DNA of 64,000 bases, from positions 479,731 through 543,730 of the forward strand of contig MNCI01000520.1 in the NCBI GenBank assembly GCA_015680685.1, given 5' to 3'. Within the stretch, counting starts at the first letter, position 1; each line of letters begins with the position of its first letter. This document shows, piece by piece, positions 1 to 64,000 of the stretch. A program made the position numbers and the translations under genes. Under the pieces are notes generated by a model that made no database searches, was not told the DNA's origin, and was given only the letters and a program-made list of their open reading frames with translations. This DNA is from Gnetum montanum. Taxonomy: Eukaryota > Plantae > Gnetophyta.

Positions 1-3000
1 CATAGAACCCAATGGAAAAAATATTTGAAGTCTTTATGGAATGTTGGAAAAAAGCCTTCTAGTGATATTGGTTGGATGACTGGTGGCAACAAACCACTTG
101 TAGAATCAAAAATTATGCTAGATGGTTTGGAAAGCAATTTGTTAAGCATAAGTATCAAGTTGAAGAAGATCTTGTAGGATCTATAAAGTAAATGCAAATT
201 CTTTTTGACTAAAATCCCTTTAACTTTGAAACTCAAAAAGCCTTGGCTAAAGCTTGTTATGCTAATCAATGTTGAGATATCTTTGAAGCTAAAAGTTCTC
301 TCACTAAAAGTCACATCAATTAGCTAAAAATTGAAAATGAACCTTAAAAGGAATTTTTCAAATTTTTGAAAGGAAAGGGTCAAGTACCTAAATTGGAATT
401 ACTTTATGTAAATGATTCCATCATTAAAGATCTTGAGATTATTAATAGTCTTTTGGCAATTCATTTTTCTTCTATTTTTTCTTTTGAAGGTTTTAGCAAG
501 GAATCCTTTTAGGTCTCTAGTATGCATATTTCTCATTTATTACAAAAGCATATTGAAGTATTCTTAAAAAAGAAATTACAGTAGAAGAAATTAATGTAAT
601 GACCTTTAGTTTAGCAAATGATAAAGCTCTAGATCTTGATGGTTTTCCTATTGAATTGTTTACACATTAAGACATCATTGGAGATGATTTCTTTCATGTT
701 TTCGAAGAAGCCATTAAAAAGTTTCTCTTGGTTAAAATATTAATAAATGTGTGATTTGTCTTCTTCCTAAGAATGTATATCTTTAATATATTGGTAATTG
801 GAGGCTAATTACTCTTCTTTACAATACTTATAAAAGTTTAGCTAAATACATGGCTTGTTGTATTCATTAGGTTATTGAAGATAGCATCATACTTGAGTAG
901 ATTGGTTTTGTTAAAGGTAGACATATCTTAATAATGTTATTGTAGCTTGGAACAAAATGTAATGAACTTTTGATACTAACTAAGACATTAATTTTATTAA
1001 GTTAGATTATGCCAAAGCTTATGACAAGATTGAATGGAATTTCATTATCTCTTATCTCTATAAACTAAGATTTCATGATTATTTTATTTGACTTGTCCAT
1101 ACCCTACTCATTAATGCTAATGCTCAAGTCGCTACTAATCTTGGATTAAGTTCTTCCTTTTCTCTTCAATGGTTAGTTTGTCAAGGTTGTACTCTAGCTC
1201 CCTATCTTTTAATTAGTGCTACAAATTTACTTTCACATAATCTACATTATGATCTACAAAGGAATTTCATTAATGGAATTTCGATTGATGATCAAGGTAT
1301 GTAATTGGTTAACATGCACTTTACAAATGATTCTTTTTTTTATGATTAATAATTCTCCACAACATATTTTTACTTCCTTAGCTAGAGTGGAGGATTATTG
1401 CATGTTATCTGGCTCTCGAATTAATTAACAAAACTTTATTATTTATTATAATGGAAATATTGATGAGTAGATTACTCTCAAGCCTTGGAAAATCTTAAAA
1501 AAAGATTTTGTTTTCAAAATTTTAGGAATACCTTTTTCTTTTAATCCTAATCTTACTATTTTATGAAATTATGTGATTGATAAAATGGAATAGAAGCTTG
1601 ATAAATGAGAAGAAAAAAAGCTCATCCTTGCTTTCAAAGTTTTAATTTTTAAGAAAATGGTTACTCTAGTTGTTGGACTCCTTCAAAAACTTCTTATGAG
1701 AGAATTGTTTGTATTATTTCTAAATTTATTTAATCTAATAAGCAACATAGAAATTTTTTTTCTAGAGTTGCTTGGGATATTTACATCAATAGTAAGAAAG
1801 ATGGAGGACTTGGTCTCATTAATTGCTATAACTAGAGTATTCTCTTGCGGCAAAATGGATTGCAAAGTGCATTAATGAAGATGAGGTTTGGATGCTCCTT
1901 TTAAGAAATAGACTTATGCAAGGAAAACATAAGAATGATAACATTTAGTCTTCTAATAACTTTCTTTATTGTCTTCTTTTTCCTCAAGCCATTTCTATTC
2001 ATGGTTCTCAAATTCTTAAATAAGTTTGGAAGACATAGTGTAAGCTTGGTAAATAGTAGAATTACAATCATATTACAATTTCAGAAGATATGCTTAGGCA
2101 AATTAGCCCATGGTGGCTCCTTTTAATGAAGGAACTTAGGCTACAAATGCATCTAGATTATGTACCACTTGGAGTAGATTTGACATCACTATAGTTTTTT
2201 GTCTACATATATAGAATAGATGTATTACTTGGAATGAAGGATCTAACCTCTATGGTTTGAATAGAAAGTGGAAAATGAATTTTGAAAAGTTAATTTCTAA
2301 TCTTGAGGTTTTATTTAAAGTTGACAACAACTTGCATTAGGCTTTTCTAGATATTTTTTTGGAAGGATGGTAGACACTTTTTTCCTTTTAATTTGAAAGT
2401 TACTTATGAGATTGTTACAAATAACGATTTTATTCATAAAAAATTTAATAACACCTAGAAAATGTAATTACCATTGTGCTTTTGGATGGGGAAAATGAAA
2501 GATATTTGGAGAGCTCTTACATTTCCTAAAATTTGTATTTTTTATGGTGTCTTATTCATTAAGGTATTCCTATTGGCACTCATCTTAAACATATGAAAAA
2601 TGTTTCTCTTTAATGTCCTCTTTGTACAAATAAAGACTCATTTTTTCATGTTTTTTTAGTGTTCTATTGCTTAATATGCTTGGAAATTGACATTTAAAAT
2701 TTATAACAACTTTCAACCAAGTAGCAATGAAGTCATTTTTTGTGATCAACCTGCTTTGTCTACTTCATTTCTTTACATTTGGAATTATCTTCGACCACTT
2801 GTTCTCTACTATATTTGAAAGTTTTAGTGTGTAATTATTTTCCAGCAACAAGAGTATAATTATGACATCTCTTCGGGTGTCAAATACAAAATTTTCAAAG
2901 ATGTCACTTTTTAGGTACAACTTCAAGCAAAAAATTTCCTAGTGAAAGCTGAACAATTAATTTATTTTCTATAGGACTAATTTTTTTTATTTTGGAGACT

Positions 3001-3250
3001 CAAGGATGGAATGTTTTCAACTTTTGTTGCTATTGTTCTTTATCTCTAATTGATGTATTCTTTTTTCTGTAAAGAGAGTTTTCTCCTTTTGTTTACAAGA
3101 ATCTCTTCAGTAAGAAGTAAAAACTTGTGAGGGTGCTTCTAAATAAGGGCAAGGCCTGATCCTTTTCCTACCCAAGAGGGGAGGTTTTTTTAAGATTGGT
3201 TATAAGGATGAAAACTTGACAAGGCATCCCCAAAGCTGTTGGGCTTTTTC
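1..3250 (+). mobile_element. Highly degenerate L1-clade LINE, ORF2 RT and 3' region (begins before the window)
   Basis: Decayed RT motifs: KALDLDGFPIE (about 623, from KAPGPDGF), KLDYAKAYDKIEW (about 999), QGCTLAPY (about 1182), FTNDS (about 1320, from FADD), zf-RVT-like CPLC (about 2614). Many stops and frameshifts; 3' end approximate. Confidence 0.85.
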
Positions 3251-3290
3251 TTTAAACTGTTTTCAATGATCTAGTCAAAAGGTTGTGTGG

Positions 3291-3450
3291 TCATTCAAAG
3301 AATGAGCTTATTATAATGACTACCTAAGAGCAATTTGAAAGTTACACAAATGTAGTGCACTCATTCAAAGAATGAACTTATTATAATGACTACCTAAGAG
3401 TAATTTGAAAGTTACAAAAATGTAGTGTGCTCATTCAAAGAATGAGCTTA
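3291..3450. repeat. 70-bp tandem repeat, about 2.3 copies
   Basis: Unit tcattcaaagaatgagcttattataatgactacctaagag... starts at 3291, 3361 and 3431 (partial). Confidence 0.9.
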
Positions 3451-3848
3451 AACTTCATCTTTTCACGTTAGTTAGAGATAGAGATTTAAAGAGGCCATGA
3501 TAATGACTCTACTCGGGTGGGCTGAGCTTGGGCCCGGACTTCCCTGATCTTGATCCCTGACTATATATCAATTCAATTCAATTCAATTCAATTTCTTTTG
3601 AATTTTATTATTATTTTATCATTCTAGTTTGCTGGCATGCATGGTGGATTCTCTGCATGCAATTAATCCAACTTCTATAAGTCTCTTCCCATTACTTTAC
3701 TAGTTATTAAGATGGGCAGTAAATGTGACTGAGGCCAAATGCACATGAATTGAAATACTTAATAATTGTTAATATTTTTGGAGTATTGGAACCTTGAAAT
3801 AATTGCAAGATAGGTACACTCCAAAATATATAATCCAATTAGAACATT

Positions 3849-3932
3849 ATAACTCAACATTGCCCACTAGAATTAAACCCATGATTTAGAGTTTTCAAAT
3901 CAAAAGTCTTACCACTAGGCTAACACCTCATT
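3849..3932 (-). mobile_element. Short tRNA-derived SINE-like element, family A
   Basis: Minus strand has an A-box-like tagcctagtgg and a B-box-like ggtttaattc; a homologous copy lies at 6965-7060 on the + strand. Confidence 0.6.
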
Positions 3933-5093
3933 GTTAAGGTTGACTTCATTTGTAAACAATTATTTAATAAAGAGAGAACACAATTGTTACATATGTTTTT
4001 TCTAAGCTTAAATGCAATGATGGTAATGGAAATTAATTACCATATTTTGTTGGCCAATTTTTTTGCTACTTATAATTACATGCATATGTTTGTTTAAATA
4101 GTTTAAATTATCTTAAATTAACAAATCACTATTGTAAGCAATTATTAACATCTGCCATGTCCATGTAATTACCAAAATTGTTATTCACGGTCGACAAAAA
4201 CAATACCAGTTGTTATGAAAAAATTGCTCGCATGCTTAAGGCTTAATTTAGAAAATGTATTAGTCTCTTTAAAGAGAGGTGATATGGTTTACTGGTCTAA
4301 TGACCATGTTTACAATTTGTTTGTTGGTGTTATGTGTAATCATATTGTCGAACCCATTTTTGTTTTCCGTATTTTCATGTTTTCCAACAAAAAAACAAAC
4401 ACAACATGAATGCATTTCCCATTAAAGGGTTACTTGATGTTAGCTATGATTTTGTGCTAGGTTTGAACCCATTTCATATAATGTGATAAAACGGCTTCCC
4501 TCTGAAAATAAAATGATATAAAGATCAAAGATTAGAACATATATGAGTATGGCAGTAAGTCTTTTGCTTTGGAAAGGTTGATCTTTTGCTTTGGAAAGGT
4601 TGGATTTTGGTGTGAGTTATAAAGTTCTATATGGACAATCTATCTTAAAGCATAACTATCTTTCAATTATTTCGAGTTCCGAGCACTCCCAAAAATTAAA
4701 ATATATTACATAGACAACTCCCGGCTCGACGAGTAACCGCGATAAACACCTTTGTCATCTCGCATCTGAACCAGACCCTGGTCACTTGTTTCGGATGTGC
4801 TTTACAATATGACTTGGGTTAAAAACACATGGAAACGTAACAAAATTCAATTTCCGCATAAACTTTCATTCCCTGTATTCATTTTTTCTCAGTCCAAGAC
4901 GGTAACTAGACTGAGACAAATGCCACCGTTTCGAACGATTAAATTGCAAAGAGCTGACGCATTACTAGGAGTTAAAAAACCAGAACAAAATTAAAACACA
5001 AATCGTGCAGGTTTACTTGTGACAGTAGCAATCAGGAGAAGAACAAGCCTCTGCAATATTGCAAGAGCGCACAGAGACGGAGACGACAGAACA

Positions 5094-5248
5094 ATGGCCA
5101 TGGTGGAGCTTAGCAGACGAACGTTGCAGTTTTGCAGCGAAGTGCGTCGGCATTTGAGCAAATACATGGTTGCCTTTTTTACCAGGGCGCCACGCTACAA
5201 CGGAGGTCTCCCATTGGCTCTTGCACGCAGCCTTGCCTCGCCAAATGG
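5094..5248 (+). CDS. DGS1: DGS1 exon 1 (probable mitochondrial targeting region)
   Basis: MAMVELSRRTLQFCSEVRRH...SPNG; donor GTACAG at 5249; phase 2 matches exon 2. Confidence 0.75.
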
Positions 5249-8200
5249 GTACAGTTCATCCCCGATCATTTTTCCTATTCAATTTGAGATTCGAGCAATT
5301 TGTTTTGTTTGTTTATCTGCGGGATTTTTGACGGTCAATGATTCAGTTTGTGTCTAGAAATTATGGATAAAATGAGACGTAAGTTCTCCTGCAAGTCTGA
5401 AATTAGTACGTGTTGTTAGGCACAGTAAATGTGCGTTGAATTGAAATGCATTTTGTTTATAGTTTCACTCGATCTGTTATCCTCACCCTTGCTAAGCATT
5501 AATACTCAGCTTTGTTATATTATTTTCTCCATTTTCTCAAAGTGTGTCTGTCAAAGATATGCTACGCTGATTCCCCTCAACATAATCAACAAGTGAGAAA
5601 TGATCAAATATGTTAACATATCGAGTTGCTAAACATATCAGCTAGGCCTTTTTTTCTTGCAGTTGGTCAGTGCGGTGTGAAACTTTAATTATTTCTCATT
5701 ATAACTGGTGTCATGGGCGCATGTCTTGTTTTTGGAACTTTCTACTCTCCGAAAAACCAAATTGTCTTATTTTTTGTTACGACCAAGAATGTTCTACTTT
5801 TAAAATAGGGATGGTTCCTCATACATATTAGTAGCTTCGGCAAAATTTTAGTTACAGCTTCCCACAAAAGGCCAATCCCCGGTTTTCATATATGCTTGTG
5901 AGCATTGCTGTGTCAAATTAGCATACTCCTCAGAATCCAACCTGTGACTTGCAAACCAAAAGTCATATACTCTAACCAAGTTAGCAGTTCCTCCCTAAAA
6001 AAATCCTTAAAGTATGATTTGATGGTTTGCATGATATTGTAACTGCATTTTTGATCATATCTCTATCTAAATTTCTTCTTTGACCATGTTATTTTCAGTG
6101 CTTTGTTTAAAAAATGTTATTCCAGATCATATCTCTATCTAAATTTCTTCTTTGACCATGTTATTTTCAGTGCTTTGTTTAAAAAATGTTATTCCAGGAA
6201 TTAACGGTTAGGACCCATCAACAACAACAAATCATGCAATTAGACAATGGATTAAAACAATAAAAACAAACCAACCATACATCAAAAGTGTAACACAACC
6301 CACTGAGACTTGCCCCCGACAACCCAACAGGACTCCACATGCAAGGTATAAATCGTAAGCATATGACCATACCTCATGTCTTTAGATGGGATGTAACAAA
6401 AAGCCATTACATTTCATCTCAATTTATACATATGCTTACAAGCTAACCCAAGGTTGATTAAGTCTGGACATATTGTCCAACTACCAAGAAATTGCTAAAA
6501 AAGTCTAATGGCTAATAATGATGTTACTGTTATCCATTCCAATAATCACTCCCTCAATGCCAACATGTAGGATAAACCTAGGAATACCCCCTGTAACCCA
6601 AATTCCATCTCAACATGTGCACTATTCAATTTCATGCCAAATGAGAAAAGTACAAAAAATATATAGATTTACACACATGATATATGGTACAAACAATATG
6701 CAACACATTCTGTAATGTAAAAAAACCACGAAAATACAGAATTTTTCTTTCTACAACCAAAAGCATTGCTGCACTCTAGCTGCATATCCACAATAAGAAT
6801 GCTGCATCCAAAACCCCATCATTTGTGAGGGCTTCTGGCTTTGGGTCTTGTTATGCTAAAACCCATGGAACTGTGTTGCCCTCAATGTTGAACTGTTTTG
6901 CATATTGAAACCCTTGCTCACCAGATTTTAAGACTGTTCATGTCGTTAATATGCTTTGATCACTAATGAAGTATTAACTTAGTGGTAAGAGTCTTGACAT
7001 GGAAAACTGGAGTCATATGTTTGATTCTAGTGGGCAACATTGAGTTATGAACAAAAAAATTCTGTAAAATGAATTTTGAAACCAGTGTGATCTGATAGAT
7101 CTAAGAGGGTCTTGGTGGATAAAAGTAAAAATCAGTTTTAGTTTCAATATTGCCACTATGCCTGATCTGCCTGGCACATTCATATTTCATCTCACTGCTA
7201 TGCATGAGCTTCTTATAGAGTACGAATGAAGCTATCCTTTCTACACATGCATCCTACACTAGTTTGAATTTGATGACTTAAGAGCCACTTCTACAACTAG
7301 TGGTTTTTTTTTTTTTTTTAAATTTTGGTTTTTCTTTTGCAGCATCATCGACACCCTCATTGTTGATGTTGAACCACACTAGCTTTGATATTGCTATCAT
7401 GGCCCATCAACTACACCAAATTCTGCAATTAAACAATGGATTAATGCAACCAAAATAAAACTAACCATACATCAAAAACCATAATGAAAAGTGAGGAACT
7501 GAAAGTATGTCTCAAACCCCTACTAAATTGGGGCAAATGCTTAAATAATTGATTTCCTTACCCTTTATCTTAATTTATATATGCAGTTTCTTACAACCTA
7601 ACTCAAGGTTGATTAAATCTTAACATTTTCTCCAGTTGCCTAAAGGCTTCTAGAGTCTAATGGCTAATAATGTTAGCATTACTGTATCCTCCAACAGTAT
7701 CGCTTTTTATAAAATGTTGATCTATGAGCGAAATTTCATTATAATAGCCATGTCAATGCAAGGATAGCAAAGGGTTGCAATGACTGGTATGTATTTATCA
7801 GACAGGGAGCTTTTGCAAAATCATTTCTTATCATATGAACAGTATCATAAGATTCATACATTTAGAACTACAGAAGCATGGAATTAATTTTGATCCACTT
7901 AATTTTTCTATGAGTTATTTTGGCAAAGGTTTTTGTGAATGCTCTGTTTGTGCTTTTATGGTTTTATTTTTTCCTGTACTTGTAATTTAACCTGACATGG
8001 CCATTCTGCAGGGCCTCAACACAAACAGTTGATACCATTATCAGGTTATTAGAGGAGATGTTAGAACTAATCATATCAAAATTACACGATGTGCAGAAGA
8101 ATTTGTTGTTCTGGCAATCACTTTCAGAGGTTTTTGATCTTATATGAACTATTCTGAACGTGTATAATGAAATAAGCTGAAATGTCTATCAATAGTAAGT

Positions 8201-11200
8201 AATCTTATTTCTAAATCAACAGGGGACAAATTCAAAGAAACTACAGTTTATGATCCTTAAGAGAGGACCAATAGAGTTTTTTAAAGCTACAATTGAGCTG
8301 GTGCATGGAGTTGTTACTCAAGGGTTTCATGCCCAGCATATTGGTGCTGCCGCTGCTGCCCAAATTTCTGAAAATGTTGCCTCATTGAAAGAGTTACAGA
8401 GGCATCTTTCAGCGCTTCTTGCCAAGGTTTAGCACTGGATTCGCCAAGTATTTATGAACTAATCAACCAAGTTCTTCCCACATACATGTTTTGGTGTCTT
8501 ATGGATGTTTGACTATTTCAATTATTTCATCATTGCTTATGACAAAATAAAAAGCTTTATATTTCAATATTTATATGTGTTGTCATTTTGGATGCATTTT
8601 CTCATTCATCTATATAATTATAAGCGGAACTTCCGTTAACATTTTTTTCAAGAAATTGCCATGTACGCATGGGCTTTAATCTATAATAATATCTTTATAT
8701 GCCAAGTCACAAGAAGTATTTTAAGTGATATTGCCTTGTTATTGTAGATCTACAAACAAGTTAACACATGCGAAGATCAGGTTTTCAAACAGCAGAACCA
8801 GGAAGCCATGTTTTTAATGTTGGTTTCTATTCAATGCGCTGTACTTGAAGATATTAATAAAATTATGGCAGTAAGTTGCTTTATTGCATGTATTCTGTAT
8901 GTTTTCTGAGGTAGGTTGTAAAGCAGCTATTTTCTAGAGAGTAGACACTGAATCCATTGTTTTATAACAAATCATTAAAAAAAAAAAACTAAAACAGCAT
9001 ATATAAAAAGGAAAATAAATGTGCAACCAAATTGAGACTCTTACATTTTAGAACGTTGAAATAATTGCATTTTATTCTGAAATTTACTTGTTATTATAAT
9101 TGTTTGTCTATGCAGAATGCCGTTTCTGCTCATCATGCAAGTCAATCCTCATTTATATGTCAATTTGAAAAAATACCGGATGAACTTAAGCAGAAATCAA
9201 TATGGACAGATTCTGAGATTAAATCAGCAGCTAACTTAATGTCCTCTAACATGAGGGGCTTTGACAGATGGCTTTCTATGGCGGTATGGATCTTTCTGTC
9301 TTTTCTTATGGATTAGGGTGATGTTATTATTTGAACTTTGATCATAATATCATTTTCATCCTATGCTATTGTTTCAAATGACATTTTTAATTTAAAAAAT
9401 ATGTTTATGATGTTGTGACGCACATACATTCACATCAGAAAATAAAGGGAAGCTTTACTTCGGTACATATGATATCAACTTTTACTGGCATTACTAGATA
9501 ATACCTACGAATTTTCATGGGAAGATGCCAACGAATAAAGATATGATTACCATCCTCATATGCATTTTTACAATAACATCTATGAATCATTAGCCATCCT
9601 GTGAGAATGACCAATCTCAATCTTGAGCTTTCACACAAATCATTCTTTTGTAACCTTTACTTTTATGGTGACAATTTCTGTTCAGAGAAAATAAGATGGT
9701 TATGATTAAACAAAGAAAAAAGACCAACTATTACTAAAAGAGGTAACACATCAACCAATCATTTTGACTATTCATCTCATAAAAACACAAGAAGTCTGAA
9801 TGATAAATGGCAATAAGACATGGAAGCATTTCTAAGTGATATCATTTACTGTCTTAGATGAAGACTTGTCCTAAAAATATAAAAGACAGGAACACAAATG
9901 CCAATTTCTAGTGTGGTATGTTCATCCAATTTCCTGCTGTGTTGCTATATATATATTTTAAATACGTAAAAAGAGAATCATCATCATTATCATAGCCTTA
10001 TCCCTACTACATGGGGTTGGGCTATATGAGTTTCTTTAAACCATTTGGTTCTAGTAAGATTTGAAGTACAATGAGATTAGTTTTGAGATCTTAATGATCA
10101 ATCAAGATGATAGGATCAAATTTCTAATAACATAATCTTCACTAGATACCAATATAATCCTATCTTTGGAGACAAAAATTATAAACATTGAAGGCTCAAA
10201 GACAAAGGCAGTTAAGTCCCATTTTAAATATAATATTATTTAGATTGATTTCTGAAATTGAATTTTAACGTATATCGATTGAGACCCTCATGGATCTATT
10301 AGACAGAGGAGTTTTAAAATTCCTTTTAGAGAATTTTTTTAAATGCATAACTCAGCATTGATAATTGGAATCAAACTTATGACTTGATTAAAAAGTTCCT
10401 CGATCTCTTTCTTTCCAGATTTGAAAGATTCCATGTGCTAGCAAAGTACTACAAATTTTATTTATTTGTTGCGTTGTACTGATCTAAGTCCAAGCTACTA
10501 TAGATCCTATAAAGGTTTTGACATAATAAATTGCTAATTCTAGCTTTCCAAACTGTGTTCCAAATATGAGCAATTGTAGAGCAGTGCAAAAAGATACAAT
10601 TGCCATCTTTGCAAGCATTTTTACATAAACAACATCTATTAACGATCATCCATCCTTGTTTTTACAAATGATCAATTGCTAAATTTTTCATTTTCATGGC
10701 AATTTGAAAAAGACAAACTTTAGGAATTAGATACTTTCTTCCAACAAACATTACAATTCGAGGTTGATAGGAAATGGTAAACCAAGTTACTTCATATGAA
10801 CCATGCAAAAGTAAAACATGAAGTTAAACTATAAAAAAAGGTAACTATAGATATATTAGTTGAGAGTTGTAGTGATAATGATTGTATAATGAAATGGTAC
10901 AAACACGAATATGTAGATGTTGAATTGACAAACATTATCGAGTGTAAAATAGGGTTAAAATTATTAAGAGGAATAAACATCCATAGATATGGAGCTCCAC
11001 AGTTTAGAATGTAAATACCACTAGAGTTTTTATATAATTGATAAACATCATAGAAGACTATAAACACAAAACCATAATTATACGCTGAATAATTGGTGAA
11101 TAAAATACCAAACCATCTAAATAATCTCATGATATTCAATGGAAGTAAAATACAGACAATAGAAGATTCGCCAGTTATTCAGCATATAATTATGGCTTTG

Positions 11201-14200
11201 TATTTATAGTGTTTAACAATGTCATGATATCTAGAGGTGATAGTGTTGGGGTTTTGGGTGGTTTTGATTGGGGCTCTGTGATGGCTGTAGCCACATCATC
11301 CAGCCTTAGGATGGAGCCGTTGATCTCTTCTCCTCCAAGAGCAGGGCTTTCATTTATAGAGGCTCTCAAGGGGGTCTATAGAATGGACGTGAAAAGGGTG
11401 GGTTTGCGAGAGGGTATTGAGTTAATTTTTTTGGCTAAGCAGATGGAATAGGGTTTTGAGATTTCTATCTTGGAAAAGACCCTTAGAAACTAGCAACCAT
11501 GGTTTTGGCATGTGATGGTTGGTACTTTCTCTGGTCGTGCTCTCTTGTTCTAGGACATGCTGGCATGGGTTATACATGCGAGGCCTTCAATGGTGGTGGA
11601 ACTCATCCCATTGCAAGGTAACATATTTTTCTTTGAATTTGGATATGAATTTGACATGCATGTTGTGAGGTAGAGATTGCTTGGAGGGTCAGAAATGTTG
11701 TGATGCAAGTTGAGAAATGGGAGCTTGGTTTTTTGCCTGCTCAAAGGGAAAAACCAGACATGGTGAGAGTCATCAAATGGTTTGCTGTTTGTATTTGTCT
11801 TCTTGGCCTCTTGGTGTAATTTTGGACTGAAGGCATTTTTTCTAGCTTTGCAAGGTGTTTTGGAGAATTGTTGTCCATAAATGATTTGATTACATGTTAA
11901 AAGGTTTTTCAAAACTTGCAGCATGGGTTTGTGTTTGCATGTAGGAGGATATTGATTTGGTCCAACAAGTTGAGTTGGAGAGGCCTCTTGGCATGTTCTT
12001 GCAACCAATAGTGTTCAAAAATTTTCCAAACATGTGTTGGATTTGCATGGAGAATGGCATATGTCAATCTCTTACCCTAGTCATCCACCTACCCTTGTGA
12101 CACAACATTGGGTAGTGCCACGAGGTATGTAGGAACATGGGGGTCAAGGACAACCAAAGTAGGATATCTCCCCACCTTCCCTTGAGAGGATGCCTCTTCA
12201 AAGGATAAGGGCTTGTAGTCTCTAGAAGTGGTCTTATTTGAATAGGAAATGAGTTTGGCCCTACCAACATCTATTCCCCCAAACCCATTTGGAAATGAAG
12301 TTATAGTCAAAGAGATATTGGGGATTGATAATGCCAAACTTCTGCCACAACATATTCTTTTCAATTATGTGGAACCATTGATTAGATTGGGGCCAATGTG
12401 ATCTACCTTTAGGAATCCTTTTCAAAAGCTTAGTGGGGATGATAGAAGACAAGGTAGGATGTTTGCTTCGACAAGAGCTCAACAACCGTGATAGTTGGAG
12501 ATTGGCTAGGGTGGCTTGGCACCAAAGACCTTGTATTTGGAGGAGTTCATGGTGGAGGATTAGCATGGAGATGTGCTAGATGGTCACACTATTGAGTCTC
12601 AATCACAAGGTGTTGGTTGGTTGTTTGGGAGCATTTCCCATTTCTAGCTTTTGAAGGAGGAAATAAAAAATGAAAAGTAAAGTATGATAGACAAGTTCTT
12701 TTGTCAATCTATGATGGATGCTCAAACAAAGGTGTCAATTGATATGCATGAGAACTAAGTGGGCCTACCCACTAAAGAACATTTAATGGAAATCATGAAA
12801 TTTCTTTCATGGAATGCATAGAGCAAGTTGTTCATGAAGACAGAATTGATGTGTTAATGTTATAGGAAATGGAATTGCTTAGTTCCCCTTTTTCTTTTCT
12901 CTTGGGTTGGGAGGGTTTTAGGAAACCTACTCAAGGACAAAGTAGTGGTTTGGTGATCTTGTGGAGATAGGGTTTGATGTTTTGTGTTTTGCATTACAAC
13001 TATTTTTTGATTGGTTTTTTAAGGGAAGTCTTTTAAGGGAAGACCTTAATGTTTTGAATGTGTATAGCCCTTTAGTTTGGTAGGAAAGAACTCTTTTCAT
13101 ATAAGAGATCTTTGATGTGATTGACTCGAGTAGCTAGGTGGTAGGTGGCAACTAGAACATGGTGCGTGATTAAAGGGATAGGCCAAGTGGCTTCTTTGCT
13201 TGTCTTGAAGGTCAATTTTTTGATGAATTATAGTCCCATTGTGGAGTGGCAGAGGTGGTGGTTCTTGGTATTCATTTTTCCTAGAAGCACCCTATTGAGC
13301 AAGTTTGGAAAGTCTCTCTTTTGGATTGTTTCTTCATTTCAAGAGACCTTTGGTAAAATTTTTCTCTAGTGTTCTCGGCATTGTGGTGGGCACACTTTGA
13401 CCACTATCTAGTGTGGTGTTCTTTTGGGGATAGAATGCCATTGTCAATGACAATTTGGTTTGTAGATTTGGAGTTGCAGGAGGATATTGTGAACATTTGG
13501 AGCCACACTTCTAGCTATAGGGGCTCAAGAGCTTTCATGGATAAACTCAAGGCTATTTGGAGGTCTTGCTCGTCTTGCCATAGGTAGCTATGGTAGGATG
13601 GTCTCATTTCCAAACCACCTCTAGAACTCCAAGGATGGGCTCTTGTAGAGGTGTGGGAGTCTTTCTTTTTCAATTTACATTTGGCGAAGCATGCTTCTTA
13701 TTAGAAGTTCTGGTAACAACAAATGTATTGGTAAGATTGCACAAAAGATTGTTGGTTAAAGGATGGTTATCAAAACATGAAATACTTTCATGCTTTGGAG
13801 GCTATGAGACATATGACAAAATGGTTGGTCTTCTTTACTATTATGTGCATTAGGATGTGTGTGGGTGTCATGGTTTATTTTTGTTTCTTTTTAGCAAGGA
13901 TCTAGAGATCTACATAAACCCTCTTTCTAAGTCTGTGCCTAGTAAGTTTTCAAGGGAGGATAACACATGCTTGCATGTTCCCCATATATTTGGAGGAGAT
14001 TCGATTGTTGGTTGTTGGGGCCTCAAAAAATAAATTACTAGATCCTAACGGTTGGAAATTCAAGTTTTTTTAAGACATATTTAGTTATTCTGGGTGTTGA
14101 TCTTGCCAATTTCCATTGAGGCTATTTCTTTCATGCTACTTATCAAAGATGCTAGAATGACATATTGTTTGTTCTCATTCCCAAGAAGGATGCAGTTCAA

Positions 14201-17200
14201 TCTTCAGCAGAATATCACCCTATCAATCTCTACAACTACATTGTCAAATTCTTCTCATCTTTGCTAGTTTTAGCCTCTCCTCCTAGATATCATTGAGCTT
14301 GATTAGTTCATATTTATCCTTGGAAGGAACATTGTAGATAGTGTTATTGCAGCCCACCAAGGAGTTTATTAGGCTTGTGCCCATATACAAGCAATATGTG
14401 TCCTCAAGATTGACCTTGCCAAGGCATATGACAAGGCAGATTGGAAGACCTTGTTGGGCTTTGGTGAGTGGTTTCAAAATTTTGTCAAGTATTCCTATGT
14501 ATGCCATGTTTGTTTTGGCTTCCTTGATTAGTGTTCTTGACAAGATTGATGGAATCATCCATAGCTTCCTTTGGCGGGGCTTTGAGGACTAAATTTGGTT
14601 CCACCTAGTGAGATGGGAGTTGGCAGATTATCTTAATGGTGTAGGGGTTTGTGGCCTTTGCTTGATGAAAGACTAAGGCTGCATTTTTGCAGCAAAGTTG
14701 GCTTTTGAGTCTTCATCAAATAAACCTTGTGTTAGATGTGCTACCCATAAATACAACTTACTTGACTTGACATCTTTGTTCTCCTTGGTGGTGTGGAGAT
14801 CCATTTGGTGACATTGGTGTTTTTTGCATTCTTTGGGATCATGGTATCTTGGCATGGGGGATGTTGGGTTTGCTTCATTGCCAAGGGGTTCTAGGTTAGC
14901 TATTTGTTTAGGTGACCTTTTCTTGGAGGTGACTTAGCTTCTCAAGTGGCTTGGTATCGTCATGGTTGGCCATCTCGGTCTTGTAGGTGTGTGGTTCCTT
15001 CCTTTGGCTACCTTTTTTTTTATTTGTTTTGGGGTTAGGGAATTTTTTTGTGGGGGGGAGGACGCAACCTAGTTGCAAGGTTTCTTGTCTACCCTATCTT
15101 GGTGATACACTCAACGAGGGTGGTGATGAGTGGCGAGAGTTCCCAATGTTCAACCATACAAATCATAAACGTACATGCACGACCAAATTGTAATTTGTGG
15201 ATGGAATTATATAATGATACTAGCAAGTTGATGATAAGTTCATGATCATTGACTTTTCACCAGAGTTAGTGAGGTTAAAAATGTATGGTTTAATTGTAAG
15301 TGAGATATATAATTATCTGAAGTTGAATTGCTCTTAAGAGTACTAAGGTGAAACATAGTGAATTGAATGTAAATTTTATTAACTAAGAACAATGTAAATG
15401 TAAAACTATTCTAGCCTAATGACAATAAGTATTTGTTCCCAACTTGTCGGATATGCCTTAGGCTGATATAATTGTTATTGGGATTACCAAGTGACTAGCT
15501 ATTATATGAATCAAGCTTAGCCACCACTGGGTTACCAAATGATTATATGTGTGCTTGAAATTGGTCATACTTACTTCACCAATTAACTAATAAACATTGA
15601 AATGTAAATGACATCAGAAATGCATAATAAAGAAAATCTAATCTAAGTGATATGCTACAATGATGAAAAAAAATCTTGATTGTTATTGCTGGTCATGGAA
15701 TGTGTCCAAGTATAATCCACTTGAATAAAGATGTCGTATAACTATTAATTACCACACTACAAGCATTCACAACAAACTCTAACTTAATGAAAACAAACTG
15801 TAAGAATTTCTCTAAGTGTTGGATGAAAAGGTAAGTTTGACATGATGGTGAGCTCATATTTATAGGCATGACGATGTCCTACTATATCACATCTACGACA
15901 TCGTATGTTGAGCTACAATATCGTATCTATGACATTGTAGATATGATATCACAACCTTTTACAATAATGTTGTTTATTATACCTCCATGACTGACTAGAA
16001 ACTCATTATCAAGTTAAAACAAAAAGAGGATAGATTTGTTACAAAAATGTGGGGTCTTATAGACTCACTGACACATTCTTATACACATGACACAACTAAC
16101 TGATTTTGAATGTTGCATCTTAATTCAAGTCGTCATCGTCATTGTCATCATCATCATCCTAGCCTTGTCCAAACAAAATGGTGTTGGCTACATGAGTTCT
16201 CCTTGGTCTACTTTTCACAAAATCTGAGCAACAATGTTGCGTGTTGTTTCTAGAGGATGCTCTAGCAAGCCCTTGCCCATTTTTCATAACAACTAGGCCT
16301 TGTGATTGCTATGCATCGCATCTAGGGAATGGGGTTAGCTACATGAGTTTTCGCTTGTCTACTTTTCATAAAATCTAGGTGATGATGTTGCGTGTTGTTT
16401 CTAGAGGTTGCTCTAGCAAGCCCTTGCCCATTTTCCATAGCAATTGGGCCTTTTGACTGCTGTGCATCGTAGCTAGGGAATGTTCTAGCACTTGCAAAAA
16501 ATTTGGAGATTGGAATCAAACCCACAATGTCTGAGTTACACATGGTACAACTGATTGACTTTGAGTGCTGCATCTTAATTCAAGTGAGTTACAAAAATAT
16601 CATGCAAAGCATGATTGACAACAAACTTTACAATTTGAAATTTAAAACAAAAATCAAGCTTTATGTGGTCTTCAAAAATTGTTGTTGCACCTCTTTATGT
16701 TGTTCTTAGTGGTGGTGGCTCCTATTGCATTGGTTGCTCCTTGGGTTGCTTTCCTTTGTCATTAGGCTTCTTAAATTGATATTGACTCAACAAGGGTCTT
16801 AGCTTTTCTTCTTTTTTCCTAGGATCATGAACTGTCCATGCCACTTTGGCAATGTTTTTTGACATTGGTACCTCCCAAGGACACGACAACTGTGGAAACA
16901 ATTTATTTGTCTTTACATACCTTGCTATAAACCAGGTCCTTTCAACCTCAAAAGCCTTAGATAGTTTTTGTAGTTCTTGATAATCAGTCATTCTCCTAGC
17001 CAAGTTTGCTACTACATCCTTTTGGTCTCGAAAATTGGCCTTTATCACCTAGAGTTTGGAATTGCCAACATGCAGCTTCTGCTGAGCATCCAATGTATCT
17101 ACAAAGTTCTTTTTATACATTGGATACATTATGCCCAGTTGTTCCAATTTAGTCATAGGTCTACTTGCAGTCAACATGGCTAAATTGGCATAGCACACAT

Positions 17201-20200
17201 TTGCCAAGTCCATAAATTCTATCAAATCTTGGATTTGTAGGTCGTTGTTCTTAAGCTTTGTTTGATGTATTAAGGTGAGGCTATCTAGGATAGGCTGCCA
17301 ATTTGGCAACTGTTGCATTGCTAAATTGATTTTAGCTTTAGCCATATGGATTTCCCTCTCATTAACTTGTTTATACATCTCAACCTAATCTGTAAAATGT
17401 TCTTTGAGCTTTTTATGTTTCTTGGCCTTGTTTTGCATGCACTAATTTCAATGGTAGACTCTTGACATATTGCATGTACTTCCTCCATTGATAAGGTCCT
17501 ATTTTCCTAGGTCAAATATTTGATGTCCAAGTTGACACGAGTGAACTGCTTCCTTAGTTGATTGATGCTCTCTTTAGGAGTGTGCTTCTCTTTTTCAACA
17601 TTGGTTAACCTTAATTTCTCAACAACAATCTTTTTATTCTCCTCTTCTAGTGCAACAATGGCTTTTGCATGAACATAGGTTTGTGTATTAGCAATTGATG
17701 CATTCCATGTTGCTTTCTCTTTCTCCATCTCAAGTTGCTTTTGTCTAGTCATCAATTGGTTCATGTGATCATCTCTAAACTGTTGTAATTATTATAGTGC
17801 TACATATATTTCAAGGTCTTGCCTCTCAATTCAAAATTGAGCTCAGTACTCTTGTAGTCTCTGTATTTCTGCCTTAGCATGTTGCATTTTGGTCTTAGCA
17901 ATGATCAACTTCTCTTTGATTGAGATTAGTTCATATTGAATTGTAGTGATATTGTTGGGGATGTCAAAAAGGTCTTGCATGACTTGTCCTATCTGCACTA
18001 GTCCGTGAAGGGCATCTTTATGTTCTTCTGGAGACATTAATTTCTTTCCTTTGCCCTTATCTTTCCCTAATGTTCTTGCTAGAGTTTGAACATCTTTGGC
18101 TCTTGAAATATTAGATGGTGGCACAATAGGAACATGAAAGGATTCCTTTATGTGATCAGTAATTGTCTCCATTGCTTCTTGGGCATCCTTGTGTTGCATC
18201 ACCACTACCATGGCTCAATCTCTTGACTCTAATGTCATTTGGAAGGATGCATTGGCCCCTGAGACTTTTTGTCATCTTCTTCAGCCTACAAAAAAATTTG
18301 ATTGCTAGTCGGTCTGGTCCATATTGCAGGGCAACTAGAGTTTTGTCTAATCCTGTACATACTAGAGACTTCTCTACTACCCTAGCTTACAGTTTTGGCA
18401 ATTTGTTGTAAATGGCTCATAATAGGACTATAATTTCTTCATTGAGTGGATGAAACATTGGGTCTTGCTCTTTTTGCTACTAGAGTTGATCCACTAGGTC
18501 CTACTTGTTTTGTTCTTGTGGTTGGAATGTTGGCCATGGTATTGATCATGCTGCAGCCTCAATGCTCAATGGCTTCTCCACTAGATCTTTCTTTGGAGGC
18601 ATTGGCTTGGATATTTTAGCGTAAGATGCATTTTGGGCTTTTCTAAGTTCATCATTAGTGTATTCCAAAATGCTTGCATGTCTGCACAGTTTTCTGATTA
18701 GGCAGGGAAATGGAAGTGTAGCCTTCCCTATTTTTATTTTTTCAAATCTTTGTTGGATTTTCAGAAATAGCAAATGAGCCATATTAGCTTGGAACTTTGC
18801 CATCAAAATAGTGCTTCCCTTAGCAGCATATGTTGAAATTCGGTACAGCCTCTTGGTGGGGAAAATATGATATGTTGTAATTTTGAAATAAATGTTCTCA
18901 GTTGTGGACAATTCATTATACTTCTTCTTAGTTGTCCCATAGACTCTTTGCAACCAAAGGTTTCTTGCATTTGTGTTAGACTTCGTAGAAATTTGGGTGA
19001 TGTTGGCTTTAAAATTTGGTAAATTGAGAGCCTTGGCAATGGCATTAACTAAACAAGGCATTGTTATGCTCTCAATTTTGATTTTCACATCATCTTGCCT
19101 ATTGTGCCAAAATTGATATGTCTCTCTAAGGTACCATTTACTATTGCTAGATAGTGTGGGCCAAAAGGGTGATGTTTTCAACTACTCACAAACTTCCGTA
19201 GGCATAAACTCCATTATAGGACCAAAATTCAATTTCACAATGACTATGGACATGATTGGTTTTTCATTGATTGCTTAGATATAGTCATGCAAGTGTGAGC
19301 TCTTGGCCTGGTTTTGGAGTAGGAGGTTTTATAGCTTCTGCTTGTGTGGAGTGCCCCGTTGGTGGTGTTGGCTGTAGAATCAAATGAGGTTGATTTTCCT
19401 ACTCTTCAGTAGAGGGTTTGTTCTCCTCCTTGTCCTTTGCCTCTTCCTCTTGGTCTGTTCTCTCTAGTAGGTTGTGATGGTCCTCCAGCTTCAAGGACTC
19501 TTTTTGGCAGCTTCAATGTCCTTAGTTTGCCTTTGCGAGGCACCATTCACTATTGCTAGATAGTGTGGTCCAAAAGGATGATGTTTGTAATTGTTCATGA
19601 ACTTCTGCAATTTAAAACTCCATAAAAGAACTAAAATTCAATTCCACAATGAATGTGGACATGATTGATTTTTCACAAATTGCCTGGATACAATCATATG
19701 CAAATGTGAGTTGTTGGTTTGGTTCTAGAGCAGGAGGAGGTTTTGCAGCTTTTGCTTGTGTGGATTGTCCTACTGGTGGTGTTGGCTGGAGGATCAAATA
19801 AGATTGAGCTGCTCTTCAGTAGCGGGTTGTTCTCCTGTTTGTCCTTTGCCTCTTCATTTTGGTCTCTTCTTTCTAGGTTACGACAGTCCTCCAGCTTTAG
19901 GAACTCTTTTTGGCAACATTTGCAATCACAGAACTTTGACTATCCAAAAATTCTGAAAAAAATTTCTACTTGCTCGTACCCTCTCATCAGATTTTGGATT
20001 TTGATTAGAATTGTAAAATATGTTCAATTTTTTAAAATTAGGATTGCAAAGTTGGAATTTCATCAATTTTGGAAAAAAGCCCCAATTTCAAGAGTTTGCC
20101 GAAATTTAAAAATGTTTGCAAGATTAATAATCCTATTGCTTAACCTAGATCTATTAATTGTGAATTGTGAAACGTTCCTAGGAGAAAGATCTTAAGTTCA

Positions 20201-23200
20201 TTGGTGTGAATCCGATTTAAAAATTTTAAAAAATTTATTCCTAGAAGTCATAATGAAACTATTAGATCATTGTTCTTCTTGTATTTCTATAGTCCAAGTG
20301 TTGGCAGGAATTTCCCAAAATTTATGCAAGTGTTTCCCCCACGATAGAGAAGCTTGCTGTGGGAGCTTAAGGATTCAAACAGAATTGAAATTTGGTTTGG
20401 GACATGGAACATGTGGCTCTTGGAAAATGTTATGTCTAGAAAATGACATGTAATCTGCTTGTGTTTTGGCAAAAATGAAAAATTTTCCTAATGGTTGGTG
20501 CCTATATATAGTTTTTTATAATGGCGATATTGTATATATGGTATCATAGGTGATGCGAACCCCATGGAACGTGGTGGATCAGCAATGGAGGCCACATATC
20601 TAGTAATAGTAAATAGGACCTGTGATCTCTCTCTTTCTGGTATTGCTCCTCTTCTTTGGATAGCTGTTGCAGTGTGACCAAGACCTCATGTTCCTCTTCC
20701 TTCAGCAATTCCCCAATTTCTTGTCAAGCTTGGATATCAAATAGTCTTTGTTGCAGTGCCGTGCGGGAAGCCTTGAAAAAATGTCTGACATTTTCATGCT
20801 TTGTATATCCTTTTTGAGGTGAGTGAGCCTATGTTTCAGGAAGTCCCTTGGGTTAGTCTGCAAGGGGTAATCACCCTAGATGTCCATCACTAGCTTATGT
20901 AGCTAGTGTTTCGTCAACCATGATCGTTTGAATCTAAATGGCACAGACCCTAGTTTGTTCGGTTGGTGAACCATACAAATCAAAGCTTGGTGATCGGATG
21001 CTCGTCGCTTGTGGCTAGTAATAGAGACCTCATGGTGAAGAAGAATTTCTGTACTAACCCAGACTTTATCAATCCTTACATCACAAAGACATGCCCTTTT
21101 CTTCTGTTACTTCAGGTGAAAAGGCATCTCTTGACATCAACGTCGACCAAGTCAAAGGTTTGGAGGAATTGTAGGAACTCTTGACTACATGGAGGAGGTT
21201 CGATGTATCCCCCAGTCTTTTCCCAAGCATACAGGTGCTAGTTAAAGTCTCCAATTAACATCTAGGCGTAGGGATGTAGGACATGCCCAACAATTCTACA
21301 GAGCTCCTGTAACCAATAGCCATAATTCTAGGGGCCATAGTAAGTTGTAATCCAGATTCGTTGCGGTGGCAAAAACACCGTAAGGCTCTTGGTAGGCTCA
21401 TCAACGATATCAAAACATGTGTGGGAGAGGCTGGCCAACCCTCCTACCCTACCATGGCAATCCACAAAATGGGAATACCACCCTTGCCAATGTAGAGAGT
21501 TACAATGTATGGTGTGTAGCTTAGTCTCCTGGAGGCACACCATGTCACAACCTTCATCTCACACTAATTCTTTCAAGGTACTTATTTTGTAGGGGTACCC
21601 TATCCCCTACAGTTCCATGACAAGATCTTCATGGTCTATTGGTGGATCTTTTTTTGTACATCCCTTTGAGAGTTGTTTGAGATCCCAAATTAATATCTTG
21701 TTGTGTCTTTTTATTCTATGTTTCTTGTCTCGTTGGTGTCCCCACCTTCTAGGATCTTGTGGAAATTGTAAAGCCCTAATCCTCTTACATTAGGATCTTG
21801 CGAGCAATTGGCTCAAATGGCAGGAGAGTCGACCTAGGCGCTGTCGACAGTCATCCTCCAAGAGGCAGAAGATTCCCACTAACAGGGTTGGTGTGTAGAG
21901 GATTGGAATACTTGCAGCAACAAGAGTGGGAGGCAGAGGGGAGGCGTCCCTCTCCTTGTCACCACTAGATCTATGCCTGGGACCCTCCGCAACAGGTTTA
22001 GGTGGAGAAACAATTGGGGAGACTTGACCCTTTTTCCTCACTAGCAACTAGCCATCCATATTTGTTTTGTTCTTAGGCCCATATGCCTTGGTGCAAATTC
22101 TACAATCCTTTGTGGTGTGGTTGCCCTTGCCAGAAATATCACGAGACCCAGGGGCTCTCTTATGGACCTGGGCCTATTTGTCCGAGGGGACATTCTCATA
22201 TTCTACATGTAGTTTTTCCTTCCTAGAGAGATCTAGGATGACCTTTTTAGTAGATTGTTTGGGGATAACGATCTTCAAACACAAAATCTTGTGTAACTCA
22301 TCCATTTCTTCGATGTCGTGAATTTGTCGAAGAAGATGAAATTGCCAAAGAGGCTTGCAAACGTTTTTAGGAAATTAGCCGTCCAAATCTCCTAGGGCAT
22401 CCTTGATCCAAATGGGAGCCCTCAAGAAGAGATTGGGGTTCCTATGCATGCTAGGCCGCTAATGAGTCAGGGCTAAACCCATGGCTCTAAAGAACCACGA
22501 TCTCCCTCAACAAACTTGATCCTACTCCTCTAGACTTTGAAAGACGAGCAAGAGATCCCTAGCAAGCAACCTAACTTGCACATCAGTCGTCCCCCATGAG
22601 GCCATGACCCAACGCTTAACCAAATCCAATCTTGGCCTAGCCTCGAAGGAGACAAACTTTCAAATAAGACTCAACTCCATGGTGCATAGCCCATCTGGTG
22701 ATGGAGCCTTCACCTACAGCTGTAATGTCCCTCTAGAACAAGAGGCAGACTCAATACCGCCAACCCTCGAGACCTAGCTGCCAATAGGACCACCACTAGT
22801 AGCATTGTGGCCCTCATTTGTCAAAGCCTTCTGCTCCAAAACCCCACTTGATGTGACATCCTTGTCAATCCCCCCCAATGCACCTTTCATCACCTTGCCC
22901 CCCTCATCTTCAGAGCGCACCCCCCCCCCCCCCCCCCTCCAACCCCGCTCCTGGACTCACCACGTCGGTTAAGTGGTCCTTTGCTTGTCCGTCCTCCCAT
23001 GCTTCGGTCCTCACCATTGTTACACACTTCTTGCTCCTCCCTACCTCCACCCATTCTTCCAAGTTCTCACTTACACATATATGCCGATGTCATATATATC
23101 TCTATAAACAATGTTGTCAATCATGCTTCGTATAATTTTTTTTAACTCACTCAACATTACTGTAAAAGGCTGTGATATTGTATCTATGATGTCATAGATA

Positions 23201-26200
23201 CGATATCGTAGCTCAACCATGATGTCATAGATACAATATCGTAGCTCAACATATGATGTTGTAGATGCAATATAGTGGACCATTGTTATGCCTATAAATG
23301 CAAGCCCACCATTGTGTCAAACTTACCTTTTGGTCCAACACTTAGTGAAATTCTTGCAGTTTGTTTTCATGAAGTTAGAGTTAGTTGTGAGTACTCACAC
23401 ACTTGGTGAAATTCTTTCAATTTGTTTTCATGAAGTTAGAGTTAGTTGTGAGTACCTACAGTGTGGTGATTAATAGTTGTACGACATCTAGATTCGAGTG
23501 GATTGTACTTGGACACATTCCATGATCAACAATAAAGATCAAGATTGTTTTTTATCATTGCAGCATTTCACTTAAATTAGATTTACTCATGCAATTTATA
23601 TTTTTGATGTTATTTACATTTTAGTGTTTGTTAGTTAATTGGCAGAATAAGAACAACTGATTTTGAGTGCACAAATATAATCATTTGGTAACCCAATAGT
23701 GGCTAAGCTTGATTCGCTCAATAGCTAGTCACTTGGTAATGTCAATAACGGTTATATTAGCCCAAGGCTTGTTTGGCAAGTCAAGAATGGATACTGATAG
23801 TTGTTATGCTAGAATAGCTTTATGTTTACATTGTTCTTAGTTAATAGAATTTGTGTTCGATTCACTATGTTTCACCTTGGTACTCTAAGAGCCATTCAAC
23901 ATTAGATAATCATGTACCTCACTTAAAGTTAAACCATAAATTTTGAACCTTGTTAACTCTGGTGAGAAGATAATGATCATGAACTTATCATTAGCTTGTT
24001 GGGATCCTTGTATTGTTCCATCCACGAATTATGATATAGTTACGCATGTACACTTGTGACTTGTGTGGTTGGGCGTTGAGAACTCTTGCCGCTCATCATT
24101 AGGGTCATGCCTATAAATAAGAGCCTATTGTTGTGTCAAACTTACCACTGATTTTGGAAGGTTTGGAATAGGAGCAATCGAGCAACAGCAGGAGCAACAA
24201 CAACAACAGGAGTAGCAACAACAACAGGAGCAGCAACCGCAACAGGAGCAACAGCGACAAGAAGAGCCCCAACGCCAGGCGTAGCCACAGGAGCTGCTGC
24301 CGGGGAAGGAACCCGAGCCGCCACAAACTCAACAGGAGCTGGTGCGGGACCCTGAACGGTCAGCCAACGAGGGGCAACACCCTCATGGTGACCATGCCTT
24401 GGCCGACGGTTGGGGGGGGGGGCGGTGCCCGGAGGCAGCATTGAGGCCCACTCCAGGGCCGAGGACACCCTGCACCTTTGGGTTACCCAACCCCCTCTTG
24501 AGGGGGTCCACACAATGCAACGGAGCCTTATCGGCCACTTTGTCTCGTGGGGCACACGTCCGCTACTGGACCTCATCTGGCGTTGGGCCCAGGAGCAGTG
24601 GCAGGTGGGGGAAGTCGGGGTCCGCAGCCTGTTTGCGGACCTCCTTTTGTTTATTTTTCCCTCCCGGCAAACCAGGGATTCGGTTTTGCTGGGAGGCTCG
24701 TGGTTCTATGGAGCGAGGGGTTTGGCGCTGACCCCATGGCACCCCAGGGCCCATCGTGAGGCCGACTTGTTTTCTAGAGCCCCGGTTTGGATGCGAGTTT
24801 CTAGGATCCCCTAGGAACTTTGGAACCTGGGTTTCCTGCAGCAAATCGTAGGATTCTTTGGCGAATTCATTGCCTTCGACCGGGTTACACAATCAATGGA
24901 ATGCATGGGCTTTGCCCATTTCTACGTTTGGCATCGGTTGGCGGAGAAGGACCTTATTCGTGAGGTTGTCTTGGAACTCTCCGGGAGGGAAGAAAAACTC
25001 TAGGTTGAGTTCGAAAACCTGGAGGCGGCGGCAGGCCCCAAACGTGGTCCTGCGACCTAGGGAAACCACACAACCAGTTGCATGCGCTGCGGAAAACCCG
25101 GCCATCAGGAAGCGGCCTGTCGGGTGCGGGGGCAGTGTCCACGGCTGCAGAGACCAAGGGCCCAGGCTAGACAGCTGTTCGAAGGGGGCGAATGGGTCAC
25201 CATGGGCCGCAAGGGCCAGATACACCTGACCTCCAACACATTGCCCCCCCAAAGCCCCCCAGAAGCTGCGCCCCCAAAGACCCCCTAGAAGCTGCGCCCC
25301 CAAAGCCCCCCCCAAAGGTGCCCCCCTTCCCCGCCCACCCCCTCCACCCTCTCCAACCTCCCGCACAGTNNNNNCATCCCTCCACCTCTTTCCATAACCC
25401 ACAACACCACCACAGACCCCTCCCGAACCCCCATGTTGCCATTACCCACCACCCCAAGAGAAATCGAGATCCAACTCCCCCCCTTGGCGAATGGGTTAAT
25501 GTGGTGCGGGGGAGCTCCAAACCCCGTAGGCCCCGTAGGCACCAGGGGCCAGCAACCACACCCGAAGAACCTGGATGCAGCCCGGTGACGCATAGTAGCG
25601 AAGGCCGCCCCGAGCAGCCGAACGAGAATCGAGCCAGAGATAAGTAGACCTAGCGGAACATCGACATGGGGCTCCAACAGACCCTTCGGGAGGTTTACCA
25701 GCGCCGCACCCCCAGTCACCCATGAAGTTGCTCAGTTGGAATTGCAGGGGACAGGGTACCCCCTACAAAAGAAATACCCTACGCAGAATTGTTCGAGATG
25801 AAGATTGTGATATTGTTTGTCTCCAGGAGACCAAGCTGCAGGCAACGGAGTTGCACTTCCTCCACTGGGAAGGGTGGACCATCCACGTGCACCCTTGCTT
25901 AGGCCGAGCCGGTGGCCTCACCATCCTGGCTTGCTACGCCATGAATCTCACAGATGCATCGTAGTGGGCCATCACTGCCCAGCTCCCCTCACAAGGGGTC
26001 TGGTTGACTAATTTTTACGGGGCATAGAACTGGGAGCAGCGGTTACACGAGTTGGCCCGAGTGGCGGCGCTGATTCTAGACCATCGATCGTGGATAGTGG
26101 TGGGGAACTTCAACCAACGCCTCCACCCTTGGGAGAAGTCTGGGGGGGCTACCCCCCCTCCACCGGGAGAGACTGAATTCCAGACTTTTCTGGCAACCTT

Positions 26201-29200
26201 CTCCCTGGTCGACCTGCCCATTGAGAACTGCCGTTTCACGTGGAGTAATCGAAGGAAAGGCCTAGACCGCGTCCTCACCTGAATTGATCGGGTTTGCGTC
26301 AGCACTGACCTCCTCCTCCATTCCTCTGTCCGTGTGTCGGGGCAGGAGAGGGTCGCTTCCAACCACCGTTCGTTGACCTGTTTGATCGGGCTGGATAAAC
26401 CCAGGGCCCCATGTTTGTTCCGCTTAGAAGTGGCTTGGTTAGCCAAGCCATGGTTGAGGCCATTGGTGGAGGAGATCTGGGCAGACTATCGGCCTGGCCA
26501 GGGGGACCCGCGGAACTTCCTTAAGGAGGGCTTACTTCGGTTGAAGTGGGCCATCAGGGCCCTTCCTGTGGATGATAAGTTCTCCTTTCAAACGGGCCTA
26601 CGGACGCTCTGTGATCAGCTTGGCCAGATCTAGACCCGACAGGAGGCAAGAGAGGACTTGCACGCGGAGGAGCAGCACACATTGCGTCAGCTTCAGTCCC
26701 TTGACCGGGAAGAGGAGACATACTGGCGGCAACGTTCCCGAGTCCAATGGATCAGGGAGGGAGATAGACAAACCAGATTCTTCTTTGCCATGGCCAAGAC
26801 ACGTGGGGGAAGTCAACCACGATGTCTTCGCAACCAGGACGGGGAGACAATTGATGATCCGCAGCGCATTGCGCACGAGTTGACGCAATACTGGGGTGGG
26901 ATCTGGGCCAAGCGCCCCACCAGGCCAATCTCGATCCACGTATTGCGAGTGCTGAGTGAGCACGACAACGTATGGTTGCTGGCCCCTTTCTCTTGGCAGG
27001 AACTCACGGCTACGATCAATAGCATGTCGGCAGGAAAAGCACTTGGTCCTGACGGCCGAAGCCTTGAGTTTTTAAAGACGTTTGTAGATATTGTGGGACC
27101 CAATATCCTAGATGCGTTCAACCTCATGCTGGCCAGGAGGCAAATCCGAAGGAAACTCAACTGCTCCCGTATTGTGTGCATTCTGAAGCAATCTGACGCA
27201 CACTGCCCTGAGCACTTCCGCCCTATTGGAGTTTGCAATGTATTCATCCGGATCTTCTCTAAGCTACTGGTGCATAGGCTTGTACCGCTCATGCCCAGGC
27301 TTGTGGGGATCAACCAGGCGGGTTTTGTGCAAGGACAGGCCATTCAGGACCAGATCCTCCTCATGTAGGAGGTGCTTCATTCGCTTCGAAATTCGGGCTT
27401 CCCTGGGCTCTGCCTCAAGCTTGACATCACTAAGGCACACGACACGCTCAGCTGGGAGGCATTGCAGTCCATTATGCACCTGAAGGGGTTTGATCCGTAG
27501 TTCATCCGACTTTGCATTCACATGCAATCCTCGGCTGATTTTTCCTTTGATGTGGGGTGGGGGGAGGGGGTGGGGGCGGTTGCGGGGCCTCTCCACACCA
27601 GGTCGGGGGTTGAGGCAAGGGGACCCACTCTCACCCCTCTTCATCATCGCCATGGACTTAATGCAACACTATTGCAGCACATCCGGGGTGGATGGTCTGA
27701 GCATTGCCGGGGTGGCATGCCGGGCTGAACACTATGCGGACGATACAATGTTGCTCAGTAGGGCGGCGGTCCCACAGGCACGTTGCATCAATGTTGCTTT
27801 GTCCCGCCTGGCTGCCGAGTTGGGGCTGGTAATCAATAGGACCAAATCTTCAGCTCACTTCATTAATGTGGATGAACAAGTTAAAAATCGGGTGATACAA
27901 GTTTTGAATATCTTGCTAGGGACAAACAACGACATATCTGGGCATCCCCCTCTTCAGGTGGGGGCGGACCATGGCGTGGGGCCCGTTGTTAGAAAAAATC
28001 GAAAGAAGAATGGGCCATTGGGTGAATAGATTCTTGAGCTGTAAGGGGCACCTGCTTGTGGCTACAGGAATCCTCATGGCAATTGCTCGCTTCGTGGTTG
28101 CCGTTGCCACCCCCCCAAGCGCCGTCATCAATGCAGTTAACACGTTGATTCACAACTTCATTTGGGAGGGGGGAAAAGGGGGGAGCAAAATCCATTTGGT
28201 CTGCTGGGAACAGGTGGTGTGCCCCCGAAATGCGGGTGGATTGGGCATCACGTCATTCAAGGATGAGCTAATGCTGGGACAACAGTTAGTGCTTCAATTT
28301 TCACGCCCACATAGAGAACCGATCCCGTGGATCCGCATTATGAATAACAAATATCTACGTTGGGAGGTAGGGGCACGGGACTCTAGGCCCTGGCAGACGT
28401 TGTGTCGGCACGCATGTGCGATGTAGGCCTTGGGGTGGGAGTGCCTCGAGCCATGAGCCGTTTTGACGGCCAAATATCCTCGAATTGACAGATGGCGGTG
28501 GATCTGGCAGGGGTGGTTGCCCGAAAAAATCAAAATCTTCCTGTGGTTGTTTAAACGCGATGCACTGCCCATATGGGCCTTGCTGTGGCGGTGTGGAATA
28601 CTGAACAGCGACACGTGTTCTACATGCCACGTTGCTGCAGAAACAGCGCAGCATTTCGCATTTGATTGCCCTTGCATGTGCGCCACGTGGCACGCGGTGG
28701 CAACGCCCCCCTCGAGGCGCCTCACGAGTGACTCTTGGGCCATGCTACTTTTAGCGTGGAAGGCACGAAATAACACTATTTTTCGGCAGCAACAGCGCCC
28801 CCCTCCGCAGCGGCTGGTCTCCCAGGCTCTCACCGCGTGGAAGGAAATCGAGGCGACGATGGGAATCATGCCCACGTTCGAGCCAGACTGCGTCGCGTTC
28901 TAGGAGGACGAGGCGCTTTGGCAGATGGTGGCCCAATGCGGATGGTCTGACCCTTTGCAATGGCTGGTTGGGGATCCAGATTTGGCAGACGACGCGTTCT
29001 TCTCCAACTGGGTCAACGACCGTACCTTTTTCCGAGGGTGTGAAATTTGGATTACAGAATCTTCGATTGCCAGCTGTCTGGGGGCCCCGATCGATGGAGA
29101 GATCATTTTGCCCTCCACCCGCGGCCTCCAGGATGTTGAAATGTTCTTTGATGGGCCCGTTCCCTGTACCAGGAGCAGACAAGTACCTAGATCTTCCCTA

Positions 29201-32200
29201 CCCCGCCTATGGGCCTGGGGCGCAGATTTGGTGGACCGATACTTTGTCTAGTTTGGCAACGGCTCCAAATTGCAGGGCCTACAGTTCGCTTTCCTACGCT
29301 GCCTCAAGTTGGGGAGCCAGGTCAACCTCCTCTGCTTTTTTAAGGAGGCCCTTAGACTCAAGCGTTGTGGCCGCCACTCTGGATTAATTTTGGCGCTGTG
29401 GCGGGGGGCAGAGGGGGGGCAACACCCGTCGTCCTCTGCCCCCCCGAGGGGGGTCTCTTCGGAGTGCCCCCCTTCAGCTCGGCCACAGGACACTACGACG
29501 GTGCTTAGACAAGGGGGCGATTGGCCCCGCTGGGGTTCCACCGTTACGCGGGGTCGGAGGACCCCGTGGGAGTGGCGCCCCCCCCGAACGCCCTGATAGA
29601 CCGGCTTCCCCCCCACTAGAGACCTCTGGCCAGGGGAACTGGAACGAGGAGCTTCGGCAGGCCACGCAGAGGGCGGCGGACGAAGCTCGGGAGGCGGAGA
29701 GGAAGGAATGGGAAGCCAAATGGAATGAAGCCCTCGCGTAGGCCCGGGCCGACCTAGAAGCCCGGGTCGCTGAGCGCGAGCAAGAACAGGCAAGGCAGCA
29801 GGACCTCATGGCTAAAGCTGCTAGGGCTCGCCTCATTGACGAAATCAGGGCCCAAGTGTGGGAAGAATTGACCCAAGAGGAAGAGGCCCAGAGATGACGT
29901 GAGCAGGCGGAGTGGGGGGAGTAGGAGTGGCTTTAGGAGGAGGAGGACCAGCGATAGAGACAGCTTGACCACGCCCACGAGCATAACACCCGACAATGGC
30001 TAAGAGGGGGGCGATGCCCGTACCTCATTCTTGGCATCAGCTGTGAGAGCTCCTGGGCTGAACTCAGATGACATATCCGCCGAACCTCGGTGCGCTGCCA
30101 CCCAGATGCAGGAGCTTCGCAGGCTGACAGGAGTAGAAGGGAGTTGGCCATGCATGGCATCCAGCAGGCGGCCAATTTCATGGACTCGGAGGATCATCGG
30201 AACACTTTGGATATCCTCCACGAGCTGGAGTGCCCCAACTGCGCCTGCCGACGACTGCTGACGAACCCTTAGAGGGTGGTCGGGCCTGGGTAGGGGGGGA
30301 TGCTTGCCCCCCATCTACCGGGTTGATGCCCCCCTGGTCTTCTTCGTTGTTCTGGCTCTTCCTGCGGGTGGGCGGGTGGGGGTGGTGTGCCCCCCTCTGC
30401 TGTCCCTGGTGGGGGGTGGCCCCCCTCGCTTACTTTGGGGGGGGGGGCTGCTCCCCCGTTGTTTCCTGGGGGGGCACCCCCTGCTGTTTCCTGGGGGGTT
30501 GCCCCCTGCTGTTTTTGCTGTCTTGGGAGCTGTATTGATTAATTTGGGGATCATCCCCTCTCTCGGAGGGGCCATTCCTGATGGCCTACCACTTGTAATT
30601 TCTTGTAACATATTTTGTGTTTTTCAGTAATATAATCCCGACTACTTTCTCAAAAAAAAAAAAAAAAAAAACTTACCACTTAAGGAAATATTTGTAGCTT
30701 GTTTTCGTGAATTTGGAGTTAGTTGTGAGTGTCCATAGTGTGGTGATTAATAGTTGTATGACATCTTTATTTGAGTGGATTGCACATGAATGCATTTGAT
30801 GACCAACAATAAAGATTGAGATTGTTTAAGATCATTGCAACATTTCACTTGGATTAGATTTACTTTTCTATGCAATTTATATTTCCAATGTCATTTATAT
30901 TTCAATATTTGTTAGTTAATTGACAAAATAAGTATGACTGATTTTGCGTGCACAAATATAAGCATTTGGTAACCCAGTAGTGGCTAAGCTTGGTTTGCTT
31001 AATAGCTAGTCACTTGGTAATCCTAGCTAGGGTTATATTAGCCCAGGGCATGTCCATCAAGTCAAAAACATGTGCTTATTGCCATTAGGCTAGAATAGCT
31101 TTATGTTTACATTGTTCTTAATTAATAGAATTTATATTCAATTCACCATGTTTCACCTTAGTACTCTAAGAGCCATTCAACACGAGATAATCATATACCT
31201 TAGATAACCTTCAATGCAGGGGTTTTGATCTGGTGTCTTGTTGTGTCCTTTTTTTTTGTTAGATTGAAACTTTTGAATACCTTTTTAAGGAATGTGCTAT
31301 TCAGAGGGCTATTTCTGTCGGTCCTAATCTGTGCAATAATCCTGGTTCACAAAACCTATTATATGGCTTTCTTTTTGTTCTCTCCAACACATCCCAGCTT
31401 CATCAAGTCACCTATAATTGAACCTATCTTTTTTTTTGGCGATGTCAAAAAGCTCTCTCTGGGCTGTTGCTGTTGTTTTGGAGCTGCTTTGTTATTGATG
31501 CTTATTTGTTTTCAATAAGATATGATGTACTTTTGGTGTTTCTCTTTCTTCATTTGTCTAGGCTGTTGCAGCTAATTGTGTATGCTTGTTCATTATTTGT
31601 TGCATACTTTCATTTGCTCTTGCTTTTGATAGCTTAGTCTTATATTTTTGTTATTTTAGAAGCCTTAAATCAGTAAATAAAACAACAGAAACAGATAAAG
31701 TTGTCTTCATGTTGTGTGACAGATTTCAAAATATAGAAGACCAAGGAGAGCAGCTAGATCATGGTTGAAATATACAGGAACTGCAATTGGCATTGCAGCC
31801 TGTTCCACATGGATTTTAAGCCATAGTAAGTTAATGGGGAGTTCTGATCTAGATAACTGGATCAAGGAAGCTAAAGAATCAACAATTGCATTTTGGAAGG
31901 ATCATGTAGAAAGTCCGGTATTGCTAAATCAATATTCTTTTTAACATCGATTTTGTTTTGAACTTAAGTCGTCTATGTTCCTGTTTTATTTAAAATAGAA
32001 TTTTTCTGTTTTGGCTTTTGAGGTATATTTTTGTTGTTTTATGTTTAATATACTGCCGTTCAATGAAGAGACTGTTTCCTGTGTTCTGTCAGCTTACTGT
32101 TGTAGGCATCAACGGAATCTTTTTTGCTGGTTCTGCTAACATATATTTTGAAGAGTCATGTGCTATACCTGTAATATTATTATAATTTTCAGCTTGTTAG

Positions 32201-35200
32201 TGTCCTTTTAAGGAATTGTTCTCTTAGCACTGGGAAGAACTGCCTATCTATGATGTCTTTTAAAGCACTCTTCAGGATTTTGTGCGATTGGTGTTTTAAT
32301 GTAGGATTTTTTAAGTTTTTAATCAGGAGCAATTGGTCATCTATGATCTGTGGTTTCCAATGTTGGAGGGAACTACATCCTTCTGAAAAAAATGAGTGCT
32401 ACTGATGGAGACCATCTATATATTGCAGTTTCTAATGTGTAGTTGTCCACCATGTTTGCCGGCTTATTATTATTTTTTATTGAACCAGATCATATCAATC
32501 AGGGATGAACTGTTTGAGACTTTTAGAAAACGTCATCAGAGTACGACCGAACTTGCAGAAGTTCACTTGACAGCAAATTCCCTTCATAGGTCATATTCAT
32601 GTATTGCACGTAGTATTAGTTCTGTTTATGAATATTAATCCCAGTTTTTAAACATCATATTGAAATTTTGTCAATGCTCCAATTCTTGGTTGTAGAATGC
32701 TGCATGATTTTTGTGAAGAAGCATCTGGCAAAAAGTTACCTGCTGAAATGTCTGATCAAGAATTGATGGAAATGATGATTTCCAGGTATATTGTAAGCAT
32801 TTTCCTATAACTATTGCCTTTTAGATTAGAGCATAGGTTGGAATAAAACTAATAATACTTAAATGTATAAGTGCTTTTATTACCTTGTAGAAGGTACTAT
32901 CTTCTATTTGCACCCTTGAATGTTGCGTTTAAGAAATGCATCTGATTCTTTATGGTTTCTTGGGCTAAAAAAAAATACAGTTTTTTGAATAATGCAAATT
33001 GTACCTGTTGCCTGGAAGTTTTTCTTTTAAATTTTGGGTTTAGGGGGATTATTTATGGTTCATATCAGAAGCGGTTAAAGCTTTTTTGTTTGTATGACTT
33101 GAGAATTTGAGAAGCTCAATGTATTAAAATGGATAATTTATTTGCAGGTATGAAAAGGAACTTGCACATCCTCTCCAGAATCTTTTAGCTGGGGATCTGG
33201 GTCGAGCTTTTCTCATTCAGGTGTTTTCTATCCTCTTCTGTCCCACGTTATTGCTTGAAGTGTTCCTTTCAACATGAAAATTATATTATGCCACATTTAT
33301 TCATTATGAGAGTTGTTGCTTTATGATATTTGCAGATACAAAAGCTGAAGCTTGATATAGAAACGTAAGTTTCTCACGAGGTGATTTTTAAACATTTGTA
33401 ATTTCTTAAATTTAAAGGAAGCTGTTTGGTAAAAAATTCCTGTCTCTCTTAGCAGTCATGATATCATTTTGTATTTAATGTTGTACACAGGGCTATGCTT
33501 GAGCTGAATCAGATTCTCAGAGCAAATGAAATAAACTTTGCAGTTCTTGCTGCATTACCTGCATTCTTTTTGACCTTCCTACTGGGAGCTCTGGTGCGGA
33601 TATCAATTGCCAAAGTAGGTTAATCTTCTTTGTTTAGATTGGCCTGCACAAAACATTATTTTTTAAAATATTGTTTTCTGATCTGATATTTATTTGTTTA
33701 GCTCACTTACCGGAGATAAATGATGTGTTGTGTGGATATTTCTTGTTGATTTTTGTAGAATGCATTATTGTTGAAATTCATTTATCAAATATTTCACGAT
33801 GATTGGAAACATATTGTTCTGTCTGTGTATGATATTCGGTACTCTTCATGATTCATGAGGATGTATAATTCTATGTTGAATTGACTTCTTCAAAAGCAGA
33901 CAGAACATCAAACATGATTCAACACAGAAAATACAGTAAGTTATTTTTTCAAGAAAAGGGCATGGGCGATGAAAAGTATTTATGAGCTTTGTTTTATTGT
34001 GTATTAAGATTCATAGTTAAATTGAATGAAAACCATATTATGATGGTCTACAACTAATTGACTCTGGGAAGTTTTCCAGATTTTCGTTCTGGAGTGTTAG
34101 GTTATTGGTTATGTTGACATCTAAAAGGTACATGTATAAAAGAAGCATAAGAAAGGATAGTCATAGACTAAATTAATATTCCAACTATTATCAAACCAAC
34201 CGCCTACCGTAATTTATCAGTAGAATTTTATGGAATAAAGCAAGGCTAGGAATGATTTGTTGTTTCTGAAAAGTTAACGAACATATTTACATCCCAAAAA
34301 GTATTTGAAGTAACCAAAACATTATAAAATCTAAAAAGTAATAACTGGTTCATCTGGTATTAGTGAGATTGTAGGCTCTTGTTGCTCCTCATATTTTGAT
34401 AAAATATAATATTTTTTCTTCTATCTCAGTTTTTATTGTTATATATATATTTTTCTGAAGGATAGGAGCAATGAAGGTAAAGGAGCTGCTGCTAGGCTTT
34501 ATAGGAGACTACTCATTGGAGAGTTAGAGGAGAAAATAATTGATTATCAAGTGCTCATTGATCAAAATCAGGTAATCTTTTTTTTCCCCTTTGTTTTTCC
34601 CGGGACCAACACCGTTTAGACAAAATATGCTTTGTTGCCTGTTTAAGACAAGGAAGAATACAATATTATGGAACTTCCTAGTTCCCATATAAAGTTGCAT
34701 TATTCTTTGCATTATTGATTACAGCATTGCGATGTTCCTGATTTTGCTATTTATATTTACATCTGGCAGTGCCCAGCAGCATATTAATTACTAGTACTGA
34801 TTACTTATTCTTCACCAACAGAGATTCATATGGGTTTTAGGTTCATCAAAAAGCCTGAGGAAATGCCATGATGGGAGCTGCATCATGATTATCATCTTAG
34901 TCTTGTCCAAACAAACAAAATGGGGTTGTCTATGAGTTCTCTTTCACGATTCACCTTGACGAAGAGCTAAATTCTTGTCAATTTGCAATTTCTTTCTTTT
35001 TTTTAATGGCTTTCCTAAAATAGTGATTAAGCAAACGTTTTTTAATAGGCTCATTATCTGATCTTCTTTGCACATGCCTAAACCATCTAAGACACAATTC
35101 CTGTAGCTTATCTGAAATATAATACCTCTCCAAGCCTTCTTCTAATGTCTGTATTGTGCAGTTTATCTCTTCTTGTAACATTCAGCATCCATGATGATAA

Positions 35201-37218
35201 CTGCAATTACGAAAGATTTTAGCAAACTCAATGATTCTTCACCTTATTTTAATCGCCCACTTCAACGGTTAACATATTGGCATCTAGTCTGAAAGGCTAC
35301 CAGGTTGTCTGTTTGACCCTCAGGTGCATGCTGTACCTTGTTAGATTTCTTCCCGTATGCAGAGTGGTGTTATTTGCAAGTTTTGAACATTATGGGCAGG
35401 TGAATTTGTCTTCAGTTTGCACATGGTTGAAACAGTATAAATAATTTATATTATTTTACACTAGAATGCAAAATTTCTCTCTTTGTTACGTGTAGTTCTG
35501 AGCTATGAAAAGCATGAATGCCTGTACAGAAACACGGAAAATGACACCTAAAAATAGTGGAATCCTAACTTTACTGTTATAATTCATTGTGGACCTCTTT
35601 GATTCAGACCTATATTAAAAGGTAGTTTTCGTTATCCTTTATCTCTTCCTTGAACATTGATTGAGCTAAGGTATGAATGTGAAATTCAATTGTTTAGTAT
35701 TAGCTATTGAAAATTCTAAAAAATTATTAAGAAACATCCTCCACTTTAGCCATCCCAGCATTTAAATTTTTGAATTTATTGTACAATATTCGGCTATTTC
35801 TGAAAAAATTTGACATTCTAGTGTTTCCGAAGATTTCATGCAAGCATGTACTGCTTGATAGAATTTCTTCATATGCAGATTGCAGTATGCAATGAAATTA
35901 AGAGATAGTTTACATGCTACTGAACATATTGCCTTCGATGCTGGCACGGTATTTTTGTTTTTTAATGAAACTGCATAGAGACAATTCCAAATCATAGAAG
36001 TTGTGGCACAGTATTTGTTGTTATCTATGACTTTTGTTAAGTTGTACTGTGTTTTCTTTTCTTTTTGATTTTGCATCCTCTGGTTAGCTTGGGGTTCTTG
36101 AAGCAAATTTTGATTTCGATAGTTGATACAGCTAGTAGAAGAGGGATATCATCGGCTTGAACGATTTGTTATGAGATGTTTATAAAATCTGAATTATGGC
36201 CTTATTATATAAGAAATGATTCTTGTTTGCTTTCTATCGGGAGTGGTAGCTCACACCTTACCACTTGAGGCATTACAGGCAACAAGACTTCTCCAAACCA
36301 AAGCTACAAGGGGAAGACTGCAGCTTGTAGAATAGTGGTGCATTTATGTTGCGGGATATTTCATTTATGCCATATCTAGTAGCTACTCTCACAGAAAATA
36401 TAGAAGCACAAAGATATTTTCTTACACGCTTCTTTCTCAACTTCTGAAGTGTTGGCTGTTAATCTTAACAGCAGCTCAAAAGTCAATGAGGTTGTAGCGC
36501 AATTATTAACCCGTATTTGTCCAAGCAATAAGTTACAACCTACGATTAAGGCACCATTATAGCTATGTAATATTATATCTATTCCTTCTGGGGAGAGAGT
36601 ACGCTGCACAGTGGAAGAAATCAGTTGGGGAACACCCTGCAGAGTAGGCAAAATCAGTTGTTTGGGTGCCTGTGTTACTGAAAATATTTTGGTTATTTAA
36701 TAATTTATCTTTCAAAGTACCAGTATGAAAATGGATTTTTTAACGTAGTAGTGCATGCTATTATATTTTATTAGCACAACAGGTAATATTTTATTCAACC
36801 CACATTGATATTTCCGTTGGAGCTGGGTTGCTTCAGGGTTTTCATCCCAAATATGCTTTTAAGAAAAGAAAAATATGGAATGTGTTGTAGGATGAGATTG
36901 CATTGAGAGCATTTGGAATGGTCCTTTATATACTTGATAGATTGTACAAGACAACAGAAGGGCATGCTAAGGCTTCCGGCGAATGGAGGAGGTATTTGCT
37001 TAAATATTAACATCTTTTAGTTATTTCGTTAACTCCATCTTATATATTTGCATTACAGATATTTAAGTTTTTGACGAAATCTACTGCTATGCAGATTACA
37101 GGCTGATATTATTATGCTGGCAAATCCAAGTCTTGCCACTCAGTACAAACTTGCAATAACTCTTCGAATGGTGTCTGCATATGAGTGTCTTCTCCCATCA
37201 TCAAGAAGGCTATTTTAG
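5094..37218 (+). CDS. DGS1: DGS1 / NCA2-domain mitochondrial outer-membrane protein, 14 coding exons, 1716-nt CDS (about 571 aa)
   Basis: All 13 introns are GT-AG with consistent phases. The translation has the family motifs LHDVQKNLLFWQ, MGSSDLDNWIKEAKE, SIRDELFETFRKRH, IQKLKLDIETAMLELNQILRANEINFAVLAALPAFF and YECLLP, recognised from Arabidopsis DGS1. The start ATG (5094 vs 5100) is inferred. Confidence 0.93.
5860..5995 (-). mobile_element. tRNA-derived SINE-like element, family B
   Basis: Minus strand reads gctaacttggttagag...caggttggattc, with tRNA-like A/B box spacing; degenerate. Confidence 0.45.
6053..6196. repeat. Perfect 72-bp tandem duplication in intron 1
   Basis: gatcatatctctatc...gttattcca is repeated identically at 6053 and 6125. 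Confidence 0.95.
6965..7060 (+). mobile_element. Short tRNA-derived SINE-like element, family A, with A-rich tail
   Basis: aatgaagtattaacttagtggtaagag...gtttgattctagtgggcaacattgagttatgaacaaaaaaa; inverted homolog of 3849-3932. Confidence 0.6.
8012..8129 (+). CDS. DGS1: DGS1 exon 2
   Basis: ASTQTVDTIIRLLEEMLELIISKLHDVQKNLLFWQSLSE; CAG acceptor and GT donor. Confidence 0.92.
8223..8426 (+). CDS. DGS1: DGS1 exon 3
   Basis: GTNSKKLQFMILKRGP...LSALLAK; AG/GT, phase 0-0. Confidence 0.92.
8748..8870 (+). CDS. DGS1: DGS1 exon 4
   Basis: IYKQVNTCEDQ...INKIMA; TAG acceptor, GTAAGT donor, 41 open codons. Confidence 0.85.
9116..9283 (+). CDS. DGS1: DGS1 exon 5
   Basis: NAVSAHH...FEKIPDE...WTDSEI...WLSMA; CAG acceptor, GTATGG donor. 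Confidence 0.9.
9430..10790 (-). mobile_element. Two old L1 3'-end (zf-RVT) remnants plus an RTE-type 3' tail at about 9979-10060
   Basis: GWLMIHRCYCKNAYEDGNHIF and NRCCLCKNACKDGNCIFLHC..IW; reverse complement of an RTE tail (agccaacccc...gggataaggc + (tga)n) at about 9980-10025. Confidence 0.6.
11209..15120 (+). mobile_element. Degenerate, internally deleted L1 LINE
   Basis: DUF4283-like ORF1 remnant (about 11500-12070), endonuclease start MKFLSWN at about 12795, RT remnants (YHPINLYN at about 14212, LKIDLAKAYDK at about 14403, DGIIHSFLWRG at about 14548). Ends approximate. Confidence 0.8.
15124..15979 (-). repeat. Athila-like 3' LTR (about 856 bp)
   Basis: Homologous in inverted orientation to 23152-24098 and, more distantly, to 59384-60250; TATA (cctataaat) on the minus strand at about 15858-15866. 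Confidence 0.75.
16131..16536 (-). mobile_element. SINE-like insert with tRNA-like head and RTE-type 3' tail, internally duplicated
   Basis: Flanked by a 49-bp direct repeat (16082-16130 / 16537-16585); (tga)n tail; tail similar to the RTE fragment at 34880; B-box-like gggtttgattcc; two internal units of about 150 bp. Confidence 0.7.
16722..19919 (-). pseudogene. Decayed Athila accessory ORF: plant-transposon-protein-like domain plus long coiled coil
   Basis: Starts MLPKRVPK (ATG at 19919); motifs AIAKALNLP, ANMAHLLF and LPFPCLIRKLCR (ORF 18546-19181); coiled-coil ORF pieces at 16722-18211; TATA-like ctatatatag at about 20502. Confidence 0.65.
20545..23070 (-). mobile_element. Older L1 (ORF1 plus endonuclease, lacking its 3' part), same family as the L1 at 24150
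   Basis: MKILSWNCRG*GTPYK...CDMVCLQETKL at about 21632-21520 is nearly the same as the ORF2 start at 25722; DUF4283-like ORF1 remnant. Confidence 0.85.
23152..24098 (+). repeat. Athila-like LTR (probably solo) with short internal tandem duplications
   Basis: Inverted homolog of 15124-15979; ends ...gccgctcatCA at 24098; TATA gcctataaat at about 23290; duplications of about 32 bp and about 62 bp near 23187 and 23340. Confidence 0.8.
24150..25720 (+). pseudogene. L1 ORF1 (Q/E-rich N-terminus, DUF4283-like region, zinc knuckle), disrupted
   Basis: SLIGHFVSWG, APVWMRVSRIP, CMRCGKPGHQEAAC; contains stops and homopolymer frameshifts. Confidence 0.85.
25722..28900 (+). pseudogene. L1 ORF2 core: APE endonuclease, reverse transcriptase, zf-RVT
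   Basis: MKLLSWNCRG, CLQETK, GNFN, EEETYWRQRSRVQW, GKALGPDG, FRPIGVCN, GLRQGDPLSP, HYADD, KIKIFLW, CSTC, WKARN. Confidence 0.95.
28904..30272 (+). pseudogene. L1 3' extension: plant-transposon-protein-like domain, coiled coil and DnaJ (J) domain
   Basis: Same frame as ORF2 through TAG stops to about 29400, one shift in a G run, then E/R/Q coiled coil and CPYLILGI...WAELR*HIRRTSVRCHPD...IQQAANFMDSEDHRNTLD. Confidence 0.75.
30681..31200 (+). repeat. Second, partial Athila-like LTR copy (continues 24105-24149; split by the L1)
   Basis: Homologous to about 23340-23920; joins across the L1 TSD. Confidence 0.8.
31723..31917 (+). CDS. DGS1: DGS1 exon 6
   Basis: ISKYRRPRRAARSWLKYTG...MGSSDLDNWIKEAKESTIAFWKDHVESP. 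Confidence 0.95.
32489..32589 (+). CDS. DGS1: DGS1 exon 7
   Basis: IISIRDELFETFRKRHQ...TANSLHR. Confidence 0.95.
32696..32785 (+). CDS. DGS1: DGS1 exon 8
   Basis: MLHDFCEEASGKKLPAEMSDQELMEMMISR. Confidence 0.93.
33148..33220 (+). CDS. DGS1: DGS1 exon 9
   Basis: YEKELAHPLQNLLAGDLGRAFLIQ. Confidence 0.95.
33336..33364 (+). CDS. DGS1: DGS1 exon 10 (29 nt)
   Basis: IQKLKLDIET; TGCAG acceptor and GTAAGT donor. Confidence 0.93.
33491..33614 (+). CDS. DGS1: DGS1 exon 11
   Basis: AMLELNQILRANEINFAVLAALPAFF... Confidence 0.95.
34461..34571 (+). CDS. DGS1: DGS1 exon 12
   Basis: DRSNEGKGAAARLYRRLLIGELEEKIIDYQ... Confidence 0.93.
34880..35185 (-). mobile_element. RTE-clade LINE 3' fragment in intron 12
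   Basis: DKLQELCLRWFRHVQRR (RTE C-terminal RLRWFGHVQRR motif), followed by an acccc...ggacaag + (tga)n tail. Confidence 0.8.
36891..36991 (+). CDS. DGS1: DGS1 exon 13
   Basis: DEIALRAFGMVLYILDRLYKTTEGHAKASGEWR. Confidence 0.93.
37095..37218 (+). CDS. DGS1: DGS1 exon 14 (stop TAG)
   Basis: LQADIIMLANPSLATQYKLAITLRMVSAYECLLPSSRRLF*. Confidence 0.93.
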
Positions 37219-37493
37219 TTTCCTTCTGAAGATAGACCAATGCCAATTTTGAAGTTTGTGCCATTCTTCATGATTTGTCTATAATTAATCTCAAGCTGAT
37301 TTATTTTTGAACCATTGAAGGTTTCGTTCACAAATTGTCTAAAAACGAAGAGTTGTACATCTGAAAAATTAAAATTTCAAATTGCTTGGGCACCAATTGA
37401 TTCTTCTTTTTGTTAATGCTCACTTAATTGAAACTCAGTGTAAATGTTGGAGATGGGATTGCCAAGGCCAAGAGAGGGCTTTTTTGTTGGAAG

Positions 37494-39182
37494 TGTAGCG
37501 ATCGAAAATGTCGGTGGCTGGAAAACACTGAGGGGTTGGCGGGCACGACAGTTTCGACCCCGTACCCACGGGAGGGCTGTGCTGGGTGTGTGCAGATACG
37601 AGGTGCCCTGAACGGTCTGGTCGATCAGATAAGGACGTAATCGGCGTTCATATAGCTTTTTGCAATGTATATTTTTGAAACAAGAACAAAAATGCGAAGT
37701 AATGCTTGAAAGTGAATAAAACAGGAAAATAGTGCAAAACACAATAATAAGCAGGAAACAAAGTAAAATGCGGTTACAAAAATGCACCACTCTGAAGCTA
37801 CAAGCTTGCTCTGTCGAGGTGGATACAGTTGGTTGCACAGCGTGGCGGAGTGCAGAGATCTCGAGAGTAACCAGGACATGTAGAGCAAAATAGGTTGTGC
37901 GCTTGGGCATGACCTTGGGCGTTGACAATGCATGGATTCTACCAAGGTGGTAGAAAGGGGGTGGAGCAAGATGCCAGCTAAAAATGTTAACTGTTTGCAA
38001 TGTTAAACAGAAAGCTTACAATACTTGATGTTACAATGTGCCAGAAAGAGAACTTAAGTGCCAGAGAGAGGAAAAGTCGAAGAATCTAGAAAATCTTCGA
38101 GCTTTCTGAATGTTGCTAGTTGGAAAAAATTCGAACTGTTTGAATGTTGTCTTTTTTAGGAAATTTCCAATCGGCCTTTTGAATGCTGCTCGTTAGGGTA
38201 TTTATAGGGCTAAAGGACATGCGAAAGGGGCGGTTTGGATGCCACATGCCTCAGGCCCACGTTGACTTACTGGCGCCACACGTGCCATGTATGACCGTTG
38301 GACCTACAAGATCGTTGTAATGCAAGTCTGTTATGTCATAATTGTGAGTCTGCTATGTCGTAATTACGTCGTCAGCATTTGGAGATGTGTGCCAACGGTC
38401 TAATTAGGTGAAGTGCATTGATGTTGCACAACCACTTGCATGCCCTGCTGTGCTTTGTAGCGTAGCATGCTTAGTGTAGCGTAGCACCTTGTCGTGCATT
38501 CTGCTACATGTGTGTTGCATACTTGTTACGCTATGCTATGCTACGTAGCGTAGCGACTGGTCTTAGTCGCGAAAGCTTTGTTGATTTGCAAACTTTGCTT
38601 TTTGCGATGCAAGACTTGCGAACTTTGCTAATTCTGCCCTTTGAGCTGCCTTCTATCTCTTTCGCAAGATTGCCATGCCTCGATGCACCATGTAGCTCAG
38701 CGTAGTGTAGCAGCAGACATGATCCGCTGCTTTTTGACGGAAAGGGACATTGTTGAAGGACTTGAAATTGGGCGAAGGAAAACTAGCTGTGAAGTTGTTG
38801 CCATGCTACGCTACATAGTGAGGCGTAGCGTAGCGTAGCACTTTGTTCTGTAATCGTCTTCTGAAGCTTGCTATGCTACATAGTGAGGCGTAGCGTAGCG
38901 TAGCAGACTTTGCGACTTAGAAAACTTGCCGAACTATTTTTGTGCATCCAGAATGTTGCTGCCAACTCCGCGCACTGTTTCTGAGCAGGCTGTCGGTTGG
39001 GCAAGCTACTTGGGTGGATAGGCAAGGTGACCCGTAGAGCTTATTCATGCTCAAAGTAGAAAATTTGTCGAACTGGTCGGCCTGAACTCAGAACGTTCTC
39101 CTCTTGAAGAACTGTCGTAGTGCTGTGCAAATTGCAATGCCTGGTGAAGCGAGAATGACCCTGTATTTTTTGGGGTGTTTCA
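37494..39182 (-). repeat. Tat element 3' LTR
   Basis: TG...CA termini; collinear with 54575-56258; adjacent PPT acaaagagggaccaa on the minus strand at 39183-39197; TATA ctataaata on the minus strand at 38199-38207. Confidence 0.95.
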
Positions 39183-40199
39183 TTGGTCCCTCTTTGTCGA
39201 CGTCTGGAGAATAGGCTCGATAGATGTCGACAAAGAATACAAAACACCATAGCAGGCGAAATGTTGAGGTTGTCGCTCGGTGAGTGTTGAGACGTCGCTT
39301 GACTACACTTGAGAGTGTTGCATTGGTTTTGTAGAGGTTAAGGCAAAGAGCAAAGATGATGTTTAGCAAAGTCCCTCGTCAGAGTGCTCTGGGGGGCTTG
39401 TTTGCGTTTTCATCTTTGGTTGGTGCTGTTCTTCAACCTTTCGTAGGATAGGTGTTTCCTTCACAAGATGAGTTACGTTACATCCGTGAAGGGTTTTAAC
39501 TTGCCTACAAACGCTTTTCATACGGCGAGTTGTGTTACGCACGTTATGGAATTTGCACTCTAAAGTAGCCAAGCTAGCTGAGGCACTTGCTTCACGACGT
39601 GGTAGCATTTGCTGCTGTAGCAAGACGTGCCCACGGGGGCAAAGGTCTTGTTGGCTGCTGTTGTTGTTGAAGCTGTTGGGCATCGTCGCTGGCGTGCGAT
39701 GTCCAAAGCAGGAAGGCCAACAGCGGCCTTGGTAGTATTGGTGTGGAGGAGCTGGCCTCCTAGGCGTTGGGAGTTGCTGTGGGTGTGGATGCTTTGGAAT
39801 CCCTACCAGGGGCTTGCATTCTCGGTTCAGCGATGGGATTAGCTACCACATAGCTAATGTCGTGCGAGCCCAGGCATTGGCAGGGAGCTGGAGTAACGAT
39901 ATTGTGGCTGGGCCACAATACTGTTGACACTCCAGATGTGGGAACTAGCCTAGGAACCACCGTCAGGGTGATGGGCCGTGGTGACGGTAGGTTCGGAGGG
40001 CTAGTATAATGCAATACAGCATCTTCGGAGGGTCAGCATGATGCCAAGGGTGGCGGTGCTGCATATGTTTCGGACCGCGTTCTCATTGCGTTGTGAACTA
40101 CGTTCTGGAGCCGCGACATCCCACCCACGCGTCGGCATCGCGCCCACTCGTTCGATGTGTATCTGGTGCTGGTGCATGTTGGGGATGTGACGCGAACAC

Positions 40200-40605
40200 A
40201 ATTTAAGGTTCTGGTAGACCGTGTGCTGGTTTAAGGTCCCAGTGGACCGCTGCGTTGGTTTAAGGTTCCAGCAGATCGTACATGCCAGTTTATCGTCGTA
40301 GTGGATGTGCAATGCCAGTTTATAGTCATAGTGGACTAGCAGTGCCAGTTTTACGTCGTAGTGGACGGTTGCAACCAGTTTAACGCCGTAGCGGGCATTG
40401 CTCGATGCCGCTAGTTTATTGTCATTGCGGACGCTGCTCGGTGCTGTTGCCAGTTTATCGTCGTAGAGGACGGTGCTTGGTGCGACTGCCAGTTTATCAT
40501 TGTAGCGGACAGTGCTTGTTACTGTTGTCAGTTTATCGTTGTAGCGAACGGTGCTTGGTGAGACTGCCAGTTTATCGTTATAGCGGACGGTGCTTGTTGC
40601 TGTTG
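40200..40605. repeat. Tandem array downstream of integrase (units about 30 bp, then about 39 bp)
   Basis: Core gccagtttatcgtcgtag(t/c)ggac repeated about 10 times. Confidence 0.85.
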
Positions 40606-40612
40606 TTGTGCT

Positions 40613-43600
40613 TCAGATGTAGTACAGCTTGAGATACGAGTGATTCACCAGGTTGGCGAACTCGTTGTCGTCTATGTCCGCCAGCTTGAAGGCTCCATTT
40701 CCAAAGGCTTTAGTGACCACGTAAGGACCTTCCTAGTTGGTTGAGAATTTGCTCACGTGCTCACGGACGGCCTTGAGGACGAGGTCTCCCTTCTGCACTG
40801 GCTGTCGATGCGGGTCTGCATGGTGCTTTTGCTGCTGCTTGCTTTGGTAGTGCTCAATCCGTTTCAGCGTCTGCGCGTGCTCCTCCTCCACTGAGTTGAG
40901 GTCAATGGTTTGCGACTCATTGTTCTGGGCTTCGCTCACGACATTCGCGAGGATCATTCGGAGTGATGGTACCTGCAACTCAAGAGGCAATACAGCTTCA
41001 GATTCGTAAACAAGACTGTAAAGGGTCTTACTTGTTGCAGTTTTGCACGTCGTTCTATAGGCCCAGAGGACGTAGAGGATTTGCTCATGCCACCACCTCT
41101 TGTTGTTGTTAAGCATCCGCTTCAGCAAGTTGATGATGGACTTATTTGTAGCCTCCGCCTGCCTGTTCACTTGCGGATAATAAGGGGAAGAAAATGATTA
41201 TTTAATGCTTAGATTGCTACAGAAGGTTTAGGTTTCCATACTGCTAAACTGTGGCCCATTGTCGGTCACAATAGTCATTAGAAGCCCAAACCTTGTTACG
41301 ATGTTGTCGAGGATGAAATGGTAGATTTGCTAAGACATCGTTTTCCTCAGGGGAATAGCTTCCACCCACTTGGTAAAATACTTAGTGGCGGTGATAATGA
41401 AGCTATGCCCTGCGGAGGACTTAGGCGTGATAGGCCCTATGAGGTCTAATCCCCATCGTTGGAAGGGCCACATGATTTGCATTGGGTGTAGGTCTGTAGG
41501 TGCTATGTGTATGAGATTTGCGTATCTCTGGCACGTGTTGCATGTCTTAACTTTCGACAGGCAATCACGTTCCATGTGGGGCTAGTAGTACCCTAGGCGT
41601 CTGATTTTGGCAGCCATAGCCCTGGGTGCTATGTGTCCACCACATAGCCCCTCATGTACTTCATTAACTACCTTCTGCTCTTGCTCGCCACCCACGCATG
41701 CTAGCAATATCCTGTCGTAGGAGCGTTGGCATAGGGCATCATTTCCCATGAGCACGTATTGCCGGGCACGCTTACGGATTGTATCTCTCTGGGTAGATGT
41801 TAATCCTCCTGGGGGTTTGCCGTGCTGTAGATAAGTTTTAATGTTGGCATACCACTCCTGGGTATCTGCAGCACTAACAGATGCCACGTGTCCCACTTGA
41901 GTGATAGGCTCTGCACATTCTATAATTGAGGTTGGAAGGTTTGCCAGGAAATGTGATGGAATGTTTAACGCAAGGGTAGCCAAAGTGTTTGCCATGGCAT
42001 TTTCGTTACGTGGCACGTGTTGCACATCTGTGGTTGCAAACTGCTTAAGCAGGATTTTTGCTAGGTCGCAGTAGGGTTGCAGGTGCATAGCTTTGCAGGC
42101 GTAGACCTTGGTGATTTAATTCACGACTAGTTGTGAATCTCCCTGGATTGCTAGGTGTTGTATGCATAATGCTCGGGCAGTCAAGAGGCCTCTGAGTAGC
42201 CCCTTGTATTCTGCCACATTGTTGGTGTAAGGGAACACAAATCGATAAGTGGATGGATACACTTCTCCAGAGGGGAACATGATCACGCGGTTGAGGCGTT
42301 GTCGAAATGTAAGGTGGCTTCGGAATGCGATGGGACGATGTGGACATTGCTAATGTATTCATCCAGGAATTCGGGGTCTATGGTTGCCTGGTCGTCGACT
42401 GGTGAGGCCGTGAGTTGGGTTGCTATGGCTTGACCCTTTGTCAACGATTGATTTACATAGCGTAAATCAAACTCCGCAGTTATTGCCTTCCATCAGGCTA
42501 TCCTGCTACTTTCATATAAGTTGTTAGTGATAGCCCGGAGTATATTGCTTTTGCAAATGATATTGGTTGTACTGCGGAACAGGTAATGCTGCCATTGTTT
42601 TAGTGCGAACACTAAGGCCAGGCAATTCCTCTCCACTTCGTTGTATTTCGCCTCGTGCACTATTAGTGCATGACTCAGGTACTACACTGGTATCTCAGAA
42701 CCATTGTCTCATTTCTGACATAGCAGTGCCGTGACAGATGTGTCGGAGGTGAAGGATTTATCCCTTTGTGGCGGATGCATGGTTGGGAGGTGTGAGAGTT
42801 CCTTCTTCAGGTCGTTGAAGGCTTGTTGACACTAGGTTGTCCATTCGAAGTTAATCCCCTTCTTTAGAAGATGTTGCATGGGGTCTAACTTGTCGGTCAA
42901 CCTTGCTATAAACCTTCGAATGAATTGCACTCTACCTTGTAAACCACATAACTCCTTAAGGTTTGTGGGAGGTGCTAGGTTGACGATGGCCTTGACTTTG
43001 TCAGGGTCCACCCGTATTTTGGCCTTCGACACTACGAACCCTAACATGCATCCAGTTTTCACCCCAAAGACACACTTCTTAGGATTGAGGCATAAGTCGT
43101 GCATTTGGCAACATTTGAGGACTACCCCTAGATCGTGTGGGTGATCAGCTGCCTCCTTGGACTTGACTGCTATATCATCCATGTAGTCGTTTAATGTTTC
43201 TAGGATGTAGTCACTGAAAATGTAAGTCATAGCTCGTTGGTAAGTTGCTCCAACATTCTTGAGCCCGAAGGGCATCATGGTATAGCAAAAGGTCCCTCAT
43301 GGGGTCATGAAGGTTGTTGACAGCTGACACCCTGAGTTAATGCTGATTTGGTTGTATTCGGAGAAACCATCCATGAAGGATTGTAGAGCATGGCCAGCCA
43401 TGGTGTCGATGAGCTGGTCAACGCTTGGAAGTGGGAAGTTGTCCTTGATCGTTGCCTTGTTCAAGTCCCGGAAGTCTATACAGATTTGTATTCCTCCCGT
43501 TTTCTTTGAAACCACAATGACGTTGGACACCCACTCTGAATAGTCAACCGTGTGGATGAAGCTTGCTTAGTATAGCTTAGTGATTTCATCCCTCACGGCT

Positions 43601-44094
43601 AGTGTGATTTCCGGCTTAACTTTGCGAGCCTTCTGCTTGATTGCCTTCATGTGTGGGTTTAGGATGATGTTGTGCTAAATCAGTCGCAGATCTAGACTCG
43701 GCATGTCGCTGTACAACCATGCGAAGACATCGATGTTGTCTTGCAGAATCTTAGCTACGCTTTTGTGCGTTTGTGTGTCTAGGAGGGAGCTGAGTCTTAA
43801 TGTTTTCACCTTTCCCTTTGACGTGGTCACAGGCGTCTCGACGAAAGGGTCTTTGGTTACATCCCCGGCCTCTAGGTCTTGGGCTTGGACCAGATGCTTG
43901 GGCCAGTCTGGGGATGCTTCTAAGGCTGCTATAGTGCTAGTTGTGGTCGACCCTCAATCGATCATGTCGGGGTTCAACTGTCTCGCGAGCTTGCCTTGTG
44001 GCCTTGCTAACATTAAAGGTGTGGATAGGTCACGATGGATTCCCATCTCTTGCTTGACCTGCCATCATAAGATGAAAGCTTGGTTAAGAGGCGT
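40613..44094 (-). pseudogene. Tat pol: RT, RNase H, additional RNase H (aRH) and integrase
   Basis: DVFAW, CIDFRDLNKA, FMDGFSEYNQI, MPFGLKN, YMDD; aRH TNNVAEY...GDSQLVV...HVPRNENAMA; INT HEGLCGGH, WGLDLIGP, WAYRTT, *EGPY; end LKLYYI*. In-frame stops and at least one frameshift. Confidence 0.95.
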
Positions 44095-44946
44095 CTGTTG
44101 GCAGAGATTGTGCGTAATGAAAATTTGCAAAGCAGTGACGAGATGCAACTTGCGAAGTGCGATGATGTAAAGATTGCAAGCTTGTCAGTTTAGGATCATG
44201 GCGGACTGCCAAGGCACAAGAGCATAGAACTGCTGACGTAAAGTGTGAAGTTATGTGACTGTCGATATACAAATGCCGAACTGCTAGTTTAGTGTCATTT
44301 CGGACTGCCAAATTGTATCATGTAAAATCTTATCATGCGAAATAATAGTATGTGAAACGGGAAATTGTGAATATGAGAAGTGCCAAATCGTCAATGTGAA
44401 AATACTAACTGCTGACATGAAAACATGAAACTGTTGGAAATTGCGACACTACCCATGTGGAAGAAGATGCGAAACCCGCCCGTGTAAGCATGCAATGTTG
44501 TTAATTTAACATCATTGCAGACCGCTAGGGGTGCAACTATGCTAGGGTTGCTTAGTTTGAGGTCTTTTCAGACCGGTCGTATTGCGATTGCCAGGATTAC
44601 TAGTTTAAGGTCTTTTCAGACCCTTAATCAAAAACAAATATTTTTTTTTTCGGGAAGGCAAGTAGTTGGCTTGAAGCATGTCAATGCTTAAATGCTAATA
44701 GTGCTACGATGTCGTGGCGAGCATGCTACGCTGTACGGTGTGCTTCGCATTAATCGGAGAGAGAGAGAGGCAAGTTTCCCTACCTTGTCATTATGGCCAT
44801 AAATAGGGGTTAAACTTTGGCAATTTTACCATTTTCATCATAAGAGTGTAGAGCACACAAGGTGATTTCGGAGTGCGAAGAAATTGTGTTAATTGACTAG
44901 TAAGGAAAGTTTTTGCAGTGAAAGGTGTAAATCTACAAGCAGGACA

Positions 44947-47900
44947 ATGGCTCCTAAGACTCATCTGGCGCTTGCAAGGGTTGATGAGGTGAAGAAGACC
45001 CTGGGGCGTGTGCCACAAGCGCACGTTGCGGCGTGGAAGAGCACACCATTGACCCAGTAGGTTACTATGTCTCCTTTGCATTTTTCATTTTACGCTTTCT
45101 GTTGTTCTCTGCTTTTTTTTATGTCCTATTCGTTTTGCGTCCATTCTTGGCTACTTGTGTTTTCTGTGGTCGCGTCATTTTAGCCTTTGCATCGCCACTA
45201 TCGTTGTTTTGGTTGTGGCGGATGCATAAATGTTACATCGTGGTTGCATGCAAGGCCATTGAAACCACCACCGCCGCGGTTGTCATAACCGTGGGGCTGG
45301 GGCAGTTTAAGCTACTTGACCCTAGCATGCCATAACGTAAAACCCTTAGGAGGGCTAGGCCATGTGTGATGCAGTAACGCAACACATATTTGTTTAGGAC
45401 ATGTCATCAATTGTTTTGTTGCTACACTAGGCTTATTCACATGTTCTTGCTACGCTAGGCTTTCATGCCCTTGCTACGCTATGTACGGGCAGAGGGTTGT
45501 GCTACGCTATATACATGGATTGCTAGACTTTGCTACGTTGTGCGTGTATTTCCTTTAAGTATGATGCTAACATTCGCTGATTGTGTCATGCAGGGCGGGG
45601 CCGAGGTCCAGGCTGATCGTTTTGGACATTAGAAGGGTCCTGTGCCATGTGAACAGACTTGTGGCCAACGCTCCTCCTCCCCAGATACATTTGGGAGAGT
45701 GAGTGGTTTGGTTCAGGAAAGAGGCACAGGACTTCTTGCAATTCCTTCTCGACCACTTTAGTGTAATCGTTTGGTTCTCCCTAGAGGAGGAGGAGGAGGC
45801 ATCTGGCATAACAGAAGCCATGTTGCCTGGGGCAAGTCGCAGCATTCTGAGATTTTTTCCCCCCCGGGCAATCATGAGCAGGCAGGGAGAGGGACCCAGC
45901 CAACGCTCAACAAGGTTAAGGCGTTTAGCTTGGATCTAGGACATGCCTGAATACAGCTGCTACCACCAGTACAACACATTGTTCCTCGCACGTTACATGG
46001 CGACGTGCTTTTAGAACCCACAGGGGACTGTCTATTGTGCTGGCGGGTGAGTTTTGTAGCCTTGCTCCGCTGTGTTGTGCAATGCTGGCCATATTGGTCG
46101 AATGCTAAGAGTATGTGTTTGTCACCAGGTTCTTTATTAATGATGATGGGGTTCATGACCGATTGGGTCTGCTGGCTACAGCGCAGCTAGCCCTACAAGA
46201 GTTCTCTTCTACCAAGAACCTGTGGGTGGGTGTGATTGGTCAGTGCGAAGGAGAATACCCTACCTACCCAGGCACGTTTCATGTTCTCTACAATCAGTGT
46301 AAGGAGAAGGGTTGGTTGGATAAGGAGTGGGAAGAACCCTTCAAGCCGGTCACGGTTGAAGAAGCTATGATGGTTGAACTCCCGCCATTCCCGTTACCAT
46401 ATAAGCCTGGTGGATCAAACAGTAGGTGTCACATGCTCAAGTGTTTTTTCAATCCATGTATTTTGTGTCGTTATGCTAAGCGTGTTTTGTGAAAATTGTT
46501 GCAGGGGCGAAGAAGCCCTAGGAGGTGACGGTGGTGACCACTGAGACGCAGGGGGCAAACATCTACTTCAAATATGGCGAAGTAGAAGCAAACCAGTGCT
46601 GGTTAGACCATGGGACCTCAGACTCCTTGGTCAAGAACGTCTGAAAGGTGGGGCTTATGGATCTGTTCGTGGCCCCGAATCTGAGCATTCCTACCACCGA
46701 GATGCTTTCCCTGGTCAACTCCTTCTCTAAGAGGACGGACCATTTTCGCATGCGCGTACGGGATGTGTGGGTGGTCATTGAAATCAATGACCAGCTGTTC
46801 ACGGACCTGTTCGGTGTTCCTGCCAACAGCATCCCCATAGGGTCGAAGCGCAAGCAGGAATTGACCCTTCGGAAGAAGGATATCGAGGAGTGGTTGAGGC
46901 TCGTTAAGGAGCGAAAAGGGTTCTCCATGGATAAGCTTAAGGGCAGACCCACCATGGAGATTTACCCGGTCTTCCGTGCCCACACATTCCCCCAACTGCT
47001 CACCCAAGGGAAGGTCCTGGGACTCGAGTAGGCCTAGATAATGCAGGAGGTTATGGAAGAAGGGACCCATTACAACTAGGCCAGCTTCCTATGTAAGGGC
47101 TTGCAGGTTGAGATTTTGGGACTCCGTGAAAAACTGGATTCTCACTCCAACATACACTATGCCTTCTACATAGGCTATCTGAAGCACTTCGTGGAGTTTC
47201 TGGTGGTTCGAGAGGATGAAGTCTAGGCCATGCGAGATCACAACTAGATTTCTAAGTCGTGGATTCGATAGATCCTCCAGACCACACGAGCCCAAGATCC
47301 CCCAGAAATGATCAGGAAGTCATTGTCTATAATGAACAAAGATCTAGTGGCTCACAGCGTTCATGGCCAGGACAGCATAGGAGAGACGCTCCTTGCTATA
47401 GCCGGTAGTGTGATGCGGGGGGAATGTCTCATAGCCGAGACTATGCCCAAGGAGTTGCGAAGCAAGAGATCTCCCCTAGCAAGGGAAACCCTTCGCGTGG
47501 AGGAAGAGGAGGGACGAAGATTATGGCTTAAGCTGCAGAGGACGCAACCCCCCATTGGTAGACGCTTTCATGTAATGCTTACTTTGCTATTGTTTGCTAC
47601 GCTATGTTGCGCTAGGTGGTGTAGTGTAGGGTAGCATCTGCTTTGAGCTAATTTGTTTTGAATCGATGCAAACATGCTTCTTTGCTAGCAGAGGAAGAAG
47701 AAGAAGAAGAAGAAGGCGATGAAGAAGTATCGGAGCTTAAGATGAGGCCGACGAATGATGATATGGAGGCCCCAGTTTCGGAGGAAAGGGCCTTGGTCAG
47801 GAATAAGGGAGCTCCTGTTTCTAGGGCAGGGGCTCTTGTCATTAGGGAGCCTCCTACCAATGAAGAGGCACCTCCCTTGAATAAAAAAGATGCTGGTCTC

Positions 47901-49374
47901 CTGAAAGGAAAAGCACCAGCGCATGAGGAAGGGGCTTGTATGGACTTGGCAGGGCCCTCTACCAAGGCTACCACCATCGTCTTGCATCAGCAAGAAGAAA
48001 GATCACAGTCGGATGCTAGTGAGTTCAGCGATATGTTTGCCTTATTGTAGTCCATTTTGGCCATTGCTGATATGCTTGGTCATGTAACAGGTGCTACTGC
48101 TGATGTCGTGGGATCCCCTCCGATTCGTGCGGAGTCATGGGCCGAGATCCCTGACAAGTTTACATTCGTGCAGGGACTTGTCAACAACATGATCAAATGC
48201 CTTCAACAGGCGGACCCTAACGCGGGTAAGTAGTAGTATTAAGTGCCCTTATGTTATTACAGTAGGAACTTTTGAGTTTGTTGATTTTGCTATGCTAACG
48301 TGATTGTTACGCTCTTCGTGTCGAGGCAGCCTCTTGGCTCAAGTGGGACCTGGCATGACCTATGAAGGTTGGCACTGTGCCTACACTCTCACCTGACGTG
48401 ATCTAGGTGCCTCATCGCACATTTGATGAGGCTTACAAGTGCATTTTGCACTCCCCACGCTCTCTGTGGGAGTATAAGCGCGTCAACGAGGACCTATGGA
48501 AACGGGTCCAAAGGGTTGAGCAAAGAGAGGCCGACCTGGTCACTGAGGTGGAGGATCTCAGGTCAAGAAACGAGTTCCTCGTAAACTGTAACCCTGATGT
48601 TGAGGACTGGCGCAAGGCTGTAGACGACTACGCTAGATTTTGGATTGTCATTCGTCAGAACGTTGAATCCACTCGCGAGATAGTCGAACAGCAGATGCAG
48701 ATGGACTTGCTAACCTAGAAGTGTCAAGACATAAAAGATATCAGCGCTAAGGTTTTCGAATGGGGGCGAACCCAGAGAAACCACAAACACGTGTACAAAC
48801 TGGAGAACGACATCCATTGAAAACTATAGAATGGCGTTGCTGTGGAGGCATTCACGTATGAAGCATTTGTGAATGCCATCAATGCTTTTGAGGCCTACAC
48901 TAAGTTCAAAGAGTAGGTAAAGGTTACGGAATCTCCTGACTTAAAAGTAGACGTTCCTATAGGAGAGACCGCAACCGCCTCCCTTTCCCCGAGACCTCTA
49001 ACATGGATGACCGTGGAAATGGAGAGAGCCACTGCTACAAATGTTGAACCTAGCGACAGGCGTTGGATGGACATGACGACAGAGGAGGTCTGGCATCACC
49101 TCAGGCTTGGTCTAGACCGGATACCCTTTGAGACCGGTGTAGGCCCCTCTCAAGTTAGTTGCTTTACTGTGTAGATGCTCATGCTATGTTGTAGTTTGCG
49201 TTTGTTACTCTAACTAATTACTTCATTCCTACGATGCAACCTCCAAATGAGGGTGCAAGGCCTGTAGAGGAATGGCATGAAGAACCGGTAGAAGGCAACG
49301 CAGGGAAGGATGATGCACAAGTAGATGAAGCGGAGGCAAGCGGCGAGGACGATGCAAACAGAGGCAACCCATGA
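44947..49374 (+). pseudogene. Antisense 7-exon accessory gene of the Tat element: FCP1/NIF HAD-phosphatase-like, plant-transposon-protein-like, acidic and coiled-coil regions
   Basis: Exons 44947-45056, 45594-46046, 46129-46421, 46505-47557, 47689-48225, 48330-49153, 49240-49374 total 3405 nt; all phases match; only TAG/TGA in-frame stops. The last acceptor reads CAA (inferred CAG decay). Confidence 0.8.
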
Positions 49375-49523
49375 CAGCATGGGATTTTCTTTTGAAATGT
49401 TGAAATTTTGTAAAAGTTTCGCAAACATTGCAAGCAAGTGAAAGTTTTGAATAAAGTGAACACCTCAGAAAAGAAATCGATTTTGCGTTAACTTGGTATT
49501 ATGTAAAATTTTCATGCTCTCAT

Positions 49524-49990
49524 ATGTTAGTTTTAGGCCATCTCGGGCCCTTGCTAGTTTTAGGCCATTTCGTGCCATTGCATAACATGCTAGGAGGATT
49601 ATATGTTAACAAAGTGAAAAGCAACAATGTTAGTTTTAGGCCATTTCGGGCCATTTCCACAAGAGATAATACATTAACAAAGCAAAAAGCAATGATGCTA
49701 GTTTTAGGCCATTTCGGGCTGTAGCGTAGCATGCTAGAAAGATGGCATGTTATCAAAGCAAAAAGCAACAATGCTAGTTTTAGGCCATTTCGGGCCATAG
49801 CGTAGCATGCCAGAAGGATGACATGTTAACAAAGTGGAAAGCAATGATGCTAGTTTTAGGCCATTTCAAGCCATAGCGTAGCATGCCAGAAGGATGGCAT
49901 GTTAACAAAGCGGAAAGTAACGATGCTAGTTTTAGGCTATTTTGGGCCATAGCGTAGCATGCCAAAAGGATGATATGTTAACAAAGCGGA
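49524..49990. repeat. Tandem array of about 76-bp units between protease and the accessory gene
   Basis: Unit atgctagttttaggccatttcgggccatagcgtagcatgccagaaggatg...aacaaag, about 6 copies. Confidence 0.9.
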
Positions 49991-50185
49991 GAAGCGGTGA
50001 ATGTACAAGGGATGGCAACTGGGAAGGAAGCAGTAGGGTTGCTACGCTATGCGTAGCTGCCTCTTGACCCATCGTGGGTTGATCGGAACGTAAGACCAAG
50101 GTGTTTTGCCAGGGCCCTCGTTCACATCATTGTCCTCCGCTTGGAAGGGCAACTCAACCCATGTGTTTTCGATTTGGGAGTCAGC

Positions 50186-53100
50186 TTACTGGGCCGATCC
50201 TTCTGTTCGATGGTTAATGCATGCATGAACAAGTGCCTCATTCTCGGAGGTTGTGACCTCTGAGCCCTGCTCCATGTCAACGTTACTGATTGCTTGTGTT
50301 GCTACTTCCTCACCACGGATCACCACCTCCCTGCCTGCATATGGTAAGTAGATTTCCTGGTGTATAGGCAAGGAAATAGCCCTAAGTTGCGCTAACCATG
50401 ATCCTCCCAAGATTAGGTTAAACTCGAGCATTTCCTTGACCACAATGAACGTTGCGTCTGTGGGGAACTGGTCCCCTGCTACAAAGTTTACGTGAACTGT
50501 GCCCTTCTCCAGGACATGTGCCCCGTTGAAGGACATCAGACAGGATGTCGTTGTGGGTTTGATCTAGTCGACCAATCCCAACTTGTCCACAATAGGGAAA
50601 GGAATGACGTTTGTGGCAGCTCCATCATCAATGTGTACCCTTTAGATCCGGTGTTGGCCGACCTGAATTGTGATGAAGAGAGGCATCGTAGTTACCTGAC
50701 CCCCTTCGGGGTCTTCCCTAATGGCATCATCACTAAAAGTCAATTGAGGTGTCATAGACTCTACGAGTACAAAGGGAAGTATGACCGAATGGATCGCTTC
50801 CTCTTCCACTGGCATGTTCTTGTCGATCAGAACTGTCGTTAACATGCGGATTAGAGCCCCACGGTGGGGTACAGATGTCATAATTAGGTCGTATAGGCTT
50901 AGTGTAGCATTTTTCTATTTTAGAGCTTGCTTGACCTGGGTGAGGGTGTCTAGAAGGTCTTGGATGTCCACTTGTTTGATGCTTTCCTCCTCTTCGATTC
51001 ATCCCAGAAGATGAATCTCCCGAGGAGAGGTGACTTAGGATCTGGGTTCAAATCCTTGTCGGCAGGGTGATGCAAGCTACGTAGTCATGTCGACCTTCGT
51101 CTTTGGGGGCAAAGGTGCAGATGCAAGGGGTGAAGACGTAGGCTTGGGGATACCCTTGATGGTACTTCCCTTCGACATCTTGTCCACTCGATGGACTTCT
51201 CACCTTGCGGGATGAGGAGGTTGTTCAGCTTTGTTGTGTGAGATAGAGGCCATTAAAGGTGTCGACCCCCTGATGACGAATGGAGCTAGAGGTGTTAACT
51301 GATGGGACCGCGTGGCTCCGCCAACAGGTGGAGCAAAGGTGGATGCCCGTGGTGGAACTTTTAGGATGAAAGGTTGCTGCGAGCTTGGACCAACTGTCGA
51401 TGATGCTGGTGCACTACGATGAGGCACGCGGATCACGAATGGCTGCCAGGGCGGCCCAGGATCACTATCAATGTCAATAGCGTTGATGACGTAATCGGCA
51501 TTGTTGGTGTTGAGGCAATCTGTGTAGACATACATAGATTGGTTTTCAGGGCCTACCAGGTTGCTTTCGTTTAGCACCAATTTTCCCTGGTCAATTAATC
51601 TTTGGATGTCATCCTGCAACGACAAACAATAATCCGTGTTGTGACCACATTGTTGGTGGTAGTCACAAAACCTGTCTAGCCTGAAACCCCTAGGAACTAG
51701 AGGCTCATTGGGTAGGGCCAAAGAGGGATTCCTAAGGAGCTCGTAATAGCATTGATGTCTCACGTTTGCCTCTTTTAACATCTGCTTATGTTGGATGTAT
51801 CCCATTTCCAGTAGTTACTTCAGTAGCGCTGAAGGCTTTAGAGGCAGTGGGGTGTACTTTGAGCGGTCTTTGCACTCAAAGTTGGGTTTGGGTTATGTAG
51901 ATGTCTAGGGCATAGATGTAGTAGGTTGCGACACTTGGCCCGATTTAGGCGTAGGATTAGTTGCTTGTGTGGCCAGTTTCTTATTATTCTTGCTACCGCT
52001 GTTGCTAGGTTTGGGCTTGGCCTCAGTTGCCATAGCGGCCACTGTGGTTTTTGGGGCTTTACCCTTTTCCTTCTTTACGAAGGTGCTCTTGTAAGTGATG
52101 TAGGCCGAGTTTTTGCTTGCCTCGGCCGCGTCTTGTAAGCTCTTAGTTTGAGCGAAAGCCTAACTAAGAGAGTGAGGAGCGAGGTAGTACAATTTAGACT
52201 TAATGAAGGCATTCACTGCATCCTTAAAGATGGCCAGCAAGTGGGCCTCCGCGATGGGCTAGTGGATTTCGTTAAGGGTTGCGCTCCAATTTTGAATGAA
52301 CTTTTGGACTGGTTCTAGCGGGTCTTGCTTCACGCTCATTAGCTGATCTAGTGTGGTTTCTGGCTTCAAGTTGTACTTGAAGCGTGTCACGAACTGGGTT
52401 AGCAGCTCTTCCAAAGTTGAAATGGATGAGTGTGGCAACGCACAGTACCAATCTAAAGCTTTCTCGGCTAGGGACATGGCGAAGACGCGAATGATCGTGT
52501 GCAGCCATTATTGCAATAGCAAAGATTCAAACCTGAAGGTAATAAGATGCTCGTTGGGATCTCCTTCCCCATCGTACTTCGTAAAGTGTGGAAGAGACAT
52601 CCCTAGGGGTAACGTCAAAGTAGGGATTGCAGGGTTGACGGGGTTGTCTTGGTAAAAGTCTATGACTTGTACCATGTCAGACCCAACAGCTTTGAGGCAT
52701 TTTATTTCCTTAGTGAGGGTCTGGATGAGTTGAAACGCTTGGTCCAGACCCGACGATGTTGTAGACGGTTGAGGGGCTGCAGAGGTAGCTCCCACATGTG
52801 GCATGGCGGGGGTGGTGGTGTGATCCATTAGTGGTACCGTTGGGATGACCCCCGCGAGCGGTGCTGCTTGTGTTATCCACCACTTGGTAGGTGGTATTGT
52901 TAGGGCAGCAACCACAGGTTGGGTTGTTGGATGAACCACTTGTATCGCCGGCAGCGTAGACCATAGCCCTGTGTTGGGTTGTACCACCTGTGAGGCTTGG
53001 TGTACTTGAGGGTGCATGTAGTGAGACTTCTGCGATGGTTGTAGAATAGGCGAAGAAGCGAATGGGGCCCACCATGTGGACGGGCCGGGGCCCGCCACAA

Positions 53101-53890
53101 TGGGTGGAATTGACGTGAATGTAGGAATAGAGGTAGAAGTCGCGTACGATTGCGATGTAGGTATAGTATGCACATGTGGTAGGGTAGCCGCAATTGGTGT
53201 ATGCTGCACTACAGGAATGGATTGTTGGATAGTCTGCAAAGGGATAGTAGCTGCAAACGGAACAAGTGCAACAGGCGAGAGCGGGCATTGAAACGCCGTA
53301 GGATTGGAGTGGCTACCCATAGCAGCAGTAATCACGGGTTGTGGAAATGTAGGCATAATTACAAAGGGAGTGGTAGCAGACACTAGCTTGGCCCAGAAGG
53401 ACTAGGTAGGAGGGATAGGAGCGGGGTCAATTGGACCTCCCTCGTCCGATTGGGAATCGAGTTCCTCCTATCCATCTTGGAAAGCGTCATCTTGGTTGGA
53501 CGCTGTGTCTTGTTGCTCCCTAAGCCTAGTCAACTGGATTAGTTTGTCTAGAAGCCTTTGCTACGCTTGTGTTAAAGGCAAAGAAACGCTAGGGGTAGGA
53601 ACGAATTCCTTCCTGTTGCAATAAGCAAACTTGAAGCTATGTTTGTCCTTAAGTTCGTAAACATCCAAGGGCAGACTAGCCTGCACCTTTGCACAAAGAA
53701 AACTGTAACGCTCATGTTGCTAGGCTAATCCCTTATGTTCTCGATTTTGGATTCTGAGAGATCGATGTGCCTCCAGTGTCGGATTTAGTGGTTGTTCGAC
53801 ACCAGTAGTGCCTTGAACCGTGATGGGAACTTCAACGTTGAAGGGAACTTCCACATTGAAGGCATTGGTAGCAGTAGTTGAAAAAGCCAT
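50186..53890 (-). pseudogene. Tat gag-protease, one reading frame with in-frame stops
   Basis: ORF pieces starting at 53932, 53383, 52477, 51805, 50881 and 50536 share a frame; KYDGEGDPNEHL, SLAEKALDWY, CDYHQQCGHNTDYC knuckle, protease IDDGAATN and FNLILGGSW. Confidence 0.93.
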
Positions 53891-54095
53891 TGTTAAGCAA
53901 GTAGTTATGCAAAAAATGCAAAAGTTACGCAAAAGAGTGCTAACGAAAAAGGAAACCAGAAAACAACAAAAAAGAAGAAGAAGGCTTTACGTTTTGCCGG
54001 ATTCTAGAGGTACCGTCGGGGCGATCGACCTACACCACACAAGGCGTAAACAACCACAAATGGGTGTCACGTTTACGCTAGTGCGTGATAGGGTG

Positions 54096-54450
54096 TAGAA
54101 CACGTGCAAGACTACCGTAAGAAAAGAAAGCTAGCTAGCGACCAAGAAGGCTTTGTGTCTCGTAGGATCCCTGAGGGACCATCGAAGCAACCGCTCTGTA
54201 CCATGCGAGATGGGGGTACAGAACGCATGCAAGACTACCATAAGATGGACAAGCTAACTAGTGGTCAAGAAGGCTTTGTATCTCGTAGGATTCCCGAGGG
54301 ACCGTCAAAGCGATCGCTTTGTACCATGCGAGATGGGGTACAGAACGCATGCAATACTACCGTAAGATGAGCTAGTTAGCTAGCGATCGGAGGCCTTGTG
54401 TTTTGTAGGGCTCCCGAGGAACCATCAAGGCGACCGATCTGCACCGCACA
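54096..54450. repeat. Tandem repeats of about 122 bp in the Tat 5' leader
   Basis: gaacgcatgcaagactaccgtaag...tgtaccatgcgagatgggg, about 3 copies. Confidence 0.85.
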
Positions 54451-54550
54451 AAGTGCAAACAACCACAAAGGGTGTCATGTTTACGCTTATGCATATCAGG
54501 GTGCAGAAGGCTCACAAAACTACCTTGACACTTAGAAAAGGCACCAAAAG

Positions 54551-54568
54551 GCCCTCCTTCTAGCACTA
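54551..54568 (-). promoter_or_regulatory. Primer-binding site of the Tat element
   Basis: Minus strand tagtgctagaaggagggc, 6 nt from the 5' LTR; resembles the tggcgctagaaggaggg PBS of Tat-lineage elements with two transitions. Confidence 0.75.
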
Positions 54569-54574
54569 GAAAAC

Positions 54575-56258
54575 TTTAGCGACCAAAAATGTCGTGGCTG
54601 GAAAACACCAAGGGGTCGGCGGGCATGACAGTTTTGACCTTGTACCCGCAGGAGGGCTGTGCTGGGTGTGTGCGGATACAGTGCACCCTGAACGATCTGG
54701 TCAATCAGACAGGGACTTAATTGGCATCTATATAGCCTTTTGCAACGTATATTTTTGAAACAGGAACAGAAATGCAAAGTAATGCTTGAAAGTGAATAAA
54801 ATAGGAAAACAGTGCAAAACACAACAATAAGTAGGAAACAAAGTAAAATGCGGTTAGAAAAATGCACCACTCTGAGGCTACAAGCTTGCTGTATCGAGGT
54901 GGATATAGTCGATTGCACAGTGTGGTGGAGTGCAGAGATCCCGAGAGTAACCAGGACGTGTAGAGAAAAACAGGTTGTGCGCTTGGGTGCGGCCTTAGGC
55001 GCTGACAATGCAAGGATTCTACCAAGGTGGTAGAATGGGGATGGAGCAAGATACCAGCTAAAAATGCTAACTATTTGCAATGTCAAACAGAAAGCTTACA
55101 ATGCTTGATGTTACAATGTGCCAGAAAGAGAACTTAAGTGCCAGAGAGAGGAAAAGTCAAAGAATCCAGAAAATCTTCGAGCTTTCTGAATGCTACTAGT
55201 TGGAAAAAATTCAAACTGTTTGAATGTTGTTTTTTTTAGGAAATTTCCAACTGGCCTTTTGAATGCTGCTCGTTGGGGTATTTATAGGGCTAAAGGGCAC
55301 ACGAAAGGGGCGGTTTGGATGCCACGTGCCCTGGGCCCACGTTGACTTGTTGGTGCCACACGTGCCATGTATGACCGTTGGACCTGCAAGACCATTGTAA
55401 TGCAAGCCTGTTATGCTATAACTGTGAGCCTGCCACGCTGTAATTGCACCGTTAGCATCTAGAGACGTGTGCCAATGGTCTAATTAGGTGAAGTGCATTG
55501 ATGTCACACAACCACTCGCATGCCCTACTATGCTTTGTAGCATAGCATGCTTGGCGTAGTGTAGCACCTTGTTGTGCGTTCCGCTACATGTGTGTTGCAT
55601 GCTTGCTACGCTATGCTATGCTACGTAGTGTAGCAACTAGTCTTAGTCGCGAAAGCTTTGCCGATTTGCAAACTTTGCTTCTTGTGATGCAAGATTTGTG
55701 AACTTTGCTGATTCTGCCCTTTGAGCTACCTTCTATCTCTTCTGCAAGATTGCTACACCTCGCTGCGCCATGTAGCTCAGCGTAGTGTAGTAGCAGACAT
55801 GGACCATTCCTGATGGAAAGAGACATTGTTGAAGGACTTGAAATTGGGCGAAGGAAAACTAGCTGTGAAGCTGTTGCCATGCTATGCTATGTCACATGGT
55901 GTAGCGTAGCGTAGCAGTTCGTTCTGCATTTGTCTTCTAAAGCTTGCTACGCTACATAGCAAGGCATAGCATAGCATAGCAGACTTCACGACTTAGAAAA
56001 CTTGCTGAACTATTTTTGCACATCCAGAATGCTGTTGCCAACTCCGTGCATCGTTTCTGAGCAGGCTGTCGGTTGGGCAAGCTACTTGGGTGGACAGGCA
56101 GGGTGACCCGTAGAGCTTTTTCATGCCCAAACTAGAAAATTTGCTGAACTGGTCGGCCTGAACTCAGAATGTTCTCCTCCTGAAGAACTGCCATAGTGTT
56201 GCGCAAATTGCAAGGCCTGGTGAAGTGAGAATGACCTCACATATTTTGGGGTGTTTCG
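54575..56258 (-). repeat. Tat element 5' LTR
   Basis: Collinear with 37494-39182; termini read TT...CG on the + strand rather than TG...CA; followed by the TSD GGAAG. Confidence 0.93.
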
Positions 56259-56315
56259 GGAAGGATTTCGAATCATTTTATAATTTCCTTTTATCAATTA
56301 TTCTAACTACTAAAG

Positions 56316-59300
56316 TTGTTACAACCTAAGAATTTGTAAGGTTTAGTCATTTAATTTAATGTATATGATTAATTCTTTAATTTTGTCTTTCAATAAATTA
56401 GTTCTAATGCTCTTGATTAAAACATAGGATTACATGACTGTCGTTATTATTGTTGTTAGTTTTCTACACAAGTGAAAGCAATCTGTTTACTAGAATGTTT
56501 TGTATCCTTTATTTTACTATTGTTGAATGCAATGGGAGGCACATTTCTAGTGAGGCTTCTACTAGGTCCAATCCTCTCAATGGGCTAGCTAACAATATAG
56601 GGAAATGTGTACATAATGAAGTGTGCAAAGAGTTGTTGAAATGGAAATACCTAAATGATGATGATGAAGCACCTTTCAAGGAGCATTAGAATGACTCCCT
56701 TGACAAGGTGTAAAGGCTATGAGGTCAAGTGTTAAAAGTTGACAACATGATTTATAGCTACATGCTAGCTGTTGAATAGATCAAGATGGTTCATGACCTC
56801 ATGAAAAAAATGGATGTCTCGTACCTATAAGAATTAAATTCAAGCATAAACCACAAGCTCTTCGTGAGTTAAAATTTTGTGCTATGGAATTGGGTTGAGT
56901 AGATAGAAGATGTGGTTGATGATGTTCAAGTCTCTATGGGTAACATTATGTAGAAGATAATGATCCTAGAGGTAAAGGTAGAGAAGCTTGAGGTGGAAAA
57001 TGAGAGACTTGAAGAGTAGTTGGCTGTCTAAGAAAAGATAGTCACATCTAGCTCTATATGATTATCACACAAATTCTAAGCTAAAGAGACTAATATCTAT
57101 AAAGGTGATTGAGATACAAAACTTCTAGAAACCTTTACCTTTGACATGGATTACTTTCTCAAGATAAATGAATACCTAGAAGAAAAGAAAGTTAGCATCA
57201 CTTCCCAATTATTGGGGAAAGTTGCTCAAACTTGGTGACTTGGTATTACCCAAGAAATGAAGTCAAGAATAGCTTGATAAATAGTAGAGATGTGGGATGA
57301 CCTTAAAATTATATTGGCCAAGAACTTGCATCTAAATACTTTGGTTGACAAAGCTTGAATAAAGTTGAAGGAGCTCTAGTAAATTGGAAAGCTAGAGGAC
57401 AACCTAAAGAAGTACTAAGATGTGGTTTTATAAATTTCACTTATAAAATGATAAATCTAAGTTTCATATCTTTTTCAATGGCCTAAAACCATGGGCCTAG
57501 TGGAAAATCAAAATTTGCAAAATCACATAATCTTGAAAAGCACTTAAGTTAATGGTGAGTTTAATGATTGATTCTAAGCCCCAGAAGTAAGACGAATGAA
57601 ATAGACATGCCTCATAATAGCAAAAATTTTGGTGTCAGATCCAATGGTCCTTTAAAAAGGAAATTTGATGGTGGTTTTTAGGTATGTATTCTTCTATTAC
57701 CCTTGGATCCCAAGCTTCTTACTAGGGTAATGATAAGTGATGAACTCTTAAAGATTACAACAAATTCTATGACAAGCATCCATGCTCTAGAAAACTCATG
57801 AGCAATCCTCCTAGGCATCTTAGCATAAGGTGCTTCATTTACTTAGGAAGTAGTCATGTCACTCAAGGCTCTTCACAAAACTCCAATAAATGACTAGCTA
57901 GAAGAGGTCCAAATAATGATTAATGGTTAAATGCTCTTTATTTTCAACTATAAGCTCGATTGTGGGTAACTAAGGTAAATGAAAATGGACAAGAACTTGA
58001 GACCCTTTAGGTGACTAAATATATCTCTTAGAGATTAGTGACTATTCACAAAAATATCCAAGATATTCAATCAAGTAAGAGCCCAACTTATGTTCTATAT
58101 TGAGAGTTTTGGTGTAGTTTCCATTAAATAGGATAGACACCTTGGTTGACACAAGTACCAACCATAACTTTCTTTTAACATAGATCACTCACATTCTCAA
58201 TTTTCAAGTGGAAACAAATTTGGTCTCCTGTAAGTTAGCAAAATTCTAGCCAATCAAATGCATGTGAATTATGGTGGATGTTCAAGTAAAGATAAGTTAG
58301 TAAAATGGAAGGTTGGATTTTTTAGTTTTAGATATTAGCTCTTTCCAAGTCATCCTTAGACAAGAGTTTTTTAAGAAGTGTTGGTTTCCCTATACCTTGA
58401 TGTCTTGTACATTTTGCACAAGGAATGACCTTGTGCAGTGAAGATCTCTACATCAAGAGTAACTAGTACCCTTTAGGAGGTTCAAATTATTCCACTCATG
58501 GTAATGAAGAGAGTTGCTAGGGATTTAAGCCAAAATATGTTTCTTATCATCTTGAGAGAGGCAGAATAGAAAAAATTTACTTAGATGAATGTGTGAATAG
58601 AGAATATGATGTGTAGGTATAAGGATCTTATACTGGTAGAGTTTCCTAGTGAATTGTTAGAAAAGTAGGTAGTAGATCACAAGATTGAGCTACTACTAAG
58701 TACTGTCCCTCTAAGGTATCAACCTTAGAGAATAACCACTCTTGAGCTAATAAAGTTGAAGAGGTAGTTAGAAAGTTTAGTAGAGAAGGGTTGCATTTGA
58801 CTCTTTAAATCTCCATAGGAAGCCTTGATGTTATTTTGCAAAGAGTAAGATGGCACATTGAGGTTATGTTGTGAGTTTAAGCTTCTAAATAAATATACTA
58901 TTAAGAATACATATATGGTACCTTTGGTTTCAAAATTTTTTGACTGGCTAGTGTATCTCTTGACTTGACCTTTGCGAAGGTTACTATCATGTATGGATCA
59001 TAGAAGAAGATAGAAAATATAGCATGTACCACTTGTTATAGCTTGTATATGTAAACGTCGTGCCATTTGGATTATGAAATGCTCTTGAAACCTTTTGCAC
59101 ACTTATGAAAAAGGTGTTCTATCCATACCTTGATAGGTTAATTTGGTATATCTTGATGACATTCTTGTGTACTTGCATTCTATGGAGGAACATATTCAAC
59201 ATTTGGACCTAGTGTTCTCCTACCTTTGAGAGCATAAGTTGTATGTCAAATAGAAGAAATATGAATTTAAAATGATAGAATTAAAATTTTTGGATCACAT

Positions 59301-59383
59301 CATTAGTGAAGATAAGATAAAGCCAAATCCAAAGGAGGTAGAGACCATTACCACCTAGTCTATTCCAAAGAATATTCATGAAT
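56316..59383 (+). mobile_element. Highly decayed chromovirus-type Ty3/gypsy (Galadriel-like) gag-PR-RT, interrupted by an Athila-like element
   Basis: gag YKGD*DTKLLETFTFDMDYF (about 57098), protease TLVDTSTNHNF (about 58139), RT VVDHKIEL, PFGL*NA, VYLDDILVY (about 59146), KFLDHII. The 5' boundary is tentative. Confidence 0.8.
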
Positions 59384-62300
59384 TGATGAGCGACAAGTAC
59401 CCCCTATGCCAAACCATATGAATCATAAGCGTTTACACATGATTTGATCAAATGCCATGGATGGGACTAGTTATGCATCAAGATCATTATGCCTTGATCG
59501 TAGTTCATTGTCTTCCCACTTGGAATAGTGGTAGCTTTGTCATGTATGGTTTAGTCCAAAGTGAGGCATGTGATTCTTGATGCTATTTTGGCCTTATGCT
59601 ACTCCTAATGATAATAGAAAGATTAATTACTTAATCTAATTAACAATGAAAAGTAAAGTCTAAACTAGCCTATGGATGGTGAGTGTACATTTCCAACTTG
59701 CCGTACACATCTTGAACCCTTGTATCCACACTACTGGGATTACCAAGTGTTTTGCTACTAGGCGAACCAAGCAATAACACTATTGGGATTACCAAAAAAA
59801 TACATGTTTATGCTTGAATTTGGTCACACTCATTCTACCAATTCGTTAACTTGCATGAAATGTAAATATTACCTAAGTACATGAAACATAAATTGCATGG
59901 AAAGTAAATCTAATCTAAGCCAAAGTGCTACAATGAATAAGAATTAATCTCGATCTTATTGTCATTCATGGAATGTGTCCAGGTACATTGCCACTTGAAT
60001 AAGACATCATACAACTAACTCAGATCCACACTGCGGGCACCCACTGACTATTCTTTAAGACAAATAGAAAAAAACTGCAAGATTTTAGCTACTCTATTGA
60101 CAAAAGAATGCCAAATACATGGCGAGAGCAGACATTTTTAGGCAAAAATAGACACTATGTTGACAGGTATGCATTAATGAGTCATTACATGTGTTGACAA
60201 GTATGCATCAAAGTAGTTGCGTCGAGGCGTAGTCTATCAATGGTTCATCATATCCCCACGATTGAGTAAAAGCTCATCCTTGAGTTAACGTGATAGGACC
60301 AAGCTTCCTTTATAAAAAATTGGAAATGATGGGATTATTGACTAACACTAACTACTGACTGACTCTTAGTGTTGCGTTACAAAGTTTTATTCAAGTGGAT
60401 GCATACAAAATGAAAAGGTGACAAAAATACTAGACAGACATTGAAGATTACAAAATTTGCAGATGTCTTCAAAAATGTACTGCGATGGTAAACTTTCAAC
60501 CTTGATTGTTATGTCAATGCTTCTTTGTTTATACAGAACATTCTTGAAGGATGGACTAAATTTTCTTCTCATTGTTCCGTGGATCTAGCAAACATGTGAT
60601 GTTTGAGCTATAATCCTGCATGAGTTATGATTTGTCCATGAGCATATCCTTCATTGTCCCTCTCTTGGCTTCGTTTTCATGCTTGGTAGAAGACCTTCTT
60701 TCTTAGGCATTTCTTTTAGCATAACCTATGGTTACCAAAGGATTAACATTAGATTTGGTAAATTTTTCTTAATAATTAACCCTTTTAAGATCCCTTAGTT
60801 TGCATTTAAGCACAAGGTGATGATAGCATACTATGCCCAAGGCTATGAGGTAACTAAAATTGTCAAGCTATCCACATTATTTTGATTAATTACTATTAGT
60901 TATCACAGTGTTCAAAAATAGGATGTTAGAAAAATTTCAAAGTAGACGTCCCTATCCTTCATTACTAAAAAGTGTAATTCTAGAAGTGCATAAGTTTTTA
61001 AACAATTGAAACCAAAGGTCTAATTTAGAAGATGGCCATGAAATATTAATGGATATGGAAATAGAAAAGTAGGAAAAATTAATGAAATGGATGAGAAGTA
61101 GTTCCAAAATCATGCATAAATTCAGAAAAACTATCATTGATGTTCTATAAGATGTGAAGGTTAGCTCAAAGCCATGACCAACAACAGTTATGCAAGTGGG
61201 TACTCCACAAAGCAAGCTCTTGCCATAATTGCCTTACATAACCACTTCTATAAATGTTAGTGGCATCCTAGAAGTTAAATGTAGATCATGTCTTTGTTCC
61301 AAACAACACATAGCTACCGTGGTTGGGATGTTGCACTATACTACACAAAATCAAAAGGCTCATAATTGTATGCAATAGTTAAGTGAATGAATGGGATGTG
61401 CAAGATTAGGATGTATGGTGCTTTACCATGTCTACAATAGGCTCTTGTGACAAATGTAAGTGAAATGATTAGCATACTTATTATCCAAGTTTAGACCAAG
61501 TTTGTACCATGGACAATGATTTTGCATTGATGTGTTCCTTCTTGTCGACCACTATGGGTTCACAACCACCTCAAAGAACAATAATCACTCCAAAAAAAAA
61601 AAAAGAAGAAAAGAGAAGAAGGAAGGAAGGACCTTAGTTAGAGGGGTGCCTTCAGGCATGGGTAACATGTCTTTCTAGCCTCATAACTAGTGCTTGTAGC
61701 CCATTATTATGTTTAAGGGATGTGCATTGAATTTCCATTATTGTTTTTTATGTTCATTTTTTTTATTTTTTTTTGAATTTTAAATATTTTTTTGAAATGG
61801 AAATCACACCATACAAAGACATTGCTTCCTTTTTTATTGGTTGATGGAAGAGTGATGATACATTCCCCAAGAAGTCATAAACCACACAAAGGAAGATAAG
61901 AAGAGAACCCAACAAATCTCCTTGAGGTCACGTCCTTTACCATTCCCACTTGGTTTTTCCCTCTTTCTTCAAGGTGAAATGATCATTAATTAATTTTAGT
62001 TTCATGAAAGAAGAAGCAAATTATTTTCATGACAAAGACCTTTTATTTAGAGAAATGAAGGCGTGTATGAGGTTTTCTCACTTCCTTACCCAATTACTTA
62101 CCCAATCATCTTAATAGCATAGCACAAAAACCCAATACATAATGTTGACTTTTGCATCATGATTTGGTAATATTATTAACAAAAACATAAAAGACGTTTA
62201 TAAAACATAAAAGAAATGACTCAAGAAAAGAGAAAAATATTAAGAAACAAAAAATATATTAAGAATCAAAAAATTTTGGAAGAAATACGAAAATGATAAA

Positions 62301-64000
62301 AAAAATTGTAAAACAAAAAACTGAAAAACACTTATTAGTTCTTGAGCTAGGATGAAGCATCTCCCCCATGACTAAACTTATGGCTGCACATTTGGGAGAT
62401 AGACCACATAACCCCTTAGTTATACACCACTGATTTCCCATCTATCACTGTAATTGATTCAATTAATTGCATGGTAGCACATCTAACATTAGTGATAGTC
62501 TCATTTGGATCATTCTAAGATGTTTCTTCAACTGGACTTGAAGGTATTTCTATTTTAGGGGGTTGAAAGATGTTTGCTTCTTCTTCTTAATTTTCTATTT
62601 TAATTCCTGAGTCTCCGTGTTTAATATCCTCTTCTAGTGTATAATCAAAGTGTAACATATCTATGTCTAAGTCCTCTGTTTGGCTTGTTTTCTTAAGTCT
62701 AGAACTACTAAGCAGATAAGTTGCTTCCATGCATCTTTGAAACAGTTTTATATTCTCATTTTCAAGCCATTGGGCATCTTCTAGTTTAGTGGCTACTACA
62801 TAGACTAATTTTTGCTCACACACTTGCTTTTGAACTTTATGGTGGGTTGGTATAGAGGTTGTGTTAATATTTCAAACTTCTAGCCCACAATTGCACCATT
62901 TATCATTATTAGTTATGCATGGAAGTTTCTATCTTTCCACAGTGATAGGTTTCTTATTTATATCTTGTGTTGAAATGGTGATGATTGTTGCATTTTGTGT
63001 ATGATTAGGAAACATCATTTTTGTGAGGAAGGGTGTTACACTAGATTGGCCTTGTGTGGGTTTCAATGCACCAGTAGGTCTACAAGTTTTGTGCTTGTAT
63101 GAGGAAGCTACCCTAACGAAAGGACATTTTTGAGGTTGTGGTTAAGATATACCAGCATTATCATTTGTGTGTATGTTCATAGCACAAGTGACATTCTTTC
63201 GTTGATGTTGTGGTGTCAAGCCTTTTTGTGTTGTTGGTGGTGACATATGATGGAGGAAAGTATCAGAATATTGAGCATATGATAGAGGATGAGAGGCATG
63301 AGGTGGTGATCCCATGGAAGATGTTGCAAGTTGATGATATTTAGGAGAGTGGTAGTAGTGATTTGAGGTAGAGGAAGTAGAACCAATTAAAGAAATAGGT
63401 TGTTGAATGTAATATTTGGACCGGTCTAGTTGGTAGTAAGGGTAGTGCTAGTCTGATAATGGTCTCCCCCATGACTATGGATTTTTCCATTACATTTGAT
63501 AGTAGTTTTGAGAAAAATAAGAAGTCCCATTAGGATAGTACGATTGGTTGTAGGATTGTCTATAATTACCTTGTGAGTAAGGCAATTTCCTAGGCATTTG
63601 CTTTTGTACGAACTTGGGATTTAAAGTAAAAGCCCAATACTCATGTAGATGTAACATAATTGGACAATAGCCCTTTGGATGATCATATAGGTAGATGTCA
63701 CATCCATTATCCTCTTTTGTGGTTAAGTCTATAGCCTCTTCTTCTACAACTATTTTTCCTTTTTGTTGATAAGTGTTCCTAGTTTTTTCTTGGTTTGTTT
63801 TCGTTTTCTTGCTTTTATCACTTGATTCTTTTTGTGTTATCCTCTCCTCTATGATTTTTACATAAGTTGTAACTTTGTAATTCATCAACTCCCACATTTT
63901 ATCAATCCTTGCTTCAAGTTCATTGATAGACTTTTGTATTGGCAAGGTTTGTTGTGAAATCACCTCATCGAAAACTGCCTCTTTTTCCTCATCATAGATA
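59384..64000 (-). mobile_element. Athila-like element: 3' LTR (59384-60250) plus internal region running off the window
   Basis: TGATGAGCG...ttcatCA LTR related to 15124-15979; followed by tatccccacgattga...gctcatccttgag (Athila-type PPT-flanking motif); decayed minus-strand ORF pieces at 62587-62823 and 63490-63963. Confidence 0.7.

Follow-up and report, generated by a model that had tools for sequence, protein, structure and literature searches.

Retroelements in the window

The window (the whole 64,000-nucleotide stretch of Gnetum montanum DNA that was analysed) contains an Athila ORF1-type reading frame (core A), an L1 LINE with an unusual tail (core B) and a Tat-type LTR retrotransposon that carries an antisense gene (core C). 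Their features are listed in Table 1.

Table 1. Features of the three retroelement loci, in window coordinates
Feature	Position	Strand	Basis
Decayed coiled-coil-like helical tail downstream of A, with frame changes	17300..18199	-	Translation; heptad score
Core A, divergent Transposase_32 (Athila ORF1-type)	18549..19205	-	Pfam PF20167
409-bp tandem duplication over 5' part of A gene	19129..19915	-	79% identity
5' copy of 12-bp L1 target-site duplication (TSD)	24138..24149	+	Exact 12-mer
L1 ORF1, DUF4283	24392..24811	+	PF14111, E 3e-11
L1 ORF2 endonuclease	25644..25961	+	PF03372, E 1.6e-9
L1 ORF2 reverse transcriptase, broken	26634..28026	+	PF00078, E 1.3e-3 and 1.5e-7
L1 ORF2 zf-RVT region	28457..28900	+	PF13966, E 2.5e-13
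Core B, ~170 aa, in zf-RVT frame	28904..29413	+	Frame map; no Pfam match
Long charged helix after proline-rich linker, shifted frame	29577..29990	+	44% E/K/R/Q
J domain with HPD motif	30018..30212	+	PF00226, E 1.7e-5, model 2-63 of 63
L1 poly(A) tail and 3' TSD copy	30647..30680	+	Sequence
Tat-type 3' LTR	37496..39181	-	88% over 1686 bp vs 54577-56257
Tat pol, broken: RT, RNase H, archaeal-type RNase H, integrase	40700..44300	-	Pfam
NIF/FCP1-like phosphatase domain, N-terminal half, antisense to gag-pol	45613..45822	+	PF03031
Core C of antisense accessory gene	46612..47202	+	No Pfam match; contains stops
Coiled-coil tail of antisense gene	48407..48900	+	JAKMIP_CC3, E 8e-4, generic coiled-coil match
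Tat gag and protease-like region	50189..53401	-	Retrotrans_gag, E 1.2e-6 at 52262-52507
Tat-type 5' LTR	54577..56257	-	Self-comparison

The L1 is a full-length plant LINE, with target-site duplication, ORF1, endonuclease, reverse transcriptase (RT), zf-RVT region and poly(A) tail in order. Within the window, the 12-mer of the duplication occurs solely at 24138-24149 and 30669-30680, bracketing ORF1, endonuclease, RT, zf-RVT, core B, helix, J domain and poly(A) as a single unit. The element resembles other plant L1-clade LINEs in all these respects (DUF4283 in ORF1; endonuclease, RT and zf-RVT in ORF2; poly(A); TSD) and in possessing an extra module at the end of ORF2, but where some plant L1s have a C-terminal archaeal-type RNase H, it carries a domain without family assignment, followed by a helix and a J domain.

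Core A is, by its sequence, a divergent member of Transposase_32: it matches PF20167 over model positions 22-176 of 177 (E 7.9e-8; 32.8 bits, not reaching the cut-off of 45), and none of 500 shuffles scored as high against an independent Transposase_32 profile built without A (18.8 bits) or against a second independent profile (likewise 0/500). The first-pass annotation had called this locus Athila-like, which holds for the domain type and not for its surroundings: Pfam searches of 146 of the 172 ORFs of at least 72 aa between 9 and 60 kb, together with self-BLAST, placed no gag, RT, integrase or LTR pair beside A. An intact Athila was rejected because no gag-pol or LTRs surround the accessory ORF, and this copy may be a fragment of an element. 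Compared with the additional ORF of Athila elements (PF20167, or ATHILA ORF1 PF03078; sunflower Athila 14, in the part of PMC11728184 that describes it), A shares the PF20167 match and a coiled-coil tail, but falls below the cut-off and has no adjacent gag, pol or LTR.

The third element has the predicted layout of a Tat-clade Ty3/Gypsy retrotransposon, with an LTR pair and a gag-protease region separate from RT, RNase H, archaeal-type RNase H and integrase (no TSD was identified). Its pol matches are RVT_1 (E 9e-15), RVT_3 (E 1.2e-6) and Integrase_H2C2 (E 0.017), and a protease motif near 50.4 kb was seen by eye, without a Pfam match. Between gag-protease and RT, the element holds an antisense gene made up of a NIF-like domain, core C and a coiled coil. 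The NIF match (17.6 bits against a cut-off of 21.8; E 0.0033) retains the first aspartate of DxDx(T/V), the catalytic motif of FCP1/NIF HAD phosphatases, and lacks the second in this Tat copy. An obvious nested insertion was rejected as the origin of the antisense gene, there being no inner repeat pair and no break in depth (6,800-19,000, gap-free across the interval); among the 15 joints listed of about 2,400, the skips are small or partial only. The separation of gag-protease from RT-RH-aRH-INT is the layout given for lineages IV-VI in part of PMC4408406, which also records extra ORFs of PMD-CC and Tr28-CC type in Tat. In the relevant portions of PMC4408406, PMC11963269 and PMC7264820, the Tat, Ogre and Retand elements share with this one the RT-RH-aRH-INT order and an antisense gene that ends in a coiled coil, but their extra ORFs lie 5' of gag or 3' of pol, whereas the gene in the window lies between gag-protease and RT, contains a NIF-like domain and has a core without significant PMD or Tr28 match.

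The tail of the L1 element

The zf-RVT frame of the L1 continues into core B, which is followed by the helix and the HPD-bearing J domain. From 28457 to 29593 this frame has two stops, both TAG, resembling the decay stops of the endonuclease and RT region, where the stop at 26025 reads otherwise in other L1 copies. One stop precedes core B at 28901 and one lies within it at 29249. We infer that intact copies would make one ORF2-B-helix-J protein; because of the stop at 28901, B could instead be a separate ORF3. The J domain is matched over its whole length including HPD, as befits a member of the family, with 25.3 bits (slightly below the cut-off of 27.8, in a copy with a stop), and by its sequence it would be likely to recruit host Hsp70.

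The L1, including the whole tail, is a repeated and transcribed family. Summed contig depth in run X1, which is not copy number, was 4660 over B, 2708 over the helix, 3483 over J and 5533-6361 over RT, compared with 5-11 for single contigs. It falls to 1121 in the bin preceding core B, and the junction of zf-RVT with B is spanned by none of the 24 contig pieces listed out of about 77,600. In the oligo-dT run X24 the depth was about 75+69 for B and 50+47 for J; since 6555 of 7786 RNA reads were less than 90% alike and the library was unstranded, these document transcripts of the family and not protein. Over A and C, RNA reads reached a depth of only about 0-3, and none of the records containing the stretch is registered as RNA.

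Comparison of the three cores

The first-pass annotation had proposed that A, B and C are one domain with a common order of motifs, each followed by a linker and a coiled coil and some joined to host modules. The peptides it quoted are present at their places and in their frames (A in the ORF 18546-19181 of the minus strand, B and C on the plus strand), and the evidence supports three accessory genes that each consist of a globular core, a linker and a helix. The helical stretches are charge-rich. In a crude heptad score the tails of A, B and C were equalled by 0/200, 15/200 and 4/200 shuffles, a weak test in that the core of A itself was equalled by 1/200. Host modules accompany two of the three cores (the J domain with its HPD and the NIF-like domain), with scores below the Pfam cut-offs.

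The shared motif order does not rise above chance. Smith-Waterman scores were reached by 642/1000 shuffles for A-B, 168/1000 for A-C and 215/1000 for B-C, and the HMM-HMM alignment suggested as a check gave hhalign probabilities of 0.05-0.17%. No significant test favours a single domain, and only A is assigned to a family, B and C matching none in Pfam. Against the Transposase_32 profile, B was equalled by 65/500 shuffles and C by 21/500 (145/500 and 126/500 in a second test). A three-sequence profile of the plant mobile domain (PMD, PF10536) was matched as well by 29/500 shuffles of B, 13/500 of C and 94/500 of A. On the PMD hallmark block, hhalign aligned PMD 58-97 with B 33-70 (0/25 shuffles as high) and PMD 54-98 with C 31-79 (3/25), and C against PMD locus L121, one among nine such pairs, was equalled by 2/300. 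From these sequence tests, B and C may lean weakly towards PMD. Transposase_32 against the PMD profile scored 13.3, within the shuffled range of 10.7-20.9, and in a glocal profile test of low power A had z 2.0 while a decoy, Tat gag, had z 4.4, exceeding all three cores.

These results bear on two explanations. According to the first, which falls somewhat short of an even chance, the cores form one remote superfamily (Transposase_32/Athila, PMD and VANC), a scaffold swapped across transposon classes together with host modules. In its favour are the common core-linker-helix layout, the best alignments of B and C, which in both profiles fall on the N-terminal motif where they would be expected, the L121 result, and the homology of PMD with VANC, which is apparent from structure alone (PMC13547354); on the other side, nothing survives correction for multiple tests, pairwise scores are at chance, A has no PMD match and the decoy outscored the cores. 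According to the second, whose probability we put clearly below even, the cores are unrelated and look alike through generic amphipathic helix-hairpin-helix patterns in a convergent layout. Every pairwise and profile test is non-significant for B and C, and coiled coils are known to accompany more than one kind of domain (PMD, Tr28, Athila), but the tests are low-powered: the B and C copies are decayed, the local profiles are narrow (legume-heavy or of three sequences), and even the true member A is detected solely through its C-terminal half. With power this low, homology of A, B and C is not refuted, and we judge common ancestry of the three cores a little less than evenly probable.

Predicted structures were poor (AlphaFold pLDDT 35.5 for A and 53.5 for a family member), so the null results of fold searches with A-family models (no Foldseek E under 0.001; best VIA Z 3.6) carry no information about fold. 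Searches for homologues yielded none for B among 624 candidate proteins of 350-2000 aa or in 159 metagenome contig stretches, and one for A among 98 candidates. A blended A/B/C profile had two matches in 1.84 billion representatives, one a relative of A and the other a repeat artefact. The PMD motif was absent from viral contigs, and PDB sequence searches gave no genuine match. Atlas returned nothing for A, B, C or P0002, and the neighbours listed there for a Transposase_32 protein were ATHILA ORF1 and unnamed clusters only.

Possible functions of the accessory genes

We give slightly better than even credence to the reading that the window contains three separate transposon accessory genes, the clearest being that of the full-length L1 whose ORF2 frame runs into B, helix and J. 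The cores would bind the DNA or chromatin of their own element, the accessory proteins would oligomerise through the helix, and a host-type effector (an Hsp70 recruiter or a phosphatase-like domain) would be delivered, loosening silencing in a VANC-like manner. Such a chromatin-binding, oligomerising, effector-delivering role against silencing is a tentative proposal, somewhat short of an even chance.

Among DNA transposons, VANDAL elements have established anti-silencing proteins, and the accessory ORFs of LTR elements are suspected of encoding such proteins too. VANC and the PMD proteins MAIN and MAIL1 with PP7L resemble the genes described here in combining a globular domain with a coiled coil and in having a phosphatase-like partner (that of MAIN and MAIL1 being of PP7 type, not HAD type), but they belong to DNA transposons or host genes, and homology of B and C to them is non-significant in sequence tests. 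According to part of PMC13547354, the structure of VANC matches that of the PMD protein MAIN, and models of the VANC and Athila domains are pentamers held as coiled coils; an excerpt of 10.1101/2024.09.27.615353 likens the PMD of MAIL1 to DUF1985 of the anti-silencing protein VANC. An orchid Gypsy element with a captured AlkB demethylase (PMC9289625, in part) likewise has a host module in an accessory ORF with a proposed counter-defence role, but it is an LTR element with another module, for which activity was demonstrated in vitro. For LTR and DNA elements, accessory genes that join a domain to a coiled coil have already been published, as has the connection of such genes with anti-silencing (VANC, PMD); the literature searched yielded no LINE with such a gene or with an anti-silencing protein. 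A repeated and transcribed L1 family in which the domain-helix-J tail is fixed is a system in which LINE chaperone recruitment or resistance to silencing can be studied, and in which one may ask whether accessory scaffolds cross transposon classes.

Alternatively, the J domain might serve replication of the L1 and have no role in silencing: fused to ORF2p, it would bring Hsp70 to fold or activate RT on its RNA, an explanation that we consider unlikely. Hepadnaviral RT depends on chaperones, in agreement with such a role. The ORF2 frame path also ends in the J domain, where other plant L1s have RNase H (PMC4408406, in part), but a globular domain of ~170 aa and a long helix separate it from RT, as in stand-alone accessory genes.

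Returning to accessory genes directed against silencing, it is improbable that one DNA-binding scaffold of PMD/VANC/Athila type was passed between LTR elements and LINEs of this plant lineage, welded by the LINE to RT and a J domain and supplemented in Tat with a phosphatase-like domain, in both cases against silencing. A shared scaffold so used would make this L1 the first LINE to carry an anti-silencing arm.

That the L1 tail is functionless passenger DNA from a 3' transduction is very unlikely: this copy is broken throughout, but B lies in the zf-RVT frame, the junction has no internal poly(A), depth is RT-like, HPD is retained and GC content is even along the end of the element (zf-RVT 0.57, B 0.56, J 0.59).

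The L1 element and its J-domain tail

The window is retroelement-rich plant DNA, of which 146 of 172 stop-to-stop ORFs of at least 72 aa (9-60 kb) were scanned against Pfam. Core peptides had been pointed out in an Athila-like element (A), an L1 (B) and a Tat element (C), and six-frame translation places all three where the first-pass annotation had quoted them. The interest of the finding rests on the tail of the L1, not on homology among the three.

Features of the elements carrying cores A, B and C
Feature	Position	Strand	Source
Core A	18549-19205	-	six-frame translation
L1 DUF4283	from 24392	+	Pfam
L1 endonuclease (EN)	from 25644	+	Pfam
L1 RT	26634-28026	+	Pfam
L1 zf-RVT	from 28457	+	Pfam
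Core B	28904-29413	+	six-frame translation
Tat RT, RNase H, archaeal-type RNase H, integrase, in order	44.3-40.7 kb	-	Pfam scan
Core C	46612-47202	+	six-frame translation
Tat protease-like motif	~50.4 kb	-	by eye
Tat gag	52.3 kb	-	Pfam scan

An exact 12-mer occurs twice, at 24138 and, after a poly(A) run, at 30669; therefore the entire 6.5 kb is a single full-length L1 insertion. B continues the zf-RVT frame, with stops at 28901 and 29249 that are both TAG and resemble the scattered stops of the EN/RT region, one of which (26025) is read differently in other copies. The stop at 28901 may reflect decay or mark a genuine ORF2/ORF3 boundary. Downstream of B the order is proline-rich linker, frame shift, charged helix and J domain, the last spanning the entire Pfam model and retaining HPD (E 1.7e-5). 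A short cysteine cluster, a possible metal site, lies directly after the J domain (30213-30260, +), and five N bases (25370-25374) interrupt the ORF1-EN interval.

Read depth (summed over contigs) was compared over 15000-31500 in two DNA runs and one oligo-dT run. The tail has depth of the same order as RT in both DNA runs: in DNA run X1, 4660 for B, 2708 for the helix and 3483 for the J domain, with 5533-6361 for RT, single contigs contributing 5-11; depth drops just upstream of B. Oligo-dT depth is ~75+69 over B and ~50+47 over the J domain, from unstranded reads that are mostly less than 90% alike. The L1-tail family is repeated and transcribed, and the evidence reaches no further.

A host exon-like ORF at 31720-31941 (+) matches NCA2 (PF08637, E 2.9e-5), and the elements may have a host gene around or next to them. 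A further L1 RT remnant at ~14300-14700 (+) was seen by eye in the six-frame translation, without a Pfam match.

Comparison of the three cores

The three cores had been read as one accessory domain. Their pairwise likeness is at chance level, the scores being equalled by 642/1000 (A-B), 168/1000 (A-C) and 215/1000 (B-C) shuffles, and the HMM-HMM alignment proposed as a check failed to bear the reading out (hhalign probabilities <0.2%). Profiles of Transposase_32 (PF20167) were built without A, B and C from 119 loci fetched with a motif (all ten checked exceed the family cut-off) and from the best 120 of 659 proteins, soybean predominating. They detect A, with 0/500 shuffles reaching its score and top rank among 1020 window chunks. 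They do not detect B or C: the scores of B were reached in 65/500 and 145/500 shuffles by the two profiles and those of C in 21/500 and 126/500 (6/500 at one earlier iteration). With a thin plant mobile domain (PMD) profile of three loci, shuffles reached the score of B in 29/500, of C in 13/500 and of A in 94/500; by hhalign, 0/25 did so for B (E 0.028) and 3/25 for C, and each of these two alignments falls on the PMD hallmark block. Comparing the Transposase_32 profile with the PMD profile gave no match. In a glocal test a decoy scored above A, B and C, predicted structures were of low confidence (pLDDT 35.5 for A, 53.5 for a family member), and Atlas neighbours of a Transposase_32 protein were ATHILA ORF1 and unnamed clusters only. 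Given the chance-level pairwise scores and the profile, decoy and fold outcomes, the shared domain is neither shown nor refuted; it is possible, if somewhat doubtful, that A, B and C share one. The observation is confirmed in part and the original interpretation supported in part; what stands of the latter is the core-linker-helix layout of the three accessory genes and, in two of them, the host-type J and NIF-like modules.

PMD loci L120, L121 and L122 are short contigs in bacterial genome records that encode plant PMD genes, most likely plant contamination. When compared with the N-terminal block of the Transposase_32 profile, Tat gag (51900-52507, -) reaches z 4.4, probably a chance decoy hit.

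Possible function and precedent

Published accessory proteins built like these attach to DNA or chromatin and form oligomers through coiled coils; the anti-silencing protein VANC opposes DNA methylation and structurally matches the PMD protein MAIN, and pentamers have been modelled for VANC and Athila domains (PMC13547354; 10.1101/2024.09.27.615353). The analogy would have B bind the element's own DNA, the J domain recruit Hsp70 so that a silencing complex is stripped or remodelled, and C deliver a phosphatase-like module. The main rival is that the J domain would bring chaperone help to RT itself. There are precedents for accessory genes that pair a domain with a coiled coil, for the capture of host enzymes (AlkB in orchid Gypsy; PMC9289625) and for the anti-silencing idea. 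Neither a LINE with a J domain or PMD/Athila-type tail nor a Tat ORF with a NIF domain was found in the literature covered, made up of search listings and passages of PMC6338049, with many subscription papers absent.

Settings of the Tat antisense gene and of A

Two direct repeats (1686 bp, 88%), at 37496 and 54577, delimit a minus-strand element with the Tat layout of flowering plants (PMC4408406). In its protease-RT interval lies an antisense gene. It encodes a NIF-like domain that lacks the second Asp (E 0.0033), then C, and after an acidic linker a coiled coil. The extra ORFs described in two reviews sit 5′ of gag or 3′ of pol (PMC7264820, PMC11963269). X1 depth over this gene is gap-free at 6,800-19,000, against 11,800-36,800 in LTR bins; RNA depth is ~0.3-3 per strand. 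At its frame changes, T-rich segments that begin with GT and close with an AG-like sequence (46422-46505, 47558-47691, 48226-48327, +) look like candidate introns. Similar PBS-like stretches apparently follow both LTR copies (37496-37512, 54577-54593) and no target-site duplication was identified; the element may be recombinant. Tandem arrays of 39-bp (40285-40606) and ~76-bp units (49521-49990) lie within it.

The label Athila-like holds for the domain of A (PMC11728184), which matches Transposase_32 with E 7.9e-8 and a score of 32.8 bits (cut-off 45) and is followed by a helical tail; it does not hold for an element, no adjoining gag, pol or LTR pair having been found. A is repeated elsewhere (X1 depth over A 1,260-2,200). 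Upstream, within 16650-19960, depth drops to 430 and then ~60, and numerous contigs diverge from the window near 19136-19195, so the usual upstream partner of A is missing here.

Upstream of A the window carries a tandem duplication and a second L1 that is truncated. The latter (20550-23100, -), directly upstream of A, comprises a 5′ region and an endonuclease 78% identical over 125 nt to that of the other L1, and ends early at its 3′ side; 3′ truncation of L1 is unusual. An AT-rich dispersed repeat (depth 6,400-15,000) occurs in four copies (15124-15972, -; 23152-24098, +; 30677-31200, +; 59732-60044, -), two of which form inverted arms around A and two of which flank the L1.
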